Shown here: positions 1-64,000 of the stretch, piece after piece
Layout of the letters: every line of letters starts with the position of its first letter
How positions within the stretch are numbered: position 1 is the stretch's first letter
Notes under the pieces: generated by a model
Seen by the model: the letters and a program-made list of their open reading frames with translations, nothing else
What the model was told of the DNA's origin: nothing
Databases searched by the model: none
Source of the DNA: an uncultured Anaerolineaceae bacterium
GTDB lineage: Bacteria > Chloroflexota > Limnocylindria > Limnocylindrales > CSP1-4
Length of the DNA stretch: 64,000 nt
Direction: 5' to 3'
Assembly: GCA_964579825.1 (NCBI GenBank)
Contig: CAZOHT010000008.1
Span: forward strand, 33,613 to 97,612
Program-made: the position numbers and the translations under genes

Positions 1-1153
1 CGCTCAGGCCGTGCGCCAGGACGGACAGCAGGATGGTCACGGTGACGACCCGCAGGAGCGTCTCACTGGCGGCGTGGGCGGGTCCCATCTCATCGAACGC
101 GATCAGCAGGAACACGACCGACGCCATCCCGCGCGGCCCGAACCATCCGATCAGGGTCACCGTGTCGCGCCGGAGCCCGGTGCCCAGGAGAGCCAGGGCG
201 ACCGGGCCCATCCGGATGAGGGTGAGGCTGAGGATCGCGTACAGCAGGACGGTGGGATCCATGCCTGCGGCGACCACCGGTCCCGCGAGCGCGACACCGA
301 AGACGAGCCACACGACGTACGACGCCGCCACGCCGACCGATTCCGAGAACTCGACCGCGGGATCGGCGCCGGCCGTCACCGAGCGGAAGGCGACGCCGGC
401 GGCAAAGGCGGCGACGAACCCGTTTCCCCCGACAGCGGTGGCTCCGGCGTAGGCCAACACGGCCATCGCCAAGAGCCCGAGCGACTCCGAGCCGAGCGAC
501 GCCCAACCGCGTCGGCGAGCCGTCGCCACCAGCCATCCCCCGAACCCCCCGACCACGATCGCGACCATCACGGCGATGGCGATCTCCACCCCGGCCTCGA
601 TGAGCCACGGCTCGTCGCCGGCCGTCTCCTCGGACAGCACCACCGCGAGGAAGAGGGTCACGAAGGGCGTGACGATGCCGTCGTTCAGCCCGCTCTCGAT
701 GTTGATCGCTCGTCGGACCCGGACCGGGATGGCCCGGTCGAGCAGGAGCGGCAGGCTGAGGGCCGCATCGGTCGGCGCGAGGATCGACGCGAGCAGCAGG
801 GCGAAGCCGAGACCGAGTGCCGGAAAGGCCAGCCACGCGACGAGGGCGCCGGCGAGGATCGTCAGGGGCAGGCCGATGCCCAGCAACCGTCCCGGCAGCC
901 AGGCGATGCGCCCGGCCTCTCGCAGGCCGATGGTGGAGGCATCGGTGAACAGGAGGATCGCCAGGGTCAGCTCGGCGAGGACCTCGACCGGGACCGATGT
1001 CGCGGGTGTCTCGATCGCGCGGAAGCCCGCCGGACCCAGCAGCATCCCGGCCGCGACGAGGACGATCGGGGCACTGATCGAGAGCCGGTCAAGGCGCGCC
1101 GCGACGACCGAATAGCCGAGGATGACGATCGCCACGATGGCGAGCTCAGGCAA
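1..1153 (-). CDS. Cation/proton (Na+/H+) antiporter, CPA1/NhaP-like. Truncated at its 3' end by the window edge.
   Basis: Minus-strand translation gives a hydrophobic N-terminus (L/V)PELAIVAIVILGYSVVAARLDRLSISAPIVLVAAGMLLGP and an internal INIESGLNDG motif (ESxxNDG, typical of CPA antiporters). Candidate TTG start at 1153 or GTG at 1135. The plus-frame ORFs here (11..1168 and others) are Arg/Asp-rich artefacts. Confidence 0.55.
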   Translation of the reverse strand, partial: MPELAIVAIVILGYSVVAARLDRLSISAPIVLVAAGMLLGPAGFRAIETPATSVPVEVLAELTLAILLFTDASTIGLREAGRIAWLPGRLLGIGLPLTILAGALVAWLAFPALGLGFALLLASILAPTDAALSLPLLLDRAIPVRVRRAINIESGLNDGIVTPFVTLFLAVVLSEETAGDEPWLIEAGVEIAIAVMVAIVVGGFGGWLVATARRRGWASLGSESLGLLAMAVLAYAGATAVGGNGFVAAFAAGVAFRSVTAGADPAVEFSESVGVAASYVVWLVFGVALAGPVVAAGMDPTVLLYAILSLTLIRMGPVALALLGTGLRRDTVTLIGWFGPRGMASVVFLLIAFDEMGPAHAASETLLRVVTVTILLSVLAHGLS

Positions 1154-1224
1154 TGGATGGCCTCATGACGAGCGCTCGGCGGCGATCGGAGCCGGACGGC
1201 TCGACCGAGACGCCCGCCGCTATG

Positions 1225-2160
1225 CTAGCCCGCTTCCGTGCGCGGCTGGGTGGCGACCAGCGACGCGACGATGGACGTCCCGAGGATCGCGACGATCACC
1301 GACAGCGACAGGACGATCGGGATCTCGATGCCGATGAGTCCGACCAGGATCTTCACGCCCGCGAACGTCAGCAGGGCCGCCAGCCCGACCTTGAGGTAGA
1401 TGAAGCGGTCCAGCAGACCCGCCAGCAGGAAGTACATCGATCGCAGGCCGAGGATCGCGAACAGGTTGGAACTGAAGACGACGAACGGATCCGTGGTCAC
1501 CGCGAAGACCGCCGGGATCGAGTCGAGGGCGAACATGACGTCGGTCGCCTCGATCGCCACAAGGACGGCGAGCAGGGGCGTGGCCAGGCGTCGACCACCC
1601 TCGCGGACGATGAAGGCCTGGCCACGGAAGCCGTCGGTCATCGGCACGAAGCGTCGAAAGAGGCGCAGGACCGGGTTCCGTTCCGGATCGACGGCATGCC
1701 CGCGCGAGCGAGCCAGCCGGATCCCGGTGACGACCAGGAGGATGCCAAGGAGGTAGATGACCCAGTGGGCGGCCTCCAGGATCGCGATGCCGGCGGAGAT
1801 GAACAGGGCCCGGAAGACGATCGCGCCAAGGATGCCCCAGAACAGGAGCCGATGCTGGTAGGCGGCTGGGACGGCGAACGCGCCGAAGATCAAGGCGAAG
1901 ACGAACAGGTTGTCGACCGACAGGGACAGTTCGATGAGGTAGCCGGCGAGATACTCCCCGCCAAGCTCACGACCCTGGGTCGCCGCGACGAAGACGCCGA
2001 ACCCCAGGCCCAGGCTGACCCAGATGGCAGACCAGATCGCCGCCTTCCGGAAGGGCATGGCTTCGGCGCGACGGTTGAGGACCAGCAGGTCCAGCACGAG
2101 CATGCCGCCGACGATCGCGGCGAGGACCAACCACGGTCCGAGTTCGGGATCCACGTCCAC
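1225..2160 (-). CDS. terC: TerC-family integral membrane protein
   Basis: Multi-TM protein with TerC-like motifs (DNLFVFALIF, GLDSIPAVFAVT, LDRFIYLKVGLAALL). The 411-aa track ORF has an Arg/Pro-rich, non-protein-like N-terminal extension. Likely GTG start near 2154-2160 (EVDVDPELGPWLVLAAIVGG), preceded by GGAGG. Confidence 0.65.
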   Translation of the reverse strand: MDVDPELGPWLVLAAIVGGMLVLDLLVLNRRAEAMPFRKAAIWSAIWVSLGLGFGVFVAATQGRELGGEYLAGYLIELSLSVDNLFVFALIFGAFAVPAAYQHRLLFWGILGAIVFRALFISAGIAILEAAHWVIYLLGILLVVTGIRLARSRGHAVDPERNPVLRLFRRFVPMTDGFRGQAFIVREGGRRLATPLLAVLVAIEATDVMFALDSIPAVFAVTTDPFVVFSSNLFAILGLRSMYFLLAGLLDRFIYLKVGLAALLTFAGVKILVGLIGIEIPIVLSLSVIVAILGTSIVASLVATQPRTEAG

Positions 2161-2351
2161 CTCCGGCTTCGATAGCCGAAGGTCTCTCCCGACCGCCGCG
2201 GGATGGGCGATCGGCCAGGCGGATCGCCGATGAGGCGACCGGAATGACGCCGTGGACCGGGTGGGATACTCCCCTTCGTGCCCGGAATCCTCGGATGCGC
2301 GCCCGGGCGCTGTCAAGTGCGGCCAGGTCGTGGGCGGGATCGCGTCCGCCG

Positions 2352-3158
2352 TCAGGAGGCCGCGACGGCGCCTGGGTACGCGGACCGGAAGCTCGCCTCG
2401 CGCTCGACCGTCCATCGGGCGCCGAGCGGTAGCGGCAGGGCGGTCCAGCCGGCTTCGCATGGCAGCCCCGCGGCGACATGCAGGGTCAGCTCACCGGACT
2501 TGGACTGTAGGATGTACGAGTAGACCGTGGTCAGCGGCACCCCGTGATTGCAGATGCCGGTCGCGCCATCGTCGTGCGAGGCCAGCATCGCCTTCAGGTC
2601 ATCCACCGAGCGCACATCGCCCAGACGTGCCTGGGCCGACACGAACCGCGTCGCCGAGCAGGCGAGTCCAGCGGGCGAGCTTGTATCGCCGAACAGGGGC
2701 TGGTGATTGGTCCGGAAGATCCGGGATGCCTGCTGTTCGACCCGGATCGCTTGTCCCCGGACCTCGACCGCGGCGAGGTCCTGACGATCCGCGAGGATCA
2801 GATTGCCCCACCAGTAGGGCTGGGCAGCCACCTCGTCCGAGATCGCCGAGATCGCCTCCTCGACGGTCCTTGCCTCCCGAAGGGCCGTTTCCACGAGGCG
2901 ATCGTAGTTCTGGTGGCTGGGCTCGGTGATCTTCACGTCGTTGACGCAGGCGAACAGCCCATGCCGGTTCGCGCCCACGGACAGGCCGGAGAAGACGCTC
3001 TCGATGGTCCCGTCGGCGGCGAACGTCTCGAGGCCCATGGGCCCGAACACGTCCGCATCCAGCACCAGGCGATCCGAGAAGCTCGACCGGGCGAAGTCCT
3101 TGTTCTTGAACAGCAGGAACTCGTCGTCGTCGATCCGCAAGGCCCCGATCGTGCACAT
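2352..3158 (-). CDS. Ntn-hydrolase superfamily protein with N-terminal nucleophile Cys (choloylglycine hydrolase / peptidase C45-like)
   Basis: The protein begins M(LSG)MCTIGAL. An initiator Met followed directly by Cys is the hallmark of autoprocessed Ntn amidohydrolases. 268 aa, non-repetitive composition. ATG at 3170 or 3158. Confidence 0.45.
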   Translation of the reverse strand: MCTIGALRIDDDEFLLFKNKDFARSSFSDRLVLDADVFGPMGLETFAADGTIESVFSGLSVGANRHGLFACVNDVKITEPSHQNYDRLVETALREARTVEEAISAISDEVAAQPYWWGNLILADRQDLAAVEVRGQAIRVEQQASRIFRTNHQPLFGDTSSPAGLACSATRFVSAQARLGDVRSVDDLKAMLASHDDGATGICNHGVPLTTVYSYILQSKSGELTLHVAAGLPCEAGWTALPLPLGARWTVEREASFRSAYPGAVAAS

Positions 3159-3214
3159 GCCCGATAGCATGCACGGTGCGAACCGCGCCGATGCCCAGCT
3201 AGGGAGTCTCGAGC

Positions 3215-3601
3215 ATGATCATCAAGCGACTGGACGACATCGTGGGCACGGACCGTCACGCCACGGGCGACGGATGGCAGAGCCGCCGGCTCCTGCTCGG
3301 TGACGACGGGCTGGGCTACTCATTGCACGACACGGTGATCGACGAGGGTTGCGAACTGACCCTGCAGTACAAGAACCACATCGAGAGCAACTACTGCATC
3401 GCGGGCATCGGCGAAGTCGTCGATGTCGCGACCGGTGAGGTGTACCCGATCGCACCCGGCACGCTCTACGCGCTCGACGAGCACGACGCCCACATCCTGC
3501 GGGCGCTCAAGGGCCAGCTTCGCCTGGTCTGCGTCTTCACGCCGGCACTGACCGGTCGCGAGCGTCATGACGCCGACGGCAGCTATGCGTTGCTGGACTA
3601 G
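3215..3601 (+). CDS. ectC: L-ectoine synthase-like cupin (solitary EctC-type)
   Basis: 128 aa; MIIKRLDDIVGTDRHATGDGWQSRRLLL...HYKNHIESNYCIAGIGEV...YALDEHDAHILRA...LVCVFTPALTGRERHDADGSY aligns by eye along the full length with EctC. AGGGAG Shine-Dalgarno 7 nt upstream. No ectA or ectB adjacent. Confidence 0.75.
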   Translation: MIIKRLDDIVGTDRHATGDGWQSRRLLLGDDGLGYSLHDTVIDEGCELTLQYKNHIESNYCIAGIGEVVDVATGEVYPIAPGTLYALDEHDAHILRALKGQLRLVCVFTPALTGRERHDADGSYALLD

Positions 3602-3665
3602 CGGGGCGGCGGCGACGCGCGGTTGAGGCGCGCGCTCGCTCTGCGATAGACTCTCCCTCTCCCGA

Positions 3666-3740
3666 GCGGGAGTAGCTCAGTCGGCAGAGCGTCTGCTTCC
3701 CAAGCCGACTGTCTGGCGGTTCCGGCCCTACCTTCATGCA
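3666..3740 (+). tRNA. Degenerate/truncated tRNA-Gly(CCC)-like remnant: the 5' acceptor, D-arm and anticodon arm are recognisable, the 3' half has decayed.
   Basis: GCGGGAGTAGCTCAGTCGGCAGAGCGTCTGCTTCCCAAGC matches the tRNA-Gly 5' half (acceptor GCGGGAG, D-arm AGCTCAGTCGG.AGAGC, anticodon loop TTCCCAA). Downstream I cannot fold a T-arm or a complementary CTCCCGC acceptor strand, so it is a pseudo-tRNA or attachment-site remnant. Confidence 0.4.
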
Positions 3741-3948
3741 ATTTGACTGGCTCGACTGATCGTGCCCAATTGCGAGTTTTGAGAGCCGCTGCCACACGTC
3801 AGAACGCTCTGCGAGTTAGTTGTATGAGCAACGAAAGTCAGCCGCGGATCGGCCCATCGACCAGGCATTCGCATCCGCGCGCGCTCTTGTGACCGTTAAC
3901 TCGATGTAAAGCGATATGCGTCGCGGTGGAGCGCGGCAGTGGCCAGCG

Positions 3949-4560
3949 TCAGCCGGGGATGGACTGACCTTCGTTTGGGGACACCCAACGGGTTCCCGCA
4001 ATGGGCCAGACCTCTTTGAACTGAAATCCAACCAGTCCTGCCTTGGTGACGGTGTCCACAAAACTCTGAGTCACGAGGATCGCGCCATCTGGCCACTGAC
4101 TCAACTTGAAAATTGGCTTACCGTCCAACGCGGATGGGTTTAGCGCATATCGCACAATGTCGCCGATCCCACCAGACGGATATCGGAAGATGCTCGATTC
4201 GGACTCCACCAAAGCGTCAAGCATGCAGGTGACGCTTACCAAGTGGTAGGTCAAGCCGGGCGACCGGACCGGCAGCAGTCGAGCGCACGATGAGACTAGC
4301 GGTGTGAGCACCTCTGCCGCGCGTGACGATAGCAACGGTATGCCCGTCACCCAAGTCGCTAGGTCCGTCGGCCGACCGGGCGACTTGTCGTCTGAGGGAA
4401 CCACATAGGCATCAGGAGGAGTCCAGTCTGCAGACGGCTGCAAGCGATGAAAGTCCGTGAAGAAGTCATGCTCGTCTTGAGGTTGCGCGAGCCCGAGGAT
4501 GATGGCGCCCTCCACAGCTCTGAGCCGGAAGACTGACGTGTGCGGGTCCCTCATGGCCAC
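3949..4560 (-). CDS. Putative immunity protein cognate to the AHH-type C-terminal toxin of the upstream RHS protein
   Basis: 203-aa ORF whose GTG start overlaps the toxin stop codon by 10 nt. GC is lower than in the RHS core. This position (immediately 3' of a polymorphic-toxin CT domain) is the canonical immunity slot. No family recognised. Confidence 0.45.
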   Translation of the reverse strand: MAMRDPHTSVFRLRAVEGAIILGLAQPQDEHDFFTDFHRLQPSADWTPPDAYVVPSDDKSPGRPTDLATWVTGIPLLSSRAAEVLTPLVSSCARLLPVRSPGLTYHLVSVTCMLDALVESESSIFRYPSGGIGDIVRYALNPSALDGKPIFKLSQWPDGAILVTQSFVDTVTKAGLVGFQFKEVWPIAGTRWVSPNEGQSIPG

Positions 4561-7500
4561 TCGGTCCCTGCGGCTTGCGCCGCTAGTAGGCTCGCTCTGA
4601 CGAATTGAAGGGTTGCAATGACTTCGTCCCTTGAATTTGCCCTCTGGAGAAGGTTCGACACCTCGAGGGTGTAGACCGCACGAGTCGTGTCGGTGAGGTG
4701 AAAGCCTCTGTCAAGGTACACGCCATTCAAGGCCGAGTCGCCATCAATCCCGAAACGCTCTAGGACGGCCCGCGAAGCAGCCGCAGCTGGACGCGTGACT
4801 TCGACGATGTGGTGCGCCTGCGCGTTGACGGGCTTGGCAGCGCCCGGCCCCAGCTCGGCCAACAGTGCGCGATTTAACATTTCTCGCGAAAGGGCGGCCG
4901 ACCGCCCAAAGAACCCTCCTGCGGCTGGGCCGGCTGGTGTCGAGAGGTTGGCCAATTCCTGACTAATCGCCGCGAGCCGGGCACCCGCGGGCGCCACGAG
5001 CCCGGCACCGACTGCGGCCTCGTCGCCCGGGATTCCATCCAAGGTTGCTGCGGCCAGCACGATCAGCTCCAGGCCGAAGACAAGCGCAGCCGTTCGCTGT
5101 TCGGCCTGAAGCTGGCACGCCTCCGGGTTGACTTCACAGAACTGCTGATCTGCCTGCCGGATTCGGTCCATCCCGGCTCTCCAAGCGTCACAGGCGGCTT
5201 CGTCGCGCAGAACGAGGCAGCTTGTATAGACAGTGTCTAGATCGCCCTGCGTGAACGGTGCGCCCGAAGGCCCAACCCACACGCCGGCGACCATCTTGAT
5301 AAGAGGCGGCGTCACCGTCGTTGGCGAGCTGTCGTTGTCTTTGGTTCGGCTCGTTTGGCTCTTGCTGGGCTGCCGCAGCCCGCTAGCTCCCCCGCCCCCA
5401 CCGTCGCTTCGTGGTACCCAGTTGATCGCCCCGCAGTCCTCGGGACCGAGGTTGCAGATCTGACCCTCCGCGTAATGCCCGGTCGGGTCGATCAGGCTGG
5501 CTGGGTTGCCCAAGGCATAAAGGAAGCGGTTCATCGTCGCCGGGTTCTGCACTGATCCCGCGTATGAGTCGAGCTGGGTGAACGCGCCGATGCCCGGGCT
5601 GTAGAAGCGGGCGCTCATGTCATACAGCGGCGTCGTGCTCGGGCTGATATCGAGGCGGCCCTGGTACTTCGTGTCGAGCTTGACCGAGCCCGTGCCGGTA
5701 TAGGGGGTGCCCATCGTCTGGCCGTAGGCGTCGTAGCGGATGGCGTTGGCGATGGTGACCGCCGCGGCCTGCTCCATGGCGGCCACGTTGCCATGGAGGT
5801 CGGGGATCAGGAAGGCGCTGGTGCTGCCGTCCTTGGTGGCGACGCGTGAGCCGTCCTCGGTGACCGCCGAGATCCGGGTCGTCGTGCCGGTGATGACCGA
5901 CGTGACCTCACTCGTGCCGACGTAGGCGTACTTCTCGACGACACCGTTGACCGTGCGTTCGCGGTTGCGGCCGAGGGCGTCGAACTTGAAGGTCGAGCTC
6001 TGGGCGCCGGCGGTGATCGACGTCAGGTGCGATGCCGTGTCGTAGGCGTAGGTGGTCGCGGTGCCGGCGCTATCGCGACTGGTGGTCATGTTGCCGTAGC
6101 GGTCGTAGGCGAACGTGATGTCGGCCCCGCCGTTGATCTTCTGCTTCGTGAGCTGGTCGGTCCGGTCGTAGAAGTAATCGACCGTGGTCGTGCCACCCTC
6201 GACCTTGCGCGTCCGGTTGCCATCGCGGTCGTACTGGTAGGACCGACTCGAGGCCAGGCCGGATTCACCCGTGAGCCGTCCCAGGGCGTCGTACGTCAAC
6301 GTGTTCGTGTTGGTGCCGTTGTCACCGGTCGGGCCGGTCAGCGAGCGAGCCTCGGTCAGCACGTTGCTGTCGCGGTCGTAGGTCTGGCTGAAGGTGTTGC
6401 CGTTGGCCTTGGTGATCGTCGTCGGTCGGCGCGCCGTGTCGTACGCGAACGTGAGCGTCTCGCCGTTGGGGAACGTCCGACTCGCGATGAGACCGTCGAA
6501 GCGATACGTGAAGTCGGCTGAGGTGGCGTAGATCGAGCCCGCCGTGACCGCCTTGACCTGCTGGGCCCAGTCGTACGAGAAGCCGGTCGCGTAGGTCGTC
6601 CCGGTCGACGCCGGGTTGGTGTCCACGCGGCTGGTGACGAGGCCGTCGACGTAGTCGTAGTCGGTCATGGTCGTCCCGCCGACCTTGATCTCATTCAGCC
6701 AACCCTCGCCGGTGTAGGTGAAGTCGAGCGTGTGGCTGTCGAGGCCGTCGTTGGTGCCGTTCCAGGCGGTCTGGGTCGGCGACCCATCGACCGCGTACGC
6801 GGTCGTGGTGGTCTGCTTGGGTGAACCGGTCCCCGACCCGGCGTAGACGATGCTGGATGTGACCCGCCCGACATCGTCGTAGGCCATGTCGACATGGCGC
6901 CCGATCGTCGGGAAGAGGGTCGGGCTCTGGTCGGTGACCGAGGCCAGGCGGCCGCCGGTCTCGTACGCCCAGACCGTCGTGTCGAGCGCGGTCGCCGTCA
7001 CGTTGACCGGGGCGACCTGGGTGGCCATCCGGCCCATCGCGTCGTACGTGTAATGCCAGGCGCTCTTGTAGTCGTTGCCAGTGGTCACGGTCTGGGTCGG
7101 GTTGCAGCTGTCGACGACCACGGCGGTCGCCGGACAGTAGGCCGTCAGCTCGCCCAGGGCGTCGTAGGCAAACGTGCTCCGCAGGTCGTCCGCGCCGGTC
7201 GGCCCTGACGACGTCCCGTCGTCGTAGTTGGCGGTCGTCGCGACCGTCCGCCCGAGCCGGTCGTACCCGTACGTCGTGTGCGTGCCCGTCGCGTCGAAGG
7301 CGTCCTCGACGCGACCGAGGGGGTCGTACTCCGTGGTCGACGTCAGGTTGACCGCCCCCGTCGTGCCGCCACCGGCGACGTCGTTGACGGTGACCGACGT
7401 CACGCGTCCCATCGCGTCGTAGCCCGTGGCGGTCACGAGCGAGGCATCGCCCGGGGCTCCCCCGATGACGATCGAGCGGATGATCCGGCTGTTGGCGTCG

Positions 7501-10500
7501 TATACGGTCTCGGTCGGGATGTTGGTATCCGGGCCAAGGGCGTTCTGCGCCGCTGCGGATGCGTTCCAGACGGTGATGTCGTCCAGGTAGACGGAGACCG
7601 ATGACGCGCTGCCGACTCGTTTGTAGGCGAGGTAGGCCACAGTCTGGTTCGTGGCTGGCGTCCACGTCACGGTCAGGGCCTGCCAGGTCCCGGTACCGGC
7701 GATCGACGTGCTCGTGTCACTGTCCGTGTTCGTCCCGAGGTAGGCGTTGATCGTCGTGCCGATGGGTGCATACACCCAGGCCGTCGCCTTGTAGGTGTCG
7801 CTCGATTGGTAGGTTCCGCTCAGGGCCCAGACCGCGCCGGCGTTCGCAGCTGATCCGGTGTCGATCTTCAGTCGTCCTTCACCGGACGCCGGGGTCGGAC
7901 TCGTGACACCGAGCTGGGCGGTGAGGGTCGACCCTGCGCTCACGAAGTCGCCCGACGAACTCCAGTCGGTCGCGCTGCCGTCTTCGAAGTTCTCGGCGCT
8001 GATCTGGGCTTCACCGCTCGTGTCGTAATGGGCGAGGGTCTTCGTGACGCGCCCGGCGGCGTCGTAGACCGACTTCGTCCAGACCAACGCGCCATCGGTC
8101 GTCCGAGCGTCACTGACTCGATCGACGCGGCCTGAGGGTCGATACACGGTCTTCGCATACCGACCCGATGCGATGTCGGTGACGCGATTGGGCCGACCGA
8201 CCGCGTCGTACGCGGTGGTCGTCGTTCGGGCCGCCGGATCGGTCACCGACGTCACGAGACCGGTCAATCCATACGTCGTCGTCGTGACGAGATCTGACTC
8301 CGGCTCCGCTGCCCCACCGGTGCCATCGACGTAGTTCACGATGGCCTGGACGGCGCGACCCGCGAGGTCGAGTCGCTGCACGGTCAGGTTGTCGTAGGCA
8401 TCCCGCGTCGCTACGGTGCGGCCGTTCAGGTCGAGCACGCTGACCGAGTTGCAGGTCCCGGAGCCCGATGGGCAGGCGTGCCCCGTGGTGGATGTGACCG
8501 GCAGCTTCACGCCGGTCGGCACGGCGCGCGACAGGCCATTGGCCGACGCGAAATCACTCGTCGTGACGCGCGGTGTGCCGGTCCCGCCCGCGCCCGGCCA
8601 GACCGTCGAGGTGAGGACGTTGCCCAGGAGGTCGTAGGTCGATTCGCTGACCGCCTCGATGCCACCATCGTCGCCGGTCGTCTTGATCACCCGCCCGAAC
8701 GCGTCGTACTCGTAGGACGTGATGACGTCGTCGAGGACGGTCGGGACACCGGGCACATCATTGGCGATGACGGCGATCCGCTGGCCGACGAGGTCGTATT
8801 GGTAGGTGGTCTTGATCGTGTCGGGCGTCGTGACATCGATCGGATGGTTGAGTGCGTCGTACCGCGTCGTCGTGGGCGGGCCCAACGGGAGCTGGACTGT
8901 GAGCGCGTTGCCGACGAGGTCGTAGGTCGTGGTCGTCGCGTTGCCGGCGCCATCGGTGACGGTGTCGCGATCGGTCATCGCGCCGTTGCCTTGGCCAGCG
9001 GCCTTGTAGTGGTCGGTCGAGGTGACGCCGTCGGGGTCGGTCGTGACCAGCGGTCGTCCCCAGGCGTCATACGTCGTGGTGGTGGTCAGGTCCTCGCTCG
9101 TCGCGTCCGTCACGGTGCCGACGTCATTGACGATGACCGACGTGGCGAAGATGGCCGGGTTGACGGCACTCGAGGCATAGACCGGGTTGTTGACGACCAC
9201 GCCCCCACCACCGGCCGGCGACAAGGTCGTGGTCGTCTCGATGAGACCGGTCCCGCCGTAGGTCATCTGGGCGAACGTCGTGAAGAGCGCGATGTCATCG
9301 ACGTACACGGATCCGCCGGCGTTCGAGTTCTCGATCTTGACGCGCACGCGGCCATCGCTGTCCATCGGGATCGGCAGATCCCAGGCGTGGCTCGTCCAAC
9401 TCGTCTCGCTGTAGTCGACGCCCATCCCGCCGAACGCGACCCAGTTGTTGCTGCTCCGTTTCCAGTAGCTGGCGGTGTAGCGGGCCGTGCCCGCGCCGGA
9501 GACCAGGTTCCAACCCTGTAGTCGGAAGGTCTGCCCGGGCACCAAGGTCCGTTCCTGGATCGTGGTGCCACTCCCGGCAAGCTTGATCGAGCCGAGACCG
9601 CCGGCGTGGACCGTGGTCGTCTCGAACGTGGCACTCGTGCTCCGCCAGCCCGAGGCGATGCCATCCTCGAAGCCCGGGTTGGCCAGGAACTGATCGGTCG
9701 TCTGGACCGGGTGGCCGAGGCTGTCGTAACTCGTCGCCTGGTCGACCACGGCGATCGAGCGCGCCGAGGCGTACAGGTTGGCCATCTGGGAGCGGTCGAG
9801 CGCGACCTTGTAGACCGCCACCTCGTCGATCGAGCCGTTGAACCATTCCGGTGTGACCGAATCGCGCCCGTTCGTGCCGATCTGGAGCTTGCGGGTGTTG
9901 TCGACGACGAGCGGCGTCCCGGCCGTCGTGAACGGCCCAGAACTGATGAGCACCCCGTCGACGTAGATCGCGACCGTGTCGGCCGCGTCGTCGACACTAA
10001 GGCCGACCTGGATCCAACGCCCGATCTGCCAGTCGTAGGGGGCCTTGAACGACGGACGCAGCCAGGCGGAGCCATTGCCGATGTCGGCCAGGATGGCCCG
10101 AACCTTGGTCGTCGGATCGACGTACAGCTTGAGATCGAACGAGTGATCGGTCCCGGCGGCGGTGCCATAGCGGGACCCGAGGATCGCGAGCGACGTGCCG
10201 TTGCTGGCGGGCTTGACCCAGGCCACGGCGCTGAACGAGCCGGTCACCGAGCCGAACGTGCCGACCTTGGTGACCGAGTTCGACGCCGCCGTATAGGTCG
10301 CGCCGACGCTGGCCGACGACGGCGTGAGCGCGTTACTCGACGTCGCCTGGCCGACGGCGGTGTGAGTCCCGACAACGCCACCGCCAGGCGTGTTGGCATC
10401 GAGCGCAGTCCCGGACGACTCCTCGAGCCGGTAGTAGGCGAGGATGTCGGTGTTCGTCGTGCCGTTCCAGTTCTTCGTGGCGGACTCGACCGCCCGCGGA

Positions 10501-13500
10501 TAGTCGGGCGTGGCCTCGAGCACCGGGTTGATCGTGTGGGTCAGCTGGCCGCGGTCGTCGTAGGTGTAGAAGGTCCGGTACAGGTCGTCGTTGGTGTTGG
10601 CCGAGTCGACCCGGCTGGCGTACAACTGGTCGGCACTCTGGCTCCAGGCGAGCTGCCCGCCGAGCAGCGGGTTGACGTAGTTGTCGACCTTGGCGCCAGC
10701 CCGGCTGCCCTGGCGGCTGACGACCGGATCGGCCGACGGCGTGCGGTAGGCGGTCGTTCGATTGACCCGCGACAGGCCGTCGAACTCGTGCTCCGTGCGC
10801 TTCGTGGCGGCGATCCCAGCGCCATCGGTCGGCCAGTTGCCGCTCGTCAGGCAATTGCCCGACGTGCAGCCCACCGGCACGTAGTCGATGAACGTCCGCC
10901 CGTCGGCGATCAGGTCGGTATGGATCGCCGCCCCGGCGGCGATCGCTGGGCTGTCCTGCCACAGCGCCCTCGTCCCGAGCGGGTTCGTACCGCGGTCCCA
11001 GGCCAGGATCCGGATGAGGTCGGCGCCACTGGCCCCGTTGTGGCTCTTGTCGGTGATCTTCATCGGCGCCCCGCTCGACCAGTCGACAGTCAAGCGGTAG
11101 TCGTCCGGGCCGTTCGTGCTGGTGAGGTCCCAGCGCGGATCGCTGACGGTCGTCAGCCGGTGGTTGGCGTCGTACACGAATCCCGTGCAGCCCGACGGCG
11201 TCCCCGGCGTCGACCCGCAGACGGCCTCGCGCCGAGCCGGCTTCACCTGGACGAGGTCGCCCGAGGTGACCTTGAATGTCGTCGCCCGCCCGGTGATCGG
11301 GCTGCCCGGCGTCCCGAGCTTCTCGGTCAGCGTGGTCGAGCCGGCTGCCCGACTGATATCGATCCGTCGGGTGTACGAACCCCCGTCGGAGGGTCCGTGG
11401 ATCCCGGTCAACGTGTACGAGCGCTGGCTGTTCACGCTGGCCGTGTCGTACGTGTAATCGAGCGTGACGGTGTTCGCGTCGCGATCCTTGATGCTGGTCA
11501 GGAGCCCATCGCGGTTGAACGCGTGGACCGACCGGTCGGCGTAGGTGGCCAGGAAGTCGGCCGAGCCGGCGACGGATGCGGCCGGCAGGCTGCGGTAGGT
11601 GAGGTTGTCGAACAGGGCGAACGTGCCATCGACCGCGGACAGCACGTAGCCCGTCCAGCGCACGTCGTCGCCGACCGGGCCGTTGGGCGGCGGGGTCCCC
11701 GACGTCCCGAGCGGGTTGTCGTTGTAGAAGGACAGGATCTGACGGGCGTCCTCGAGCAGATTGCGCGTGACGTGCGACCAGGTGACCGGGACCTCGGCAC
11801 TGACCTGGATCGGGTTGACCGCGTCCGATGGTGGCGTGGACCCCGCGTAGTAGGTGATCGAGCCTGTGGCATAGCCGCCGGCGCCATCCGAGTCGAGGCG
11901 CAGGTCCTTGAGATCGAACCGGATCGCGACCGATTGGCCGCCGACCTTGCGCCAGTCCCAGGCGACGAACGGGTTGGCATACAGCCCACCCGATGACGTA
12001 AGCCAGCAGGACGTGGTCGTGTTGCAGGTCGGCGAGCCGGCGAGGTTGGCCGGCGTGACCTTGAGACTGTTCGACGACCCCGGTGCGCCCTCGGCGTAGC
12101 TCGAGGCCTTGGCCGGGTTGACCGAGAACGTCGGGAAGGTCGGCTCGGCCAGGACCGTCGAGGCACTCGGGCTGAAGTACATGCCGTCGAGGTAGGTCGA
12201 CCCAGAGCTCGACGGCCGGCTCTTGACGACGACACCGGTGACCTCGAACTGGTCGAACGTGCCGCCGGGAAGCAACGTGCGCACGTCGTCATACACGTTC
12301 CGCAGCGCGATCGTTCGCCAGGTGTCGGCCACCGTCCCGCCGTAGTCGACCTGGGCGAATCCGGTCGACCAGGTCGTGCCGACGGTGTACACGATCCAGG
12401 TATCGGGGTAGTCCGCGCTGTTCGTGGCGTTGTGGATCTTGAGGGCCACGCCGGTCCCGACGGCCGAAGTCGTCCGGATCGCGAACGAGAAGTAGCGATA
12501 CGTGTTGAGCGAGATGGTCGGCGTGTAGGCGGACAGGGAGATGTCGACGTCCGCGTTGACGCGCACGACGGACGGACCCGACTTGTCCGGGATGGTCTGG
12601 CTCGCGGCTGTGTACAACTTGCCGGTCAGCGTCGTCCCACCGCCGCCGTTCTCATCGAAGAACGTGATCCGCGGTCGCTCGACGAGGACCGGTGCCCCGG
12701 CGATCTGCCCCTGGCCGTCGGTGTTCAGGAAGCTGCGGGCACCCGACGCATCCTGGTACGTGTAGGCACCTGACTGGTCGGCTGCCGATGTGTCGGTGAA
12801 GTGCTCGTCCCAGTTGGTCGACCAGCCACACGCCTCGAGCATCCCGACGTACTTGGTCGGCGCGCCCGTCGATGGACAGTCGAGGACGGCGGTCGCGCTG
12901 TCGTAGTTGTAGGCGACGCCCATCGCCACCAGATCGCTGAAGCCGATCCCGCCGGCACCGGTGTAGTGCAGGTTGCGGGTCGCGAGGTCGATGCCGAGCG
13001 AGCCGCCGTCGCCGGTCGTCGTGGACTTCAGGTCGTTGCCCGGGGCGCCCGAACCGACCGTGACGCTGAACTCGTCGCGCTCGACCGACGACGAGCCGGT
13101 CCAGCGGGTGTTGTCGCTGGACAGGACCTTCTTGTCGCGACTGTTGTAGGCCGACGGCTTGGCCCAGTCCGACGCGTACAGCCGCGTCCCGCTCGATCCG
13201 CCGAAGCGATGGATGAGATCGAGCCGCAGGCTGTACGTGCCCGGCACCGAGGGCGGCGTGATGGCCAGCGACATGATCGGCGTCGGGTTGGCGCCGCCGA
13301 TCGCCGACGGGACGTCGGCCGCGAAGTCGGCCTGGCCGGACGCCGCGGTCTTGCCCTTCTGGTCGAGGAAGCGATAGCCGACCTGGTAGCAGTCGGCGTC
13401 GCCTGCGCTCGTGCAGCGGTCGAACGCGAAGCCCGACACGTTGTTGGTCAGGGTGATCGGCAACACGGTGGCGACGCCGGCGGTCATCGAGCTCGGGGCG

Positions 13501-15479
13501 TAGTTGGCGCCGAGCTTTGCGTCGAAGTCGATGGCGACCTTGGGCACCTCGTAGGTGATGGTGAGCTTGGGTCGGTTCGACAGGGTGCCATTGGTGGAGG
13601 TGTAGAAGTCGGTCTCCCAGAAGCCAGCACCCTCAGAGCTCATCTTGAGTTCGAACCCGAGGTTGGCCTTCCAGTCGACGCCACGTCGGGTGTAGTGGGC
13701 ACGGACGGCGTTGGTCACATCGAAGTCGACCGTGCAGTCGGTCGCGCCGGTCGAGCAGGTCAGGACGTTCGGGCTGTCGTAGCCGGTCAGGACCTTGCCG
13801 TTGACATCGTTCCAGGTCGAGGTGTTGCCCCAGCCGACCTTGAGCGGGCGGGCCATGAGGTAGCGGTTGGCGCCGTAGCGGTTGATGTCCTCGCGCAGAC
13901 TGAGCGTGGCGCTCGTGACCACCGATGCCGTCGTGCCCGACGGGAAGAGCGATGGTGGCGGGAAGTACAGGTATGAGCGCAGCATCCCCCACGCGGCATC
14001 GGGGCTGCCGATGTTGTCGTCGCCCATGCGCAGGGTCGACGGGGAGGTCGGATACGTCGTCGGGTTGCCCTGGCCGGCGTACGTCTCGATGTAGTACAAC
14101 GTGGAGCCATTGACGGTGCAGCCCGATCCGCCGACCACGATGCACGCGGTCGGATCGAGCGTGACCGGGTAGATCGCGTCGGTGAGCCAGGCCTCATCGA
14201 GCGTGTAGGTCAGCGCGGTCTCGCCGCCATCGAGCGCCTCGACCGAGACGACGACCGCCGACTCCGGCGCCGGCATGTACAGGCCGTCGATGAGGACCGG
14301 CGCGCTGATGCGACCGACCTCGACCATGACGTCGCGGCCGTCCTCGGTCTGCGGCGCCTGGAGCAGGATCGTCCGTCCATCGCGATCGAGGGTCACCGTC
14401 AGCCCGGGTGCCTCGATCACGAAGGTGAACCGGTGACTGCCACCGGCGGCATCGAGCACGGCACCGAACTCGAATCCGGTGTCGACCGCCTTGACCGTGA
14501 TCCGGTCGAGACCGCTCGGGCCCTCCACGACGACCGTGCCTTCGGGCAGCGGCTGGGCATCCGGCTTGACGATCGGGCCGGTCGGTACCTCGGGTGTCGG
14601 TGTCGGCTCAGCGGTCGGCGAGGGTGTCGGTGCGGACGATGGCGACGGCGACGGGTTTGGATCGGGGCTCGGGCTGGTTGAGGGGCTGGGGCTGGCGCCG
14701 GGAATCGGGTCCGGGCTGGATCCGGCGCTCGGCGAAGGAGAAAGGCTCGGCGACGCGGATGGACTGGCCGCCGCCCCGACCTCGGCGTCGGGGCTGGTCA
14801 CCGGAGCGGCGGTGGCCGTCGGCGAAGGCGCCGGCGATGCGGGCGTGTCCGGCTGGACGACGGGCTCCGTGGGCAGTCCGAAGATCGTCTTCCCATCGGA
14901 CACGGTCGCTTGACCGTAGCCCGGGACACGGAGGTGGAGGATCCCGCTGCCGCCGGACATCTCGACGAGACCGTCGTTGGCGTCCTTAGTCGACACGGTC
15001 ACCTGGCGGTCGTTGCTCGCGACCTTGAAGCTGTCGTCGCCCGCGGGCACGAGGCTCAGGTCGATCGCCTGCCAGACCCCGCCCGGGTCCAGGAAGTTGA
15101 GTCGACCCGCCGATGCGTCCAGGGTGAACGAACCGTCCTTGTTGGCGGTCTGGGTGGTGTGCTCGGAACGCGCGGAGATGACCTCGGTGTCTTCGGCCGG
15201 CGGGACGTACTTGACATCGCGCGGACGGATCCGGGTCCCGTCCGCCAGGACCTCGACCCCTGCCGCATCGGCGCTCGCGGCACCCGACAGGTCGATCGGG
15301 GCTGCCTCGGCCTCGACGGCGGTGCCCGGTGGGATGGCCTTGCCGGGGATCGGATCCGCTTGTCGTGGTCCGATGGCCGAGGCTGCGGCCGGAGCGACTG
15401 GAACCACGAGGAGGAGCTCAGCCAGAATCAGAGCCGGTAGCACGGCGGCGGCGCGGCCGGACCAGCGGGTCCCCCTCAT
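4551..15479 (-). CDS. Giant secreted RHS/YD-repeat polymorphic toxin (WapA/teneurin-like) with a Pro/Ser-rich linker, two CBM_4_9-like domains, a LamG-like domain and an AHH-family HNH nuclease C-terminal toxin
   Basis: Signal peptide MRGTRWSGRAAAVLPALILAELLLVVPVAPAAASA. Long PS-rich low-complexity stretch. Two NPGFEDG...W...YVDDI(A/T)(L/V) modules (CBM_4_9-like). LamG-like IDEVAVYKVALDRSQMANLY. Dozens of YDxxGR repeats. RHS core terminus GNPASLIDPTGH. C-terminus AQAHHIVEV...NGVYLDRGFH...Y...L resembles AHH. Confidence 0.85.
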   Translation of the reverse strand: MRGTRWSGRAAAVLPALILAELLLVVPVAPAAASAIGPRQADPIPGKAIPPGTAVEAEAAPIDLSGAASADAAGVEVLADGTRIRPRDVKYVPPAEDTEVISARSEHTTQTANKDGSFTLDASAGRLNFLDPGGVWQAIDLSLVPAGDDSFKVASNDRQVTVSTKDANDGLVEMSGGSGILHLRVPGYGQATVSDGKTIFGLPTEPVVQPDTPASPAPSPTATAAPVTSPDAEVGAAASPSASPSLSPSPSAGSSPDPIPGASPSPSTSPSPDPNPSPSPSSAPTPSPTAEPTPTPEVPTGPIVKPDAQPLPEGTVVVEGPSGLDRITVKAVDTGFEFGAVLDAAGGSHRFTFVIEAPGLTVTLDRDGRTILLQAPQTEDGRDVMVEVGRISAPVLIDGLYMPAPESAVVVSVEALDGGETALTYTLDEAWLTDAIYPVTLDPTACIVVGGSGCTVNGSTLYYIETYAGQGNPTTYPTSPSTLRMGDDNIGSPDAAWGMLRSYLYFPPPSLFPSGTTASVVTSATLSLREDINRYGANRYLMARPLKVGWGNTSTWNDVNGKVLTGYDSPNVLTCSTGATDCTVDFDVTNAVRAHYTRRGVDWKANLGFELKMSSEGAGFWETDFYTSTNGTLSNRPKLTITYEVPKVAIDFDAKLGANYAPSSMTAGVATVLPITLTNNVSGFAFDRCTSAGDADCYQVGYRFLDQKGKTAASGQADFAADVPSAIGGANPTPIMSLAITPPSVPGTYSLRLDLIHRFGGSSGTRLYASDWAKPSAYNSRDKKVLSSDNTRWTGSSSVERDEFSVTVGSGAPGNDLKSTTTGDGGSLGIDLATRNLHYTGAGGIGFSDLVAMGVAYNYDSATAVLDCPSTGAPTKYVGMLEACGWSTNWDEHFTDTSAADQSGAYTYQDASGARSFLNTDGQGQIAGAPVLVERPRITFFDENGGGGTTLTGKLYTAASQTIPDKSGPSVVRVNADVDISLSAYTPTISLNTYRYFSFAIRTTSAVGTGVALKIHNATNSADYPDTWIVYTVGTTWSTGFAQVDYGGTVADTWRTIALRNVYDDVRTLLPGGTFDQFEVTGVVVKSRPSSSGSTYLDGMYFSPSASTVLAEPTFPTFSVNPAKASSYAEGAPGSSNSLKVTPANLAGSPTCNTTTSCWLTSSGGLYANPFVAWDWRKVGGQSVAIRFDLKDLRLDSDGAGGYATGSITYYAGSTPPSDAVNPIQVSAEVPVTWSHVTRNLLEDARQILSFYNDNPLGTSGTPPPNGPVGDDVRWTGYVLSAVDGTFALFDNLTYRSLPAASVAGSADFLATYADRSVHAFNRDGLLTSIKDRDANTVTLDYTYDTASVNSQRSYTLTGIHGPSDGGSYTRRIDISRAAGSTTLTEKLGTPGSPITGRATTFKVTSGDLVQVKPARREAVCGSTPGTPSGCTGFVYDANHRLTTVSDPRWDLTSTNGPDDYRLTVDWSSGAPMKITDKSHNGASGADLIRILAWDRGTNPLGTRALWQDSPAIAAGAAIHTDLIADGRTFIDYVPVGCTSGNCLTSGNWPTDGAGIAATKRTEHEFDGLSRVNRTTAYRTPSADPVVSRQGSRAGAKVDNYVNPLLGGQLAWSQSADQLYASRVDSANTNDDLYRTFYTYDDRGQLTHTINPVLEATPDYPRAVESATKNWNGTTNTDILAYYRLEESSGTALDANTPGGGVVGTHTAVGQATSSNALTPSSASVGATYTAASNSVTKVGTFGSVTGSFSAVAWVKPASNGTSLAILGSRYGTAAGTDHSFDLKLYVDPTTKVRAILADIGNGSAWLRPSFKAPYDWQIGRWIQVGLSVDDAADTVAIYVDGVLISSGPFTTAGTPLVVDNTRKLQIGTNGRDSVTPEWFNGSIDEVAVYKVALDRSQMANLYASARSIAVVDQATSYDSLGHPVQTTDQFLANPGFEDGIASGWRSTSATFETTTVHAGGLGSIKLAGSGTTIQERTLVPGQTFRLQGWNLVSGAGTARYTASYWKRSSNNWVAFGGMGVDYSETSWTSHAWDLPIPMDSDGRVRVKIENSNAGGSVYVDDIALFTTFAQMTYGGTGLIETTTTLSPAGGGGVVVNNPVYASSAVNPAIFATSVIVNDVGTVTDATSEDLTTTTTYDAWGRPLVTTDPDGVTSTDHYKAAGQGNGAMTDRDTVTDGAGNATTTTYDLVGNALTVQLPLGPPTTTRYDALNHPIDVTTPDTIKTTYQYDLVGQRIAVIANDVPGVPTVLDDVITSYEYDAFGRVIKTTGDDGGIEAVSESTYDLLGNVLTSTVWPGAGGTGTPRVTTSDFASANGLSRAVPTGVKLPVTSTTGHACPSGSGTCNSVSVLDLNGRTVATRDAYDNLTVQRLDLAGRAVQAIVNYVDGTGGAAEPESDLVTTTTYGLTGLVTSVTDPAARTTTTAYDAVGRPNRVTDIASGRYAKTVYRPSGRVDRVSDARTTDGALVWTKSVYDAAGRVTKTLAHYDTSGEAQISAENFEDGSATDWSSSGDFVSAGSTLTAQLGVTSPTPASGEGRLKIDTGSAANAGAVWALSGTYQSSDTYKATAWVYAPIGTTINAYLGTNTDSDTSTSIAGTGTWQALTVTWTPATNQTVAYLAYKRVGSASSVSVYLDDITVWNASAAAQNALGPDTNIPTETVYDANSRIIRSIVIGGAPGDASLVTATGYDAMGRVTSVTVNDVAGGGTTGAVNLTSTTEYDPLGRVEDAFDATGTHTTYGYDRLGRTVATTANYDDGTSSGPTGADDLRSTFAYDALGELTAYCPATAVVVDSCNPTQTVTTGNDYKSAWHYTYDAMGRMATQVAPVNVTATALDTTVWAYETGGRLASVTDQSPTLFPTIGRHVDMAYDDVGRVTSSIVYAGSGTGSPKQTTTTAYAVDGSPTQTAWNGTNDGLDSHTLDFTYTGEGWLNEIKVGGTTMTDYDYVDGLVTSRVDTNPASTGTTYATGFSYDWAQQVKAVTAGSIYATSADFTYRFDGLIASRTFPNGETLTFAYDTARRPTTITKANGNTFSQTYDRDSNVLTEARSLTGPTGDNGTNTNTLTYDALGRLTGESGLASSRSYQYDRDGNRTRKVEGGTTTVDYFYDRTDQLTKQKINGGADITFAYDRYGNMTTSRDSAGTATTYAYDTASHLTSITAGAQSSTFKFDALGRNRERTVNGVVEKYAYVGTSEVTSVITGTTTRISAVTEDGSRVATKDGSTSAFLIPDLHGNVAAMEQAAAVTIANAIRYDAYGQTMGTPYTGTGSVKLDTKYQGRLDISPSTTPLYDMSARFYSPGIGAFTQLDSYAGSVQNPATMNRFLYALGNPASLIDPTGHYAEGQICNLGPEDCGAINWVPRSDGGGGGASGLRQPSKSQTSRTKDNDSSPTTVTPPLIKMVAGVWVGPSGAPFTQGDLDTVYTSCLVLRDEAACDAWRAGMDRIRQADQQFCEVNPEACQLQAEQRTAALVFGLELIVLAAATLDGIPGDEAAVGAGLVAPAGARLAAISQELANLSTPAGPAAGGFFGRSAALSREMLNRALLAELGPGAAKPVNAQAHHIVEVTRPAAAASRAVLERFGIDGDSALNGVYLDRGFHLTDTTRAVYTLEVSNLLQRANSRDEVIATLQFVRASLLAAQAAGTEWP

Positions 15480-16069
15480 CCGTCTTCCCCAAGCCGTCGA
15501 TCAGGCCGACAGCCTCCTCCTGGGTCACTCGACGATCAGTGGGGCGATCGCCCGATGTCGACCCATGACGCTCGCCCGCGCGCGGCGAGTGCTGTCGCGG
15601 ACTTTCGCCCGACCAACGGAGGCGTGTCAATAGGACTTATCCACAACTTTGGTCGACCATGACGGACATGGCAATTCGTGGATCGTCGCGGCGTTAGCGA
15701 CCGGCCCTATTTGATTGCCAAGCAGAGAGCCACCATGCCTTTCTCACGCGTTCGTGCGATTGGGCCTCCTCGACGTGCGAACCGCGTGGTACCACATGGT
15801 CGAGGCAAGGAATGAGCCGACCGTCCTGCGATGGACCTGAGTCGCCAGCTTGCGGGGCTGGCCGACGAACCACGTCCGAAGGGATCCCAAGGCGGCGTCC
15901 GCTCGGCCAGCGGCTCGCCGGCCTGACCCCCGAGCGCACTCACGGCGCCTCGACCAGCGTCAACCGTCTGGGCACCGAGCGCGTTGCTTACGCAATCTTG
16001 CTCCGGGGCTACGCGTCCAGCCTATGCTGGAGCTGTCCAGAGAGCGTAAACAGGGATGGGAGGCAGTCG

Positions 16070-16777
16070 TTGGACGCGGACGAGATCAAGGAGAAGCTCG
16101 CGGGCGCCGGCTACTCGCCAAACGGACCCACCAGACTCGCTAATGATCTCGGCGATCAGGTTCGGATCAAGGGCGTCGTCGTGAATGCGTACGACAACGG
16201 CACCGTTCAGGTGCAGGGTGTTCCCGAGCTGGCCGTGCAGGTCCGTGAGCTTCTCGGCGTATTGGATGGCGGTGGCAGACAACGGACCGCTCGCGGCCAA
16301 CCTGCTGCAGCGGCTGCCACCAACCGCGACGTCTTCGTCGTCTATGGGCACGACATTGGAGCGCGGACTCAGCTTGAAGCGATGCTGCGCCGTTGGAACC
16401 TTGAACCTCTAATCCTTGAGCAACTCCCGTCGGAGGGGACCACGCTTATCGAGAAGCTGGAGAAGTACGCCAGGGATGACGTTCGCTTTGGGGTTGTCCT
16501 AGCCACTCCCGACGACGTTGGAAATGCGGTAGGCAAGGACGACGAGCGCAAGTCCCGCGCGCGACAGAACGTCGTTCTTGAACTCGGTCTGCTACTGGCG
16601 AAGCTCGGTCGAGCACGGGTCGCGATCCTACTCAAGGATCAGGCGATGATGGAGCGACCGTCGGACCTCCAAGGGCTGATCTACTACGCCTTCACCGATG
16701 ATGTCGACGAGGTGAAGCTGCAGTTGGCCAAAGAGATGCACAAGCAAGGCATCGCCATCGACCTTGGCCGCGTGTAG
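16070..16777 (+). CDS. TIR-like domain protein (PF10137-type predicted nucleotide-binding TIR-like, as in CBASS/Pycsar-type effectors) with a ~60-aa N-terminal domain of unknown function. This is copy A of an inverted pair.
   Basis: GGGAGG-6 nt-TTG start at 16070 (the track ORF from 15812 carries a non-homologous extension). RDVFVVYGHD...LEPLILEQ...TLIEKLE...RFGVVLATPDDVG...RARQNVVLELGLLLAKLGRARVAILLKD...ERPSDLQGL matches my memory of the PF10137 consensus. 93.6% aa identity to 34701..35408. Confidence 0.55.
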   Translation: MDADEIKEKLAGAGYSPNGPTRLANDLGDQVRIKGVVVNAYDNGTVQVQGVPELAVQVRELLGVLDGGGRQRTARGQPAAAAATNRDVFVVYGHDIGARTQLEAMLRRWNLEPLILEQLPSEGTTLIEKLEKYARDDVRFGVVLATPDDVGNAVGKDDERKSRARQNVVLELGLLLAKLGRARVAILLKDQAMMERPSDLQGLIYYAFTDDVDEVKLQLAKEMHKQGIAIDLGRV

Positions 16778-17002
16778 GGCGCTACGAGCAACTGTTCTTG
16801 AACAGAATAGGCTTGCCTTGCGGGCCGAAGACCCTGTCGCGGAGTTAGCGCAGCGCTTGGCTCGTCTCAAAGGACCACAACCTGCCGTTGTCTGTTCCGA
16901 CCCCCAGCACGACCCCCTCTTGGGGAACGAAGTCCTTTCGTCGTCCGTTGAGTAGTCGAACGGCGGACTGCAATCCGCCTCGAAGAGCCATACATCGCTC
17001 AG

Positions 17003-18229
17003 TCAATCGGTCCCAGCCAACCCGACGAGCCACTCCGCACGAGCCAGAAGTTCGTCGAAGGTTACGATTTCCGGCTCGACCACACTTCGGCGAAACAACT
17101 CGAAGGAACGGATCTTCTCCACGTTCGGGCCTCCCCCCTCTCCGAGTAACTCTCGGAGCATGCCGATCAGCAGGTACGAGCGAGGTCGCATCAGGAACGT
17201 AACCTCGGTCGGGATCTCCGAGCCGTCCTCGGCGCGCTCGCGGAGCGCCTCGCCGATGTCTTCGATGGCGCGTCGCACGGTGCCTTGGGACTGTGCTATG
17301 CCCGCCGCGATGTCGCCCGATGGTGCGTACACCCCCGGTCGATAGTGGGGGCCAAGGAGGTTCGTCCGGTGCGTCTTGAACTCGGCGAAGGTCATCCATC
17401 GAACGACCCCAGACGTCCGCATCACCGCGTCGGCCCGCTTGCCCTCGTGCGCCATCGACGACCCGCCGACCACCTGCTCGAGGCGCTCCCTGTCCCACGA
17501 CGAGTAGAGCTGAGCCCCTAGCCCTGCGCCGAGTATCCAGGGGTTCAATTCAAAGAACATCTGCCACACCTTTTCCGGACTCTTGCCGGGAGCAGCCACG
17601 ACCGCGGCGTCGAATGCGTCGTCGTCCGTCAAGAGTGTGCGGAACCACTCAACTTCGGTCCGCCGCCGTCGCATGGCGATGACGTCATGTGCGGCCGCAT
17701 CATCACTTATGAGCGCCCGGAAGAATTCGGGGTCTCGTTCGTAGATCTGGCCGATTGCCTCGGGCGTCGAGAACACGGCGCGCACGGTCGCATCGTCAAC
17801 GCGAGACGTGGCTCCGCCTTCCACCGGTATGTACTCGATGTTTCGCAGGAGCTCAACGACACGTGCTGCTTCGTCACCCTGGAATGTGGCTACGTTCTTG
17901 ATCCTTGGCCCCGTTGCGAGGTTGTCGACTCGCTGGATCATGATCTTCGTAACGTTGCCAGGTGACCCGCTCACCAGGAGCTTGAGCTGGACCCGGCCGG
18001 TGGGTGACTCGTGGACCAGCCACTGCGTCCCGTCTTCCTCAGTGGCCTCGATCACCGTGTCGCTGATGGGGTCGATGACCTTGTGAACGAAACGGGCCGG
18101 GACGCCGCCTGCCGATGGGTCTGGGAACGTCTTTGACAGGTACGTCTGGTCGGGCCTGCGGCCTTCGGCGTAGTCCACTTCGCCCGCTTGGCGATCATCC
18201 TTGAATGCGAACGGCTGCGGCATCGGCAC
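17003..18229 (-). CDS. Shedu-like (SduA, DUF4263) PD-(D/E)xK nuclease-domain protein
   Basis: 408 aa. C-terminal region KVWQMFFELNPWILG...GKRADAVMRT...RWMTFAEFKTHR resembles the DUF4263 motif (NPW.FG) with D...E.K restriction-endonuclease-like residues. The N-terminal domain is unrelated to anything I recognise, as in Shedu. Assigned from motif memory only. Confidence 0.4.
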   Translation of the reverse strand: MPMPQPFAFKDDRQAGEVDYAEGRRPDQTYLSKTFPDPSAGGVPARFVHKVIDPISDTVIEATEEDGTQWLVHESPTGRVQLKLLVSGSPGNVTKIMIQRVDNLATGPRIKNVATFQGDEAARVVELLRNIEYIPVEGGATSRVDDATVRAVFSTPEAIGQIYERDPEFFRALISDDAAAHDVIAMRRRRTEVEWFRTLLTDDDAFDAAVVAAPGKSPEKVWQMFFELNPWILGAGLGAQLYSSWDRERLEQVVGGSSMAHEGKRADAVMRTSGVVRWMTFAEFKTHRTNLLGPHYRPGVYAPSGDIAAGIAQSQGTVRRAIEDIGEALRERAEDGSEIPTEVTFLMRPRSYLLIGMLRELLGEGGGPNVEKIRSFELFRRSVVEPEIVTFDELLARAEWLVGLAGTD

Positions 18230-18707
18230 GGTCCCTACGGGTTGGATGAACGACTAGTATCGCCTACCGTGTTTGCATGCCCGTCAGACCTCGCCGCCGG
18301 CAGACGCACGCACATCGGCAACCTGCGGTCCCGGTGAGCAGACCAGTGCCACTTGCTCTCATGCTCCGTGCGGAGTATCTAAGAGTCCCCGAATCGCGAC
18401 GGGCTTCCCTTTCATGTGACTCCGACGCCGGTGTTGACACCATTGGCGGGCCCAAGGAGTCAGGGTGGCGTTCCCAGACGGTGGTGGTCGCCTTCTGGCC
18501 GCAGGTTCGAGACGTGTCGGCGAGGGAGATGGGCCCGGGCGACCGGGTTGTCGGTCGGCAATTGCACACGCATCAGGAAGGGCGAAGTGGTCCCACATCC
18601 GATGTTCTGGGCAGCCCTCGAGACAATGGAAGGCACGGACCCGAAATCTGTCGCGACGACGACCTGATGCTTGGCGTCACGAGCCACAACATGGGACTGT
18701 TGTCGGC

Positions 18708-19874
18708 ATGGAGCACCGACAATCGCTCTTCTCGGGAGATGTCGACGAACCCGGATTGAGCCTCAGGTTCACCCCTGGTGTGATGCCTGAGCTCGATCTG
18801 CAGCCCAATGTCCGCCACGTATACGTCGACATGAACCACTGGATCAATCTCTCGAAGGCACGACTCGGCCGGGCGGGAATGGAGGCCTACGAGCCAGTGC
18901 TCGAACGCCTTCGGGCCGGCGTAAAGGCAGGCGAACTCAGCATTCCTCTATCGGCGGCCCATTACGAGGAGATGACCGGCATCTCTGACCCCAAGCAACG
19001 TGCTGACATTGCGTTGACGATGGATCGACTGGCTCGATACAGCGTGATCGCTGACCGGGCGATCCTGATGCGCCATCAACTGCTGGTCGCGCTCGCCGCC
19101 TGGCGTGGTATGAAGTGGGCCGACCTGGAAAAGGATGTTCTGTGGGGACGTGGCTTTTCGTTTGCGTTCGGCCACGGACCCGGAGGGATGGCGGTCCGTG
19201 GTCAGGCGCTCGCTCGTGAACGCTTCCTGGCCCAGGGCCTGCCACTGGTCAAGCGGATCGAGCGGTTCGTGGGTGACAGGTGGACCTTCGCTGAACGAGG
19301 GCGGGGCGGCTCAGATGTACCAGCGCGTGCCCTGTGGGAGTCGAGCGAGTACGCCATGCTCCGAGGGCCCAAGGATGAGGACCTGGAAGCGCTACGCGAA
19401 GATGGGTATGCGCCGGAACGATGGTCGAAGGGCATCGACGAGATCACAGCAAGAGAGCAGGATCTCTCGCGGATCTTGAAGGAGGAGGGCAAGAAGCAGC
19501 TCGATGACATCGTGGCTGCGCGTCTTTGGTACTGGGAGCTGAACGCGCCGGCTGGCTGGGCCGCCGACCAGCTCGGGATCGATCCTGACGCGATCCTTGC
19601 GTCTGGAGCCGCCAACATGACCAAGCTCTTGCGAGGCATGCCGATGATGGCCGTCGAGTTCGCGCTCCGGCGAGCCAACTGGGCAAACGGTGACTACACC
19701 TGGTCGCGAAACGACATCTTCGACCTCGCCCATCTCGGCGTGGCCGTGCCCTATTGCGATATCACCTGGACCGAACAGCACGCCTCGAGCGTCCTCAACG
19801 CTGCTCACGTTCCCGACCGACTGGGAACCCGCGTGGTTGCCCGCCCGCAAGACCTCCTGACTGCTCTTGGCTGA
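18708..19874 (+). CDS. Hypothetical protein (389 aa; alternative start 18783)
   Basis: Long ORF with protein-like composition from MEHRQSLF / MPELDLQPNVRHVYVDMNHW onward. The track ORF start at 18465 has a junk-like N-terminus. No family recognised. Lies between the Shedu-like gene and an HTH gene. Confidence 0.4.
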   Translation: MEHRQSLFSGDVDEPGLSLRFTPGVMPELDLQPNVRHVYVDMNHWINLSKARLGRAGMEAYEPVLERLRAGVKAGELSIPLSAAHYEEMTGISDPKQRADIALTMDRLARYSVIADRAILMRHQLLVALAAWRGMKWADLEKDVLWGRGFSFAFGHGPGGMAVRGQALARERFLAQGLPLVKRIERFVGDRWTFAERGRGGSDVPARALWESSEYAMLRGPKDEDLEALREDGYAPERWSKGIDEITAREQDLSRILKEEGKKQLDDIVAARLWYWELNAPAGWAADQLGIDPDAILASGAANMTKLLRGMPMMAVEFALRRANWANGDYTWSRNDIFDLAHLGVAVPYCDITWTEQHASSVLNAAHVPDRLGTRVVARPQDLLTALG

Positions 19875-19957
19875 CCCCACCGGAGGCTTGGCACCAGGTC
19901 CGACCAGATGTGCATCCGGCATACGTCGGCACAGCCTAATCCCGCTTCGAGTTCGCC

Positions 19958-20150
19958 TTGGCCGACGACCTGTTGTCGTTGCGCGAGGCGGCGGCGCTCG
20001 CGGGTCTCAGCGCATCGCATCTCCGGCTCCTCGCACGGACCGGCAAGATCGACCACACGAGGGTCGGGAGCTACTGGGCGACCACAGAAGCCGCTGTCCG
20101 CGCATATCTCGCCGACGAGGCGCTACGGGCGAAGGATCCGTACAGGTGCC
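19958..20150 (+). CDS. Small HTH DNA-binding protein (excisionase/AlpA/MerR-like). The ORF runs on to 20359 with an Arg/Cys-rich, probably non-coding, tail.
   Basis: N-terminus MADDLLSLREAAALAGLSASHLRLLARTGKIDHTRVGSYWATTEAAVRAYLA is a classic excisionase-type HTH. 3' end uncertain. Confidence 0.35.
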
Positions 20151-20267
20151 GCAATGGGCATCGATGCCCCGCTCTTCTCTGCCGCATAGCGTGTCGTGCC
20201 AACTCGCCGGGTGCGAGCGCTGCCAGCCGGGCAAGGCGTCGTATCTCAGCCGGGATGTCGATCTTGC

Positions 20268-20586
20268 GGCCGGTGGGATGCCGACGGTCATGCTTGCCGC
20301 GATCGCGTTTCGCGGGATGTATCTGGCTCGCCGCCTCCGAGCGGGTGGGACGCACGTGATCGAAGTCTATCCGCGAGCGTCGTTTCGCAGCCTCGGGTGG
20401 GATGGGCGACCGGCGAGCATCGACGAAGGTTGGAGACTTATCGCTTCGCTGGTGACGGGGGTCGAGGTGGGCACCCGCGACGACCTGGACGCTGTGTGTG
20501 CGGCTCTCGTCGCGGCCCAGATGGCTCAGGGCCGTGCCCACGAGGAGCGCGGGTCCGACGGATCGATGTGGGTGGCCGTGCCGTAG
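20268..20586 (+). pseudogene. Possible gene fragment (C-terminal part resembles DUF429-like proteins). The reading frame appears disrupted upstream.
   Basis: MPTVMLAAIAFRGMYLARRLRAGGTHVIEVYPRASF...DDLDAVCAALVAAQMAQG looks protein-like. A MGIDAPL segment lies in another frame just upstream (ends 20189). No convincing full-length ORF. Confidence 0.2.
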
Positions 20587-20843
20587 CGCGTGGGCCGCGT
20601 CAGAAATAAGCAGGAAATAAGTGGCGCTCGCTATGGTCGCCCGGCTACCCGCCAGACCTCGGTGTCATCCGGGTCTTGAGGGGATTCGGGATAGCGGTCG
20701 AATCCGAGACAGATCCAAACGGAGGGCTGGTACGGTCACCGACGCCACTTGACCACAGGCCCAGCGATGGGTCGCGCGCGGTGTGAGAGCGGTGTCGGCG
20801 GTGCCCTATATGGCCTGCCCAAGCATCGTGGAGGGAGCATCTC

Positions 20844-23800
20844 GTGCATCGTGGTCGCGGCCGCTCGATGAATCGCGTCGCCTGCCTGATCGCCGTGGCG
20901 GCGATCGCCTCTGAGGCGATGCTCGCGAACGTGCCGATCGTCAGGGCGGCATCGCCGGAGCCGTCGGGTCAGGTCGAGACCGCTCCGTCGCCGTCGACCG
21001 AACCGACCTCGTCACCGGCGGCGACCCAGCCGGTTTCAACGCCATCGCTCAACGCGCCGGGTTCGCCGATCCCGTCCCTCAGCGCCGCTCCATCCATCGT
21101 GCCGCAGGCGACGCCTGTGCCAGTGCCGATGACTCCGGACCACGCCGACCCAAAGCCCGGAGCCACGGAGATCGTCGCCGAGCGGACCGACCGGTCGCAG
21201 ACGTACGACAACCACGACGGCACGCGGACGACCGAGTTCTACGTCGAACCGGTCTTCTACAAGCCCGAGGGGTCTGACACCTATCAGCCGATCGAACTCG
21301 GCTTCGATGCGACGAACCAGGACGGGCTTGAGGCGATCTCAAGCAAGGCCCCGATCACGATCGGCTTGGCCGAGTCCACCTCGACCGACAACTTCCTTCG
21401 ACTCAGCGATGGCGCACAGCAGATCGGATTTGCGATGCCGGCCGACCTTGCCAGAACCGCCGAACCGGTCAAACCAGCGATCGACGGTCGGGTTGCAGAC
21501 TTCAGGGACTTCTACCCAGGGATCGACCTCCGCGTCATCGCCAACGCCGATGGGGCGAAGTCGTTCTTCATCTGGCACTCCAACCCGGCCGACTCGACCC
21601 TTCGCTATGTCGTCGACGCCCCAGGCTTGACGCTTGTCGCCGAGCGGGATGGCTCCATCTCGTTGATGGGTGCGAACGAGAAGGTCGTCGCGTCGATCCC
21701 CCGACCCTATGCCGTGGACTCGACCGCGGATGAGCGCGCCGGCGGCGGTCGGTTCACCGACAAAGTCTCGCTCAACCTGGCTGAGGACGGCAGGACGATC
21801 ACGGTCGCGGTCGATCCCGATTGGCTGAAGACCGCCGTGTATCCGGTCTACGTGGATCCGTCCACGGGCTGGGTCGTCAACAGCGGGACCAACACCTACG
21901 GCGATGCCTTCACGGCGTCGAACTATCCGGGCACCAACTTTGGCAACTACCAGCGTCCCGACTCGCCCTACTACCACGAGCTGTGGAATGGACTCGATCC
22001 ATCCGGAACCTCGGGTACCAGCCTGACCTACTTGAAATGGAATCTGAGCGGGATCATGGACACGACGGTCGAGTCGGCGACCCTCGCCCTTGATCCCTAC
22101 CACCAGTACTACGACGCCCCGACGGTGCTGAACACCTACGTCCGCCGCGTCGAAGAGCTCTGGTATCAGAACTCCGTGACCTGGACCACGGCACCCGACT
22201 TCACGTACGACGACTCGAGCACCGCCGGCTGCGTCGAAGGCGCCTGGTGCTACTGGGATGTCGCCGCCATCGTCCAGAAGTGGACGAACTGGAGTTTCAC
22301 GAACTACGGATTCCAGATCGACAACGAGGGGCACGGGTCGACGTATTGGAAGCGCTTCGTGTCGTCGGAGGAGACGACGACCGGGATGGTCCCGCAACTC
22401 AAGGTCATCTACCACGTCCCGACCGTCACGGACCTGACCCCGCGGTTCACGGGAACGGTGGCCTGGTCCACGCCGAATGCACAGACCAAGTTCCAGGTCG
22501 AGGTCGCCACCGACGGGACCTTCACGACCCCGGTGGCCCTATCGGGTCAAGTCGCAAGCTCCGCGACCAGTTGGCGGATCCAGCCCAATCAGGTCACGCC
22601 GATGGTTGACGATGCCGTCTACTCGTATCGTGTCAGGATCTTTGATGGTTCCTGGACCACCTATGCCCAGGGCACCTTCACCTACGACGCGTACCTGCGT
22701 GGCGAGGAGACCTACTACGACAGCGTGCCGTTCGACCTCGGTGGCGGCCTCGGTCTCGAGGTCGGCGCCCAGAACGGCGAGGCTCGACTCCAGCGCGACC
22801 TGTTCAGCATCCCGTCCTATGGACCCGCGGGCGAACTGCGCCTGACCCACAGCTCGCTCGATCCGTCGGGTGCCGGCGCATTCGGGGTCGGCTGGTCGTC
22901 GAACCTCACCCAGTACCTGACCTTTGAGAACGGCCTCGTCGTGTGGCACCGCGCCGATGGGGGCCGGGTCGCCTTCTCGAACGCGACCGGCAGTTGGCTT
23001 GTCCAGGGTGGCCACTTCGAAACGCTCGTCCGTGGCACGAACGATGTCATCACGTTGAAGGATCAGACGAAGCTGACCTTCCAGAACTCGAGCGCTGGAC
23101 ACCTGCTCTCGATCACCAACCGCTTCGGCAAGGCACTCACCATCACTGGCTGGGGTACGTCAACCGTCACCGCGACCGACGCAGCCGGCCGCGCCACGAC
23201 CCTCGGCTTCACGGGCTCGCTCATCACCAGCGCGACCGACTCGGCCGGTCGTGCCTGGGGCTTCACCTACACCGGCACAAACCTCACGACCCTGACCGAT
23301 CCCGCAAGCAAGACCACGACCTTCGCCTATAGCGGCAGCAAGGTGACCACGATCACTCGTGCGCGGACCAAGGCGGCCGGCGGGACCGACTCGATCGTCT
23401 GGGCCATCGGTTACACCAGCGGCCTCGTGACCAGCGTCACCGACCCGATCGGTGCCGCGACCGGAGGCACGCCGGCGCACACCTTCACGACGACCGCATC
23501 TTCAACCGTCGCTGGTCCGCTGCGCACCTATTCCCCGGTCGTACGCAACACGACCACGTACACCCTCGATGGGTACGGGCGCTCCACCTCGATCCTCGAT
23601 CCGGGCGGCTACACGACCAAGCAGACCTTCTATCCCGATGGAACACTCAAGCGCATCGACCGTCCGGTCGCGCTTTCGCCGTCGGCCACCTGGGCTCGCA
23701 CCGACTACCTCTATACGGCCGGCAACCTTGTCCAGGAGACCGTGGGCCTCGATGCGACCGCGACCGGAGCACCGACCAGCACGATCGTCAACGTCATGTC

Positions 23801-26800
23801 GTACAACGCGACCAATGACCTGCTGACCCGCTCCGAGGACGACGGAACGTCATTGGCCCGCGTCATCACGCTCAACAAGTACGACGGATCAGGTCATCTG
23901 ACCGACGTCATCGAGAACTGCACCACCACCGGGACGACGCCGCCGGCGACCGCCTCGAGTTGCACCGGCGCGGGCACCCACGACGGCTCGACGAACCTCA
24001 CCACCACCTACAAGTACACCGCCAACGACCAGGTCGATGTCGAATGGAACCCGCGTGGCTATGCGACCAAGCACGTCTACGACGCGAACGGGAACGAGAC
24101 CTCGACCATCACGAACTGCACGACGTCTGGGACGACCGTCCCGACCCGCAACACCAGCTGCACCGCGGCTGGCACGCACGATGCCACCACCAACGTCACG
24201 ACGAGCGCGACCTTCGCGCTCGCCACGCGCGACGGCAAGGCCGGACTCCCTGGGACCACGACCGACGCCCTCGGTGCGATCACCACGAACACCTACGACG
24301 TCATCGGCCGCCAGACCATCGAGGTCCTGCCGGGCGACGCCACCATCCCGGTGCTGACTCGGACCACGGTGTTCGACGAGTACGACGCGCCGCTGACGGT
24401 CACCGAATCCTGGCCGGGGCTGTCGCCCTCGCGTGTGACCACCTCGGTCTATGACCTGCGCGGGCAGCTGCTGACCGAGACCAACCCGGCTGGTGAGGTC
24501 ACCTCCTCCGCCTACAACGCGGCCGGCGATGTCACGAGCTCCACGGCCAACGGCGTCACGACGACGAACACGGTGGACGGGCTGGGGAATGTCACCTCCG
24601 AGGTCACGGGCGGCGTCACGACGGCGCACGCCTATGACGGGCGGAGTGTGAAGTTGACCAGCACGGGCGCTGGCGCCGACGTCACGCTGACGGTCGACGG
24701 GATCACCCGGCCAACCAACCGGAAGGTCGGCTCCGGCGTCGCCATCGAGGATTCTCAGGACCTGACCGTCGCCGGCCACATCAAGGTCAGCCGAAGGGTC
24801 GGGGCTGGGTGGGTCCTGCAGACGGACGCGACCTTGGACCGCCTCGGGCGACAGGTCTCCCTCGCGACGGGCCCGACGAGTCCGCTGATCCAGACGTCCA
24901 CGTTCGACGCCAACGGCAACGAAGTCGCTGCCACAGCGCCAGCGGCGAGTGGCAGCGGCCCGCTGACAACGACGACGTACGACGCGCTCGATCGAACGAC
25001 GTCGGTCGTCGCCAACGACGTCGTAAGCGTCACCGACGCCACGAGCCAGGACTTGACCACCATCAGCTACTACGACGCCGCGGGCCAGGTCGTCGCAACG
25101 AAGGATCCGCTCAATGTCGTGACCCGGACCTTCTACAACGTCCGCGGCTTGCCGACCAAGATCGTGCTCAACTGCACCGACACGGGCACGACCGCGCCAT
25201 CGAACCCGGCGACCTGCGCGGGCACGGGCACGGCATCGTCCTCCTACAACGTCGTCACGACGATGACCTACGACGGATCCGGATCCCAAGTTACCTCGAC
25301 GCAGGTCATGAGCACAGGTTCGATCGTCACGGCATCCACGTACGATGCAGCGGGCCGGCTGACCAAGGTCATCGTGGATCAGGGCGGACTCGCGCTCACG
25401 ACCGAGTACGCCTTCGACTCGAATGGGCAGCCCTCGGCCGTCAAGGACCCGGCGGGGACCGTCAGTCGGACCTTCTACGACGCGGCCGGGCGAGTCAGCT
25501 CGACCGTGGCGAACTGCACGACCTCCGGCACGGCCCTACCGTCGCCGTGGGCCACCTGCACCGCTGGCGGCACGCACGACGGAACGTGGAATCTGACCAC
25601 GTCATTCACGTACGACAGTCGCGGCAACAAGGCCACCGAGACGGCGCCGAACGGCCGTGTCACGTCGTACACGTATGACCTCGCCGGGCGCGTCATCACG
25701 CGGACCGACGACTCGGGTGTCAGCAACCTCGTGACCACCTACTTCTTCGACGAACTCGGAAACCAGGTGGCCATCCAGGCACCGACCACGAATGGAACCA
25801 CGTTCGCTGTCACACGCTTCCTCTACGACGGCTACGGTCGCGTGACCCGGGAGATCCGCAACTGCACGAACTCGGGAGTCACGGTTCCGATCATCCCGGC
25901 CGATGCCCCAGCGTCCTGCTCGGGTAACGGCACCGAGGACTGGCAGACCAATCTCAAGACCGACTACGCGTACGACGATCGCGGCAACCGGATCCGCCTC
26001 ACGGTGCCCGACCCGTCAGAGACCACCTCCGCTCCAGCAAGCGGGACCGCCGCGTACGTCACAACCCAATATGCCTTCGACGGTGCCGACCGGCTTTGTC
26101 GCGTCGTGGAGCATGCGACTGGCTCGACCAACCTACAGACCCTTGCGAACCCCTGTTCAACGACGACCCAGACGACGGGTGCCGGCACGAATGCTTCGAC
26201 GCGTTACGTCTATGACGCCGCGGGCAGGATGACCAGCATGGTCGACGCCGCCGCCTACACGACCTCGTACGCCTACGACGGACTCGGTCGGACGACCTCC
26301 AGAACCGACGCCCTTGGAGCGACGCTGTATTGGAAGTACGACGAACTCGGCCGTCATACCCGGCAGGAGAACCGCTCTGACCCGCCGATGACCGCGAGTG
26401 TCACCTGGACCTACGACAAGGCCGGGCGTCAGCTGACCCGGACGGCCGACAGCGTGACCACGACCTACACCTACGACGTGAGCGGCAACAAGCTGACCGC
26501 GACCACGGGCAGCCAGGTCATCACCGCCACCTACGACCGACTGAACCGGCCGCTGACCGTCGACGACGAGGACGCCGGCTCGACAGCCGACACGACCTAC
26601 ACCTACGCCTTCACCAACCCCTCATGGACGGACCCGACCGGCACCTATGGCGTGACGCTCGACAAGTTCGACCGAGCTACCGCGATCAATGATCCGGTCA
26701 ACGCTGCCGACTTCACCGTGACCTATCGGGCTGACGGCCAGCGAGCGACGTTCGGCCAGCCCAACGGCAACACGACCGACTTCACCTACGACACCGCCGG

Positions 26801-28244
26801 CCACCTGACCGGATCCGACGACGACACCTCGGGCGGCACCGACCGGGCCGTCTATGCCTGGACGTACAACCGGGCCGGCCAGGTCCTGAGCGAGGCCAGC
26901 ACGATCACTGGCGATACCAGCAACGGCACGATCACTTATGGCTACGACAAGCTTGGGCGGCTGACCGGCTCGACCGTGGCTGGCACGACCACCGCCTACG
27001 CCTGGGACGCCGTCCCGAACCGCACGAGTGTGAAGATCGGGGCCGGCACCGCCGCCCTGACCGCGTACGATGCTGCCAACCGGCCGACCAGCGGCACGAC
27101 CCCGACCGCTACGTACACGAGCGACGCCGATGGCCGCCTGACCGCACAGCCCGGCCAGCAGTTCGTGTGGGATCACCTCGGTCGCCTGACCCAGGTCAAG
27201 AACAGCGGCGGGACCGTCCTCGCCACCTACAGCTACGACCCACTCGATCGACTCCGCCTGGTCGACTACGGCGGCAGCAACCGCATCCGCTTCCGCTATG
27301 TCGGACTGACCACGTCAGCGGCCCAATGGATCGACGATGTGGCTGGCACGGTCACCCGCAACATCGGCACCGGCTGGACCGGCGAGCGCCTGCTCGACTG
27401 GACCGGTGCCGGCTCCAACATCCGTATCTACGGTGAGAACGCCCACCACGACGTCACCTGGCTGGCCACCAACACGGGCACCGTCAGCCAGGCCCTCCGC
27501 TACGACCCATGGGGCACGCCGCGGACCACGGTCCCGACCGGCTACACGCCATTCCGGTTCCAGGGCAGCTGGTTCGACGACACGACCGCCCTGTCCTGGG
27601 TCGTTACCCGCTGGTATGCGCCCAACCTCGGTCGGTTCATCAGCGAGGACTCACTCCTGGGCGATGCCATCGACCCACCATCCCGGCACCTGTACGCTTA
27701 TGGGCAGGGCGAGCCGGTGGGGCGCTGGGATCCGGACGGGAGGTGCCCAACCGCAGCCGCGGTCGTGATCCCGGTTATTGGTCCGTACTTCGCGATTAGC
27801 TCCTGCGCAATTTGGGTAGGTGCCTTGCTCGTGGTTCCGGTCGCAGCGGTAGCAATCTCGGCCCTACCCTTCAGCGCCTCCGATGCCGTGCCTCGTCGCA
27901 TGGCGATAGGACTTTCGGTGACCCTTCCCCGCGCTGACGCAACGCAGATCAAGCCCGAGAAGTCGAAGAGGTGCTTTGCAATTGGTGAGTTGCAGGCAAG
28001 AGTCACCGCGTTTGCCCTGGCGCACAACTGCAGTCGGATGCCAGACTTGCCCGGCATGTCGACCCAGCAGCGGATGGCGTTGAATGCCATCTGGATTGTG
28101 GAGATGATGGGCCTAAGAAAGACCCTCTACGACTGCGGTCGATACTACGACGTCATGTCCAAGTACTACCGATTGGAGAAGGGCTTGACCTTTTCGTACT
28201 CGCCGCAATACCGGGTCAGCTGCCCGGTACCTAAGGGCCGCTGA
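20844..28244 (+). CDS. Secreted RHS/YD-repeat polymorphic toxin (2466 aa) with a novel ~170-aa hydrophobic C-terminal toxin domain
   Basis: GGAGGG-8 nt-GTG start. Signal peptide MNRVACLIAVAAIASEAMLANVPIVRAASP. N-terminal module is paralogous to RHS1 (AVYPVYVDP versus AIYPVTLDP). Many YD repeats. RHS core end RWYAPNLGRFISEDS...RWDPDGR. The C-terminal domain has two hydrophobic helices (AAAVVIPVIGPYFAISSCAIWVGALLVVPVAAVAISALPF) and no family I recognise. Confidence 0.85.
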   Translation: MHRGRGRSMNRVACLIAVAAIASEAMLANVPIVRAASPEPSGQVETAPSPSTEPTSSPAATQPVSTPSLNAPGSPIPSLSAAPSIVPQATPVPVPMTPDHADPKPGATEIVAERTDRSQTYDNHDGTRTTEFYVEPVFYKPEGSDTYQPIELGFDATNQDGLEAISSKAPITIGLAESTSTDNFLRLSDGAQQIGFAMPADLARTAEPVKPAIDGRVADFRDFYPGIDLRVIANADGAKSFFIWHSNPADSTLRYVVDAPGLTLVAERDGSISLMGANEKVVASIPRPYAVDSTADERAGGGRFTDKVSLNLAEDGRTITVAVDPDWLKTAVYPVYVDPSTGWVVNSGTNTYGDAFTASNYPGTNFGNYQRPDSPYYHELWNGLDPSGTSGTSLTYLKWNLSGIMDTTVESATLALDPYHQYYDAPTVLNTYVRRVEELWYQNSVTWTTAPDFTYDDSSTAGCVEGAWCYWDVAAIVQKWTNWSFTNYGFQIDNEGHGSTYWKRFVSSEETTTGMVPQLKVIYHVPTVTDLTPRFTGTVAWSTPNAQTKFQVEVATDGTFTTPVALSGQVASSATSWRIQPNQVTPMVDDAVYSYRVRIFDGSWTTYAQGTFTYDAYLRGEETYYDSVPFDLGGGLGLEVGAQNGEARLQRDLFSIPSYGPAGELRLTHSSLDPSGAGAFGVGWSSNLTQYLTFENGLVVWHRADGGRVAFSNATGSWLVQGGHFETLVRGTNDVITLKDQTKLTFQNSSAGHLLSITNRFGKALTITGWGTSTVTATDAAGRATTLGFTGSLITSATDSAGRAWGFTYTGTNLTTLTDPASKTTTFAYSGSKVTTITRARTKAAGGTDSIVWAIGYTSGLVTSVTDPIGAATGGTPAHTFTTTASSTVAGPLRTYSPVVRNTTTYTLDGYGRSTSILDPGGYTTKQTFYPDGTLKRIDRPVALSPSATWARTDYLYTAGNLVQETVGLDATATGAPTSTIVNVMSYNATNDLLTRSEDDGTSLARVITLNKYDGSGHLTDVIENCTTTGTTPPATASSCTGAGTHDGSTNLTTTYKYTANDQVDVEWNPRGYATKHVYDANGNETSTITNCTTSGTTVPTRNTSCTAAGTHDATTNVTTSATFALATRDGKAGLPGTTTDALGAITTNTYDVIGRQTIEVLPGDATIPVLTRTTVFDEYDAPLTVTESWPGLSPSRVTTSVYDLRGQLLTETNPAGEVTSSAYNAAGDVTSSTANGVTTTNTVDGLGNVTSEVTGGVTTAHAYDGRSVKLTSTGAGADVTLTVDGITRPTNRKVGSGVAIEDSQDLTVAGHIKVSRRVGAGWVLQTDATLDRLGRQVSLATGPTSPLIQTSTFDANGNEVAATAPAASGSGPLTTTTYDALDRTTSVVANDVVSVTDATSQDLTTISYYDAAGQVVATKDPLNVVTRTFYNVRGLPTKIVLNCTDTGTTAPSNPATCAGTGTASSSYNVVTTMTYDGSGSQVTSTQVMSTGSIVTASTYDAAGRLTKVIVDQGGLALTTEYAFDSNGQPSAVKDPAGTVSRTFYDAAGRVSSTVANCTTSGTALPSPWATCTAGGTHDGTWNLTTSFTYDSRGNKATETAPNGRVTSYTYDLAGRVITRTDDSGVSNLVTTYFFDELGNQVAIQAPTTNGTTFAVTRFLYDGYGRVTREIRNCTNSGVTVPIIPADAPASCSGNGTEDWQTNLKTDYAYDDRGNRIRLTVPDPSETTSAPASGTAAYVTTQYAFDGADRLCRVVEHATGSTNLQTLANPCSTTTQTTGAGTNASTRYVYDAAGRMTSMVDAAAYTTSYAYDGLGRTTSRTDALGATLYWKYDELGRHTRQENRSDPPMTASVTWTYDKAGRQLTRTADSVTTTYTYDVSGNKLTATTGSQVITATYDRLNRPLTVDDEDAGSTADTTYTYAFTNPSWTDPTGTYGVTLDKFDRATAINDPVNAADFTVTYRADGQRATFGQPNGNTTDFTYDTAGHLTGSDDDTSGGTDRAVYAWTYNRAGQVLSEASTITGDTSNGTITYGYDKLGRLTGSTVAGTTTAYAWDAVPNRTSVKIGAGTAALTAYDAANRPTSGTTPTATYTSDADGRLTAQPGQQFVWDHLGRLTQVKNSGGTVLATYSYDPLDRLRLVDYGGSNRIRFRYVGLTTSAAQWIDDVAGTVTRNIGTGWTGERLLDWTGAGSNIRIYGENAHHDVTWLATNTGTVSQALRYDPWGTPRTTVPTGYTPFRFQGSWFDDTTALSWVVTRWYAPNLGRFISEDSLLGDAIDPPSRHLYAYGQGEPVGRWDPDGRCPTAAAVVIPVIGPYFAISSCAIWVGALLVVPVAAVAISALPFSASDAVPRRMAIGLSVTLPRADATQIKPEKSKRCFAIGELQARVTAFALAHNCSRMPDLPGMSTQQRMALNAIWIVEMMGLRKTLYDCGRYYDVMSKYYRLEKGLTFSYSPQYRVSCPVPKGR

Positions 28245-28706
28245 ATGCCATCCCTAGGACAATTGCCGGACTCAGTCGACGAGCAGGTCGAGGTCGCGCT
28301 CAAGGGGGAGTACGCGTGGTGGTTCCGTGCAGTCCTTGACGAGTTCGCGTTCTTGGGAAGCGACTACGACTATCGGATCAACCTAGTGGAACCCCACTTC
28401 AGGGGCTGCTCCGTCTTCTTTGGTCGACCCGAGGCGGACCTATTGTTCGCCTTCGAGCCAGAGTCGGAATTGGTCATTGGGGAGTTCTGGGTACGTCAAG
28501 CTCCCGGGCAAAACAATGTGCTCAAGTTGGACAACCTGCTTGCCGTGCGTGATCCAGGCTGGCGGAGCGTTCGTTTGCGCGACGACTTTCCAAGCGTGCA
28601 GGCCTGGGTAGCTGCCACGCTGACCGCATGGGCGGTCGGCCTAAAGGCCCATGCGCCAGACTTGCTGGCCGGTCAGTTCGTGGGGCATCTACCGTGGACA
28701 GATTAG
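28245..28706 (+). CDS. Putative immunity protein for the RHS2 C-terminal toxin
   Basis: ATG at 28245 immediately follows the toxin stop codon (TGA 28242-28244). 153 aa, cytoplasmic-looking. Canonical immunity position. Confidence 0.5.
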   Translation: MPSLGQLPDSVDEQVEVALKGEYAWWFRAVLDEFAFLGSDYDYRINLVEPHFRGCSVFFGRPEADLLFAFEPESELVIGEFWVRQAPGQNNVLKLDNLLAVRDPGWRSVRLRDDFPSVQAWVAATLTAWAVGLKAHAPDLLAGQFVGHLPWTD

Positions 28707-28842
28707 TGCCACGCGTCGTCGTTCGCAGGCTTGTCTGATCTAGTCTCCCTTGCCCTACTCCCACTGCATCCGCATGCCGTTCGATACCGGCTGCAGCACC
28801 TCCGCGTCCGCTTCAGCGTCCGCCTGAGTGCCTTCTCTATAT

Positions 28843-28872
28843 CCCCCCCCGACGTTGACTGACGTGGGGGTG
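28843..28872. terminator. GC-rich hairpin between the convergent RHS2-immunity genes and TerL (candidate bidirectional terminator, no U-tract)
   Basis: cccccccgacgt-tgactg-acgtgggggtg can form a ~9-bp stem with one mismatch. Lies in a 270-bp convergent intergenic region. Confidence 0.25.
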
Positions 28873-28976
28873 TCTCATACTCCTGATCCCTTGCATGCAG
28901 CTCGGAATTCGTCGCCGTCGTAGAGCCCCACGAGTCCTTCCGCCGTGACGCGAGGTGCGGCAGGCGGCAACTGCCC

Positions 28977-30539
28977 CTAGAAGTCGGGTCCGATGATGAC
29001 CGGCTCGATGCCCAGGTCCTTGATGGTGATGTACTCCGGCTCCTGGTTGGCGAGGAACCACTCCACGTGGAGGATCGCCCGCTCGACCAGCCACGCGGCC
29101 ATGACCGTGTCGTCATGCTCCCCCACCCCGGCGTAGCGGCCATTCAGGAAGCCGTAGGCACCGAGCTCCGCCTGGAACCGGCGGGCGAGACGGAGCGACG
29201 GCACATCGCCCGACGGGATGATCCACCGACCTCCGTGGAACGCCCGTGACAGGCGAGGGATCCCATCCTGCAGGTCGGCCTTGTTGGACGAGAAGGTCTT
29301 GTGTCCCGAGATCACCTCGCGCGTTTGGGGCAGGCGCATCAGGGCATCGATGAGCCACTGCTGCATCCCGTTGTCCTCGACCTTGGCGACCGACACCCGG
29401 TGCTGGACGACCAGGTCTCGGATCAGCTCGATCTGGGCATCGAACTCCAGGCCCTTCTCGCGGCGCATGTCGAGGACCCGACGTGTGCCGGTGTCGACGT
29501 CGTAGGCGACGACGATCATGGCCGTGAAGTCCGCCCCGGCGGCGGCCGACCGCGCGGGGTCGATGCCGAGCACGACGACTTCGCGGTCGCCGGCGGGATG
29601 GCCGGTCCCGAGGATGAGATCCGCCCCGGCAACGAGCGCGCGCTGGGTCAGGTCGAACGGGAACAGGGACGAGGCGTCGTCACGCGGGTCATTCTGGTAC
29701 TCGCGACTGAAACTGACGGGGTCGGCGTCGCGGATGGCGTGCAGGGTGTCGGGCGGGAACCGTTCCGGCCACAGCGACTCGTCGGTCTCCTCGTCGAGCG
29801 CGCGGAACGTTTCGAACCGAAAGCCGAGCGGCGTATGGAGCGGATCGGGCTGCTTGCCCGTCCCCCGGCCCAGATGAGCCAGGAGGTCGGTCTGGTGGAT
29901 GGCCGTGCCGATGATAACGAGCCGAGCGGGCGCCATCGGCAGGATCGTGCCCATGAAGATGTCGAGCGTCTTCTGGCGCTGTAAGAGCGTCCCCGTGTTG
30001 GCATCGTTGAGGACGTCGTCGAGGAGGAGCACGTCGGGATGCATGCCGCGCAGGCTCGAGTGGAAGGACCGGGCCCCGACCGTGGCGCCATTGCGCAGGC
30101 GGACCCTGGTCGCCGACCAGCTGGCCCGCTGCCGAGTGCCGGCGCCCGCCTCGGGCAGCAGCGGCGCGAACAGCCGACTGTTCGCCTCCAGCAGGTCCCG
30201 CAACCGGACCATGTGTTCGGACACCTGTTCGAGCGTCGCACTGAACAGCATGATCTCGAACGGTCCGGGCGCGCCGTCGATGAGACGCCCGCTGGCGTCA
30301 CGTCCATGGCGCCAGCAGCACCAGGCGATGTAGGCGAGGAGGAGCGTCGTCTTGCCGTGCGAGCGCGGTGCCCGCAGGATCAGGCGCCGCTCCTCCGCGA
30401 CGAGATCCGTCCAGAGCATGAGATGGGCCGGGGTCGCGAGGGGCTTTCCGAACGGGTCGACGAGCGCGGTGAAGAACAGCGGAAAGCTCTGCCACAAGGC
30501 CGCCGCGCTGAGGTCCTCGGGCGTCGGCTCCGCGCTCAT
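28977..30539 (-). CDS. Phage terminase large subunit (TerL)-like ATPase/nuclease
   Basis: Walker A RAPRSHGKTTLLL, Walker B VLLLDDV, and a C-terminal RNaseH-like nuclease region (VVLGIDPARS...DFTAMIVVAYD...D). Stop codon overlaps the upstream TerS-like gene start. Confidence 0.7.
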   Translation of the reverse strand: MSAEPTPEDLSAAALWQSFPLFFTALVDPFGKPLATPAHLMLWTDLVAEERRLILRAPRSHGKTTLLLAYIAWCCWRHGRDASGRLIDGAPGPFEIMLFSATLEQVSEHMVRLRDLLEANSRLFAPLLPEAGAGTRQRASWSATRVRLRNGATVGARSFHSSLRGMHPDVLLLDDVLNDANTGTLLQRQKTLDIFMGTILPMAPARLVIIGTAIHQTDLLAHLGRGTGKQPDPLHTPLGFRFETFRALDEETDESLWPERFPPDTLHAIRDADPVSFSREYQNDPRDDASSLFPFDLTQRALVAGADLILGTGHPAGDREVVVLGIDPARSAAAGADFTAMIVVAYDVDTGTRRVLDMRREKGLEFDAQIELIRDLVVQHRVSVAKVEDNGMQQWLIDALMRLPQTREVISGHKTFSSNKADLQDGIPRLSRAFHGGRWIIPSGDVPSLRLARRFQAELGAYGFLNGRYAGVGEHDDTVMAAWLVERAILHVEWFLANQEPEYITIKDLGIEPVIIGPDF

Positions 30540-31030
30540 TCGCCGGCCTCGACGTGACGGACGGCGAAGCGGCTGACCCGCTCGACCGCCTCAGCCGACC
30601 CCGCATCCCCGATCCTGGCCGCCAACAGGCGCGGGATCATGGCCTCGATCAGGCCTGGCTCGATGACCACGACCGCATCCGCGTTCGGGGTGGCCCCTGC
30701 GTCAGCGTCCGGCCGTATCCCGAGGAGGGCGGCCCGGCGGCCCCAGCGCTCCCCGAACCGTCGGTCGAGCAGCGCCAGCGCGAGGCGCGGGTCGTTGAAG
30801 GCCGCCTGGGTCACGGTCCCCGCCAGGCGGAGCTCGAGCTCGGTCTCGACCCGGCGGACATCGTCGAGGAATTCGACATGGACGGGTGTGGTGCCGGCCA
30901 GGATCCGGTACAACGTGGCGGGCGACCAGCCGGCGTAGCGGGCCGCGGTCTCGGGGAAGACGCCGGTCCCGAGCGCGGAGAGGAAGCGATCTCGTCGGTC
31001 GGCGGTGAACTTCGATGGCCGGCCCATCAC
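30536..31030 (-). CDS. Phage terminase small subunit-like HTH protein
   Basis: N-terminal MMGRPSKFTADRRDRFLSALGTGVFPETAARYAGWSPATLYR is typical of TerS-type HTH proteins. Sits immediately 5' of TerL, with a 4-nt overlap. Confidence 0.5.
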   Translation of the reverse strand: MMGRPSKFTADRRDRFLSALGTGVFPETAARYAGWSPATLYRILAGTTPVHVEFLDDVRRVETELELRLAGTVTQAAFNDPRLALALLDRRFGERWGRRAALLGIRPDADAGATPNADAVVVIEPGLIEAMIPRLLAARIGDAGSAEAVERVSRFAVRHVEAGE

Positions 31031-32331
31031 GAGGCCTCGTCGATGAGTTCGGCGCGCTCGCCGGTGACGGCCTGCCAGCGCTCGATCGCGACCTGGACGA
31101 AGGCCGGGTCGATGTCCATCCCGAGGCAGCGCCGGCGGCTGAGCTCGGCCGCGATCAGGGTCGTGCCGCTGCCCAGGAACGGGTCATAGCAGATACCACC
31201 GACGACGAGGTGATTGCGGATCGGCCGTTCGAACAGGACGAGCGGCTTCTGCGACGGATGGTCGACCTTGGGATCGGCGTCGACGCCGCCGACCTTGGGC
31301 GACGGCGCCTCCCAGACGGTGCCCTGGTCGCGGCCGCCCAGGAAGCGGAGGCGCGAGCCCTGGCGCCGCACGACGAGGCAGCTCTCGTGCTGCCAGTGAT
31401 ACCAGCGCGGACCGACGACCCAGCGAGACTTCTTCCAGCAGATCTCGGACACGATCTCGAAGCCGATCCGCTCGAGACCCGCCGAGACCGGACCGGCGAA
31501 GATGGCCGGCCGCCAGACGTAGCCGACGTCGAGGCTCGGCACGAGCTCGAATGCCGCCGACCACTCGGCCCGGGCGTCGCCCGCGATCCCGACGCGCCGA
31601 TGGCCGGTTCCCCGGCGGGCGTTCGGTCGGGTACCGCCGTCGCGGGCGTGGCGCTGCGCCAGGTCGAGCCGGACGCCGTACGGCGGATCCGTCGCGAGCA
31701 GGGCCGGTCGCTCGCCGGCGAGGAGCCGGGCGACCGCGGCCGGGTCGAGGGCGTCGCCGCACAGGATCCGGTTCGCCCCGAGCCGCCACAACTGCCCGGG
31801 CCGGACATAGATGGCCGACGGGTCGGGCATGGCCGGAACCGCATCGGGATCGGCCCTGGGGCGATTGATCCGCGGGAGCGATTCGGCTAGGGTGTCCAGC
31901 ATGACCTGCAGGTCATCGGCCAGCGGGGCGAGGCTCGCGATGAGCGCCTCGAGGGCCGCCGGGTCGGCGACGGCCATACCGCCGATGGTGTCGAACGTCG
32001 CGAGGACCTGGCGCTCCTCGTCGGGATCGAGCTCGACGAACGTGACCGGGACCGTCGGCTCCCCTCGTGCGACCGCCTCCTCGACGCGGGCGTGGCCATC
32101 AAGGATCCGGCCGGTCCGCCGATTCACGATCGCGCCCTGGACCCAGCCGACGTCGCTCAGGGCCGCCCGCAGCGCCCGGCGCTGGTGGGCGGGATGGCGT
32201 CGCCAGTTCTCTGGATGGGCCAGGAGGGTGTCGGGCGCGACCTCCGCGTGACCCACGACGCGGTTGCGCCAGGGGTCGGCCTGTGGACGGGTCAACGAGG
32301 ATGCGCGCGAGCGGTCTGAAGTTCGGGCCAT
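31027..32331 (-). CDS. ParB-like nuclease N-terminal domain fused to an N6-adenine/N4-cytosine DNA methyltransferase
   Basis: ParB-N-like region (GRILDGHARVEEAVARGEPTVPV). DPPYG catalytic motif. HPSQKPLVLFERPIRN SAM-binding motif of beta-class amino-methyltransferases. Common phage or mobile-element gene. Confidence 0.75.
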   Translation of the reverse strand: MARTSDRSRASSLTRPQADPWRNRVVGHAEVAPDTLLAHPENWRRHPAHQRRALRAALSDVGWVQGAIVNRRTGRILDGHARVEEAVARGEPTVPVTFVELDPDEERQVLATFDTIGGMAVADPAALEALIASLAPLADDLQVMLDTLAESLPRINRPRADPDAVPAMPDPSAIYVRPGQLWRLGANRILCGDALDPAAVARLLAGERPALLATDPPYGVRLDLAQRHARDGGTRPNARRGTGHRRVGIAGDARAEWSAAFELVPSLDVGYVWRPAIFAGPVSAGLERIGFEIVSEICWKKSRWVVGPRWYHWQHESCLVVRRQGSRLRFLGGRDQGTVWEAPSPKVGGVDADPKVDHPSQKPLVLFERPIRNHLVVGGICYDPFLGSGTTLIAAELSRRRCLGMDIDPAFVQVAIERWQAVTGERAELIDEAS

Positions 32332-32474
32332 GAAATCGCCTCCGTGACAGGAGCTACTCGTAGCTCGCGTCGTGGAGGCGTCAGATCGCTGCGCCTGCTC
32401 CCGCGCGGGGTTCGTCCGGACTTATGTCGCTGCCGCCGAACTCCCGAAAGTCTAGTACGCCTTGGCCGGCTCGG

Positions 32475-32897
32475 CTAGCGCGTGGCTCCGCCCGGATCGT
32501 CGTTCGAGCGCCGGCGCGCCGCCAGGAACGCGGCCAGGTCCGCGACCGTCCGCCGGTCGGCGGGTGTCAGCGCATCAGCGGCGAAGCCGGGCAGGGCTCC
32601 AGGACCCAGCTCGCCCAGTTCGCTCCGAAGGCGCTCGATCGGCACCGCCCACAAGGTCTCGAGCAACTCGACCAGTGGGAGCCCGGTGGCATCCGAGAGC
32701 GCGATGAGATCGTCGGGCGTCGGGCGGGCCCGCGAGGGTCGGGTCGGATCGAGCAGCGCCGCGACGTAGCCAGGATCGCGGCCCATCGCCAGACTCAGGC
32801 TGCGCATCGAACGCCCAGAGCGCGCCAGCACGTCGCGCAGGGCCTGCCGGAACGCGTCGTCCGAGAGCGGCTGGTGGGAACCCTCTGGTGGTTGCAT
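32475..32897 (-). CDS. XRE/Cro-CI-like HTH transcriptional regulator
   Basis: 140 aa with HTH segment LRDVLARSGRSMRSLSLAMGRDPGYVAALL. Divergent from the integrase gene, with TGACGT-type repeats in the 29-bp spacer. Confidence 0.5.
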   Translation of the reverse strand: MQPPEGSHQPLSDDAFRQALRDVLARSGRSMRSLSLAMGRDPGYVAALLDPTRPSRARPTPDDLIALSDATGLPLVELLETLWAVPIERLRSELGELGPGALPGFAADALTPADRRTVADLAAFLAARRRSNDDPGGATR

Positions 32898-32928
32898 CTG
32901 ACGTCAGTGTGACGTAAGATAACGTCAT
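32898..32928. promoter_or_regulatory. Operator-like array of three ACGT-core half-sites (TGACGTCA, TGACGTAA, AACGTCAT) spaced ~10 bp apart in the 29-bp divergent spacer between the Cro/CI-like regulator and the integrase
   Basis: Seen directly: ctgacgtcagtgtgacgtaagataacgtcatg. TGACGTCA is itself a perfect palindrome. One-helical-turn spacing. Confidence 0.45.
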
Positions 32929-34015
32929 GTCAAGCGGGTTGGTCGCGGAGCGGATCGCGGACCCGCCGTCTGTCGCGACGCAGCCACCGGTCGGGCCAGT
33001 GGCCGGTCGGGAGCTTGCGCCACTGATCGCCGAGTACAGCGCCATTTATGGCCCGTCCTGGAAGCCAGCGACCGTCCGCAAGCACCGCGACGACTACCGA
33101 CGGCTCCTGGACTGGCTGACCGAGACGGGCCGGCCGACGACGACCGCATCGCTCGACTTCCTGACCCTCGCCGCCTACGTCACCGAACTGCGCAGCTGGA
33201 CGCCCAGTCGCGGCGTCGCGCGCGGAACTCGCCCCTGCCCGCCCGTGCGGTCGTCTACCGGCCAGGTTGCGACGCTCTCTGCGAACACGATCAACACGTA
33301 CATGCGGCCGATCCGCTCGTTCGCGATCTGGTTAGTTGACGAAGGCATCCTGCCGATGAACCCGTTTCGGCGGTCGCGGCGACGCGCCGCCCTCAACCCG
33401 CTGCTGCCGGCCGAGGACACCCCGACCAAGGGCGCCAGCCTGACCGACCTCCGCACGCTCGAACTGGGTTGCGCTGGCGCAGAGCCGATCGACCTGCGTG
33501 ACCGGGCCATCCTGGCCGTGCTCGTGACCACGGCCGCACGCAATAGCTCAGTGCGCCTGCTTCGACTCGACGATGTCGATCTGGACCGCGACCTGATCTG
33601 CTTCCATCGTGCCAAGGGCGACAAGACTCTGGAGATCACGCTGCATCCGAACGCCCGTGCCGCCATCGCGGCCTACCTCGAAGTCGGCCGGCCGGCGCTC
33701 GTCGGGACCGGCGAGGACCACGGCTACCTGTTTGTGTCGCGCAACCGGCCGTCCGAGCCACTGACGATGCATGCCCTGTCGCTCATGCTCACTCGCCGCT
33801 ACCGGGCTGGCGGTGGGTCCCTCCCTTACTTCGGCTCGCATCGGATCCGCCATGCGACGGCGACCATCCTGGTGAACAACGGCATGCCGCTCGAGGAAGT
33901 CTCCCGCTACCTTGGCCACAGCTCGACCGCGCCGACTCGTCGCTATGCGCAGCAGACGCCGGACTCGCTCGGGCGACGGGCTGCTGAGGCCTTGGCACGA
34001 GCGGGACTCACATGA
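32927..34015 (+). CDS. Tyrosine recombinase / phage-type integrase
   Basis: C-terminal catalytic region HRIRHATATILVNNGMPLEEVSRYLGHSSTAPTRRYA (R...HxxR...Y nucleophile). 362 aa with an N-terminal SAM-like domain. Confidence 0.8.
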   Translation: MSSGLVAERIADPPSVATQPPVGPVAGRELAPLIAEYSAIYGPSWKPATVRKHRDDYRRLLDWLTETGRPTTTASLDFLTLAAYVTELRSWTPSRGVARGTRPCPPVRSSTGQVATLSANTINTYMRPIRSFAIWLVDEGILPMNPFRRSRRRAALNPLLPAEDTPTKGASLTDLRTLELGCAGAEPIDLRDRAILAVLVTTAARNSSVRLLRLDDVDLDRDLICFHRAKGDKTLEITLHPNARAAIAAYLEVGRPALVGTGEDHGYLFVSRNRPSEPLTMHALSLMLTRRYRAGGGSLPYFGSHRIRHATATILVNNGMPLEEVSRYLGHSSTAPTRRYAQQTPDSLGRRAAEALARAGLT

Positions 34016-34329
34016 CCTCGACGAACCAGGCTAGGCCCCAGCGTCCGCGACCGGACGCCCTGCTCCGACGCTACCTCCCGCCGCACTACGTCGGGCGACT
34101 GCCGATCGATGGCATGGCGTGGCGTGGGCGCGCCATCCTGCTGCTCTGGGGTCTCGGCTATCCGTTCGAGATGGCATGGTCGCTCGGACTAGCGGACGAT
34201 GTCGACTATACCCGCGACATGGGCGCGGCCATCGGCCGACTCGACGATGCTCAACTCATCGACCTGCTCGATGCGACCGCCGAGAGGCGCGGCGACGCGA
34301 GCCACCTGCAGTGGGTGTCGTTCGGCTAG
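34012..34329 (+). CDS. Hypothetical small protein, start overlapping the integrase stop codon
   Basis: 105-aa ORF whose ATG overlaps the integrase stop. Composition is only moderately protein-like. Confidence 0.25.
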   Translation: MTSTNQARPQRPRPDALLRRYLPPHYVGRLPIDGMAWRGRAILLLWGLGYPFEMAWSLGLADDVDYTRDMGAAIGRLDDAQLIDLLDATAERRGDASHLQWVSFG

Positions 34330-34700
34330 GCACGTGACCCCGCGTTGCCGCCCCTCGCCCGTCGTCGGCTGAGCCGGTCCTTGACGCCTCGCCGCCGAAC
34401 GACCGCCGGGGGACCGCCTCACGGGCGGCAATGCTGAAAGTTCAGTCGGTCCCGCTCGCGAGGTAGGCCGTGAAGACGCGGCGCGCACGTTCAAGGTGAT
34501 CCATCATCGCGAGCTCATCTGGGGACCGCTGGGTACCACCGCTCTACAAGAGCCCGACTGGGACGCCGTCGTCCTCGCATACATGGAAGCGACCGAGGAG
34601 ATGGCGACGTCCGAGTAGATCGCCTTACAACAGTTGGCCTTGGAGCCAAGGCGCCTCGTTGGCGAGCCCACCCTGTTCAAGATCAGCTGACGGCGACGGG

Positions 34701-35408
34701 CTAGACGCGGCCAAGGTCGATGGCGATGCCCTGCTTGTGCATCTCCTTGGCCAATTGCAGCTTCACCTCATCAACGTCGTCCGTGAAGGCGTAGTAGATC
34801 AGGCCCTGGAGATCGGAGGGCCGTTCCATCTTCGCCTGGTCCTTGAGGAGGATCGCGACTCGCGCACGACCGAGTTTCGCCAATAGCAGCCCAAGTTCCA
34901 GGACCACGTTCTGTCGCGCTCGCGACTTCCGCTCGTCGTCCCTTCCGACGGCATTCCCAACGTCGTCAGGGGTGGCCAGGACGACCCCGAATCGAACGTC
35001 ATCCCTGGCGTACTTCTCCAACTTCTCGATGAGCGTCGTCCCCTCCGACGGCAGCTGCTCGAGGATCAGGGGCTCAAGGTTCCAGCGGCGCAGCATCGCC
35101 TCTAGTTGCGTGCGCGCTCCAATGTCGTGTCCGTACACGACGAAGACGTCCCGGTTGGTGGAGTCTGCGCCAGCAGGTTGCCCGCGCGCCGGTCGTGGTT
35201 TTCCACCGCCGTCTACTACGCCGAGAAGCTCGCGGACTCGCGCGGCGAGGTCGGGACTGCCTTGCACCTGAACTGTGCCGTTGTCATACGCATTGACGAC
35301 TGCGCCCTTGATCCTTACTTGATCGCCGAGATCGTTGGCGAGTCGGGTGGGTCCGTTTGGCACGTATCCGGCGCCCGCGAGCTTTTCCTTTATCTCGTCA
35401 GCGTCCAA
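34701..35408 (-). CDS. TIR-like domain protein (PF10137-type), copy B, inverted relative to copy A
   Basis: AGGAGG-6 nt-TTG start. 235 aa collinear with 16070..16777, with 15 substitutions concentrated in residues ~16-85. The TIR-like core is nearly identical. The 3' 45 nt differ at 2 synonymous positions. Confidence 0.55.
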   Translation of the reverse strand: MDADEIKEKLAGAGYVPNGPTRLANDLGDQVRIKGAVVNAYDNGTVQVQGSPDLAARVRELLGVVDGGGKPRPARGQPAGADSTNRDVFVVYGHDIGARTQLEAMLRRWNLEPLILEQLPSEGTTLIEKLEKYARDDVRFGVVLATPDDVGNAVGRDDERKSRARQNVVLELGLLLAKLGRARVAILLKDQAKMERPSDLQGLIYYAFTDDVDEVKLQLAKEMHKQGIAIDLGRV

Positions 35409-35768
35409 CCAATTCCTCCTAACCCCTCCAGTACGATTGATGACTCCAGCAAACACCCGGTGCTCCTGAGCGGATTTGGCTGGGGAGAACCGAGATCGAA
35501 CCTAGGAGCGACTGAAATGAGGAGGTCGCATAAGTGGCGGGGCCGCCCTGCGTCGGTTTTCGTTCGTCTGTAGTGTGACCAGTTGGCCCCGCCAAACGCC
35601 CTCACCGGGATACAACGCCACGAATTCCAGTGGATCCGCGACAGGTCCGGTCGAAGGGACGTACCTGGCGTACCTAGTTTCACCTCGCCGGTGTGACCTT
35701 CCTGCCCACTACTCCTTCGGCCGTTCGGAGTTGAGGCTCTCGCGGACGAGCGGGATCGAAGCGAAATG

Positions 35769-36116
35769 TCAGGTCCAAGGATGACTCCAGACGCGATTGC
35801 ACTCGGCCTCCCAGAACCCGCGATCGGAGAGGTTGCTGGAGCCAGGTCGCAGCTCTCGTGCCACCTGGAAGAAGCCACGTGACGCGATGGGATCAGGCTG
35901 GTCAAGGACTACCAGGGCGGAGATGAGCGGGTTGGCGGCTTCGCTCTCGCGACGATTCAGCTCGTCGAGGACTTGACCGAAGTAGCCCCGACCGCCGTAC
36001 CGGTTCATGATCGCTCCGTACGGAATCAACTCGCGACGCTGCGCCACTGCGACGAGCTCAACTCGAGCCTGCGGTACATAGAGGTCCAGCCTCTCGGCGC
36101 TCAGTTTCGGCATCAA
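35769..36116 (-). CDS. Hypothetical protein (115 aa)
   Basis: ORF with reasonably protein-like composition (LDLYVPQARVELVAVAQRRELIPYGAIMNRYGGRGYFGQVLDEL). No recognised family. Confidence 0.3.
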   Translation of the reverse strand: MMPKLSAERLDLYVPQARVELVAVAQRRELIPYGAIMNRYGGRGYFGQVLDELNRRESEAANPLISALVVLDQPDPIASRGFFQVARELRPGSSNLSDRGFWEAECNRVWSHPWT

Positions 36117-36217
36117 TCCTTCCTCTGCTTGTGCCTAGGCAACCCAGGAAAGCCCTACCAGTCGCGGACCTCGGAAGGAACAGACCCAACATGGTGTCGA
36201 ATGGCAGACGGCTGCGA

Positions 36218-36450
36218 TCAGCCCTTGGTCTTGCGCGGGTCATTGGCGGGTGCGATCGTGTCCTTTGCACGAATCTTCCCGTCGCGACCCTGCGTGATCC
36301 GCTCGCCGCCACCCGACTTCTTGAGGTCCTTGCCGGCCTGCTTCTCGGCGTTCGCCTGAGTCCGATGATTCGTGGTCTTGCCGTTTGGGTCGACGTTCTG
36401 CCAACCCTTGCCGGTCGACCTGGGACCGACAATCCGCTTGTTTCCCGCCA
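36218..36450 (-). CDS. DUF2188-family small protein
   Basis: MAGNKRIVGPRSTGKGWQNVDPNGKTTNHRTQANAEKQAGKDLKKSGGGERITQGRDGKIRAKDTIAPANDP matches the DUF2188 pattern (GW.V...Q...EL.IH..DG.IR..DSYG.DP). GAGGAG upstream of the ATG at 36450. Confidence 0.5.
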
Positions 36451-36886
36451 TTCGTGAGGCTCCTCTCGTTACACGGACCGGTCGACGGCCCTCGCTGGCC
36501 TGAACCAATTGAGCGCGGTCGCGAATGCAATAAACGGCGAGCGCGCCAAGGCCAGGGCTGTATGGCCAGGAGTCCTTGGTCACCGTTTGCAGATATCCGT
36601 CGTTGTAATCGGGCGGCAATTCAGGCGGGTCGGCTCCACCCACGCCCTCGGCGATGCCTCGACCGCCGATCGCGTCATCTCGCGCCCGGTGACGACACGG
36701 TCAAAGGTCGCCCACAGCGCGTCCGCGGATCGCTCCGCTCGATAGAAGCCTTCCGCCGCGGAATAGACCCAGCCGCGCTGTGGAAACGAGAACCCCTTGC
36801 CAGTTCGAACGGAGAGATCTCGGACGGGGTTCCGGCTCAGGGCAACGATGTCCGCCGCACGGAATGGCCGGTCAAGCACGACGCGG

Positions 36887-37141
36887 TCAGTGCTCCCGAT
36901 CCTTCGGCGGGTTCGGGTCGTTCTTCGCGATCGTGTCCGAGCTACGGATCTTGCCGTCCACGCCGTGCGTGATCACCTCCGAGCCACCCGTCCGACGGGC
37001 AAGATCCTTGGCGGCTTGCTCGGCGGCAGCCTGCGTGGGCTGGATAGGAATGCTCGAGCGCTTGCCGCCGGCCCGCGTCGCACCCCAGCCATCGGGGCCT
37101 TTCGTGACGTGGATCTGGTTCGGGTTGGCCTTCTTCGCCAC
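36887..37141 (-). CDS. DUF2188-family small protein (paralogue of 36218..36450)
   Basis: MAKKANPNQIHVTKGPDGWGATRAGGKRSSIPIQPTQAAAEQAAKDLARRTGGSEVITHGVDGKIRSSDTIAKNDP. GTG start. Confidence 0.5.
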   Translation of the reverse strand: MAKKANPNQIHVTKGPDGWGATRAGGKRSSIPIQPTQAAAEQAAKDLARRTGGSEVITHGVDGKIRSSDTIAKNDPNPPKDREH

Positions 37142-37450
37142 TGTTTGATACCTCAGGGAGGCCCCTCGCAGGGCGACTTGGTGCGAGCGGTCTCGCGTCG
37201 TCGCATCAGCATCGGCCCCGACACACGTCCCGGCAACTGGGCGAATCCCTATATGCCGCGGGCCCTACACGATGAGCGCGCGGCGCTCCTCGTCAGTTCG
37301 TCGTTCTGGGGCAGCGCGAAGGAGGCGTTGAGCGACGTGGCGACGGGCGCAGGGTTCCGCCCCATGTTCAATCTGCTGGCCGGTGAGACCGTCGCCGGAG
37401 CCCATAGGCCAGTCGTGCTACATGACATGTGCTGCGAAAGGGGGCCGAAC

Positions 37451-38320
37451 TATGGGCCGACGAAGCGTCCTGTTGTCGCTACTGATTGTGGCGTTCACAA
37501 CGACCGGCGCTCCTCCAGTCGGGGCGGCGGAACCCGACGAAGGGACGTTCATTACGCCCGATGTTGATCCGAACCCGGATCGAGTCGCGATCGCCGCTGC
37601 ACGGGGCCTGGACGCTCGATGAGGCCGCCGCGCAGGACCAGGCGGCGGAGGTGGTCGGGGCGGTGGCGGTGCGGGTTGCCGCTGAGAGTCCCGACGTCTT
37701 CGTCGGTTCGGCGCTCTCCGAGACTCCCGGTGGGCCACCCACGCTCTACGTGAAAGGGCCGGCAGAAGAGGGCTACGGAACCTGGTTTCGACGAGTCCGG
37801 TCGAGATCACCATCGCTGACAAACAGCCGTACTCGTTCTAAGAGCTTGAAGAACGCAAGATCGCGGTCCATCACGCTCTCGAGGAGATGGGCTACCGAAA
37901 CGTCGTCACCGATGTGAACACCACAGGTGGAGGGGTCATTCCTGCTGCCGTCGCCCGTGAGACCGGGCTAGCGACCGACGCTCGATCGATCGTCGAGGCG
38001 TTGCCCGAGTCGCTGCGGGCCGATGTCCGGCCGACCGTGCTCGAGCCGACCGCGTTCCGTGACACGACGTCGTTCGGAGGCATGTGGATGCGCGATTATG
38101 GCGCGAACGAGTGCACGAGCGGGTTCACGGTCCAGAGCCTGAACACTGGCACAGTCGGCGTGACGACCGCGGGCCGCTGCGGGGAATCAACCAGATCTAC
38201 CACCCCGGGCACGGCACACACTCCACTGACAACCAGTCGCGCCTCCCCCCGACTGCCAAGTGGATGCCTACTGGGCGGTCGACGACCTCCGCTTGCAGCC
38301 ATGACACTCGGGACGCCTTA
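37451..38320 (+). pseudogene. Frameshifted S1-family (streptogrisin / alpha-lytic protease-like) secreted serine protease pseudogene
   Basis: Signal peptide MGRRSVLLSLLIVAFTTTGAPPVGAAEP in one frame. Pro-region-like LYVKGPAEEGYG in a second frame. Catalytic-domain remnants ECTSGFTVQ and GVTTAGRCG (HCG mutated to RCG) in a third frame. Truncated before the catalytic Ser. Confidence 0.45.
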
Positions 38321-38564
38321 GGGACGCTCCCCGCATCACGGATGCCAGTACGCACGTGACAGGAGCGCCTCACAGCGACCGACGATCCACGCCGCAGCGC
38401 ACCACGTCGCCGGGAGCGAGCGTGAGTTGCCCACGTGTCCTCCGCAGTGGGGAGAACCCTCCACCGAGTCGTTTCGGCGCGGCCGCTCACCAGGCTTGGG
38501 CAGCGAGGGGGTCCTCCCACGTCGGGCCTGAGGTCCGACTGCCGATCAACCTTCGGCGCTGCGA

Positions 38565-39068
38565 CTAGGTCCGGTAGACCGAACTGAAGGCGTCGTTGAA
38601 CCCGCCACCCAGGATCGGGACGGACTCGTTGCAGCAGAAGTGATCTGCTGTCCCGGCGTGGAACCAGTCGGTATAGAAGGATCCGGTCTCGCTATTCCGC
38701 GCCTTGTAGGAACTGATGCGATCGTTCCAGCCGACCAGCGCGAGGACGTCGTAGTCCGACGAGATCTGCATGAACGGACCGGCGAACGATGGGGAGTCAT
38801 AGACGGTGACGTAGATCACGGCCGCAGCGAGCGAACGGTTGGCTGCGTGAGACGCTTCGAGTTCTGCCGCGCTAGAAAAGCACCGGATGATCGGGCGTTC
38901 GAGGTCGTGGCAGTAGTACTGGCTGATGCGGTCGACGGGGATGCGCTGACCGTCCAGCACCGCACGAATGGGCTCGCCGGCAAGGACCGTTCCTGTGGCG
39001 ACCGGCATCGCGACCAGAGTCAGAGACAGGACAATGAGCAATGTGAAACGACGGGCCACGAATCGCAT
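38565..39068 (-). CDS. Secreted beta/gamma-crystallin (Greek-key) domain protein
   Basis: GGAGG-7 nt-ATG. Signal peptide MRFVARRFTLLIVLSLTLVAMPVATG. Greek-key-like TVYDSPSFAGPFMQISSDYDVLALVGWNDRISSYKA (Y/F..G...NDRiSS). Several Cys residues. Confidence 0.45.
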   Translation of the reverse strand: MRFVARRFTLLIVLSLTLVAMPVATGTVLAGEPIRAVLDGQRIPVDRISQYYCHDLERPIIRCFSSAAELEASHAANRSLAAAVIYVTVYDSPSFAGPFMQISSDYDVLALVGWNDRISSYKARNSETGSFYTDWFHAGTADHFCCNESVPILGGGFNDAFSSVYRT

Positions 39069-39255
39069 GCCAGGACCTCCAACCCAACCGGCACAGACCG
39101 CCAATGGCTGGACCGTATGGAGGGCCCGACGCTGGAACTACGGGAAGGAACCCTGCGAACGACGTGGGTGAAACCCTTTGGGGTCGAGCGTTTCTGACCA
39201 GCAAGTCAAGCAAAACGAGATAGCTCGGTGACAGCCCGCTGTTACCCTCTGCACG

Positions 39256-40791
39256 ATGGGTGACACGCGGCGCACCCACGTCGGGGGACCCCTTCGTCGA
39301 GACGGGGGGTTTCCCTACGCGGTGGGGCGGTGGCGGCCGGTAGTTGGAGGCGTCGAAGGACGCCGTCTTCTGGCGTCCGTGGCGATCTTCGTCGCGATGT
39401 TCGGGCTGCTCAGCGCCAGCTTTGGCGGCGTCACCGCGGGAGTCGTCGCGGAGGATGTCGGCGGTCGGGTTGTCGAGGTGGATCCGGCTGGCTTCGCGTG
39501 GAGAGACGGAGTCCGACCGGGCCTGATCGTTGTCGCGCTCACCCCCGCTGACGCTCCGGGCGGTTGGAGCCTTACCGTCCGCGACCCCGATGGAACGACC
39601 TGGACGACCGCCGCGACGGCACACGAAGGGCCACTGCGCAGATCAGGATGGCTTGCAGCGATGGCGCTCATGCTTGCCGCGCTCGCCGCCATCGTCATCC
39701 GGAGGGTCCCACGCACCGCTGGGCTCGCACTGGCCGTCGCATCCTCGTTGGCCGCCGCTCCAATGGTCATCCAGGGCGACGCTTTGATCGCAGCGGCTGG
39801 GATCGGCTTCGCGGCTGCCTTTCCGTTGGTCGTGGCGGGTGTGATGCTCGGTGGCCGACCCGGGCGGTCCCTTGTGCTAGCAGGGTCAGTGGGAGGGCTG
39901 CTGCTCGTCGCCGCGGCCACCCAAGACGGACCGACGTTCTCAGTGGCCGTTCCCATCGCGGCCGGGATCGTGGTGTCGGCCGTCCTCGCATTCGATGAGC
40001 TTCGCCGACGCGGTGGGTCCGTGCGACCGAATGGACTCGACCTCGCCGTGCTGGGTCTCGCCTTTGCCATCGGGCTCGGCGCGATCCTGGTATTTCACCT
40101 CCCCCTGGAACTTGTCGTCCTTGCGCTCGCCGCCTTCCTCCTGCTGTACCCGCGCAGCCGGAGCCGCATCACGGCGACTGTCGACTCGGTTTGGCTCGAA
40201 GGCCTGCGGCGATCGGCAAAGACCATCGCCGTGGACGAAGAGCGAGCTAGGGTGGCGACCGATCTGCACGACGTCCCGATCCAGGAGTTGACTGGGGCCA
40301 TCGCGCGCCTCGAACAGGTACCCAATACCGAAGACGTCCGCGCCGAGCTTCGCGGCGTCGCGGACCATCTGCGCGAGACCGTGCTCGGGCTGGAGCCACC
40401 GTCGCTTGGCGTGCTTGGTCTTGGTCCCGCGCTGGCGCAGTTCGCCGAGGGCGGCGACGCCGGACGACCGGCAGTCGACGTAGCGGTCAGCTACTCGGAC
40501 CAGCGTCCACCGCAAGAGGTGGAGCGCGCGGCCTACCGAGTGGTCGAGGAAGCCGTTCGCAACGCGATCCGACATTCTCGAGGTCACCTGATCGAGGTCA
40601 CTGGGTCGATCGACCAGTCCACCGTAGACCTGTTGATCGACGACGACGGCACGGGCTTCGGGCTCCAAGAGCCCGCCGGTCACCACGGCCTGAACTCGAT
40701 GTGGCATCGCGCGCAGGCCGTCGGGGCCGCCCTCCAAGTCGATGGAACTCGGGGCGGGCATGTTCGATTCCTTTGGACGAAGCCGACATGA
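39256..40791 (+). CDS. Sensor histidine kinase (NarL-family partner: HisKA_3 + HATPase_c) with a membrane N-terminus
   Basis: Multiple TM helices. H-box VDEERARVATDLHDVPIQELT. ATPase motifs RVVEEAVRNAIRHS and IDDDGTGF. Stop codon overlaps the response regulator ATG (ATGA). The true start may be downstream of 39256. Confidence 0.65.
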   Translation: MGDTRRTHVGGPLRRDGGFPYAVGRWRPVVGGVEGRRLLASVAIFVAMFGLLSASFGGVTAGVVAEDVGGRVVEVDPAGFAWRDGVRPGLIVVALTPADAPGGWSLTVRDPDGTTWTTAATAHEGPLRRSGWLAAMALMLAALAAIVIRRVPRTAGLALAVASSLAAAPMVIQGDALIAAAGIGFAAAFPLVVAGVMLGGRPGRSLVLAGSVGGLLLVAAATQDGPTFSVAVPIAAGIVVSAVLAFDELRRRGGSVRPNGLDLAVLGLAFAIGLGAILVFHLPLELVVLALAAFLLLYPRSRSRITATVDSVWLEGLRRSAKTIAVDEERARVATDLHDVPIQELTGAIARLEQVPNTEDVRAELRGVADHLRETVLGLEPPSLGVLGLGPALAQFAEGGDAGRPAVDVAVSYSDQRPPQEVERAAYRVVEEAVRNAIRHSRGHLIEVTGSIDQSTVDLLIDDDGTGFGLQEPAGHHGLNSMWHRAQAVGAALQVDGTRGGHVRFLWTKPT

Positions 40792-41393
40792 TCGGCGTCG
40801 CCATCATCGATGACCACCCGGCGGTGCTGGCCGGCCTGGTACAGATGCTTTCGACCCAGGACGACATGCGAGTGGTTGGCACGGCGACCACGCTCGCTTC
40901 GGGTGGAGACCTCGTCTCAGACGAAGCAGTCGAGGTGGCCTTGATCGACATCAAGCTGGCGGACGGCTCAGGGCTTGACCTGGTGGCACATGCAACCAAG
41001 GGCGGCAGGCCCTCGGTCATCGTGCTCTCGAGCTTCGCCCACACTCCATACCTGGTCGCCGCCGCCGCGGCCGGCGCGCGTGGCTACCTTCTGAAGACGG
41101 CGCCGCTATCGGAGGTGGCCAATGCGATCCGGCGAGTGGCGGCTGGGGGAACGGTGTTCACGGCTGACCAGCTCCGCGAGACCCAGCGACCATCGGTGAT
41201 CCTGACCGAGCGCGATCGTCAAGTCGTTCGCCTGCTCGTCGCGTCCCGCTCCAACGACGAGATCGCTAAGACGCTCGGTCTATCGCGTAAGACGATCGAA
41301 GCGACCTTGACCAGGCTATACGAACGCTACGGCGCGCTGAGCCGCACAGAGTTGGCGATCAGGGCAATCGAGGAGGCCTGGCTGGACACCTGA
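40788..41393 (+). CDS. NarL/LuxR-family response regulator
   Basis: REC domain (IIDDHPAVLAGL...ALIDIKLADGSG) plus a C-terminal LuxR HTH (ERDRQVVRLLVASRSNDEIAKTLGLSRKTIEATLTRLY). Confidence 0.8.
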   Translation: MIGVAIIDDHPAVLAGLVQMLSTQDDMRVVGTATTLASGGDLVSDEAVEVALIDIKLADGSGLDLVAHATKGGRPSVIVLSSFAHTPYLVAAAAAGARGYLLKTAPLSEVANAIRRVAAGGTVFTADQLRETQRPSVILTERDRQVVRLLVASRSNDEIAKTLGLSRKTIEATLTRLYERYGALSRTELAIRAIEEAWLDT

Positions 41394-41500
41394 CGGGGTG
41401 GGGCCGTCTGTAGGACTGGCCTAGGGTTCTGCCCCCTAGCGCCGCCGCCGGTGCGGGTTGACCGTTCGCCTGGTCTGAGCCTGTCCAGGGAGCTGCGCCC

Positions 41501-43429
41501 GTGCGATCACAGACCGCGTCCATCCTCGCCGACGATGCCATGCGCGACGAGGTCGGCCGGCATCTCAACTCGCTCAGCGGCCGGGAGTTCCCGGCCATGG
41601 CGATCATCATCCCGCCCGAGGTGACGACGTCGGAAGCCTCTGCACCGCCACGACCTCCAAAGCGGCGACAGCGGCCCCAACCCGAGCTGCCGTCCCTGCC
41701 GAGGGAGGACATCGCCGCGGCTATGACCAATGCATCGCTCGAAGCGATCGTCCTGCGCTTCGGGCGACCATCACTGCTCATCCGGAACGACACGTTCGAG
41801 GTCCCACCCTCGGACACCTGGCGAGCCCGGCTCTATCCCGCCAAGACTCGGCTCGATCGGGTCATTCGATCCGTCGGCCGGGTGGAGGTAGACGGCATCG
41901 GCGCGACCCACCTCGGGACCGCGTGGATGGTGGCTCCTGGCATCGCTGTGACCAATCGACACGTGGCTTTGCTCTTCGCGCAACGTGGCGCACGAGGCCA
42001 GTTTCCCTTCCGCACGAGTCCGATCGGGCAGCGGTTCGCGCCCCGATTGGACTTTCGGGAAGAAGCGATCCCGAGCGAGCCACTGGAGGCCGCCATCAAG
42101 CGTGTGCTGTACATCGCCCCTGACGGTGATGACGAGCCGGATGTCGCGTTCCTCGAGGTCGGCCGCATCGGGAATCGGCCACTGCCACCGCCCATCCCGA
42201 TGTTCGATGGACAACCTGCGCCAAAGCAGATCGTTGCGACGATCGGCTATCCGGCTGCTGACTCCCGCAATGCCTTCGTCGACCAGCAGCGCATCTTCGG
42301 GGGCGTGTTCGATGTGAAACGCCTTGCCCCAGGCGAAGCGGTCGAACGTTTCGACGGCGGCTTCTTCAGCCACGACTGCTCGACGCTTGGCGGCAGTTCG
42401 GGCTCTGTCGTCGTGGACGTGACCACCGGCGCGGCCCTTGGCCTCCACTTCGCGGGGGTCTATCTGGAGGCCAACTACGCCGTCGCAAGTTCGGTGATCC
42501 GTCGGCGGCTGGCGAATCTGCGGAGCCGTCCGATCATCTCTACTCGCAGCCTGTCCGAGGTCACCGAGCCGGCACCGGAAGGAAGCGTCCAGGTCGCATC
42601 CCTGGCGGGCCGGACCGGCTTCGATTCCGCGTTCCTTGGGACAGGCGAGTTGCGCGTCCCCTTCCCCACCCTGTCGGAGGGCCTACGAGAGCAGGTCACG
42701 GTGGTGGACGACAAAGCCAAGGGCTCGAAGCGGTGGCGCCTGGAGTACGAGCACTTCAGCGTGGTCATGCACCGCGAGCGCCGGCTGGCCCTGTTCACGG
42801 CCGTTAACATCGACGGTAGCCAGCAGCAGCGCCTCAAGCGAGACAGCGACGTGTGGTCCAAGGACCCACGCATCTCGCTGGGTGCACAAGTCGACAACCG
42901 ACTCTACGCCGGAAACGACCTCGATCGCGGGCATCTCGTCCGGCGCCTGGACCCGACGTGGGGACCGAGCGCGAAGACAGCGCAGGACGACACCTTCTTC
43001 TTCACGAACTGCAGCCCCCAACACGCTCGCTACAACCAGAGCTTGTGGGCGGATCTGGAGGACTACCTCCTCGACAACGCTGAGACGGAGGGTTTCCGGG
43101 CCAGCGTCTTCACCGGCCCGGTCTTTGCGGCCACAGACCCTACCTATCGCGATGTCCGTCTCCCTGGCGCCTATTGGAAGGTCGCCGTCATGGTCCGAGC
43201 TGATGGGACGCGCCTGTCGACGACTGGCTACTTGGTCAGTCAGTCGGATCTGCTCACCAACCTTGAATTCGTGTACGGCCAGTTCAAGACCTACCAGGTG
43301 TCGATCGGGGTGATCCAGTCCCTAACCGGCCTCTCCTTCGGCCGATTGACGACCCTCGATCCACTCCATGGGCAGGAGTCCGCTCAGGCTCGGGAACTCA
43401 CTGTTCCCGGCGACGTCACGCTGCGTTAG
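41501..43429 (+). CDS. Fusion protein: trypsin-like serine peptidase domain + DNA/RNA non-specific endonuclease (Endonuclease_NS / NucA-like). No signal peptide.
   Basis: Protease triad GTAWMVAPGIAVTNRHVA (His), DVAFLEV (Asp), GGSSGSVV (Ser). Nuclease motifs DLDRGHLVRR (DRGH catalytic His) and FFFTNCSPQHARYNQSLW (metal-binding Asn). The N-terminal ~100 aa are charged, not secretory. Confidence 0.7.
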   Translation: MRSQTASILADDAMRDEVGRHLNSLSGREFPAMAIIIPPEVTTSEASAPPRPPKRRQRPQPELPSLPREDIAAAMTNASLEAIVLRFGRPSLLIRNDTFEVPPSDTWRARLYPAKTRLDRVIRSVGRVEVDGIGATHLGTAWMVAPGIAVTNRHVALLFAQRGARGQFPFRTSPIGQRFAPRLDFREEAIPSEPLEAAIKRVLYIAPDGDDEPDVAFLEVGRIGNRPLPPPIPMFDGQPAPKQIVATIGYPAADSRNAFVDQQRIFGGVFDVKRLAPGEAVERFDGGFFSHDCSTLGGSSGSVVVDVTTGAALGLHFAGVYLEANYAVASSVIRRRLANLRSRPIISTRSLSEVTEPAPEGSVQVASLAGRTGFDSAFLGTGELRVPFPTLSEGLREQVTVVDDKAKGSKRWRLEYEHFSVVMHRERRLALFTAVNIDGSQQQRLKRDSDVWSKDPRISLGAQVDNRLYAGNDLDRGHLVRRLDPTWGPSAKTAQDDTFFFTNCSPQHARYNQSLWADLEDYLLDNAETEGFRASVFTGPVFAATDPTYRDVRLPGAYWKVAVMVRADGTRLSTTGYLVSQSDLLTNLEFVYGQFKTYQVSIGVIQSLTGLSFGRLTTLDPLHGQESAQARELTVPGDVTLR

Positions 43430-43445
43430 CGCACAGGAGGGCAAT

Positions 43446-44171
43446 ATGTCCTTGATTCGCGTTGGTCAAACACTGGCCCCAGCGACCGCGGGGTTGGCGA
43501 TCGAGGAAGCTCCGGCTGCCTTGCTCAGGACCTCGGCCACGCCCGCTCAGGTGTCGGTCCTGCCGCCCACGGCGTCGGCGGTGGGTGGCGCGGCAGCGGA
43601 GAGGCGGGCGATCGTCGGTGGGTACGTCCTGTTCGGCGCTGGCCTGCTGATCACGGGGCTCAGCGTGCTTGTCCGGGACATCCCAGACAGCCGACCGGGC
43701 ACGGGATTCGACGTCTTCGCCCTGCTGTACATCTTCGCTCAGTCCATCGAGCGCTTGATCGAGCCCCTCTCGAAGTTCGTTTCCGGGACCGGGACCAGCG
43801 GCACTGAGCGGACGACCAAAGAAGAAGCCAAGGACAAGCGCGCGACCGCGATCAACGAAGCACTCGAGGCGACGAACGCTGCGACAAAGAAGGGGGCGGT
43901 CGACCAGGCAGCCGCAGCGCAGAAGGCGATCGACCAAGCCCGCGCAAACGCCGCGTACTGGATGTGGGGCGTCGCAACCCTGCTCGGACTCCTGGCTGCC
44001 ACGTTCTTTGGCGTGCGGATGCTCGCGGCGGTCGGCGTGGCGGGACCGCATCCCATCTTCGACGTCTGGGTGACCGGACTGATCATCGGATCGGGCACCA
44101 AGCCGCTCCACGACCTCGTCGAGCGGATCCGCCTTCCGAAGGAAGAGAAGGAGAAGGACGCCGACGCCTAG
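43446..44171 (+). CDS. Membrane protein (2-3 TM helices) with a Lys/Ala-rich coiled segment, immediately downstream of the protease-nuclease gene
   Basis: ATG 17 nt after the preceding stop codon. Hydrophobic segments GGYVLFGAGLLITGLSVLV and WGVATLLGLLAATFFGV. No family recognised. Confidence 0.4.
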   Translation: MSLIRVGQTLAPATAGLAIEEAPAALLRTSATPAQVSVLPPTASAVGGAAAERRAIVGGYVLFGAGLLITGLSVLVRDIPDSRPGTGFDVFALLYIFAQSIERLIEPLSKFVSGTGTSGTERTTKEEAKDKRATAINEALEATNAATKKGAVDQAAAAQKAIDQARANAAYWMWGVATLLGLLAATFFGVRMLAAVGVAGPHPIFDVWVTGLIIGSGTKPLHDLVERIRLPKEEKEKDADA

Positions 44172-44339
44172 TCACGCGCCTTCAAAACGCCTCAGTCCTC
44201 CGCATCTTCCGAGGGCATCCGAATCGCCGTCCCGCGGGAAGTCATCCGGGCCCCGACGTAGGGTTGTGCCCCCTTTGCTGGGTACCAGTCCGGGCCGCCA
44301 GGCTGCAAGTCGGCCCATCGACATGGTGCCCCTGCGATA

Positions 44340-45020
44340 GTGGGAGATGCGTTCACGAGTTCTGCTAGTGGTTGGCGCTTTTGCCGCGTCGCTCGGGCTG
44401 GGAGCCGCTCCGTCGGAGCTGCTCGTGCGCCGTCATCCGATGGGTATCTCTACCAAAGTGAGCCGCCAGAACCGCTTGGAGACGCGAAGCAGTCGACTCT
44501 CCGAGGGACGCGGAATGCCGACGGCAGTTGCCACTACGACTATCCAGCGACGCCAACCGATCCCGACAAGGGTGAGGAGCAGGTCACTGAGCAGGTGCCA
44601 GAGGCGACTGCGGGTCGTGCCGACTCTCCAGCCCTTCATGCGACGTCGACCGCTTCCAGCTACAACTGGACGTGGCGGGAGGACATCCTGGGCATCAAGA
44701 TGACCCAGGATCGAACCAACATCTCGTGGTCCTACAACGGATCTTGCTCACTCGTTGGCTCGACCTCCGGGCAGTGGACGTGGGCCACTGGCACGGGGTG
44801 GCAAATCGTATCCAACAGCGGGAATGAGTTGGAAAGCTGTGCGGACTATCGCGGAGAGACCAAGTCAACCTTCAAGAACAGTTGGTTCTGCGCGCCACTC
44901 CCGACGGTTTACACGTACTACTACTATGTGCGCGCCTACGGTCAGGAGAACGGTTCGATCACAGGCTCGCGACGAGTGCACCCCGTTTGGATGCACTACT
45001 CCGTGCAGAAGGTCACCTAG
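44340..45020 (+). CDS. Hypothetical secreted protein. The signal peptide is encoded in the +1 frame (from 44347), so there is an apparent frameshift near 44420-44435.
   Basis: Frame starting at 44347 gives MRSRVLLVVGAFAASLGLGAAPSELLV, then Arg-rich junk. Frame starting at 44340 becomes protein-like from SSDGYLYQ and has lower-GC coding through to ...YYYYVRAYGQENGSITGSRRVHPVWMHYSVQKVT. Confidence 0.3.
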   Translation: MGDAFTSSASGWRFCRVARAGSRSVGAARAPSSDGYLYQSEPPEPLGDAKQSTLRGTRNADGSCHYDYPATPTDPDKGEEQVTEQVPEATAGRADSPALHATSTASSYNWTWREDILGIKMTQDRTNISWSYNGSCSLVGSTSGQWTWATGTGWQIVSNSGNELESCADYRGETKSTFKNSWFCAPLPTVYTYYYYVRAYGQENGSITGSRRVHPVWMHYSVQKVT

Positions 45021-45023
45021 AGC

Positions 45024-45383
45024 GTGACCACGACAAACGAAGGCCTCCACCGCCTTCGCTGGTGGCTCGCCGGGCTGGCGGGCGGTGTTGCGGTAGCCTT
45101 CGTTCCGGTGGCGCTTGGGGTCATCGGCGTGGCGCTCTTGATCATCGTCCTCGTCTGGTCGAGCTTGGCCCGCCCACGCGGAGTCGTGCTCTCTGGCCTC
45201 CTTGTCGGGGTCGGGGCAACGTGGTTACTCCTCTGGGCGAGGGTCACCCAAGGATGCTCCGGAGCCAACACTCCGTCGGTGGGATGCGTCGGACCGGACC
45301 TATCTGGTTGGTCACTCCTGCCCATCGCCCTGCTCGCAGCCGGAGGTCTCCCCGCGCTCGTGACGAGCCTTCGGCGGCCCTAG
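45024..45383 (+). CDS. Small membrane protein (119 aa, 3 predicted TM helices)
   Basis: Hydrophobic helices LAGLAGGVAVAFVPVALGVIGVALLIIVLVW and SGLLVGVGATWLLLWA. Starts 4 nt after the previous stop codon. Confidence 0.35.
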   Translation: MTTTNEGLHRLRWWLAGLAGGVAVAFVPVALGVIGVALLIIVLVWSSLARPRGVVLSGLLVGVGATWLLLWARVTQGCSGANTPSVGCVGPDLSGWSLLPIALLAAGGLPALVTSLRRP

Positions 45384-46444
45384 GGCGGTGAGCACAACCG
45401 TGTGGCCGGTCAAGGGTTCTACCCCATTGCGTCGAAACGAGCGCCGCGCGAGCCTCCGCGATGGAGGTGGTGTTCATGGACGAGCGAGACGAGATCCGCA
45501 GCGCGGCCCTTGAGGAAGTCACCGAGGCGGCCTTCAACGGCGTGCTCAAGGCACTCGAGCGCCGGCGCCTCACGATCGAGACATTCCCGGGCCCGATCAT
45601 CGTCGGCATCATCGCGTGGCCGGACCTCCGAAACGCCCCCGGGCAGATCAAGGACCTGGGCCAGCAGACGAAGGGCGGCTGACTCCCGTGATCGACGGCG
45701 ACGTCGACACGCTATGCCCAAGCGCCCAGCCGGACCAGCCAGGCGCAATCATCTTTGGCCTCATCGAGGGAACGGCTGAAGCGCCGCGTGTTCGATACCT
45801 ATCCCGAGCGCTGCCGATACTCGAGGACGTCTTGGCGCTGGCTGGCCCGGTCGAGCCCACCGAGGTGTTCCGATTTGCCGCACCCTGTGCCCTTGACGCG
45901 TGCCAGCACTTCGAGGAGGGAGCATGCCAACTCGCGGCCAAGATCAGCCGCCTCCAGAGCGGTGAGGGGCTCGGCGTCCCGCCCTGTCGCATCCGTCACC
46001 AATGCCGCTGGTGGCGCCAGGAAGGCAAGGCAGCCTGCCACGCATGCCCCAACGTCATCACGCTCGACTACCGGCCACCAGCGCAACTGAGGCTCGCGGC
46101 TGATCCTTCGACGCGGTGATCAGCCCGAGATCGAGGATAGAGCAGCAGACCCTAGGCGGCCCGCGACGCGCGCAGCACCCGCCCAAGCACGACGATGTTT
46201 GGGCGCATGCCCGCGTACTGCTCCTCGACACGACGCCAGGCGTTCGCGATCTCAGGATCGTCGATGGCAGCGCTACGGACACCGGCCTCGATCGCGCCGA
46301 GCACGCCGCCGTGCGTCCGGACGAGCCGGTCAAGTTGCCGTACCGTCGCGATTCGATCTGTCGTCATCCCTCTGTCTCCTTTCCATCGGCACGTTCGCCG
46401 AAGCTTGTGACACCTTGGTTGTCACCTTCGGCCGGGGAGGTTGC

Positions 46445-48262
46445 ATGTCAATCGATGAGCAGGCGCCAGAACCCGCCAGCGAGGATGGCGCGGACCAGCC
46501 GCATGCGCGCCTGGATCAGGTCAACGTGTTCCTCGTGCGCGAAGGGATCGCCGAGCCCGCGGATGCCCTGACGAGAGACCTGGGGGATCCGATCCCGGTG
46601 GGTGTCGGGGACCTCGAGGGAGAGCTGTATCTCTCGCGGGGCAGGCCGCGCGCACCCGCCTGGCTACCCTTCGTTCGCTCGATCACCGGTGAGGACATCC
46701 CGTACGAGCGCGAACCAACACTCTCGGCCGTCCTGTTCGTGCGTCGTGGGGCGCGCCTCTACGCCATCACCTTCGGGTATGGGCGCCACCTTCTCGACCG
46801 GTCCGCGCTCGAGGCCGACTTCGGGCTCAAGGTGGCCGCCGGCCTGGTTGACCCCGAGGAGATCGCCGCGCTCGACACCCGCTCGGTCGAGGCGACGTCG
46901 ATCCAGGTACGTCGGCAGTCGTCCAGGGGGGTGACCGCAGCAGCCATCGGCTTCAACGTCAGCAGAGAGATGCTCAGAGCGATCGCGGGGCCGATCGCGG
47001 ACGACCAACTCGGATCCCGGATCGTCGGATCCGACGGACTTGCCCTGACGGCTCGCCTCCAAGCGAAGGACGTCGGACCGCGTCTGGACCGCATCGGCCG
47101 GGCGTATGCCGACGGCTTGTACACCGCCAACTTCGCACACATCGACCGCTGGTCCGAGGTGCCTCCTGGAGCGAAACGGTCGGAATTGGACGAGGCGCTG
47201 GTGGAGGCCATCGAGCGCCGCTGGACGCAGCTCAGCGCTGGCGAGGATCCAGTCTCGCTCGCTGCCGGTGGTGACCGACCTCCATCCCTCGAGGCGCCGG
47301 AGGTGCTCGGGTGGGAGTCGGCAGCGTTCCGCACAACGCCTGAAGCCGACAGCGTGCTCCACGCGTTTCCATCGATCGATGCCTACCTCGAGGCGCTCGA
47401 CAACGCGCCAACGCTTCCCCAGCTGAGGCGGGGACATCGACTCTCGGTGATCTCAGACATCGACAACTCCGAGGTCGCCCGCTGGCCCATCCATGGCGCG
47501 ATCCTCTGGGAGGTGCAGGACGACGCGGACACATTCGTCTTGGCGGAGGGTCGCTGGTGGCGCATCGACGCGGGATACCGCAACCGCATCGACGAAGCCC
47601 TCGCACAGATCCCGCCGGCCACACTGGACCGTCCTGACTTCGACCCCATCGAGGAGGAACGCGACTACAACATCCGCCTCGCGGCCTACGAGGATCGCGC
47701 CCTCCTCGATCGGAAGATGACGTATTTCAGGCACGAGAGCGGGACAGTCGAGGCCTGCGACGTCCTGACGCGCAATCGTCAGCTGGTGCACGTCAAGCCC
47801 GATGCCACCTCAGCGATGCTGTCGCACCTGTATTCCCAGGCGGTGGTATCGGCACGCCTCTTCCTGATGCTGCCTGAGTTCCGTGAGCAGATCCGCAAGG
47901 TGCTTCGAGACACGAATCATGAGTCGTTCGTCGACCTCGTGCCAGCCGGACGGCCCGTCACCGCTGACTACGAGGTAGTGCTCGCGATCGTCCGGACTGG
48001 CGTCGGCCCGCTTGCGGTGGACCTCCCATTCTTCGCCAGGAACAACTTGGTAGGCGCGGTCGCCGACCTCCAACTGATGGGCTACCGAGTGGGCCTCGCT
48101 CGCATCGAGTCACGCGATGGAGCACGGCCAGCTAACGCGGGTCCGCTGCAGAAGGAGCTGGACGCGGAGCGCAAGGCCAACCTCACCATGCGAAGCAGCG
48201 CCCGGGGCCGTCGGTCACGGGTCCAGTCACCAGGCAGCGTGACGCTAACGGCCGGACCCTGA
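46445..48262 (+). CDS. TIGR04141 / DUF6119-family 'sporadically distributed' protein
   Basis: GGGGAGG-5 nt-ATG. N-terminal VNVFLVREGIAEPADAL...PAWLPFVRS and C-terminal EACDVLTRNRQLVHVKPDATSAMLSHLYSQAVVSARLF match my memory of the family hallmark (...LiHvKr...SS.LSHLfsQG.vSa). 605 aa. Confidence 0.45.
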   Translation: MSIDEQAPEPASEDGADQPHARLDQVNVFLVREGIAEPADALTRDLGDPIPVGVGDLEGELYLSRGRPRAPAWLPFVRSITGEDIPYEREPTLSAVLFVRRGARLYAITFGYGRHLLDRSALEADFGLKVAAGLVDPEEIAALDTRSVEATSIQVRRQSSRGVTAAAIGFNVSREMLRAIAGPIADDQLGSRIVGSDGLALTARLQAKDVGPRLDRIGRAYADGLYTANFAHIDRWSEVPPGAKRSELDEALVEAIERRWTQLSAGEDPVSLAAGGDRPPSLEAPEVLGWESAAFRTTPEADSVLHAFPSIDAYLEALDNAPTLPQLRRGHRLSVISDIDNSEVARWPIHGAILWEVQDDADTFVLAEGRWWRIDAGYRNRIDEALAQIPPATLDRPDFDPIEEERDYNIRLAAYEDRALLDRKMTYFRHESGTVEACDVLTRNRQLVHVKPDATSAMLSHLYSQAVVSARLFLMLPEFREQIRKVLRDTNHESFVDLVPAGRPVTADYEVVLAIVRTGVGPLAVDLPFFARNNLVGAVADLQLMGYRVGLARIESRDGARPANAGPLQKELDAERKANLTMRSSARGRRSRVQSPGSVTLTAGP

Positions 48263-48305
48263 AACACCGCCGCGAGCCCACCCAGACTCGGGCTGCCCGT
48301 TGCGC

Positions 48306-48918
48306 TCATTCCGTCGGGGCGATCCAACCTTCGCGGATCGCCCGGGCCACGAGTTCGGCGCGCGAGGAGACCGACGTCCTCTCGAATAGCCGTCTGAGGT
48401 GCGACTCGACGGTCCGCGAAGAAACGCCAAGGCGTCCCCCGATCTCGTCGTTGGACAACCCTTCGATGACCGCGCTCATGACCTCGCGCTCGCGGGCGGA
48501 GAACGTTGGCTCGCCCTCGGACGGGCGGACCAGATATGTCATGCCCCCGGCCGCTGCTCGACGAACGGCGGCCACCACCTCGAAGGCGGGCGCCGACTTC
48601 GGCAGATACCCGGCCGCGCCCAACTGCAGGGCGCGGCGAACGTACGGCGAGTAGTCGAAGGCTGACAGGATAACCACAGCGGGCCGACGCTCGGCCTGAC
48701 GCTCGAGGAGTTCACTGAGGAGCGTGAAGCCGCTTTCGTCCTGGAGGTGCAGGTCCAGCAGCACGACATCGACGCCGTCAGGAAACGTTCGAAGGGCCGC
48801 CAAGTCTCCGGCCGCTAGGACGACCCGCATGTCAGGCTCGCGGTCGACGATGGCAGCCGTCCCTTCGCGAACCACCGCATGATCGTCGACCACCGCGACT
48901 GCGATCGTGTCCTTGGTC
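48306..48918 (-). CDS. NarL/LuxR-family response regulator
   Basis: GTG start at 48918 overlapping the kinase stop codon (GTGA). REC domain (AVAVVDDHAVVREG...VLLDLHLQDESG) plus LuxR HTH (EREVMSAVIEGLSNDEIGGRLGVSSRTVESHLRRLF). The track ORF's upstream extension is Arg-rich junk. Confidence 0.75.
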
Positions 48919-50476
48919 ACGCCGGCCACAGCAGGACCACCTCGGTGCCGCCACCCGTCCTCGGCCCAACGTGGAGGCGGGCCCCGATCTGGTCCGCGCG
49001 CTGACGCATCGTGTCGAGGCCGAAGTGACGCTGATCCGGGGAGTGCCCAACGTCGATGCCTGGACCTCGGTCGCGAACGTCGAGGCGAGCGTGACCGGCA
49101 TCTGCGGCGTACGAGACAGCGATCCTGCCGCCCCCGTGCCGCACGGCGTTCGAGATCGCTTCCTGCGCAACCCGGTACATCGCCAACTCCACGTCGGCAG
49201 GCGGTCGCGCTGGATCGTCGACCTTCAGTTCGATCCCAGATTCGGAGAGTGGGGACGTCCGCTCGACCAGCCACTCCAGCGCAGGTCCCGCACCAAGCGT
49301 ATCGAGCATCGGCTGGCGTAGGTCTGCGCAGACATCCCGGAGACGATCTGAGACCTCCCGCGCCAACGCACTGCCCTGCTGATCGCCGAGATCGTCGAAT
49401 CGACGCGCGACGACTGACAGGTCCTGCAGAACGTCATCGTGGAGGTCAGCGGCCAGTCGGCGACGCTCCTCCTCGGCTGCCTGCACGGCGACGTCAAGGT
49501 GACGTTGTGTGCGCTCGGCGGCCCGGAGGAGCGGGCCCACGGAGAGGATCCGCCAGGCCAGGAACGCAGGCACGGCCAACGCGGCAAACGGCAGCGCGAC
49601 CAAGCCGACGTTGACGCCGACCGATGTTGCGATCACTGCCGACGCCGCGATCGTCTCCTGCTGGACATCGCCGAACCGGGATGCAGACCGCCGAACCGAG
49701 AAGCACGCTGCGACAATCGAGACTCCCATCAGCATCGCGCGCACGACGTCGTCGTCCAGGTATTGCCCGCCGGCCGCCATCTGGGCAATGCCAACGGTGG
49801 CGAGTAGCAGCAACGGGCCAGCGGTGACGATGGCCCATCGGTGGTCGGCCGGACGGCCGACCGTCGCCCACAGATAGAGCGCCGCGCCAGGGAGGACGAA
49901 CAAGGCTGCCAAGAGCGCGAACGGGATGCCAGTCGCCTGGAGGGGCACGACGAGGAGAGGGACGCTGTATGCCGCGACCAGCGCCGAACCGATCCTCGGC
50001 CAGGACGTTCCGAACCGACCGCTAACTCCGGCGACCACGATGGCCAGCGAGGCCACGATGCCGACGGCGAGGGCCCAGCCCGACGCTCGCACGTGAGTAA
50101 CCGCATCAGATCGCTTAGCCTCGACGAACGGGCGCCCGCCGGCGGCTGTTGGACCGGCGACCGCCCTGACCAGCTCGATGCGTTCGGCGATCAGGGGCGA
50201 GCCGATCAGCTCCGCGAACGCCTCGTCCAGATCGCCCCCCACAACGACTCGAGTCCCGTCGTCGAGCACGAGATCCTCGATCCGGGCCCCGGGCATCAGC
50301 CCCGCGTCGCTGGCCCAAGACCCAGGCGTAACGTTGGCGACTCGTACGCCGCTCTCGCCGCCATACGAGACCGCGAAGCCGAGGGCGACGTCAGATGTCA
50401 CCCACGCGGTTGTCGACCAGCAAGCCACGACGAGGACGAGGACCGCCGCCAACACGTCGCGCACGGAAGCGCTCAC
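48917..50476 (-). CDS. Sensor histidine kinase (HisKA_3 + HATPase_c), membrane-anchored
   Basis: H-box RRRLAADLHDDVLQDLS. ATPase motifs MYRVAQEAISNAVRHG and DVRDRGPGID. Multiple TM helices. Distant paralogue of 39256..40791. Confidence 0.7.
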   Translation of the reverse strand: MSASVRDVLAAVLVLVVACWSTTAWVTSDVALGFAVSYGGESGVRVANVTPGSWASDAGLMPGARIEDLVLDDGTRVVVGGDLDEAFAELIGSPLIAERIELVRAVAGPTAAGGRPFVEAKRSDAVTHVRASGWALAVGIVASLAIVVAGVSGRFGTSWPRIGSALVAAYSVPLLVVPLQATGIPFALLAALFVLPGAALYLWATVGRPADHRWAIVTAGPLLLLATVGIAQMAAGGQYLDDDVVRAMLMGVSIVAACFSVRRSASRFGDVQQETIAASAVIATSVGVNVGLVALPFAALAVPAFLAWRILSVGPLLRAAERTQRHLDVAVQAAEEERRRLAADLHDDVLQDLSVVARRFDDLGDQQGSALAREVSDRLRDVCADLRQPMLDTLGAGPALEWLVERTSPLSESGIELKVDDPARPPADVELAMYRVAQEAISNAVRHGGGRIAVSYAADAGHARLDVRDRGPGIDVGHSPDQRHFGLDTMRQRADQIGARLHVGPRTGGGTEVVLLWPA

Positions 50477-50598
50477 CTGCGGACATTAGCGTGACCATGC
50501 TCGAACGCCAATGCGGAAGAACCCTCAACCGACCTCTGTAGGGCCGCGGCTTGCGTTCAGAGCGTTTCCGTTCACGATCGATCGTAGGAGGCCCGCAC

Positions 50599-51489
50599 AT
50601 GTCGATCGTAGCAACGCAGACAGACCACTCCACCGCGCCCGCCAACGTGGCCCTAGGGGCGCGGGGCTTGCAGAAGCGATTTGGCCGCACGATCGCACTG
50701 GCTGGGATCGATGTATCGATCCCAGTCGGTTCGGTCACTGGTCTGGTCGGACCGAACGGGGCTGGCAAGTCGACGCTGATCCGCACCTGGGCTGGCTTCG
50801 AGCGTCCGGACCGCGGCTCGGTCGAAGTCATGAGCGTCGACCCGTCAGTGGACGGGCGGCGCATCCGGGACCTCGTCGGCTACGTGCCGCAGAACCCACG
50901 CATCTATGAAGACCTAACGGTTGAGGATCACCTCGAGGTCGCGTTCCAGCTTCGTCCCTCGTTCGATCGCGAAGGCGCAGCCGCCCATCTCGAACGCGTC
51001 GGCGTCGCCCCAGGCGCTCGCGGACGGCACCTGTCCGGAGGGCAACAGGCCCAGGTCGCGCTCGCCCTTGCATTGGGGACGCGCGCGGCGATCCTGCTGC
51101 TGGATGAGCCCTTGGCCGCCCTCGATCCCCTTGCGCGGCGCGAGTTCCTGGAGCAGGTGCGGATCTCGGGCGAGGAGCGCCCGCGGACGGTGCTGCTGTC
51201 GTCGCACGTCGTCGGCGACGTGGCACAGGCCTGCGATCGAGTGGCCGTGCTGGGAGCCGGGACCGTCCTTGCTCACGACACGCTCGAGAACCTTACGCTT
51301 CGTCACTCGGTGACCGACGTGCCAGGCCCCTGGGCAACGCTGGTCGGGTCCTTTCCGGCTGAGAATGGTCACACCAACTTCGTGTATCGAACCGATGGTG
51401 GTGTGTCTGTCGGCCGGCAGGCAACCCTCGAGGAAGTCGTCCTCGCGTACCTGGCCGCCGGTCGCCACATGGAGGCAAGCCGGCGATGA
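50599..51489 (+). CDS. ABC transporter ATP-binding protein
   Basis: AGGAGG-7 nt-ATG. Walker A GPNGAGKST, signature LSGGQQ, Walker B LLLDEP. Confidence 0.8.
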   Translation: MSIVATQTDHSTAPANVALGARGLQKRFGRTIALAGIDVSIPVGSVTGLVGPNGAGKSTLIRTWAGFERPDRGSVEVMSVDPSVDGRRIRDLVGYVPQNPRIYEDLTVEDHLEVAFQLRPSFDREGAAAHLERVGVAPGARGRHLSGGQQAQVALALALGTRAAILLLDEPLAALDPLARREFLEQVRISGEERPRTVLLSSHVVGDVAQACDRVAVLGAGTVLAHDTLENLTLRHSVTDVPGPWATLVGSFPAENGHTNFVYRTDGGVSVGRQATLEEVVLAYLAAGRHMEASRR

Positions 51490-52397
51490 GAGCGCATCTG
51501 CGGGTGGTGCTGCTGATGCATCGACTCGAGCTGATGATCTTCGCCTTCGTCGCCTTCGCGTGGGCCGTCGCTGCGGTCATCGTTATCGCGATGAGCTATT
51601 CGACCACCTCAGCAAACCCAGGGTGCTTCGGTCACCTGCCATCTGGCGCCGGCTGTGGCGCGGTGGCCGAGGCGTTCATCCCCATCGAGCGGACATCGCA
51701 GGTGATCGCCGGCATCGTTCCGCTGTTCGCCCTTGCAGTCGGCACCCTGATCGGAGTCGGGGTCATTGCGCGGGAACTCGAGCAAGGAACGGCACAGATC
51801 TCCTGGTCGCTGGTCTCGAGTCGCATTCGGTGGCTGCGCTGGCGCTCTGGTCCCGCACTCCTCGCGGTCGTCACCCTGGTGGCGATCCTGGCGGTGCTCG
51901 CCGAGTTCCTGGTTCGGACCAGGCTGGGTCTCGACGACCCGGGCTTCATCGCCTCTGGTGAGCGAGGCCTGGCAGTCCTGGTCCGATCCGTGCTGGCGTT
52001 CTCCTGTGGCCTCCTCGCGGGGGCGGTGCTCGGGCGACAACTGCCAGGACTGATCGTCGCGGTCGCCCTGGCGGTCGCCCTGTCGCTGGGCGCCGACGCC
52101 GCACTCGATGCCTGGCGCGCGACCGAGGCTCGCGCGGTCGCTTTCGAGCAGATTGTTGGCGACGTCGACCTCATGGGCGGGATGACGATCGACCAGGTGG
52201 CGATCCTTCCGGATGGCTCGTACACGCGCGAGCGAGATGCAGTCGAGCTTCCCGATGACTACGTCGATGGAGCGCTGATCCTTCCCGCCAATACCTTCGT
52301 CTCATGGGGCATCCGTGAAGCGATCGTCGTCCTCGCCCTCGCGCTCGGAGTCTCTGCCATCGCCGCCGCCATCGTTCGGTCTCGTCGACCGCGCTAG
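51486..52397 (+). CDS. ABC-2-type transporter permease
   Basis: Start overlaps the ATPase stop codon. About 6 hydrophobic helices. No further motifs recognised. Confidence 0.55.
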   Translation: MRAHLRVVLLMHRLELMIFAFVAFAWAVAAVIVIAMSYSTTSANPGCFGHLPSGAGCGAVAEAFIPIERTSQVIAGIVPLFALAVGTLIGVGVIARELEQGTAQISWSLVSSRIRWLRWRSGPALLAVVTLVAILAVLAEFLVRTRLGLDDPGFIASGERGLAVLVRSVLAFSCGLLAGAVLGRQLPGLIVAVALAVALSLGADAALDAWRATEARAVAFEQIVGDVDLMGGMTIDQVAILPDGSYTRERDAVELPDDYVDGALILPANTFVSWGIREAIVVLALALGVSAIAAAIVRSRRPR

Positions 52398-52540
52398 GCG
52401 CGAGGGTTCCACCCCATTGTCGCTGTCGACCATGCACGTGCACAGTTCTCTGACCACCAAGCTCACCGCGGTTTCGGTGACCGCGACCGCTGGCGCCGGC
52501 GACCGCGACCAGGGTGGGGGTATTGGAGGCCCGATCGACC

Positions 52541-52972
52541 ATGATCCTGAACCTGGAGCGGTCCAACGCCTCGGTTCGCCTGCTGACCGTCTTCGTCGCC
52601 GCCCTCCTGTTGGCGGTGATGATGGTCATCTCCCGACCTTCCACGACCTTTGCCTCGACCCCGTGCTCGGTCTTCGCCCTGACGCCGACCACGACCGGCG
52701 TCACAGCTTCCGGGATCTCCCGGATCGATTGTCCGGCCAGTCCCGTGTCGGATTGGGTGAAGGGGGAGATCGTAAGTCTCTTCTTCTTCATCCCGACGAC
52801 GCAGGACACCTGCATCAACAACGACAACAACTCCAGCCTCCACGGCTGCACTTCAACCTACAACTGCAATGGCAGCGGCACTCTCGAACACTTCACCAAG
52901 GTCAACGGGAGGGACGCCGCCGGCGGCGAGAGCGGCTGGCGAGAGTCGAGCCACGTCAGCCTGACCTGCTGA
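52541..52972 (+). CDS. Small secreted Cys-rich protein in a locally lower-GC stretch
   Basis: Signal-like MILNLERSNASVRLLTVFVAALLLAVMMVISRPSTTFA. Six Cys. Asn/Ser-rich low-GC segment (CINNDNNSSLHGCTSTYNCNGSGT). Confidence 0.3.
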   Translation: MILNLERSNASVRLLTVFVAALLLAVMMVISRPSTTFASTPCSVFALTPTTTGVTASGISRIDCPASPVSDWVKGEIVSLFFFIPTTQDTCINNDNNSSLHGCTSTYNCNGSGTLEHFTKVNGRDAAGGESGWRESSHVSLTC

Positions 52973-53013
52973 TCGCGGCGCGACAGACGCACGGTGGCTT
53001 GCATCTGGCGGCG

Positions 53014-53619
53014 ATGATGTCCGGCCTGGTTCGAGCCGCCGTGCCCTCGCTCTGTGCCCTTCTTGTCACCGCGGCTCTGGCAGCATGTGCTTCCCCAGCA
53101 CCGTCGCCGGGCCACGCATCGGCCGAGCTGGTCGACTCGTGGCGCTCACAGGTCGACGGGATGCAGGCGACGCTCATCGGCGACGGCAGCGTGACGTCGG
53201 ACGAGTACAACCTGGCCCTGGGAGCCGGCAAGACCTGCATGGAGGATGCTGGCTACCGGGTGTCCGACATCCAGCACCTCCCGGATGGCCTTCGGCGCGA
53301 CTTCATAGTGTACGGACCGGCGCCGGGAGCTAGCTCGGTTCCCGAGGACCCGACCGAAGCTTGGGCGGTATGCCGAAGGGACAACTACGCGGGAGCCGAG
53401 GCCATCTGGCTCGCGCAACAACAGACATCCGCCGAGGCCGCAATCGGGGCGCTCGAGACCTGCCTCGAGAAGAACGGGATCACCGGCTATAACCGCGACA
53501 TGCTCGATCACGAGGTGGTCACCTTGCTCGATGGACAGAACGCGTCCATCGACGGGTGGTTCTGCCGCGAGCGCTACCTCATCGAAGCCGGAGCGGTGGT
53601 CGTCGCCCCGCCCGACTGA
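53014..53619 (+). CDS. Lipoprotein (signal peptide with lipobox LAAC)
   Basis: MMSGLVRAAVPSLCALLVTAALAACASPAP, then a ~175-aa soluble domain with four Cys. Confidence 0.5.
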   Translation: MMSGLVRAAVPSLCALLVTAALAACASPAPSPGHASAELVDSWRSQVDGMQATLIGDGSVTSDEYNLALGAGKTCMEDAGYRVSDIQHLPDGLRRDFIVYGPAPGASSVPEDPTEAWAVCRRDNYAGAEAIWLAQQQTSAEAAIGALETCLEKNGITGYNRDMLDHEVVTLLDGQNASIDGWFCRERYLIEAGAVVVAPPD

Positions 53620-53933
53620 CGCCAGGCTCCTGACCGGCGACGTTCCGGGCGCTCAGGAGCCCCCTCGCGACGTGTTGCCAGGGTGTCGCTTGACTGTGGC
53701 ATCGGTGACGAAACGGCCCGTGATGGCTGACCGATTGCCGTGTGCCTTGCTGCCTGTCGTCTGCGTGCCCCGTGGTCTTCGGATGGCGCATGGCTGTGGT
53801 GACCTTCACGTAGCGGCCGGTGATCGCCGACCGATGGCATTTTCGACATGTCGTTGCCTCCAAGATCGCGAGATAGATGGAGTCTCGTCCCCACCAGCCA
53901 CATCGCAGTGCCAGCTACGCTGTCACCCAGTTA

Positions 53934-55388
53934 TCACCTGTAGAAGGTCGGTAGCCGAGGACCGCCATCGCCGCGGGCGAGCCGACCTGCCAACGAGCAT
54001 TCCGTGCATTCGTCGTCCTTGCGAGGACGGTCGAAGACCACGTCACGATCGATCGGCTGAACGCGAACGTAGTCAGCGGACGCGGTAGGCCCGGTGAGAC
54101 CGGTCATCGTGAACAAGAAATCGTTCGCGGCGAGCGCAGCCGCCGTTGCGTTGAGCGTGATGACACTGGGCGCAACGACATCGGCGTCGTCGACATAGCG
54201 CTGTGCACGACGCTGCACCGGCGACGCTGCCTCATCCGCCATTCGCGCGGGTGAGATGACCTCGTTACACCACAGGCAACCTCGATCGGGCATCACGGTC
54301 CGCGCGATCGAGTGCACGCGCGTGACCGCCCCATCGTCCGGGCTGGTCCCGACCTTCGCGCCGACCTGGACGCCGAGGACAAGGTACTGGTGGCAAATCG
54401 CGTTGAAAAGCAAGCGCGCCTGGTGCGAGTTCGCTGAGAGGAACAGGTAGTCGCAGTCCGTCAGCTGGGCTGCGACGGCGGGGTCGCGGACGTCGGCGAA
54501 GTGGGCATCGACGCGGATGCCTTGGTTAGCCTCATGGGCCAACCGTTCGGCGAGCTTCACCTTCGGCTTCGCCGCGCGAGCGCCTAGCGACCGAAGCAAG
54601 GCCGGCCAGCGGTCGCCGCTGAACAACGTGCGCGCGTCGCTCCGCCGGCTGCCGGGCAATCGGGGGAGGTTGGACCGCTCGACGCGATCCGGGTCGATCA
54701 CGACAAGATGACCGACCCCAAGACGTGCCAGGTACTCGACGAGCAGCATGCCCATCCCGCCCACACCGACCACCCCGACCTTGAGCTGCCCGAGGAGGGC
54801 CTGGCCGGCGTCGCCGAAGAGCCGAGCCTGACGGTCAAAGCGCGGATCGCGGACCGCCCGCGAGAGCGGGGCCGGACGGAGCGTGTGTACGCTCGGCCCG
54901 ACGACGACCATCTCGGAGACTTCGGCTCGACCATCCTCCGCCCAGATGTCGCCCGCCACGGCGCCCTTGGCGAAGACGAGAGCACCACACGGCGGTCCGC
55001 CCAGGATGTCCCGGATGGCCGGATAGCCGCGCTCGTGGGACCGGAGGTCGTCGCCCGAGAACCCAACGGAGCCGGTACCGCCATGCGGGTGGATCGCCAG
55101 CATGGCGAGGCCGTCGCCAGCGGCCCTGAGAGCTGCGTCACGGATGAAGGCAGCCGTAAGTCGGTGATGACCCTTCCCCTCGCGGCCAAGGACATAGTCC
55201 ACCCCATCGACGGCCGGGATGAACTCGCGGACAAGCAGGCGCGGGACACCGTGCTCGCGCGCGACGCCTGCGAGGAGGGCGCCGCCGTGTGGCCGCCCGT
55301 CGCCTGCAAAGAGGTGGGACTCGACCTGCTCGAAGACCGACGATGGGATACGAGCGGTCCACGGCCTGCTCACTTGGCCAGCAGCCAA
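53934..55388 (-). CDS. JAB/MPN metallopeptidase domain fused to an E1-like (ThiF/MoeB/UBA-type) adenylyltransferase with C-terminal CxxC pairs
   Basis: N-terminal JAB motif ...E...HPHGGTGSVGFSGDD (H.H.x8.S.x.D). E1 Rossmann KVGVVGVGGMGMLLVEYLARLGVGHLVVIDPDRVERSNLPRL. C-terminal CLWCN ... ECTEC. 484 aa. Confidence 0.65.
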   Translation of the reverse strand: MAAGQVSRPWTARIPSSVFEQVESHLFAGDGRPHGGALLAGVAREHGVPRLLVREFIPAVDGVDYVLGREGKGHHRLTAAFIRDAALRAAGDGLAMLAIHPHGGTGSVGFSGDDLRSHERGYPAIRDILGGPPCGALVFAKGAVAGDIWAEDGRAEVSEMVVVGPSVHTLRPAPLSRAVRDPRFDRQARLFGDAGQALLGQLKVGVVGVGGMGMLLVEYLARLGVGHLVVIDPDRVERSNLPRLPGSRRSDARTLFSGDRWPALLRSLGARAAKPKVKLAERLAHEANQGIRVDAHFADVRDPAVAAQLTDCDYLFLSANSHQARLLFNAICHQYLVLGVQVGAKVGTSPDDGAVTRVHSIARTVMPDRGCLWCNEVISPARMADEAASPVQRRAQRYVDDADVVAPSVITLNATAAALAANDFLFTMTGLTGPTASADYVRVQPIDRDVVFDRPRKDDECTECSLAGRLARGDGGPRLPTFYR

Positions 55389-55756
55389 TCCATGACGCGC
55401 TGGAGCTTGAGCAGGGCTGTGTCTCGCTCGGCGTTCCAGCGATTGCCCCTTCGAGAGAGCTGGATTGATTCTCGGCCGGCGAAAGTGCTCGTCGACGTGG
55501 CCGTGCCCAGCCCCTGGCCGTCGATCCGAGCCAGATCACGACGCACGTGGTGCGGATAGATGTCCGTCTGCGGGTGGAGGTGGGTGACGTGAAACCCGAC
55601 CCACGTGTCTGCCTGGGCGTATGGCGCCCCGAGCGGGACGGGCTCGACGATGAGCATCGCACCGCCCTGGCCGTCCTCCTTGGTCGTCACCGTGGCCTGC
55701 GGGTACGCCGCCTCGATGTCGGCGATCGCCTGTGCCACCTCCGGCGTGATGGCCAC
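55370..55756 (-). CDS. E2/UBC-fold protein lacking any cysteine (UEV-like; prokaryotic E2-type)
   Basis: GTG start overlapping the upstream stop codon. N-terminal helix PEVAQAIADIEAAYP, beta-meander AMLIVEPVPLG...TWVGFHVTHL, and HPQTDIYP in the HPN-loop position. The 128-aa product contains no Cys. Confidence 0.4.
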   Translation of the reverse strand: MAITPEVAQAIADIEAAYPQATVTTKEDGQGGAMLIVEPVPLGAPYAQADTWVGFHVTHLHPQTDIYPHHVRRDLARIDGQGLGTATSTSTFAGRESIQLSRRGNRWNAERDTALLKLQRVMDWLLAK

Positions 55757-56022
55757 TAGGAGTCGTCGTCGTCGTCGGTGGCCGTGAACCGTGAGTTCCT
55801 GTTCACGGTAACGATGTCCTCGTTTCCGACGATCTCCGGGCGCCCGTTCGGCCGCAGCGCGCTCAGGACAAAGTCGAGGCCGATAGCGACGCCCTGCGCG
55901 ATCGCGGCCTCCTTGATCTGCAGACCGGTGACACGCGGGCCGTCGATGGACACCGGCTGGTTGTTGACGTGGATGACAACGGCGGGGCCGCCGTGATCTC
56001 CGGGGGTTTTCGCGTTGCTCAT
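55756..56022 (-). CDS. Small beta-grasp / ubiquitin-like protein ('multiubiquitin'-type single domain) with an acidic C-terminal tail and no Gly-Gly
   Basis: 88 aa: VVIHVNNQPVSIDGPRVTGLQIKEAAIAQGV...NGRPEIVGNEDIVTVNRNSRFTATDDDDDS. The beta-alpha-beta pattern is ThiS/Ub-like. First gene of the operon with E2-like and JAB::E1. Confidence 0.4.
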   Translation of the reverse strand: MSNAKTPGDHGGPAVVIHVNNQPVSIDGPRVTGLQIKEAAIAQGVAIGLDFVLSALRPNGRPEIVGNEDIVTVNRNSRFTATDDDDDS

Positions 56023-56073
56023 GTCCGCCTTCCTGGGATGCGCGACGCCTTGGCTGGCACCGGTCGACGGAGT

Positions 56074-56089
56074 ATAGCAGAACTGCTAT
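56074..56089. promoter_or_regulatory. Palindromic operator-like site ATAGCAG-AA-CTGCTAT (7-bp arms)
   Basis: Seen directly in the divergent region between the Ubl operon (start 56022, minus strand) and the higB-like gene (56221, plus strand). A second site at 56184-56201 (ATAGCAGAACAGCAATAGC) shares the ATAGCAGAAC half. Confidence 0.4.
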
Positions 56090-56183
56090 TATGCGCAACT
56101 GTAGGGTCATCCCCCGTTGGCAGATGACCATCGCCAACCTATCGTCCGCCTTCGTGGCCGGACCACCGGCTAGCTTGACCTCA

Positions 56184-56201
56184 TAGCAGAACAGCAATAG
56201 C
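56184..56201. promoter_or_regulatory. Second ATAGCAGAAC-containing operator-like motif ~20 nt upstream of the higB-like ATG
   Basis: Shares a 10-nt identical half-site with the 56074-56089 palindrome. Confidence 0.3.
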
Positions 56202-56220
56202 ATGGAGCGACCACGGGTCC

Positions 56221-56634
56221 ATGGCTCTCAACGACGCCTACGTCTCGGACGATGGAGTCGCGTGGATGTCCTCCTGTCATCGGCAGGAAGACGTCGTCCG
56301 CAATGTCGGGACGCGTTTGTACAAGCGGATCGAGCGGGTTCGGGACATGGGCGCGCTCTACGGCCGGGATCCGGGTCAGCCGATCAAGAAGCTGGAAGGC
56401 TTCGACAACCTATGGGAGTCGAGGGTGCATCACTCGACCGGCTGGTACCGCCAGTTCTTCCGCATCACCACGATCGGCGGCCGTCGGGCCGTCATCTTCG
56501 TCGACGGCGCCGTCAAGAAGGGCGCCGAACTACCGCGCTACGTCCTGGCCGCAGCCGATCGCCGGCTTGACGCCTACGAGGCGGCCCTTGAATCCAACCC
56601 TAGCCTCCGACAGACCGACAGGATCAACTCATGA
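56221..56634 (+). CDS. RelE/ParE-superfamily toxin (HigB / phage gp49-like)
   Basis: GFDNLWESRVHHSTGWYRQFFRITTIGGRRAVIFVDGAVKKGAELPRYVLAAADRRL matches the gp49/HigB-type toxin pattern (LWELR...YR.fy......vlLh.F.KK..K.P..Ei..A..R). Stop codon overlaps the next gene. Confidence 0.6.
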   Translation: MALNDAYVSDDGVAWMSSCHRQEDVVRNVGTRLYKRIERVRDMGALYGRDPGQPIKKLEGFDNLWESRVHHSTGWYRQFFRITTIGGRRAVIFVDGAVKKGAELPRYVLAAADRRLDAYEAALESNPSLRQTDRINS

Positions 56635-58355
56635 ACGCCGTTCGCCCCACCAAGTCCAACCCACGCCTGGCCGCGATCCCAGGGATCGACGAGGAGTACG
56701 CAAGGCACTACCCGTACGCCAACGTCGCGCTCGCCGTCACTCAGTTGCGGGGTCGACTCGGACTCACCCAGTCCGAGTTCGCGGAGCGTCTCGGATCGAC
56801 CCAGTCGGTGATCGCCAGGCTGGAGTCCGGTCGACACGGGATCCAGATCTCGCTTCTCAACCGGATCGCCGACGCCTTCGACACTGATTGGAAGATCATC
56901 TTTGACGGTGACGACGTCGAGCCAGAGGCCCTCGTCGAGGCCGGCGTCCCGGCCGTGACCACGTCGGGCGATTTGCTGCTCGACGCGTTCAATCAGGCAA
57001 GCACCTCTGGCGACGTCGCCGGCGCCCACCGCCTTGCAGGCAAGATCCGACGAGATCCATCCACTGGTCGACGAGTCCTGGCGCTGGCCATCGACGCCTA
57101 CAACCACGGCCAGTTCAAGAGTGCCTGGGAACGGGCGGTCGAGGCCATCACGAAGGGTCTTCCCACTGAGTCCGAGCATGCCGCTCGGTTGGTTGCCGGG
57201 AGATCGCTGCTCGGGCTGAAGCGTCCAGCCGAAGCGCTCGAGGTTCTCGAGGGTGCCCGCGAAGGGCTCGCGGCTGCGACCCTCGCCGAGGCGCTCCTCG
57301 AACTCGATCGCATCCCCGAGGCGATCGAACTGGCGGAGCACCTTCGGGAGACCGAGCCGCCGGAAGGCCAGCCGGCAGCGTCGTTCCTGGCTGCCCGGGT
57401 GTACTGGCACGCGAACCGTCCGTATGCTGCCCTCTCCGCGGCTGCCGCATTCCACGCCGTCAAGCCCGGTGAAGGCGCGCTCATCCAGGGGGCGATCCTC
57501 GGGTACATCGGCGACCAGACCGACGATGAGGATGCCTATCGTCAGGCCATGGTCGTCCTGCGCGATGCCTCGCCCGACGACTATCCGGACGTGCTCCGTT
57601 TGCGCGCCATGACCGCGGCACGCCTGGGCAACTGGGCGGATGCGTTCCAGTCCCTCGAGCGCGTCGCTCAGGCCGATGGCGCGAATGCCCTGCGGTCAGT
57701 GGCCGCTGTCGTGGTTGAGGCGTTTGACCGGCTTGATGACCCAGACGAGCTTGATAGCGCGGTCGAACGCGCATGGTCGCGCTCGCTGATCGACGAAGCA
57801 CTGAAACGCCGCTACAAGGCTCACGCCTGTGCGCTTCGCGGGGACTTCGAGGGCTCCGTCGCCGCACTTGGACTATCGGTGAGTCGTCTTGGCGAGGCGA
57901 GTGAGGAAGATCAGCTGCGCTGCGCCAGCGCACTGTTGATCGGGAACCAGGTCGGCCGAGCCCTGCCGATCCTCAAGCGCAATCAGAAGGCGCTCAGCCT
58001 TCCCGATGGATACCTGTTCCTTGCGAAGGCGGCGCTGGCGGAGCGAGACCTCGAGACCGCGAGGACGGCCCTCGGACAGGTCGCTCAGCACCGGGGCCAG
58101 GCGGCCGAGACCGCTCGGGTGGCCGTCGATCTGCTCAGCGCCATCGATCGCGTCGCGACCGAGGACGTGCTCGCGCGTTTCTCGCTCACATGGCAGGTCG
58201 ACCGGCCACGGGTGGTCGAGGTGGCCATTCCGGAGACCGCCCCAACTTCCCCGTGGGAGGGCCCGGCGACGCGGAAGGGCCCGCAGCACGAGGCGGCGTC
58301 ACCGGTGCTCGATCGCCTGACCCGAGAGCACGTATCGCAGATGCCGATCCACTGA
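56631..58355 (+). CDS. HTH_XRE antitoxin-like N-terminus fused to a ~480-aa TPR/helical-repeat domain
   Basis: HTH: VALAVTQLRGRLGLTQSEFAERLGSTQSVIARLESGRHGIQISLLNRIADAF. The C-terminal region is alanine/leucine-rich with repeated helical-hairpin periodicity (TPR-like). Confidence 0.55.
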   Translation: MNAVRPTKSNPRLAAIPGIDEEYARHYPYANVALAVTQLRGRLGLTQSEFAERLGSTQSVIARLESGRHGIQISLLNRIADAFDTDWKIIFDGDDVEPEALVEAGVPAVTTSGDLLLDAFNQASTSGDVAGAHRLAGKIRRDPSTGRRVLALAIDAYNHGQFKSAWERAVEAITKGLPTESEHAARLVAGRSLLGLKRPAEALEVLEGAREGLAAATLAEALLELDRIPEAIELAEHLRETEPPEGQPAASFLAARVYWHANRPYAALSAAAAFHAVKPGEGALIQGAILGYIGDQTDDEDAYRQAMVVLRDASPDDYPDVLRLRAMTAARLGNWADAFQSLERVAQADGANALRSVAAVVVEAFDRLDDPDELDSAVERAWSRSLIDEALKRRYKAHACALRGDFEGSVAALGLSVSRLGEASEEDQLRCASALLIGNQVGRALPILKRNQKALSLPDGYLFLAKAALAERDLETARTALGQVAQHRGQAAETARVAVDLLSAIDRVATEDVLARFSLTWQVDRPRVVEVAIPETAPTSPWEGPATRKGPQHEAASPVLDRLTREHVSQMPIH

Positions 58356-58816
58356 TCGACGGCGTCCGTCGTTTCGCATCGCAGCGAACCGATCGAACGA
58401 GCGGCGGCGGCGGTTCACGAGGCGACTCTCCTCATAGGGATCTCGCGTGCCGGGCATTCCGCCCGCTCATCTATGGGGCCTCGGAGCCATCGGTCGTGCG
58501 CTCGAGGCGGTGTGGTCGGAACGATAGATTGGTCTGATCGCGATTGTCCACATATACTTGACCCACCGGGCGAGTGAGAGTCCGCGGCTCGGCGTCAACT
58601 TACGAGGGTGGAGAGTATCGAAGAGCGCGTGGGGGCTACTTCGGGAACGGCGACCCGCCTCCGTCGGCGAGAGCAGTGGCGACGGTGGTGAGCAGAGCGG
58701 CGACGGCCGTCGCCGCGGCGATCGCGAGGGTTCGGATCCTGGAGGTTCGCTTGGACATGGGCCTGACTCCTTCCGAGTCGGGCCGCGGACTCCCGGGCGG
58801 AGATTAGGTCCAAGCG

Positions 58817-59086
58817 ATGCGAAAGTTAACTATTAGTAAACATCAGAGCGCCGGGGCGGGGTCAAGCTTCGCCGTCGCGCTCGGCGAGGAGATCCGCCGG
58901 CGGCGGGAAGCCAGTGGCCTGTCGCAGGCGGTGGCCGCCGCGCCGATGGGTCGAGCGTTCCTGTCACGCGTCGAACAAGGTCAGGCCCTGCCGTCCATCC
59001 CGAGCTTGCTTATCCTTGCCGAGCGGTTGGATACTTCGGCAGCCGACATCCTGCGGTCCGTCGAAACCAGCCTGGAGCCCGACTAG
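58817..59086 (+). CDS. XRE-family HTH protein
   Basis: EEIRRRREASGLSQAVAAAPMGRAFLSRVEQGQALPSIPSLLILAERLDTSAADIL is a Cro/CI-type HTH. The next gene starts 4 nt downstream. Confidence 0.5.
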   Translation: MRKLTISKHQSAGAGSSFAVALGEEIRRRREASGLSQAVAAAPMGRAFLSRVEQGQALPSIPSLLILAERLDTSAADILRSVETSLEPD

Positions 59087-59089
59087 CCC

Positions 59090-60391
59090 ATGCCCCAGAA
59101 GACCCAGCGCTCGCACGTGGCGGCCGATCAACCGATGGCCCTTCGCGTCGGCCGGCGGATCCGAAAGGCCAGACTGGCCGCCGGACTGACCCAGGCCGAA
59201 CTCGCCGGGGACCGATACACCAAGGCCTACATCAGCGCGCTCGAGAACGGCCTGTCCAAGCCGTCGATGGCCGCGCTCGGCTTCATCGCCGATCGGCTGC
59301 ACACCCCCATCGAGCAGCTCGTGGCCAACGATCAGCCGGCCTGGACACGACTCGAGGCGGACCTACTCCTGGCATCGGGCGACTGGCAGGCGGCCGCGGA
59401 CGCGTATGACGCGTTGCTCTCGTCAGAACCGACCGCGCGCACGCGCGCTGACCTGCTCCTCGGGCTGGCCGAGGCGAACGCCCGACTCGACCGTGGTCAA
59501 GAGGCGGTGCGAACGGCAGCGGAAGCCGAGGGACTGCTGCGCGCCCAGGGACGGGGTGGTTCGGCGGCCTGGGCGAGCTACTGGCAGGCCTTTGGCCTCT
59601 ACGAGCTGGAGCAGAGTCAGCAGGCCGCCGCCGTCCTGCAGCGGATCCTCGACGCGATCGCGACCGGGCTCGAGGTCGATCCTGACCTGCCGGTCCGGGT
59701 CCTGATGGCGCTCGCGAGCGTCACGTCGCGCGACCTCGAACCCGAGCAGGCCCTCGCCTATCTGGAGCAGGCCCGCGGGCGGCTGGACGAGCTCGACGAG
59801 CGAAAGCGGGCCGTGTTCCTCTTCTCGTTGGCCATCAGCTATCACGAACTCGGCGACTACGAGGCGGCGATCTCGACCGGCACCCAGAGCCTGGCCCGCT
59901 TCCGGGCGACCGAGGCGGACCGGGAGGCCGCGTCGATCGAGAACGAGCTCGCCCTGGTGTACCTGGCGCTCGGGAGCCTCGACATCGCTCGTGGCCACGC
60001 GGCGCACGCTCGCGAGTATTTCGAGCAACAGCACGATGACCGGTGGCTGGCGCACGTGACCGAGACCGAGGCGCAGATCGCCCTGGGATCGGGCGACCTG
60101 GCGGCTGCCATGCGGCTAGCCATCGAGGCGCGCACGCTGGCCGATTCGTCGTCCGACCGAAAGGCTGCCGTCAGCGCGACGCTCACTCTGGGGCGCGCGC
60201 AACAGGCCAGCGGCGACCTCGTGGCCGCCGAGGCCACGCTCAGCCAGGCGGCGGAGCTCGCGCGCTCGCTGGGTCGACGCGGCCAGCTGCAAGCGGTCCT
60301 GGGAGCGTGGAGCGAGGTCAAGGCCGAACAGGGTGACCTCGCGGGCGCCTACGCCCTGTCGCGAGAGGCGCTCGACGCCGGACGCGGCTAG
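59090..60391 (+). CDS. HTH_XRE + TPR-repeat regulator (RNPP/AimR-like architecture), paralogue of 56631..58355
   Basis: HTH LRVGRRIRKARLAAGLTQAELAGDRYTKAYISALENGLSKPSMAALGFIADRL, then ~330 aa of TPR-like repeats. Confidence 0.55.
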   Translation: MPQKTQRSHVAADQPMALRVGRRIRKARLAAGLTQAELAGDRYTKAYISALENGLSKPSMAALGFIADRLHTPIEQLVANDQPAWTRLEADLLLASGDWQAAADAYDALLSSEPTARTRADLLLGLAEANARLDRGQEAVRTAAEAEGLLRAQGRGGSAAWASYWQAFGLYELEQSQQAAAVLQRILDAIATGLEVDPDLPVRVLMALASVTSRDLEPEQALAYLEQARGRLDELDERKRAVFLFSLAISYHELGDYEAAISTGTQSLARFRATEADREAASIENELALVYLALGSLDIARGHAAHAREYFEQQHDDRWLAHVTETEAQIALGSGDLAAAMRLAIEARTLADSSSDRKAAVSATLTLGRAQQASGDLVAAEATLSQAAELARSLGRRGQLQAVLGAWSEVKAEQGDLAGAYALSREALDAGRG

Positions 60392-60542
60392 AGGCCGCCA
60401 ACCGAGATTCGTTGGTCACGTCTAGTATTTGTAACTGGCCGGTAGTATTCTGCTGCCCTAGGAGGGCGCGATAACGTTCCCTCCGACCCGGCACGGATGA
60501 GGAGAGGGGGCTCATCCGCCGTGCCCAGTGGGAGACGGTTGG

Positions 60543-60992
60543 ATGATGCACACGTTCGGTCGAACGCTCGGAGTCCTGGTCCTCGCCATCGCGCTTACGG
60601 GAGTCATCACGGCCGCGCTGCCGCCGACTGTGGCGGAGGGCGCGTCCTGCGTCCGCATCAGCGGCGGTCGGTTCGATGCGCCAGGCAACGACAACCTAGC
60701 GGGCAACCTCAACGGTGAGTACATCCGGATCAAGAACTACTGCTCGACGACGAAGTCGATCGGCGGCTGGAAGCTGCACGACTACGGACGCAAGCACACC
60801 TACACGTTCGCGTCGACGGTCAGGCTCGGAGCCGGCAAGACGATCACGGTCTATACCGGTCGTGGGACCAACTCGTCGACACGGCGGTACTGGGGGCGAT
60901 CGTATGGGGCGGTCTGGAACAACACTCCTCCGGAGCGCGCCTACCTCCGCAGCGGCTCAGGCACGCTGATGTCGAGCTGGTCCCTGTACTAG
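60543..60992 (+). CDS. Secreted lamin-tail-domain (LTD) protein
   Basis: Signal peptide MMHTFGRTLGVLVLAIALTGVITAALP. LTD pattern DAPGNDNLAGNLNGEYIRIKNYCSTTKSIGGWKLHDYGRKHTYTFASTVRLGAGKTITVYTG. Confidence 0.45.
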   Translation: MMHTFGRTLGVLVLAIALTGVITAALPPTVAEGASCVRISGGRFDAPGNDNLAGNLNGEYIRIKNYCSTTKSIGGWKLHDYGRKHTYTFASTVRLGAGKTITVYTGRGTNSSTRRYWGRSYGAVWNNTPPERAYLRSGSGTLMSSWSLY

Positions 60993-61081
60993 GCGGCCGG
61001 CCCGGCAGCAGCCGCGCCTACACCGAAGATGAATTGCCAGTCATTGGCAGCCTCACGATTTTGGAGCACCAGGTAAGGCAA

Positions 61082-61687
61082 TGGAGATATCGCTCACAGA
61101 CTTCGTCGAGTTCACTATCAAGTCTGGCCCGGCCAAGGTCACAGCGGTCCGGAGCATCAAGAACCGAGATCCCTATTGAGCCGGCCGTGGACTTCTACAA
61201 GCCACTTCGGACGGGCATCGTCGACCTGCACCGGAAAGGCGGGGTGACGCAGGCAGGCCTCGATGCGATCATCGACGGCCAATCGCACCTGCTCAAGCAG
61301 CGGCTCTACCCACTCGCCGCGGCGGGGTATCTCAGGTTTCTTACCAAGAAGCCGCAGGTATGGTTGAGTCCGCCGAAGGGCGATTGGACCGCCGGTGATC
61401 TCGATGTTCGCGTCAACCCTGAGGTGGGTCTTGTGATCGACGGCAAGCCCACGGTGATCAAGCTTTACTTCAAGGCGGACGAACTGACTCGGCCGCGCGT
61501 GCAGGCGTCCATCGGCGTGATGGAGGCGGAACTTGCCGGTTCTGCGCCAGCGGGAACGCGTTTCGGCGTGCTCAACGTAAGGGCCGGCAAACTTCTCCTG
61601 GCCGACGGTCGATGGACTGCGGCCGACACCCAGATACTCATCAAGGGCGAGGCGCAGTCCTTTGCTGAGATCTCGAGGAACGTCTGA
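61082..61687 (+). CDS. Hypothetical protein, apparently frameshifted near 61175 (pseudogene or sequencing error)
   Basis: MEISLTDFVEFTIKSGPAKVTAVRSIKNRDPY runs into a stop codon. The protein-like sequence continues in another frame (EPAVDFYKPLRTGIVDLHRKGGVTQAGLDAIIDGQ...) to 61687. Locally lower GC. Confidence 0.3.
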   Translation, partial: WRYRSQTSSSSLSSLARPRSQRSGASRTEIPIEPAVDFYKPLRTGIVDLHRKGGVTQAGLDAIIDGQSHLLKQRLYPLAAAGYLRFLTKKPQVWLSPPKGDWTAGDLDVRVNPEVGLVIDGKPTVIKLYFKADELTRPRVQASIGVMEAELAGSAPAGTRFGVLNVRAGKLLLADGRWTAADTQILIKGEAQSFAEISRNV

Positions 61688-61783
61688 CTCCCACCAGCTC
61701 GCACCTCGGATGACCGCCGGCGCAGGACCGCCATTCAGGACCACGCCAACCTTCAACTGGTTGTTGAGCGGGATCGACGTGGC

Positions 61784-63283
61784 GTGTGGCGGGCGAAGGG
61801 CGCGAAGACAACCACGACTCGCAGGCGGGATCCCGTGACAGGATCGGACGACTCCGCGGCGCGCTCGATCGCGCCGGTTGAGGCCGCCGCCATCGACGCA
61901 ACGGTCTCTCACCTGGACGCGGGGCTTGGGCGGTACCTAAGCGAGCTCGGCCTGCCGACGGAGTCGGTCTTGGTCGCCCCAGTCGAGCGGATGCGGGTCC
62001 TGAACAACCTGCCGGACGTGGCTAATGATCTGCCTGCGGACCAGCGCGCCCGCGCCTACTACATCTCGAAGTTCGTTGCGGCCTGCGGTGCCGGACTCTT
62101 CGACGCGGCGCTGAACTTCCTGTGGAATGAGACGGTGAACAATCTGCGCGAGAAGGTCGCGCGGTTCGATCTGGAGTACTTCCTCGATAGCACGATCACA
62201 GATCCGAAGCGGCGTTCGACGTTCCGATCGGCTGACGACCTGGCCAAGCTTGAAGACTGGGAGCTCATCCGAGGCTGCTTGGAGACCGGAATCATTTCCG
62301 AGATCGGGTTCAAGCACCTTGACTACATCCGAGACATTCGGAACTACGCGAGCGCGGCACACCCGAACCAGAATCAGCTGACGGGCCTCCAGGTGGTGAG
62401 CTGGCTCGAGACGTGCATCAAGGAAGTCCTGTCCAAGGAGCCCGCTGGCGGTGTCATCGAGGTTCGGAAACTTCTCCGAAGTCTCCGTGCCGAGGCCCTT
62501 GGACCCGGAGACATCAGCCCGATCGCGGACTCACTTGAGCGGCTGCCGGACGATCTGGTCCGATCCCTGGCACGAGCCACGTTTGGGATGTTCACCGATC
62601 CAAGCATCGCGGCCGAGGTTCGGAACAACATCGTCCTGATTGCGCCGCCGCTCTGGGCTGTGTGCCAGGATCCGGTGCGATACGAAATGGGAGTCAAGCA
62701 CGAGACATTCGCTGTCAACGGTGAGGTAGCTCGACGCAGCCTGGCCAGACAGTTCCTCGAAGCGGTTGACGGGTTGAGCTACCTGCCCGCAAGCGCCTTG
62801 GGCGGCGAAATCGAGGCCGCCGTCGCCGACCTTCTGCGCGTGCACAATGGCTTCAACAACTTCCACAACGAGCCCGCGTACGCACACGTTCTAGAGAAGC
62901 TCGTGCCCCAGAACGGACGCATCCCACCAAATGTGGAGCGGGACTACGTCAAGGTCCTTCTGCTGTGTCGGATTGGCAATGGGCACGGCGTTTCGGATGC
63001 AGCCCAGCCGGTCTACAACGCCCTCATCAGTCGGTGGTCCGAGCGTCACATCATCGCTCTCCTACGCCTGATGGGCGATGACAAGGAGGTCGAATCTCGG
63101 CTGCAATTCTCGCTGTGTCGATCGAATCTGAGGATGCTGGTCCAGGACCTCGCTGGACGTACCTCGAACAGCCTCGTCCGAGCGGCCCTGACCGAGGTCG
63201 CCGAGATCCCTGACGATCAGCTTCCTCGACTGCGTTCCCGGACGTCGTTCCGAGACGCGCTCGCCGCGCTTCCCAATCGGTAG
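61784..63283 (+). CDS. Hypothetical protein (~499 aa) with an Rx6H motif (possible HEPN/Abi_2-like). The start may be downstream of 61784.
   Basis: Long protein-like ORF. IRDIRNYASAAHPN resembles the HEPN R-x(4-6)-H motif. No other recognised domain. Confidence 0.35.
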   Translation: MWRAKGAKTTTTRRRDPVTGSDDSAARSIAPVEAAAIDATVSHLDAGLGRYLSELGLPTESVLVAPVERMRVLNNLPDVANDLPADQRARAYYISKFVAACGAGLFDAALNFLWNETVNNLREKVARFDLEYFLDSTITDPKRRSTFRSADDLAKLEDWELIRGCLETGIISEIGFKHLDYIRDIRNYASAAHPNQNQLTGLQVVSWLETCIKEVLSKEPAGGVIEVRKLLRSLRAEALGPGDISPIADSLERLPDDLVRSLARATFGMFTDPSIAAEVRNNIVLIAPPLWAVCQDPVRYEMGVKHETFAVNGEVARRSLARQFLEAVDGLSYLPASALGGEIEAAVADLLRVHNGFNNFHNEPAYAHVLEKLVPQNGRIPPNVERDYVKVLLLCRIGNGHGVSDAAQPVYNALISRWSERHIIALLRLMGDDKEVESRLQFSLCRSNLRMLVQDLAGRTSNSLVRAALTEVAEIPDDQLPRLRSRTSFRDALAALPNR

Positions 63284-63565
63284 GCATAACGGCGACCAGG
63301 ATCCAAATCGCCGTAGGCATGCGACACCCAACCACATGGAACCTCGTCGAGGGATGACTCACGGTTCAACCGATCCAGTGGACGGAAAGTGCCTCACTTG
63401 ATCCGCAGATCCAGCGGCGACACCTGCGGCACTCGCTCCGTTGTGCCAAGCATCGATGTGTACTCGTACATTCCTGTGCCGGTACCAACGAACTCGATGA
63501 TGTCGTCCTCGAGCACGCGCTCGAAGCGCGGTTTATCGATGACACGTTAGGCGGTTTCCCCCGCC

Positions 63566-63820
63566 CTACCTCGAGTCGCGCGTCGACTCGACCTCCGCCA
63601 ACAACGTCGATAGGTCCACTTCCAGCGCGCGGGCGATGCGATCCAGATTAAGCAACGCCACGTTTCGGTTTCCGCGCTCGATGTCGCCGAGGTAGGTCCG
63701 ATGGACCCCCACGCGGTCCGCAAGTTCCTCCTGCGAAATGCCGAGGCGACTCCGCAGGCGTCGCACGGCGTCGCCAAGCTGTTGCAATAACTCTGGTCGC
63801 ACGGCCTCCGGCATAGCCGG
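63566..63820 (-). CDS. XRE-family HTH transcriptional regulator
   Basis: LRSRLGISQEELADRVGVHRTYLGDIERGNRNVALLNLDRIARALEVDLSTLLAEV is a Cro/CI HTH. The track ORF start at 63883 probably over-extends. Confidence 0.5.
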   Translation of the reverse strand, partial: PAMPEAVRPELLQQLGDAVRRLRSRLGISQEELADRVGVHRTYLGDIERGNRNVALLNLDRIARALEVDLSTLLAEVESTRDSR

Positions 63821-64000
63821 ACCGTAGGTGGGCCGTAGACGATGGGTCCACAGACTAAGAGTCTCCACTCTATAAGTTGCCAATCTCGGCCATTCCGACT
63901 ACGTTCGCCTCCGCTGGCACAGGAGACGAACGATGGATCGCGAGGCGGAGCTGGCCCGCAGGATGGGCGGCTGGACAATCAGACGAGAGGCGCAGCAATA

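Follow-up and report, generated by a model that had tools for sequence, protein, structure and literature searches.

A second look at PDC-S35: two inverted copies of a candidate single-gene TIR defence protein in a mosaic accessory island of an uncultured Anaerolineaceae bacterium

The candidate defence systems known as PDC were derived from genes that sit within BREX, DISARM and type I restriction-modification (R-M) systems, which yielded 145 untested candidates (Payne et al., bioRxiv 10.1101/2024.01.29.577857). One of these, PDC-S35, is a single gene without a conserved partner, and in the literature searched we found no mention of it beyond its listing as a candidate by PADLOC. Related TIR proteins belong to larger systems: Cap12/TIR-STING of CBASS (7un8, 9lmq) is associated with a STING or SAVED sensor and a CD-NTase operon, PycTIR of Pycsar (PDB 8jsj) with a cyclic-nucleotide-binding domain and a nearby PycC cyclase, and SPARTA (TIR-APAZ/Ago) with an Argonaute partner, SPARTA being believed to become active once it recognises nucleic acid and oligomerises. 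A systematic survey of Thoeris left stand-alone TIR proteins aside. Also among the closest known systems are the N-terminal domain of RNase HIII (Pfam DUF3378, TBP-like fold) and the NTD/NRD of RnlA. The locus described here is a further occurrence of the PDC-S35 architecture, to which its protein is identical in layout; only the presence of two inverted copies 18 kb apart sets it apart.

The two TIR genes and the inverted repeat that they form are located as follows in the window, that is, the whole 64-kb stretch of DNA that was analysed:

16070-16777, plus strand: TIR copy 1, stand-alone, 235 aa; TTG start with Shine-Dalgarno sequence GGGAGG
34701-35408, minus strand: TIR copy 2, 235-aa paralogue; TTG start with Shine-Dalgarno sequence AGGAGG
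16053-16817, no strand: left arm of the inverted repeat, copy 1 plus 17 nt upstream and 40 nt downstream
34661-35425, no strand: right arm of the inverted repeat, copy 2 plus 17 nt upstream and 40 nt downstream

Re-alignment confirmed what a preliminary description had reported of both ORFs, namely their length of 235 aa, the TTG starts with Shine-Dalgarno sequences and the 15 residue differences (positions 16, 36, 51, 53, 56, 57, 65, 70, 71, 73, 80, 82, 83, 156 and 193), 13 of which fall in residues 1-85, the other two being in the TIR core. The identity of 94% given there holds at the protein level, but not for the DNA, where it is 85% between the genes and 84% across the complementary 765-nt arms returned by a repeat search. 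In public gene calls, copy 2 begins at a GTG at 35456 and encodes 251 aa.

The interval between the copies contains the following features:

17003-18229, minus strand: Shedu SduA nuclease gene, convergent with TIR copy 1 (Pfam SduA_C, E 4e-23; PADLOC SduA PDLC00394, E 4e-117)
18465-19874, plus strand: ORF of at most 469 aa (388 aa in public data), without family or PDB match
19867-20586, plus strand: DUF429-domain ORF (Pfam DUF429, E 1e-7)
20844-28244, plus strand: RHS/YD-repeat polymorphic toxin, 2466 aa (Pfam RHS_repeat, E 2.5e-44; DUF6531)
28245-28706, plus strand: 153-aa ORF without family match, putative cognate immunity protein by its position after the RHS gene
28977-32331, minus strand: prophage remnant (PHROGs phrog_498, phrog_4102 and phrog_38; Pfam matches), made up of the next three genes
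28977-30539, minus strand: terminase large subunit (TerL)
30536-31030, minus strand: terminase small subunit (TerS)
31027-32331, minus strand: ParB-like/N6_N4 DNA methylase
32927-34015, plus strand: tyrosine integrase (Pfam Phage_integrase, E 2e-26; PHROG phrog_1)
34012-34329, plus strand: 105-aa ORF overlapping the integrase gene, the two being convergent with TIR copy 2

The neighbours named previously (Shedu SduA, the RHS protein, the terminase large subunit and the tyrosine integrase) were all correctly recognised, and the TIR genes indeed stand alone amid defence and toxin genes. The core end of the RHS protein matches solved Rhs proteins, and its C-terminal tip had no match. No portal, capsid or tail genes were found downstream of the terminase genes. 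The 18-kb interval thus listed holds at least four unrelated modules and is patchy in GC content. The wider island also carries DUF2188/PDC-S16 genes, and two RHS toxins in total. A ThiF/E1-like gene at 53934-55388 gave weak Cap2-type matches.

The preliminary description had proposed that the pair could mediate inversion or excision of its cargo. If the pair were functional as DNA, it would invert the 18-kb segment in a shufflon-like or phase-variable manner, or bound a composite mobile element carrying the Shedu, RHS and phage cargo. Such a role would be in keeping with the patchy GC content, with the position of the integrase, which lies within the interval beside copy 2, and with the finding that the TIR-gene arms are the sole long inverted repeat of the window. 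However, the arms have diverged to 85% identity with a dS of about 0.82, their longest perfectly identical run is 28 nt, and their similarity reaches no further than 17 and 40 nt beyond the coding sequence. Nucleotide identity is even along the gene, so that no gene-conversion tract is apparent. Recombination between inverted repeats leads to inversion only, never to excision. The interval itself is a mosaic of unrelated modules and not a single element; no att-like direct repeats, target-site duplications or other long repeats were found. Of the 106 nucleotide differences between the copies, 86 are at the third codon position, which shows that the target of selection was the protein sequence rather than the DNA. 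Moreover, a Logan contig from SRR14932608 spans both copies in the same single orientation, a comparison that covers assemblies of the same strain only, and a 12.8-kb contig of that strain from SRR31893850 ends within the methylase gene, away from either TIR copy. A function of the pair as DNA is thus highly improbable. The inverted pair does not resemble the termini of a mobile or invertible element, and its arrangement is most likely a by-product of island assembly.

Both proteins matched PF10137 (CAP12/Pycsar-type TIR, STIR clan) with scores of 105.9 and 106.6 bits against a cut-off of 24.7 (E ~1e-30), with residues 88-209 aligned on profile positions 2-118 of 119, and the same family was matched by all 60 aligned relatives. 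The TIR domain covers approximately residues 86-225. Over the whole protein, the PADLOC PDC-S35 profile PDLC05006 was matched end to end with 289 bits (E 5e-87, residues 1-234 on positions 1-230 of 231), and a second PDC-S35 profile, PDLC05003, with E 1e-60. Homologues with the same architecture number 3,436, query coverage being about 100% in nearly all of the 120 matches listed. The earlier assignment of a PF10137-type TIR-like domain therefore stands, whereas the part described as a small novel N-terminal domain belongs to an architecture shared by PDC-S35 and more than 3,400 database proteins.

An ATPDD motif and E171, within R-x-R-Q-N-V-x-x-E-x-G (here RQNVVLELG), are invariant in the family alignment of 60 sequences. 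E171 aligns with the glutamate of NVVFEFG in Cap12/TIR-STING and of NVHLEFG in PycTIR. We take E171 to be the catalytic glutamate, by its presumed equivalence to that of TIR-STING (E84 in SfSTING).

The AF2 model supports a TIR fold, with block-mean pLDDT values of 70-92 over most of the TIR core and below 50 in residues 150-165. Foldseek searches of the PDB with this domain returned TIR-STING 9lmq as the best match (E 6e-7), together with SfSTING 7un8 and the TIR domains of MyD88, SPARTA and SARM1, and more weakly DNPH1 and flavodoxin-like folds. The N-terminal domain (residues 1-62) was confidently modelled as an alpha-beta4-alpha fold resembling TBP and the N-terminal domain of RNase HIII, and the linker (residues 67-84) was predicted to be disordered. 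A single-sequence search with the N-terminal domain revealed no other architectures in which it would serve as a portable sensor.

Cap12/TIR-STING, the best structural match, shares with our protein the PF10137 family and the ATxDD and R-x-N-V-x-x-E-x-G motifs, and by analogy the two would be expected to share NAD+ hydrolysis after oligomerisation. In contrast to Cap12/TIR-STING, our protein has neither a STING/SAVED sensor nor a CD-NTase operon, and its presumed sensor lies at the N-terminus, in reversed order. Of the PDB sequences, PycTIR matched the TIR core best (E 2.7e-5), and it has the same order of an N-terminal sensor and a C-terminal TIR domain, but its cyclic-nucleotide-binding domain and neighbouring PycC cyclase are absent here; the PADLOC PycTIR model matched partially, over the TIR part only (E 1.5e-9). 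As for SPARTA, the TIR NADase fold is shared but the Ago/APAZ partner is absent, and any nucleic-acid sensing would, quite conjecturally, rest on the 62-residue domain of the same chain.

These likenesses raise the question of whether the TIR protein acts alone, or is instead a Thoeris-like signal producer or a trans-acting effector of the CBASS or Pycsar kind. Its Pfam family is named for CBASS and Pycsar effectors, and the ThiF/E1-like gene mentioned above could also be read in this way. However, no CD-NTase, Pycsar cyclase or ThsA-like effector was found beside either copy or elsewhere among the ORFs scanned in the window, and no CD-NTase cyclase in the related neighbourhoods. With regard to Thoeris, no SIR2/SLOG, Macro or TM effector adjoins either copy. 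The protein contains no STING, SAVED or cNMP-binding domain, the only domain besides TIR being the 62-residue TBP-like fold, and NCBIfam Cap12 equivalog models scored 33 bits against a cut-off of 450. Furthermore, no conserved partner gene emerged from 25 related loci, where no family occurred more than four times among 131 neighbour ORFs. Dependence on a partner is therefore distinctly unlikely.

About 60 related loci carry one copy each, with the exception of three Poribacteria loci with tandem copies, and in none of them do the flanks correspond to those in the window. Neighbouring genes include type I R-M specificity subunits at no more than 4 of 25 loci and GmrSD at 2. Many housekeeping genes also occur near the homologues, so that the association with defence islands is only partial. 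This would suit a protein outside phage defence that merely rides in an accessory region, such as a nucleotide-binding protein or a nucleotide or nucleoside N-glycosidase comparable to nucleoside 2-deoxyribosyltransferase or DNPH1, as would the public annotation of the protein as a 'predicted nucleotide-binding protein' and the weak Foldseek matches to DNPH1 and flavodoxin-like folds. We consider such a function very unlikely, since the closest matches in sequence and in fold all come from immune TIR NADases, PADLOC derived the family from genes located within R-M and BREX systems, and the flanks of both copies hold genes of defence or conflict here (Shedu, PDC-S16, RHS and the prophage remnant).

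Collectively, our data argue that the two copies are probably long-diverged paralogues of PDC-S35, or xenologues from closely related donors, kept intact in a mosaic accessory island, and not the ends of an element. By analogy, the family would be a widespread candidate single-gene phage defence that is predicted to destroy NAD, and its NADase activity, trigger and anti-phage activity are likewise proposed from other TIR systems. Each protein may be a self-contained sensor-effector, in which the conserved polar face of the N-domain beta-sheet (R22, N25, R32, N39, D42 and Q49) would bind an infection cue; because the fold resembles that of RNase HIII-N and TBP, the cue may be a nucleic-acid duplex. 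Binding could relieve autoinhibition across the flexible linker, whereupon the TIR domains would assemble with one another, as they do in filaments of TIR-STING, and a composite active site around E171 would hydrolyse NAD+, resulting in growth arrest or abortive infection.

A bolder version of this scheme, which we regard as unlikely, makes PDC-S35 a minimal one-chain NADase triggered by nucleic acid: the N-domain would sense a phage replication intermediate (an RNA:DNA hybrid or other duplex) and license Cap12-type TIR filaments, and the two near-frozen paralogues would differ subtly in trigger range or co-assemble. Such a protein would do in one chain what SPARTA needs an Argonaute for. The N-domain model offers a concrete trigger hypothesis for a candidate family whose members number in the thousands and are spread across phyla. 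Should the family prove to be a genuine defence system, the locus adds little beyond a further occurrence.

The long-diverged paralogues that we favour have been strongly constrained. Pairwise rates over the whole gene (dN 0.033, dS ~0.82, omega 0.04), together with the excess of third-position differences and the short longest run of identity, show that the copies are old and under strong purifying selection. They are each other's nearest relatives among those sampled, with 94% amino acid identity against at most 91% for any other and a dS of 0.82 against at least 1.35. That 13 of the 15 substitutions lie in the N-terminal 85 residues, and that both copies have long been retained intact, could point to a diversifying sensor-effector pair, as had been suggested, with positive selection on the N-terminal part producing different phage specificities, or to an obligate heteromer. 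Yet omega is 0.13 in the N-terminal part (0.11-0.18 in the N-domain and linker), well below 1, and the disordered linker accounts for 6 of the 13 changes. The substitutions occupy those columns that vary most across the family (mean entropy 2.60 bits, compared with 1.14 overall), and all N-domain residues conserved at 90% or more, including the polar ones, are identical between the copies. As the other sampled loci are single-copy, or tandem in the three distant Poribacteria loci, inverted pairing is not recurrent. A diversifying or heteromeric pair is accordingly improbable, though less so than a role of the pair as DNA.

In the TIR domain, omega falls to 0.006, two amino acid changes having accumulated alongside about 0.9 synonymous changes per site, and this implies that nearly every residue is constrained. 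The two copies thereby provide a natural experiment on constraint, and to us the pattern in the TIR domain suggests a surface-hungry, filament-forming enzyme.

Two ORFs of 235 aa each, in inverted placement, were confirmed at 16070-16777 (plus strand, copy 1) and 34701-35408 (minus strand, copy 2) by re-reading the coordinates, by alignment and by a repeat search. Both begin with TTG and have GGGAGG or AGGAGG upstream. As the preliminary description stated, the two proteins differ at 15 positions, 13 of which lie within residues 1-85. The C-terminal 150 residues differ only by K156R and M193K. The 94% identity that had been claimed holds for the protein but not for the DNA, since the coding sequences are only 85% identical, with 86 of their 106 differences at third codon positions. 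The repeat search returned the pair as a 765-nt inverted repeat (16053-16817 / 34661-35425, 84% complementary, arms 17.8 kb apart), the sole long inverted repeat of the 64-kb window. Nucleotide identity is even along the gene (45-55 matches per 60-nt window), and similarity stops where the gene does, the same being true when the copies are compared with homologues on unrelated contigs. When the surroundings of both copies were scanned for promoters and terminators, no signal exceeded the shuffled expectation.

The assignment of both proteins to the PF10137 type was borne out, as each scores 106 bits (E about 1e-30) against this Pfam family, the CAP12/Pycsar effector TIR domain, where the cut-off is 24.7, and is predicted to adopt a TIR fold. 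Both also match the PADLOC family PDC-S35 over their full length (best profile PDLC05006, E 5e-87, with residues 1-234 aligned to positions 1-230 of its 231). The PDC systems are 145 untested candidates drawn from genes that lie within BREX, DISARM and type I R-M systems (bioRxiv 10.1101/2024.01.29.577857). Our literature search found no paper mentioning PDC-S35, and a search for COG4271 was without relevant result. At E<=1e-5 there are 3,436 homologues; of the best 120, most have 224-236 aa and nearly all cover about 100% of the query. The N-terminal domain, described earlier as small and novel, is thus one element of a conserved architecture and not peculiar to this locus. With other PDC-S35 profiles, the Poribacteria homologues and the best listed of 1,140 plasmid matches, alignment begins only at residues ~70-88, and therefore the TIR module also occurs with other N-termini. 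A phmmer search with the N-terminal 66 aa against 1.8 billion representatives returned 16 matches, which were family members, fragments and large repeat proteins. We conclude that both copies are TIR proteins of an already catalogued family, whose role in defence is that of a candidate only.

An AlphaFold2 model built with a 60-sequence family alignment consists of an N-terminal domain (residues 1-62, pLDDT 92-97) of alpha-beta4-alpha topology, a disordered linker (residues 67-84, pLDDT below 50) and a C-terminal alpha/beta domain; modelled alone, the N-terminal domain reached a mean pLDDT of 95. With the full model, the top Foldseek matches in the PDB were TIR-STING/Cap12 (9lmq, E 6e-7; 7un8), followed by MyD88, SPARTA TIR-APAZ and SARM1 TIRs, and a sequence profile search of the PDB matched PycTIR (8jsj) and Cap12 (9lmq, 7un8). 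In the latter matches the family motif RQNVVLELG aligns with NVHLEFG and NVVFEFG. Family members show no variation at E171 of this motif or in an ATPDD motif, and the Glu aligned with E171 (E84 in SfSTING) is presumably the catalytic residue of TIR-STING; a literature search for E84A found no paper. For the N-terminal domain, sub-threshold matches to Pfam DUF3378 (RNase HIII N-domain) were seen in 13 of the 60 members (best E 3e-4). Together with the model these are suggestive of a TBP-like fold, which may share its origin with the duplex-binding domain of RNase HIII.

To date the pair, we compared substitution rates. By the Nei-Gojobori method, the whole gene gives dN 0.033, dS 0.82 and omega 0.04 between the copies, and the LWL85 and YN00 values are similar. 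These values show that the copies are old, not a recent duplication, and that both are under strong purifying selection. Omega is lowest in the TIR domain (residues 86-235; omega 0.006, dN 0.006, dS 0.94) and reaches 0.11 in the N-terminal domain (residues 2-65) and 0.17 in the linker (66-85). There is no indication of positive selection. Such values speak against the suggestion that the pair forms a diversifying sensor, as does the placement of the changes among the most variable columns of the family: in the 60-sequence alignment the 15 changed positions have a mean entropy of 2.60 bits, compared to 1.14 over all columns, and 11 of them lie at or above the 89th percentile. The N-terminal residues that 90% or more of the family share (L10, G14, R22, N25, G28, G35, D42, G44, Q49, G50 and L62) are the same in both copies. 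The nearest sampled relative of each copy is the other copy: they share 94% amino acid identity, no other protein exceeds 91%, and their dS of 0.82 compares with 1.35 or more for the next four homologues whose DNA was available. GC3 of the copies is 0.71 and 0.75, and most neighbouring genes are higher (0.78-0.90). The pair may have arisen by an old duplication inside the lineage or by two acquisitions from closely related donors.

The preliminary description also proposed that the pair could mediate inversion or excision of the DNA between the copies. RecA-dependent recombination needs sequence identity, and because the copies have diverged by 15% and the longest uninterrupted identical run is 28 nt, homologous recombination between them should be very inefficient. 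Recurrent exchange would moreover have homogenized the copies, and the dS of 0.82 together with the lack of conversion tracts argues against it. As for excision, inverted repeats that recombine can only flip the segment between them, not excise it. A search for att-like direct repeats of the tRNA-Gly 3' end, or flanking the interval, found none. The interval and its surroundings hold the following features (window coordinates, strand):

3666-~3717, plus: truncated tRNA-Gly(CCC), from an ARAGORN call at 3666-3740
3949-4560, minus: Imm11-family immunity gene, downstream of the RHS-AHH gene
4551-15479, minus: RHS toxin, 3,642 aa, with a C-terminal AHH (HNH/EndoVII) nuclease tip
16070-16777, plus: TIR copy 1
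17003-18229, minus: Shedu SduA (PADLOC E 4e-117)
18465-20586, plus: two overlapping ORFs, for a protein of at most 469 aa and then a DUF429-domain protein
20844-28244, plus: second RHS protein, 2,466 aa, DUF6531 and YD repeats
to 28706, plus: 153-aa ORF, starting at the stop codon of the second RHS gene
28977-30539, minus: TerL
30536-31030, minus: TerS
31027-32331, minus: ParB-like/N6_N4 DNA methylase
between methylase and integrase: 162-aa ORF
32927-34015, plus: tyrosine integrase, divergent from methylase/TerS/TerL
between integrase and TIR copy 2: 105-aa ORF
34701-35408, minus: TIR copy 2
36218-36451, minus: DUF2188 gene (PDC-S16, E 2e-8)
36887-37141, minus: DUF2188 gene (PDC-S16, E 2e-16)
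39256-43429, plus: in turn, histidine kinase (HisKA_3), GerE-type response regulator and trypsin-endonuclease fusion
46199-48262, plus: DUF6119/TIGR04141 'sporadically distributed' protein (E 1e-113)
53934-55388, minus: ThiF/E1-like protein, with weak matches to CBASS Cap2-type E1-E2 profiles

The interval combines at least four unrelated modules in a mosaic rather than forming a discrete element. Its phage part (28977-34015) is a gutted prophage remnant, as portal, capsid, tail, lysis and early genes are absent from it. Taken together, the pair itself is confirmed, and its readings as a mobile or invertible element (given the divergence, the mosaic interval and the lack of att-like repeats) and as a diversifying system are not supported. 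We also considered that copy 2 might be phage-borne and rejected this. A family-alignment pattern scan of IMG/VR found nothing, the TerL relatives in that database reach only 22-27% identity, and the only TIR-like genes in INPHARED are distant ones (36-43%), from three Escherichia phages and one Salmonella phage record. The RHS genes were likewise rejected as a second inverted pair, their best local alignment being only 28% identical, with no common nucleotide repeat.

Several neighbours merit description. In the tRNA-Gly(CCC) call, only the 5' ~52 nt resemble a genuine tRNA-Gly(CCC) (89% to L021:4699-4753, in a homologue-bearing locus), the match reaching into 8 nt of leader, and unrelated sequence replaces the T-arm and 3' acceptor. 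Rfam gave no tRNA at gathering score at 3666-3740, and the missing 3' half was found nowhere in the window; the fragment has the appearance of a scar left by rearrangement, on the left margin of the accessory region. The ORF of at most 469 aa after Shedu has no match in Pfam, PHROGs, PADLOC, NCBIfam or the PDB, and with its partner could be an uncharacterized two-gene module in a defence context. For the tip of roughly 150 aa past the core end of the second RHS protein, neither Pfam nor the PDB gave a match; nor does the 153-aa ORF behind it match anything, and the two may be a new toxin/immunity pair. PDC-S16, to which both DUF2188 genes adjoining copy 2 belong by match, is another PADLOC candidate. 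The fusion protein (642 aa) joins a trypsin-like protease to a non-specific DNA/RNA endonuclease (Endonuclease_NS, E 4e-47). Just 3 homologues, all weak, turned up for an ORF at 1153-2175. No clear housekeeping gene was seen in the window, which as a whole looks like accessory DNA.

To place the pair in other genomes, we inspected up to 10 kb on either side of the TIR gene at about 60 other loci (16 from GTDB species genomes, 44 from metagenomes, 3 from exact look-ups with the five closest proteins). The exact copy-1 protein and copy 2, the latter called at 251 aa, occur together on a 63-kb Logan contig of SRR14932608 with the arrangement unchanged, and a 12.8-kb contig of SRR31893850 is 100% identical to 31296-44130. 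The best match among the 16 genome loci is 79% (a Chloroflexi MAG), and the best full-length match among the 44 metagenome loci is 69%. Within this DNA, each of the about 60 loci has one TIR gene, save three distant Poribacteria loci. At these (Candidatus Poribacteria L013:378-2289, L015:9177-10444 and L017:9104-10435) tblastn TIR-domain matches span 1.3-1.9 kb, suggestive of tandem TIR-like genes with different N-termini. None of the about 60 loci has flanking genes in common with the window, whose flanks are shared only by same-strain contigs.

A census of 131 neighbour ORFs at 25 loci saw no neighbour family more than four times. Type I R-M specificity subunits recurred 4 times and GmrSD, PAS/EAL signalling-domain and HTH proteins twice each; AbiJ, HsdR and an EcoRI methylase occurred once each, and housekeeping genes were also present. 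At locus L020 the homologue adjoins a DUF2188 gene (two genes away), a methylase, GmrSD and a DUF4411/M78 pair, and at L022 it lies downstream of an Eco57I-type enzyme. Such surroundings are the pattern of a self-contained, horizontally mobile module of a single gene, associated in part with defence islands. As a separate observation, the 199-aa gene directly downstream of the L020 homologue (L020:7994-8593) is 48% identical to a 217-aa ORF of the window (61034-61687, plus strand), which lies 26 kb from copy 2 and is unannotated like its L020 counterpart.

No cyclase, STING, SAVED or cNMP-binding domain and no ThsA-type partner was found in the proteins, the window ORFs scanned or the related neighbourhoods; these window ORFs include no cyclase, the ThiF/E1-like gene notwithstanding. 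The protein is most simply read, by analogy, as an autonomous sensor-effector. In such a scheme the N-terminal domain would bind a cue, possibly a nucleic-acid duplex as hinted by its fold, the TIR domains would then oligomerize, and NAD+ would be hydrolyzed at E171, leading to arrest of the infected cell.

At least three more clade members (P0003, P0005 and P0007) begin with a non-ATG codon read as Leu; the DNA was checked at L020 (7263) and L022 (2886), and Leu is the first residue at each. Conservation of this unusual start codon in the clade thus seems likely. The homologues at L004:9794-10701 (the 79% identical Chloroflexi MAG) and L010:9986-10683 (a proteobacterial MAG) are each split over two reading frames and could be frameshifted pseudogenes or assembly errors.

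Follow-up and report, generated by a model that had tools for sequence, protein, structure and literature searches.

A Type 1A Shedu nuclease gene and a divergent, probably independent gene of a large uncharacterised family in a Chloroflexota defence island

The two adjacent genes described here are probably two unrelated single-gene units that stand back to back in an island of defence genes and mobile elements, flanked by two giant RHS toxin genes. We put the probability of this reading at roughly 0.7, an overall figure that combines four separate estimates, running from near certainty to a tentative proposal and worded below with the parts to which they belong. All positions refer to the window, i.e. 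the whole stretch of 64,000 nucleotides that was analysed. The useful result is the separation of both genes: the plus-strand gene leaves the Shedu story and is flagged on its own. The two genes, their domains and the region between them are as follows:

17003..18229, minus strand: sduA, Shedu immune nuclease, Type 1A (N3 N-terminal domain class); from Pfam, PADLOC, PDB, Foldseek and a classified homologue
17825..18229, minus strand: SduA N-terminal domain, approximately residues 1-135; from AF2 secondary structure, conserved columns and homologue class
17594-17794, minus strand: SduA helical linker, residues 146-212; from AF2 secondary structure
17018..17581, minus strand: SduA C-terminal DUF4263 PD-(D/E)xK nuclease domain, residues 217-404; from the alignment to B. 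cereus SduA
18230..18707, no strand: divergent intergenic region, 478 bp; from the sequence
18708..19874, plus strand: 388-aa protein of a large uncharacterised family, stands alone; no library match, homologue searches, AF2
18813..19055, plus strand: N-terminal half of the neighbour core, residues 36-116; from alignments A1 and A2 and model secondary structure
19056..19706, plus strand: neighbour insertion domain, mostly helical, residues 117-333 (~215 aa); from model and alignment
19707..19871, plus strand: C-terminal half of the neighbour core, residues 334-388; from alignments and model

Both open reading frames were found, divergent, where the first-pass annotation had placed them. The sduA frame (17003-18229, minus strand) encodes 408 aa from a GTG start, and the database copy has 406 aa from the ATG at 18223, which is likely the true start. 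The neighbour frame (18708-19874, plus strand) encodes 388 aa plus a stop codon instead of the 389 aa claimed previously, and the gap between the genes, estimated before at ~480 bp, measures 478 bp. We found neither sigma-70-type promoter nor terminator matches in this gap. An Rfam scan of 15000-21000 placed no family inside it; the sole match, narK, was sub-threshold and lies outside the gap at 16326-16391. The neighbour frame can be extended upstream in frame (18465-18707). The GC3 of this extension (0.51) is below its GC2 (0.69) and we therefore regard the extension as non-coding and the start at 18708 as reasonable; the gene body has a GC3 of 0.73. Some homologues of the neighbour also keep an N-terminal 'L-x-W/F-P/T' strand just after this start.

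The minus-strand gene had been read as a Shedu-like DUF4263 PD-(D/E)xK nuclease, and a profile search and a structural comparison had been proposed as checks. Both bear the reading out. The Pfam model SduA_C (DUF4263, PF14082) scored 82.6 bits (cut-off 27, E 4.4e-23) and matched residues 217-395 with profile positions 2-159 of 159. The peptides quoted from the protein (KVWQMFFELNPWILG, ADAVMRT and FAEFK) do occur in SduA, within this match. Twelve PADLOC SduA models matched as well, and the best of them, PDLC00394, runs through the whole protein (positions 3-383 of 392, E 3.9e-117). Among the PDB sequences, SduA entry 8ti8 was matched at E 5e-6 with a residue-level alignment. At E <= 1e-10 we counted 409 homologues; among the 120 listed, the alignment mostly extends over >= 94% of the protein, and several carry the NCBI name 'Shedu immune nuclease family protein'. 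The AF2 model is of moderate quality overall (pLDDT 75, pTM 0.52); in the nuclease domain, leaving aside the motif II loop and one other loop, the pLDDT is mostly 90-98. In the Foldseek comparison the model matched the solved Shedu structures of both B. cereus and E. coli. The top matches were 8ti8 and 8ti9 (8ti8_C: E 1.8e-8, probability 1.0, target-normalised TM 0.61; 8ti9: TM 0.68), and E. coli SduA 8ps5/8ps4 was also recovered (8ps5: E 3.9e-4, probability 1.0). We found no evidence against membership in the SduA family. Pfam, PADLOC, PDB entry 8ti8, Foldseek, the conservation of the catalytic motifs and the class of a homologue agree, and we consider it almost certain that the gene is a Type 1A Shedu.

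We assigned the motifs through the alignment to B. cereus SduA, with residues E204/D249/E264/K266/Q295 of Gu et al. as the reference. This gives E219 for motif I, D267 for motif II, E283/K285 for motif III and Q313 for motif IV, and none of the five varies among 47 homologues. The B. cereus B4264 Shedu (PDB 8ti8/8ti9; Gu et al.) and the window SduA have in common an N-terminal domain, a helical linker, a C-terminal DUF4263 PD-(D/E)xK domain, all motif I-IV residues and a flexible motif II loop, which is mobile in the B. cereus protein and predicted with low pLDDT here (residues 241-274). The two proteins are 17-20% identical in the Foldseek alignments. The window SduA differs in its longer linker and in its GGK motif, which has Ser as the third residue; a separate invariant G263-K264 precedes D267. 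The DNA-end-sensing E. coli SduA (PDB 8ps4/8ps5; Loeff et al.) belongs to the same nuclease family and is also a single-gene system, but its N-terminal clamp domain is different and, beyond the nuclease core, the two match weakly (TM 0.25-0.35). By analogy with these two enzymes, SduA would be a tetramer assembled through its DUF4263 PD-(D/E)xK domain and kept inactive by the N-terminal and linker domains until these recognise phage nucleic acid, e.g. free DNA ends or single-stranded DNA; the activated enzyme would then cut the invading DNA using E219, D267, E283, K285 and Q313. What the analysis shows is the family, the intactness of the catalytic motifs, the fold match and the domain layout. 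The oligomeric state, the trigger and the anti-phage activity of the window protein are what we infer from this mechanistic model, which was taken from bioRxiv 10.1101/2023.08.10.552793 and 10.1101/2023.08.10.552762.

The N-terminal ~200 aa of SduA had been described as unrelated to anything recognisable. This has to be revised, given the end-to-end PADLOC model, the hundreds of full-length homologues and a domain class, N3, that is already catalogued. In Table S3 of Gu et al., KAA9163210.1 is listed as '4263N3+DUF4263', and N3 stands under Type 1A (sPC4/Whirly class). This sequence shares a 90% cluster with homologue P0083, which is 51% identical to the window SduA over 95% of the window protein length (E 6.5e-119), and through this homologue the N-terminal domain is assigned, indirectly, to the Type 1A class. 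Columns Y30, S32, V51, G78 and Q81 of the domain are conserved in the 47 homologues. In the AF2 model the domain consists of four long beta-strands arranged as a sheet plus a helix, an arrangement compatible with an sPC4/Whirly-like fold. Foldseek returned no significant match for the domain alone; the best matches of the N-terminal part were insignificant, e.g. the MRP1/MRP2 entry 2gid (E 0.69), which we take to be Whirly-like. The Shedu gene as such is no novelty, being a further Type 1A member from a high-GC genome and of a type that PADLOC and the catalogue of Gu et al. already cover.

The 388-aa protein matched nothing in Pfam, NCBIfam, PADLOC, PHROG or the PDB sequences, and a PADLOC-DB v2 search with 40 diverse family members produced a single weak match in 1/40 (E 0.054). 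We detected 13 close homologues, and a profile search extended the family to 4,284 representative clusters at 50% identity. Members were seen in Actinomycetota, Acidobacteriota, Chloroflexota, Dormibacterota, Proteobacteria and Bacteroidota, and also on plasmids; no relatives were found among the IMG/VR viral contigs. Pfam, NCBIfam, PADLOC and PHROG have no model for this family of thousands of clusters, and a structural neighbour is likewise missing.

The first-pass annotation had offered two options for this gene, an accessory component of Shedu or an independent defence gene, and had proposed to check its co-occurrence with DUF4263 genes. Outside the window we observed no such co-occurrence: SduA lay within 10 kb of a homologue of the 388-aa protein at 0 of ~90 independent loci. 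A six-frame SduA HMM search over 97 loci (1.54 Mb) detected SduA only in the window locus and in three loci that had been fetched with SduA itself. The closest homologue of the 388-aa protein lies at a locus lacking SduA. Seen from the other side, the two closest SduA loci lack the 388-aa gene, and their flanking genes are unlike those of the window and unlike each other; on these flanks the window SduA has no obligatory partner and appears as a single-gene system. Nor did the genes around the homologues point to any other partner: 642 flanking genes fell into 548 clusters, the largest of which was a tyrosine integrase (14 loci), and no conserved partner gene emerged. These observations speak against the accessory option, and the 388-aa gene is very probably independent of SduA.

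One might still consider a two-gene Shedu variant, with the 388-aa protein as an accessory sensor or regulator of SduA in the manner of KELA with KELB. The two genes are adjacent and divergent, the shared 478-bp region could hold a common regulatory site, and a two-component precedent exists in the KELShedu system of E. coli, where a DUF4263 nuclease likewise has an adjoining second gene (PMC12577705). The co-occurrence data largely refute this arrangement, and the closest SduA homologues have different neighbours. The precedent itself also differs. KELA is small (12.6 kDa, ~110 aa) and sits in a bicistronic operon with KELB, separated by a 3-bp gap, whereas the window neighbour has 388 aa, lies 478 bp away on the opposite strand and does not accompany SduA elsewhere. 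KELB has only a short N-terminal beta-sheet, with which it binds KELA (PMC12577705), and in the window SduA an N-terminal domain and a linker, both of the single-gene Type 1A class, are already present. We consider the two-gene variant very improbable.

A looser partnership would have the 388-aa family act as a sensor or regulator that pairs with interchangeable effectors (SduA, SIR2, TIR, HEPN, PLD). Its closest relatives adjoin SduA (in the window), a 591-aa SIR2_2 gene in the same divergent layout and a 120-aa TIR_2 gene, more distant members adjoin HEPN_AbiV and PLD/DrmC-like genes, and clustering the neighbours by sequence is blind to a class of partners defined by function rather than by family. 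However, most immediate neighbours are not effector-like, and a neighbour on the same strand within 50 bp was seen in only 15/88 cases upstream and 9/85 downstream. SduA, SIR2 and TIR proteins of such sizes are known from stand-alone or otherwise complete systems, and next to integrases and in a Pf prophage the 388-aa gene is found with no effector-type gene adjoining it. Such modular pairing is unlikely, and independence of the two genes remains the preferred reading.

What an independent 388-aa gene might do was approached through the genes around its homologues. Homologues are accompanied by an AAA_15/Metallophos pair and an AAA_21 gene, by an integrase-bearing element, by DUF6119, by TIR_2, SLFN_AlbA_2 and NERD, and by HEPN_AbiV. 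On a Rhodococcus plasmid the homologue lies 24 bp after drmC of a DISARM operon, and one close homologue is divergent from a SIR2_2 gene. Immediate neighbours among the homologues also include DrmA/DrmD, an MmeI-type enzyme, NotI, KAP, PifA and PDC-S54/S65; many of the flanking genes have housekeeping functions (e.g. NMO, His_biosynth, SecDF). ORF6 of the Pf prophage, located between the repressor and excisionase genes, is a member of the family too (HMM E 2e-46). The Pf prophage paper places defence systems in the accessory genome flanking the core, and we infer that the position of ORF6 is accessory. As homologues adjoin integrases and DISARM, SIR2, TIR and HEPN genes and one resides in the Pf prophage, an independent defence or conflict role is suggested, to which we give even odds. 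It is more tentative, though possible, that the family is an overlooked and maybe new stand-alone anti-phage or anti-mobile-element effector, a single-gene system that is part of no known one. If the gene does act in defence, it would be an easy single-gene system and would fill an annotation gap in many genomes of soil Actinomycetota and Acidobacteriota; otherwise the locus would be no more than a routine defence island.

A rival reading is in terms of mobile DNA. The 388-aa protein may be a housekeeping, addiction or regulatory gene of mobile elements, such as a toxin-like stabilisation factor or an auxiliary gene of recombination or replication, that has no role in phage defence and is present here through the mosaic of mobile DNA. 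Integrase, at 14 loci, is the commonest neighbour, and homologues are found on plasmids and in the filamentous prophage by repressor, excisionase and Arc-like genes. In one member there is a weak, sub-threshold ribbon-helix-helix fusion at the N-terminus, and the window has integrase, terminase-like and methylase genes nearby. Against this, the position of the family with respect to integrases or replication genes is not fixed, no partner (e.g. an antitoxin) is conserved, and cargo of defence islands would be expected to turn up repeatedly near bona fide defence systems, as this family does. We regard the mobile-element role as possible, though not likely.

The AF2 model of the 388-aa protein reached a pLDDT of 88.3 and a pTM of 0.88, and Foldseek found no match below E 0.4 in PDB and BFVD. 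The model predicts an alpha/beta core that is split by the ~215-aa helical insertion, with the order beta1, two helices, beta2, two helices, beta3, insertion, helix, beta4, two short helices, beta5, helix. The first half of the core contains beta1 with the invariant D41 (motif YxDxNHW), beta2 followed by the invariant E88, the invariant R98 and beta3. Conserved in the insertion domain are G147, G220-P221, E250 and P312. The second half comprises N335, D336, the invariant D339, Y349-C350-D351, beta4, T355, E/D356 and beta5. D351 and T355 are near-invariant in the family, and the Pf prophage member does not keep them.

On this basis we tentatively propose a nuclease-like core. The split core would present a conserved acidic cluster (D41, E88, D336/D339, D351, E/D356) as in the metal-dependent nucleases of the PIN/FEN type, the helical insertion might serve as a regulatory or substrate-gating domain and the protein as a whole would work on its own as a defence or conflict effector. 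Its predicted secondary-structure elements follow one another as they do in PIN/FEN-like nucleases, and the acidic residues are placed alike: D41 after beta1, E88 after beta2, D336/D339 at the start of the helix before beta4, and D351 and E/D356 flanking beta4. FEN and Xrn enzymes have a large helical insertion after beta3. The resemblance is a guess from topology and motifs, and we do not claim family membership. A Pfam scan for PIN families found none in the full-length protein, in 40 full-length members or in 10 cores with the insertion removed. Aligning the spliced core with the PIN_3 alignment in hhalign gave a probability of 0.3%, equal to the reversed-sequence and unrelated controls, and the core profile recovered no PIN protein from all PDB sequences. 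FEN/Xrn-type structures did appear in Foldseek, at insignificant values (E 2-7, TM ~0.1).

That all PIN-directed sequence tests were negative leaves some room for another Rossmann-like phosphoryl-transfer or binding fold (HAD-like, Toprim-like) or for a non-enzymatic core, either of which is possible at rather low odds. A HAD-type core with a C2 cap would likewise agree with the strand order and with an insertion placed directly behind beta3, and D-x-N after beta1 and S82 after beta2 seem to resemble HAD motifs I and II. However, R98 precedes beta3, which is not the position of HAD motif III, and no HAD or Toprim family was matched in Pfam or PDB.

The surroundings of the two genes contain the following further features:

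16070..16777, plus strand: PDC-S35 candidate defence gene with a CAP12/Pycsar-effector-type TIR-like domain, left repeat arm; from Pfam and PADLOC
34701..35456, minus strand: inverted PDC-S35 paralogue, right repeat arm; from the repeat, PF10137/PDLC05006 matches and protein identity
19958..20230, plus strand: small HTH_17/excisionase-family DNA-binding ORF; Pfam HTH_17 E 4e-6, NCBIfam excisionase domain E 4e-5
20290-20586: DUF429 fragment after the HTH_17 ORF; from Pfam

The inverted repeat said to bound the segment is real, with arms of 765 nt at 16053-16817 and 34661-35425 that are 84% complementary. We rejected the arms as transposon ends: they are two diverged paralogous genes of the PDC-S35/CAP12 type with TIR-like domains, 91% identical in amino acids and 84% in nucleotides. 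Both match PF10137 and PDLC05006; the left gene, 235 aa in the public assembly, does so at E 3.5e-30 and E 6e-86, respectively. The flanking PDC-S35 gene has no cyclase partner, and thus this is not a CBASS or Pycsar operon. The HTH_17 ORF starts 84 bp downstream of the 388-aa gene and, by clustering of the flanking genes, is not conserved beside its homologues. The GC3 of the genes described here (0.72-0.77) is below that of the RHS genes (0.85-0.88), and for this reason we consider them compositionally foreign.

Two separate genes make up the finding: an ordinary Shedu gene on the minus strand (sduA) and an unrelated gene on the plus strand, which we refer to as the neighbour. Both are located inside a 5-kb gap flanked by two giant divergent RHS/YD-shell toxin genes. 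The features of the locus are as follows (window positions).

3949-4560, minus strand: Imm11-family ORF, 203 aa (E 2e-9), lying after the 3,642-aa RHS gene and overlapping it by 10 nt
4551-15479, minus strand: RHS/YD-shell giant, 3,642 aa; its match to an AHH nuclease is faint
16070-16777, plus strand: PDC-S35 / CAP12-type TIR-like gene, the first gene in the gap
17003-18229, minus strand: sduA, the second gene in the gap
18230-18707: spacer of 478 bp between sduA and the neighbour
18708-19874, plus strand: neighbour, 388 aa
from 19958, 3' of the neighbour: small HTH_17/excisionase-family ORF
20290-20586: truncated DUF429 fragment, its profile matched over about the C-terminal two-thirds only
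20844-28244, plus strand: second RHS/YD-shell gene (RHS2; DUF6531 and TEN_YD-shell), 2,466 aa
28245-28706, plus strand: 153-aa ORF starting at the base directly after the RHS2 stop, no family match
28977-34329: mobile-element genes, comprising a terminase-large-subunit-like gene (Terminase_6C, E 2.5e-7), HTH_31, an N6_N4 DNA methylase and a tyrosine integrase

The two central ORFs were recovered at the positions given by the first-pass annotation, in divergent orientation and with the peptide motifs it had quoted; the length of the second protein needed correction, from 389 to 388 aa. In the public copy of SduA the start is the ATG at 18223, two codons further in, for a length of 406 aa. The start of the neighbour at 18708 stands because the upstream in-frame extension of the ORF (18465-18707) shows a GC3 of 0.51, below its GC2 of 0.69, which is the codon-position GC of non-coding sequence. 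Scans of the 478-bp spacer, which are weak for high-GC organisms, yielded neither a sigma-70-type promoter nor a terminator, and no Rfam family was matched; the GC content of the window is about 65%.

Judged by their sequences, the RHS gene at 4551-15479 and the Imm11-family ORF at 3949-4560 form a predicted polymorphic toxin and immunity pair, and the ORF directly after RHS2 (28245-28706) is a candidate immunity gene. The HTH_17/excisionase ORF and the truncated DUF429 ORF overlap in different frames. The stretch between the neighbour and RHS2 that contains them (19958-20586) looks like gene debris.

The segment had been described as bounded by an inverted repeat, and this was borne out: the arms at 16053-16817 and 34661-35425 are 765 nt long and 84% complementary. 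They consist of two inward-facing paralogues of PDC-S35, a PADLOC phage-defence candidate class of the CAP12-Pycsar TIR-like type. This paralogue pair is the only long inverted repeat. The arms are not transposon ends, and no transposon-like inverted repeats were found around sduA and the neighbour. The paralogues are 91% identical as proteins and 84% identical as nucleotides, and the higher protein identity suggests that both copies are under selection. The 17.8 kb enclosed by the arms also hold RHS2 and the terminase-like, HTH, methylase and integrase genes. The cluster of these last four (28977-34329) also includes small unknown ORFs and may be what is left of a prophage, or else a satellite-like element. 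The GC3 was 0.72-0.77 in the sduA, neighbour and PDC-S35 genes compared to 0.85-0.88 in the RHS genes, and the lower values fit cargo acquired horizontally.

The minus-strand gene had been called Shedu-like, and rightly so. A profile search matched Pfam SduA_C at residues 217-395 with 82.6 bits (cut-off 27), and the best Foldseek matches of the AlphaFold model were to Shedu structures of B. cereus (E 1.8e-8, probability 1.0), with E. coli SduA next. The N-terminus, which had been reported as unlike anything recognised, is in fact covered: the PADLOC model PDLC00394 aligned residues 16-402 to model positions 3-383 of 392 (E 3.9e-117). As this match spans the N-terminal half, that half is no orphan but part of a known SduA subfamily. 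Among 5.8 billion proteins searched, 409 were homologues at E <= 1e-10; among the 120 homologues listed, most covered at least 94% of the protein at 46-65% identity, and NCBI gives several of them the name 'Shedu immune nuclease family protein' (Amycolatopsis, Nonomuraea, Leucobacter). SduA is thus already detectable with standard tools.

For B. cereus SduA, Gu et al. list the motif residues E204, D249, E264, K266 and Q295. By residue alignment to PDB 8ti8 and to this list, motifs I-IV of the window protein correspond to E219, D267, E283, K285 and Q313, all of which are invariant across an alignment of 47 homologues. The model has a pLDDT of 75 overall and of 90-98 over most of the nuclease domain, which a helical linker joins to an N-terminal domain rich in beta structure. 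Its motif II loop is of low confidence; the counterpart loop in B. cereus SduA is mobile. KAA9163210.1 of Amycolatopsis acidicola, catalogued as '4263N3+DUF4263' in Table S3 of Gu et al., shares a 90% cluster with P0083, a homologue 51% identical to the window SduA over 95% of its length. Through this catalogued homologue the window protein can be placed in N3, a domain family that Gu et al. assign to Type 1A; this is the sPC4/Whirly class, to which B. cereus Shedu also belongs. Foldseek matches for the N-terminal domain alone were insignificant and did not corroborate a Whirly-like fold. By analogy with two structural studies, SduA would tetramerise through its nuclease domains. It would be held autoinhibited by the N-terminal and linker domains, be switched on by recognising phage nucleic acid, for example DNA ends or single-stranded DNA, and in its active form cleave or nick DNA via the PD-(D/E)xK site.

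The neighbour had been proposed either as a Shedu accessory or as an independent defence gene. For the first possibility we built an HMM from 120 SduA homologues and ran it on the called ORFs and six-frame translations of 97 loci (1.54 Mb). The loci fetched for the neighbour comprised six metagenomic homologues, 80 species-representative genomes, two plasmids, the closest homologue and one phage. The HMM matched only the window locus and three loci originally fetched with SduA itself, so no SduA was found beside other homologues of the neighbour, including at the locus of its closest homologue. In the reciprocal check, the neighbour gene was not found in the closest SduA loci. The arrangement also differs from that of the two-component KELShedu, in which a partner of ~110 aa lies in the same operon, 3 bp apart (PMC12577705), whereas the 388-aa neighbour is divergent. 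On the HMM searches of these loci and the reciprocal check we rejected an accessory role: the neighbour is very probably no Shedu component and is unrelated to SduA.

We then considered the neighbour's own family. A word-indexed search gave 13 homologues, none of them with a Pfam domain, and when 1.84 billion cluster representatives were searched with a profile, 4,284 matched at E <= 1e-3, 698 of these at E <= 1e-30. All-against-all clustering of 642 genes lying no more than four positions from a homologue produced 548 sequence clusters. The largest was a tyrosine integrase (14 loci, at position +1 in 9 of them), and tandem paralogues of the family occurred at four loci out of about 90, L041 among them. 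Only integrases and tandem paralogues emerged, and we rejected a conserved partner gene. Upstream neighbours lay on the same strand within 50 bp in 15 of 88 cases and downstream neighbours in 9 of 85. Some family members carry N-terminal extensions. A single domain match came out of these, a weak, sub-threshold RHH/NikA-like one in P0193, and P0164 has a 430-aa extension without a Pfam match; P0141 is a further protein among the tandem-paralogue and N-terminal-extension cases.

Of the six metagenomic homologues, one has a radical-SAM cluster on one side and AAA_15/Metallophos and AAA_21 genes on the other; one lies within an integrase-bearing element; one is near DUF6119; one is followed by TIR_2, with SLFN_AlbA_2 and NERD close by; one has a Peptidase_M78 gene and a weak HIRAN-domain match in its vicinity; and one comes directly after a HEPN_AbiV gene. 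The closest homologue (61% identity) is divergent from a 591-aa SIR2_2 gene. On the Rhodococcus ruber plasmid NZ_CP129903.1 a family member (7992-8972 of the fetched locus) starts 24 bp past drmC, which closes a DISARM operon of methyltransferase, DrmA, DUF1998 and DrmC. At locus L011 the -1 gene is also DrmC/PLD-like, and DrmA and DrmD occur at +/-1 in other loci; adjacency to DISARM may be recurrent. Across the 80 genomes the genes at +/-1 include DrmA, DrmD, DrmC-like, MmeI-type IIG, NotI, KAP NTPase, PifA and PDC-S54/S65, and also housekeeping genes (NMO, His_biosynth, SecDF). Together with the GC3 in the window and the Pf prophage member described below, these contexts make a stand-alone role of the neighbour in defence or conflict plausible. 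Of the two earlier proposals, the independent defence gene is the plausible one and merits a direct test. A serious rival is that the neighbour is a mobile-element gene with a non-defence function.

A family member was also identified in the Pseudomonas filamentous prophage PfAC03 (OR801191.1). ORF6 (WPZ98946.1; 6016-6963 of the fetched locus, 315 aa, annotated 'hypothetical protein') matched the family HMM with E 2e-46 and lies between two Arc-like genes, between repressor and excisionase. In other Pf variants, retron, Gabija, Kiwa, Avs and comparable systems belong to an accessory genome that is described as lying on the flanks of the core (PMC11878078); counting the position of ORF6 as accessory is our own inference. 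A search of viral contigs with patterns specific to the actinobacterial subfamily found no relatives of the neighbour.

For the neighbour protein itself no match came from Pfam, NCBIfam, PADLOC or PHROGs, nor from Pfam, PADLOC or NCBIfam for 40 diverse family members. Searching PDB sequences, whether with the protein alone or with profiles, brought up no meaningful match. The AlphaFold model from 12 sequences reached a pLDDT of 88.3 and a pTM of 0.88, and Foldseek searches of the PDB and BFVD with it returned nothing below E 0.4. The predicted fold opens with a short N-terminal strand and runs through beta1, two helices, beta2, two helices and beta3 to a mostly helical insertion of ~215 aa, after which come a helix, beta4, a pair of short helices, beta5 and a last helix. 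Polar residues at the strand ends of the core are strictly or almost strictly conserved.

D41: in the motif YxDxNHW, after beta1
E88: after beta2
R98: conserved polar residue of the core
N335, D336, D339: start of the helix preceding beta4
D351, T355, E/D356: around beta4

In its topology and in how its acidic residues are spaced, the model is reminiscent of PIN/FEN-type metal-dependent nucleases. A helical insertion after beta3 is likewise a feature of FEN and Xrn enzymes, and several FEN/Xrn/PIN_53EXO structures were among the non-significant Foldseek matches in both libraries. Ten cores with the insertion spliced out had no match in Pfam, and the core profile found no PIN protein in the PDB. 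We also ran hhalign with the core, both forward and reversed, the insertion and the full-length protein against a PIN_3 alignment of 120 homologues of a Rhodococcus PIN protein; the core scored a probability of 0.3%, equal to the reversed and unrelated controls. D351 and T355 are not kept in the Pf prophage member. We keep a nuclease core as a low-confidence guess from predicted topology, set against negative sequence tests. We do not claim membership of any known family; the neighbour's family is large, unannotated and structurally unplaced.

Towards the start of the window ARAGORN called a tRNA-Gly(CCC) at 3666-3740. Its first 40 nt are canonical and its 3' end (…ggttccggccctaccttcatgc) is unpaired with the acceptor 5' arm. 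Neither an intact 3' half elsewhere in the window nor the far end of a tRNA-Gly-linked island was found. The tRNA gene may have been broken at the junction of an integrated island. Just downstream of it (region 3000-5000) the GC content falls from about 0.69 to 0.61.

Follow-up and report, generated by a model that had tools for sequence, protein, structure and literature searches.

What does the long RHS protein RHS2 carry at its C terminus, how might this cargo reach its site of action, and are the cysteine-paired inserts in its shell a new device or a variant of a known one? These questions arise from a window of 64,000 nucleotides (the whole stretch of DNA that was analysed), for which a first-pass annotation had described a hydrophobic, possibly pore-forming C-terminal toxin domain, a candidate immunity gene behind it and six near-identical, periodically spaced inserts within the YD-repeat shell. 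Both open reading frames are real (20844..28244, 2,466 aa, and 28245..28706, 153 aa, both on the + strand). On balance, we lean towards a combined reading in which a Chloroflexota (Limnocylindria-like) bacterium exports RHS2, with its predicted signal peptide, through Sec as a polymorphic toxin, and in which the shell-enclosed cargo would be a membrane-tethered or self-translocating enzyme countered by a cognate immunity protein. RHS2 is an unusual form of a known weapon and not a new kind of system, since the Cys-pair loops of its shell are typical of its lineage.

Architecture of the RHS2 protein

The RHS2 gene starts with GTG, preceded by GGAGGG, and the protein opens with a predicted Sec signal peptide (aa 1–35, ending in PIVRA/AS; 20844..20948, +; translation judged by eye). 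Further on lie a DNRLRE domain (aa 354–521; 21903..22406, +; NF033679, E = 1.3e-24), which contains the Cys pair C463/C469, and DUF6531 (aa 640–711; 22761..22976, +; PF20148, E = 4.6e-09), the usual start of an RHS shell. The YD-repeat shell spans aa ~712–2219 (22977..27500, +), as delineated by Pfam and NCBIfam repeats and an AlphaFold model of aa 985–1800; it includes 12 RHS_repeat stretches (PF05593, E = 2.5e-44, Pfam) and eight of TIGR01643 (YD_repeat_2x, NCBIfam). It leads into the RHS repeat-associated core domain (aa 2220–2299; 27501..27740, +; TIGR03696, E = 2.5e-15), the predicted autoproteolytic plug, in which GRFISEDS and WDPDG are both present and which ends in GRWDPDG, followed by R.

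RHS2 thus carries the features by which RHS polymorphic toxins are recognised: multiple YD/RHS repeats, an Rhs_assc_core domain that ends in DPxG and has the two autoprotease aspartates in its sequence, a cargo that differs between close relatives (unrelated tails sit on near-identical core ends) and, directly downstream, a 153-aa gene that is a candidate for providing protection. Together with DUF6531 and the DNRLRE domain, these features uphold the original assignment to the RHS proteins. GC3 falls from 0.86 in the shell to 0.67–0.79 in the cargo and is 0.71 in the immunity gene, and such a fall at the shell–cargo junction is the pattern expected of an exchanged cassette. Searches of RHS2 with Pfam and NCBIfam detected no PAAR, VgrG or other T6SS-linked domain and no cell-wall-binding repeats.

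Cysteine-paired loops in the shell

Five canonical Cys-pair inserts interrupt the shell, all encoded on the + strand: insert 1 at aa 1025–1052 (NCTTTGTTPPATASSCTGAGTHDGSTNL; 23916..23999), insert 2 at aa 1091–1118 (24114..24197), insert 3 at aa 1443–1470 (25170..25253), which does not have the H/D-x-x-x-N end, insert 4 at aa 1557–1584 (25512..25595) and insert 5 at aa 1673–1704 (25860..25955), with an inter-Cys loop of 17 residues. The sixth copy of the first-pass annotation proved to be a different loop, C1752...C1771 (RLCRV...PC; 26097..26156, +), which is kept in at least ten homologues. Whereas the pattern itself stands well above chance (NC[TS]..G.{6,20}C matches five times in RHS2, compared to a maximum of one match, reached in 10 of 5,000 shuffles), the five inserts are 43–64% identical to each other and so fall short of near-identity, and their irregular start-to-start spacing (66, 352, 114 and 116 aa) speaks against periodicity. 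All 12 shell cysteines belong to insert-type or RLCRV...PC pairs; the insert-type pairs are C1026/C1040, C1092/C1106, C1444/C1458, C1558/C1572 and C1674/C1692.

Across 32 proteins we counted 85 instances of the insert motif, 80 of them with both cysteines, and the modal loop has 13 residues. Conservation is highest at the framework residues N, C, G, T, P, C, G, G, T and N. An insert HMM gives no match in RHS1, so the absence reported there holds. That the inserts are unusual for RHS shells is true of distant RHS proteins, where only 2 of 89 have the motif, but not of the lineage of RHS2, where it recurs in 29 of the 31 closest (Chloroflexota-type) relatives. Every relative with a named source belongs to the Chloroflexota, and a Ca. 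Limnocylindrales metagenome-assembled genome comes closest. On sequence comparison, the inserts thus form a subtype of repeat turn that recurs within one RHS lineage and is not standard in RHS proteins generally.

The AlphaFold model of aa 985–1800 is a beta-hairpin strip that matches Rhs, teneurin and Tc shells locally in Foldseek (E = 1e-27, and 1e-27 to 1e-17 over the known RHS structures); it is a fragment model with a pTM of 0.45 that does not close like known shells, with TM scores of 0.14–0.24 despite the E value of 1e-27. The inserts are modelled as non-beta loops (pLDDT 68–91), separated by 4, 8, 8 and 4 strands, always an even number, and on this model all of them, together with the RLCRV...PC loop, would sit along one edge of the beta-strip. 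The inserts, with the consensus NCT..GT..C.G.GT.D..N, and the RLCRV...PC loop are probably enlarged hairpin turns between repeats, each stapled by a disulfide. This RHS lineage inherits them, and most likely they lend stability to the shell of what is an extracellular protein, or decorate it.

The cargo family and its downstream gene

The cargo comprises the final 167 aa of RHS2, after the core end DPDG/R. As the first-pass annotation had it, a hydrophobic stretch (46 uncharged residues, with a maximum 19-residue Kyte–Doolittle mean, KD19, of 2.46) precedes a Cys-containing soluble part. Its two long hydrophobic helices fared less well: the hydrophobicity is there, but AlphaFold gives this part a pLDDT below 50 and no helix, and comparison across the family suggests a Cys-bracketed loop (C2301...C2321; 27744..27806, +) and then a single TM-like helix (aa 2322–2343, AIWVGALLVVPVAAVAISALPF; 27807..27872, +; hydropathy 2.46). 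The Cys pair of this loop, with a spacing of 9–20, is found in 10 of 12 family members, and an LPF..[GS]D.V motif (LPFSASDAV, aa 2341–2349), which starts at the helix end and continues into the linker, in four of 12. Behind the helix come a net-basic linker (aa 2347–2376, net charge +4; 27882..27971, +) and a conserved alpha/beta domain, the putative toxin domain (aa 2377–2466; 27972..28241, +), delineated by the family alignment and by pLDDT values above 90.

Invariant and near-invariant residues are confined to these final ~90 aa in the family alignment, a shallow one of 13 sequences. They include C2377, I-G-E2382, R2386, C2396, M2399, N2414 and W2417, as well as D2430, G2432, S2439, Y2441, Y2442 and E2445. 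AlphaFold places the conserved residues at pLDDT above 90 in a beta-alpha-beta-alpha-beta-alpha-beta unit, and according to this model an acidic and aromatic cluster (E2382, R2386, N2414, W2417, D2430, Y2441/Y2442 and E2445) most likely sits at the C-terminal edge of a parallel sheet.

Relatives of the cargo are rare and easily missed. A word-indexed search of the collection was empty for the cargo, which was misleading as RHS2 itself was hidden behind a 159-aa fragment representative; no match longer than ~1260 aa was listed, full-length proteins above this size seem under-represented there, and finding relatives called for an exhaustive search. Exhaustive phmmer over 1.84 billion representatives returned 12 genuine cargo relatives, all metagenomic. 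The 11 with upstream sequence all lie at RHS C termini after a core end DPxG, and the twelfth, P0127, is a 68-aa fragment that has no upstream sequence. One further protein, P0131 (1,030 aa and repetitive), matched the hydrophobic stretch only and was discarded as spurious. Searches with the cargo alone against GTDB species genomes found no relatives, a three-sequence cargo alignment had no match in JGI metagenome contigs, and neither the cargo nor the immunity protein matched plasmids in tblastn.

Members share a common layout, in which a Cys-x(9-20)-Cys loop leads into a single hydrophobic, TM-like helix, and a basic linker connects this helix to a basic alpha/beta domain of ~90 aa. The hydrophobic segment (KD19 of at least 1.88) is present in 11 of 12 members, with a net-basic linker behind it in 10 of these 11, and is weak in P0135 (KD19 1.32). 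The family sits on different RHS lineages, across which the hydrophobic segment travels with the toxin domain. The closest RHS relatives of RHS2 (P0013, P0015, P0017, P0023 and P0029), by contrast, combine near-identical core ends with other cargoes that have no hydrophobic segment, which makes the segment part of the toxin module. Judged from these comparisons, the cargo belongs to a rare RHS toxin family, not described so far, whose layout is fixed.

The claim that the C-terminal domain belongs to no known toxin family has withstood profile and fold searches, as the cargo had no significant match in Pfam, NCBIfam, PHROGs, PADLOC, PDB sequences and profiles, or in Foldseek against PDB and BFVD. 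Among described toxin families (Tox-/Ntox, NCBIfam, PADLOC and PHROGs) the query had no match at E ≤ 0.1 to 1, and a scan of all 13 family members gave two stray single-member matches only (E = 0.058 and 0.15). The Foldseek matches of the cargo were Rossmann-like and non-significant (best E = 0.17–0.19, probability ≤0.6, TM ≤0.40), so it is the conservation pattern by itself that points to an enzyme. Topology and weak Foldseek matches had suggested kinship with minimal Rossmann-like folds that handle nucleotides or nucleic acids, namely Toprim (as in RecR), SLOG/DUF2493 or PTS IIA-Man: as in these, the strand order is beta-alpha-beta-alpha-beta-alpha-beta, a conserved Glu follows strand 1 and a conserved Asp ends strand 3. 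However, the matches to Toprim/SLOG-type families stayed at E = 0.17–0.6 and probability ≤0.35, and unlike Toprim, which is marked by E...DxD, and SLOG, marked by a Gly-rich nucleotide loop, the domain has D2430-x-G and lacks DxD, GGxGT and any further motif of these families; we therefore rejected this kinship.

The 153-aa gene (28245..28706, +) adjoins the toxin stop in a TGA-ATG junction with zero spacer, and its product is soluble (no TM segment, maximum KD19 1.18) with a net charge of −10, compared to +6 for the toxin domain and +4 for the linker. At three other metagenomic loci (those of P0134, P0130 and P0133; 46–56 bits), a homologue directly follows a toxin domain of the same family, and a 39-aa partial ORF downstream of P0125 shares the immunity motif, with a non-significant BLAST score. 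These three contexts and the partial fourth support the proposal of a cognate immunity gene, with a predicted protective role. One homologue bears a C-terminal TM anchor and RRRRR. The pairing is not universal, because P0124 and P0135 share a different downstream family and P0136 has a third. In tblastn, the alignment of a longer homologue (L009) passes the stop at 28706; we considered whether the immunity gene is a truncated form and rejected this, as the frame past 28706 reads as a hydrophobic-looking stretch of no convincing similarity to L009. The sequence 3′ of the immunity gene showed neither a terminator nor a promoter pattern.

Proposed mechanism, alternatives and known systems

We propose that the YD-repeat shell encloses the 167-aa cargo and that the RHS core domain would cut it free after DPDG (G2299), as its family predicts, or after R2300 should the register be that of DPxGL-type Rhs proteins. 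The cargo helix could then insert into the cytoplasmic membrane of the target cell, and the positively charged linker and domain would reach the cytoplasmic side in keeping with the positive-inside rule, possibly driven by the membrane potential. There, the compact, basic, Rossmann-like alpha/beta domain would be the toxic part and act as an enzyme, either membrane-tethered or after release, and the acidic, soluble 153-aa protein would neutralise it in sibling cells by direct binding. Immunity proteins to membrane-acting toxins are usually membrane-embedded (a general statement in PMC3482391), and by this generalisation a soluble, acidic immunity protein hints at the cytoplasm as the site of toxin action. 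Against cytoplasmic action, the conserved Cys pairs of the cargo are better suited to an oxidising, extracytoplasmic site.

Two alternatives concern the hydrophobic segment. The first-pass annotation had raised a pore-forming C terminus, and a depolarising cargo in which the hydrophobic stretch is toxic and ion-conducting, with the soluble tail aiding targeting or oligomerisation, has a precedent in the Rhs protein Tse5, which encapsulates an integral-membrane, pore-forming 16-kDa C terminus (PMC10684867); the length and hydropathy of the uncharged stretch and its presence in nearly all members fit this too. However, members differ in the sequence and length of the hydrophobic part, which is weak in P0135, whereas all invariant residues, polar ones among them, lie in the compact soluble domain; a second helix of TM length is probably lacking, the immunity protein is not of the membrane-embedded type, and Tse5 (8cp6), although within the PDB set searched, gave no sequence, profile or Foldseek match to the cargo. 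We thus regard a pore as quite improbable and favour a membrane-tethered or self-translocating enzyme. Alternatively, the hydrophobic, Cys-containing segment may serve packaging, holding the unfolded cargo on the inner shell wall or plugging the shell, while the soluble enzyme hijacks a target protein for entry, a route also proposed for further Rhs and CDI toxins: the first 27 cargo residues of Tse5 are its only ordered ones and lie on the inner shell wall (PMC10684867), and entry of Serratia Rhs2CT reportedly depends on the host factor EF-Tu (bioRxiv 10.1101/2025.10.28.685041). But the five close relatives whose cargoes have no such segment indicate that the shell does not require it, and its co-occurrence with the toxin domain across RHS lineages also speaks against packaging, which we consider unlikely.

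A further alternative concerns the inserts, which might be N-glycosylation sequons (N-C-T, N-[LV]-T), a sortase-like pattern or receptor-binding knobs. N-C-T does conform to N-x-T and is kept in 78 of the 85 instances, the loops are rich in Thr, Ser, Gly and Pro, and functional protrusions are known from the Tse5 shell, where three are implicated in membrane binding (PMC10684867). Yet N-x-S/T sequons are not enriched in RHS2 (27 observed, 22 ± 3.9 expected), no LPxTG-like motif is present, no glycosyltransferase was seen adjoining the gene, and conservation peaks at framework residues and not on a variable binding surface. The glycosylation or sortase pattern once suggested for the inserts thus finds no support, and we judge recognition or receptor-binding roles of this kind very improbable.

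Returning to the membrane-tethered or self-translocating enzyme, its helix, basic linker and enzyme-like domain amount to a compact model of self-delivery that can be tested. The way in which the cargoes of RHS and other polymorphic toxins get through the cytoplasmic membrane of the target is poorly understood (for example, bioRxiv 10.1101/2025.10.28.685041), above all for bacteria without injection machines. A bolder version, in which the Cys-loop, hydrophobic helix and basic linker form a self-contained entry device with which a Sec-secreted RHS toxin of a bacterium that has no T6SS takes a small basic enzyme of new fold and new activity through the cytoplasmic membrane of a competitor, or to its inner face, strikes us as doubtful; if true, it would offer a portable solution to membrane crossing by RHS cargoes. 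With this locus, the little-studied Chloroflexota would contribute a toxin fold and an immunity family that are both new, and the locus suggests that RHS shells can bear lineage-specific, probably disulfide-locked decorations, which is relevant to engineering RHS/Tc cocoons as protein-delivery capsules. Should the toxin domain be an ordinary nuclease or NADase, it would be one further entry in a very large catalogue.

With T6SS Rhs effectors such as RhsA (7q97), the Salmonella bongori Rhs protein (8qjb) and Tse15, with the Tc toxin TcB-TcC and with WapA, RHS2 shares a YD-repeat shell and a DUF6531 start, and, with known RHS toxins, a core end DPxG, a variable C-terminal cargo and a directly downstream immunity gene. 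It differs from other RHS toxins in its long shell region (~1590 aa) with lineage-specific Cys-pair loops, and in a cargo and immunity protein that fall in no described family. Bacillus subtilis WapA is a Sec-exported RHS toxin that does not depend on a T6SS; RHS2 appears to be exported likewise, judging by its predicted signal peptide, but has a DNRLRE domain in place of the cell-wall-binding domain of the WapA-type toxins of monoderm bacteria, which Pfam and NCBIfam did not detect. In prePAAR/Eag-dependent T6SS effectors such as Tse6, N-terminal TM domains, which require Eag chaperones and are not part of an RHS cargo, are thought to aid inner-membrane crossing; RHS2 similarly joins a hydrophobic helix to a putatively enzymatic toxin domain, whereas its helix lies in the C-terminal cargo, directly past the predicted cleavage site. 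Like Tse5 (PA2684, Pseudomonas aeruginosa), RHS2 has an Rhs shell with lineage-specific protrusions (27–42 residues in Tse5; PMC10684867) and a cargo with a hydrophobic sequence that may insert into membranes; unlike Tse5, to which it has no sequence similarity, its inserts are short, probably Cys-stapled loops and not helical regions, its immunity protein is soluble, its delivery would not be by a T6SS, and the conserved part of its cargo is an alpha/beta domain.

RHS2 and its cargo domain

RHS2 is encoded by the single long open reading frame (ORF) of its region (20844..28244, + strand, 2,466 amino acids), with GGAGGG preceding its GTG start, and its TGA abuts the ATG of the 153-residue immunity candidate (28245..28706, + strand), a few bases before which the sequence reads AAGGG. 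Profile searches identify it as an RHS protein: Pfam finds 12 stretches of RHS_repeat (E value 2.5 × 10−44) and DUF6531 (residues 640–711), and NCBIfam finds YD_repeat_2x, a DNRLRE domain (residues 354–521) and the RHS repeat-associated core domain (residues 2220–2299). By eye, the N terminus resembles a Sec signal peptide (...PIVRA followed by AS). The core terminus reads ...GRFISEDS...YAYGQGEPVGRWDPDG and, as the core ends at residue 2299, the variable cargo corresponds to residues 2300–2466 (window 27741–28241).

The first-pass annotation had described this cargo as an unrecognised toxin domain, and profile searches bear this out, as neither single-sequence nor family-profile queries found anything in Pfam, NCBIfam, PHROGs, PADLOC or the PDB sequences. 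A word-indexed homology search also returned nothing, which is uninformative as the full protein sits behind a 159-residue fragment that represents its 90% cluster. Because, in addition, no listed match was longer than roughly 1,260 residues, we distrust the negatives of that collection for domains of very long proteins. An exhaustive phmmer search against 1.84 billion representatives gave 13 matches at E ≤ 1 × 10−3, one of which we judged spurious and 12 genuine (E values 3 × 10−21 to 6 × 10−5). All 11 relatives with upstream sequence come after an RHS core end (DPxG), on cores of at least two different types, and the twelfth (P0127) is a 68-residue fragment. Their clusters are tiny, and the sources give them no more specific name than ‘RHS repeat-associated protein’ or ‘hypothetical protein’.

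Six positions are invariant in the family alignment (M2399, W2417, D2430, G2432, Y2441 and Y2442), and I2380, G2381, R2386, V2387, A2391, C2396, N2414, S2439 and E2445 are near-invariant, as is R2363 in the linker; C2377 and E2382 are each kept in 11 of the 12 members covering the position. With this alignment, AlphaFold models residues ~2372–2466 as a beta-alpha-beta-alpha-beta-alpha-beta unit with a pLDDT above 90, and the first ~70 residues of the cargo with a pLDDT below 50. Foldseek found no significant neighbour for the cargo in PDB (best E value 0.19; PTS IIA-Man, FakB, RecR/Toprim and others) or in BFVD (best E value 0.17; weak SLOG/DUF2493-type matches), so that the C-terminal domain is predicted to have a small Rossmann-like fold that matches no identifiable family.

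Upstream of this domain, a segment whose Kyte–Doolittle mean over 19 residues is at least 1.88 (2.46 in RHS2) is present in 11 of the 12 family members, and in 10 of these 11 a net-basic 30-residue linker comes after it. Ten of the 12 also carry a Cys pair, spaced by 9–20 residues, within the first 25 residues past DPxG (C2301 and C2321 in RHS2), and four have LPF..[GS]D.V in common at the helix end. Because of these two features, what had been described as two long hydrophobic helices is better read as a Cys-bracketed loop and one predicted helix of transmembrane length (residues 2322–2343). The closest RHS relatives with other cargoes have no such segment, from which we infer that it is part of the toxin module and not of the shell.

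In RHS cargoes unrelated to this family, we also observed CPxC leaders right after DPxG, together with a hydrophobic or Gly-rich stretch, such as DPAGTCPWCIVIVVGVVLF... in the metagenomic contig L007 (7–785) and DPSGACPLCVSAGIGAAIG... in a Streptomyces protein (P0071). Such Cys-plus-hydrophobic ‘pre-toxin’ leaders may constitute a wider, undescribed module in RHS toxins of Actinobacteria and Chloroflexota.

The candidate immunity gene and its surroundings

The 153-residue protein has no relatives besides itself in the indexed homology search and no Pfam or PDB match. Its candidacy as the immunity protein is supported by homologues encoded directly downstream of three other family toxins (P0134 on contig L004, P0130 on L008 and P0133 on L009), which score 46–56 bits with 26–29% identity over 120–150 residues. 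A 39-residue partial ORF after the family member P0125 (L007) has an ..EFAFL.. motif in common by eye, with no significant BLAST match. P0124 and P0135 are followed by a second downstream family, whose members are mutually homologous, and P0136 by a third. The earlier reading, an unrecognised toxin plus immunity protein, is supported and now covers a small family of defined architecture.

With a maximum 19-residue Kyte–Doolittle mean of 1.18 and a net charge of −10, the RHS2 immunity protein is soluble and acidic; the toxin linker and domain carry net charges of +4 and +6. In the homologue on L009 (552–1139, 195 residues), a hydrophobic helix and then RRRRR form the C terminus. This extension resembles a tail anchor, is absent from the window protein and fits action at the inner membrane face. 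We considered whether the window gene is a truncated form, and did not judge it so, the frame past the stop at 28706 being only vaguely hydrophobic.

GC3 is lower in the cargo (0.67–0.79) and the immunity gene (0.71) than in the shell (0.86), and P0134 is an orphan fragment beside a transposase, both typical of what would be exchangeable toxin–immunity cassettes. The L007 contig (JGI 3300047100) is an array of such orphan cassettes: the end of an RHS cargo is succeeded by an 86-residue gene, by P0125 on an orphan core-end fragment and by the beginning of an immunity homologue.

The RHS2 gene sits in a variable island. RHS1 (4551..15479, − strand, 3,642 amino acids), with an AHH (HNH/EndoVII-type) nuclease tail at residues 3546–3618, and the next gene, of the Imm11 family (3949..4560, − strand, 203 amino acids), form a conventional toxin–immunity pair (window 3949–15479). 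Defence-island content comprises a CAP12/Pycsar-type TIR effector (15812..16777, + strand), a Shedu SduA_C protein (17003..18229, − strand) and a second CAP12-PCTIR_TIR protein (34701..35456, − strand). Just upstream of RHS2, a 98-residue ORF (20290–20586, + strand) is probably a gene fragment, as its match to DUF429 is confined to the C-terminal half (profile positions 111–205 of 214). A block resembling a mobile element (28977–34015) comes directly after the immunity gene. It encodes a 520-residue terminase-like protein (Terminase_6C), an HTH protein, an N6/N4 DNA methylase and a tyrosine integrase, and may explain the lower GC3 of the cassette.

Cys-pair inserts in the shell

Where about six near-identical, periodic inserts had been proposed between the YD repeats, a pattern search finds five canonical NC[TS]..G...C units (residues 1025, 1091, 1443, 1557 and 1673); the sixth is a different loop (RLCRV...PC...GT...N.STRY.YD, Cys pair C1752/C1771) kept in at least ten homologues. 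The five are similar rather than near-identical (43–64% pairwise identity) and, with gaps of 66, 352, 114 and 116 residues, not strictly periodic. Of 5,000 shuffles of RHS2, only ten contained the pattern, each a single time. All 12 shell cysteines fall into these six pairs, and a further pair (C463/C469) lies in the DNRLRE domain. N-x-S/T sequons are not enriched in RHS2 (27 observed versus 22 ± 3.9).

A search with residues 1000–1720 matched 2,456 RHS proteins, of which we analysed the best 120. A profile built from strict instances found 85 inserts in 32 of 124 proteins, five of them in RHS2 and, as had been claimed, none in RHS1. Both cysteines are kept in 80 of the 85, with a modal spacing of 13 residues and the consensus N-C-T-x-[ST]-G-T-T-[PV]-P-x4-[TAS]-C-[TA]-G-x-G-T-x-[DN]-x-x-[TW]-N-[VL]-x-T. 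Among the best 120, 29 of the 31 closest matches carry the motif, compared with 2 of the 89 that are more distant, and all source-named entries among the closest matches listed are Chloroflexota. The inserts are therefore a lineage-specific subtype, distinct from the standard RHS repeat subtypes and not peculiar to RHS2. The nearest species genome, a Candidatus Limnocylindrales MAG with 67% identity over the region, has four inserts at matching positions. By eye, the insert of the homologue P0006 (residue 492) appears to correspond to a short Cys-less turn in RHS2, ANDVVSVTDATSQDLTT, which suggests that the Cys loop elaborates on a long turn of the ordinary kind between repeats.

In an AlphaFold model of residues 985–1800 (28-sequence alignment, mean pLDDT 81), the inserts are non-beta loops (block pLDDT 68–91) with a one-turn helix (three-residue DSSP ‘H’ runs) just before the second Cys, except for insert 2, which is coil throughout. 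Neighbouring inserts are separated by even numbers of strands (4, 8, 8 and 4), which puts them all along one edge of the beta-strip, across from the YDxxG turns. Matches of the model to Rhs, teneurin and Tc shells are local (E values 1 × 10−27 to 1 × 10−17) and not global (TM-scores 0.14–0.24, pTM 0.45). The shell of Tse5, an Rhs protein of Pseudomonas aeruginosa, is a precedent for lineage-specific surface protrusions (PMC10684867).

How RHS2 may act

RHS2 is best explained as a polymorphic toxin of the RHS type, exported through Sec. Its cargo would be a small enzyme whose attached hydrophobic helix and basic linker bring it to the target membrane or through it, and in kin the 153-residue product would neutralise this enzyme by binding it in the cytoplasm. 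The first-pass annotation had raised a membrane-inserting or pore-forming cargo, for which the pore-forming toxin of Tse5 is a precedent; we disfavour it because it is the soluble domain, and not the hydrophobic part, that contains the invariant residues, and because the immunity protein is itself soluble, cytoplasmic globular immunity proteins generally implying cytoplasmic toxins (PMC3482391). The hydrophobic segment could possibly serve packaging only, a role weakened by sister shells that manage without it. For an enzyme delivered by its own helix, a loose end is that a cytoplasmic site of action does not explain the conserved Cys pairs within the cargo.

The earlier observation on RHS2 was thus largely correct. 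RHS2 is a version of a well-known kind of system, of moderate interest, mainly for its built-in membrane segment and predicted new fold.
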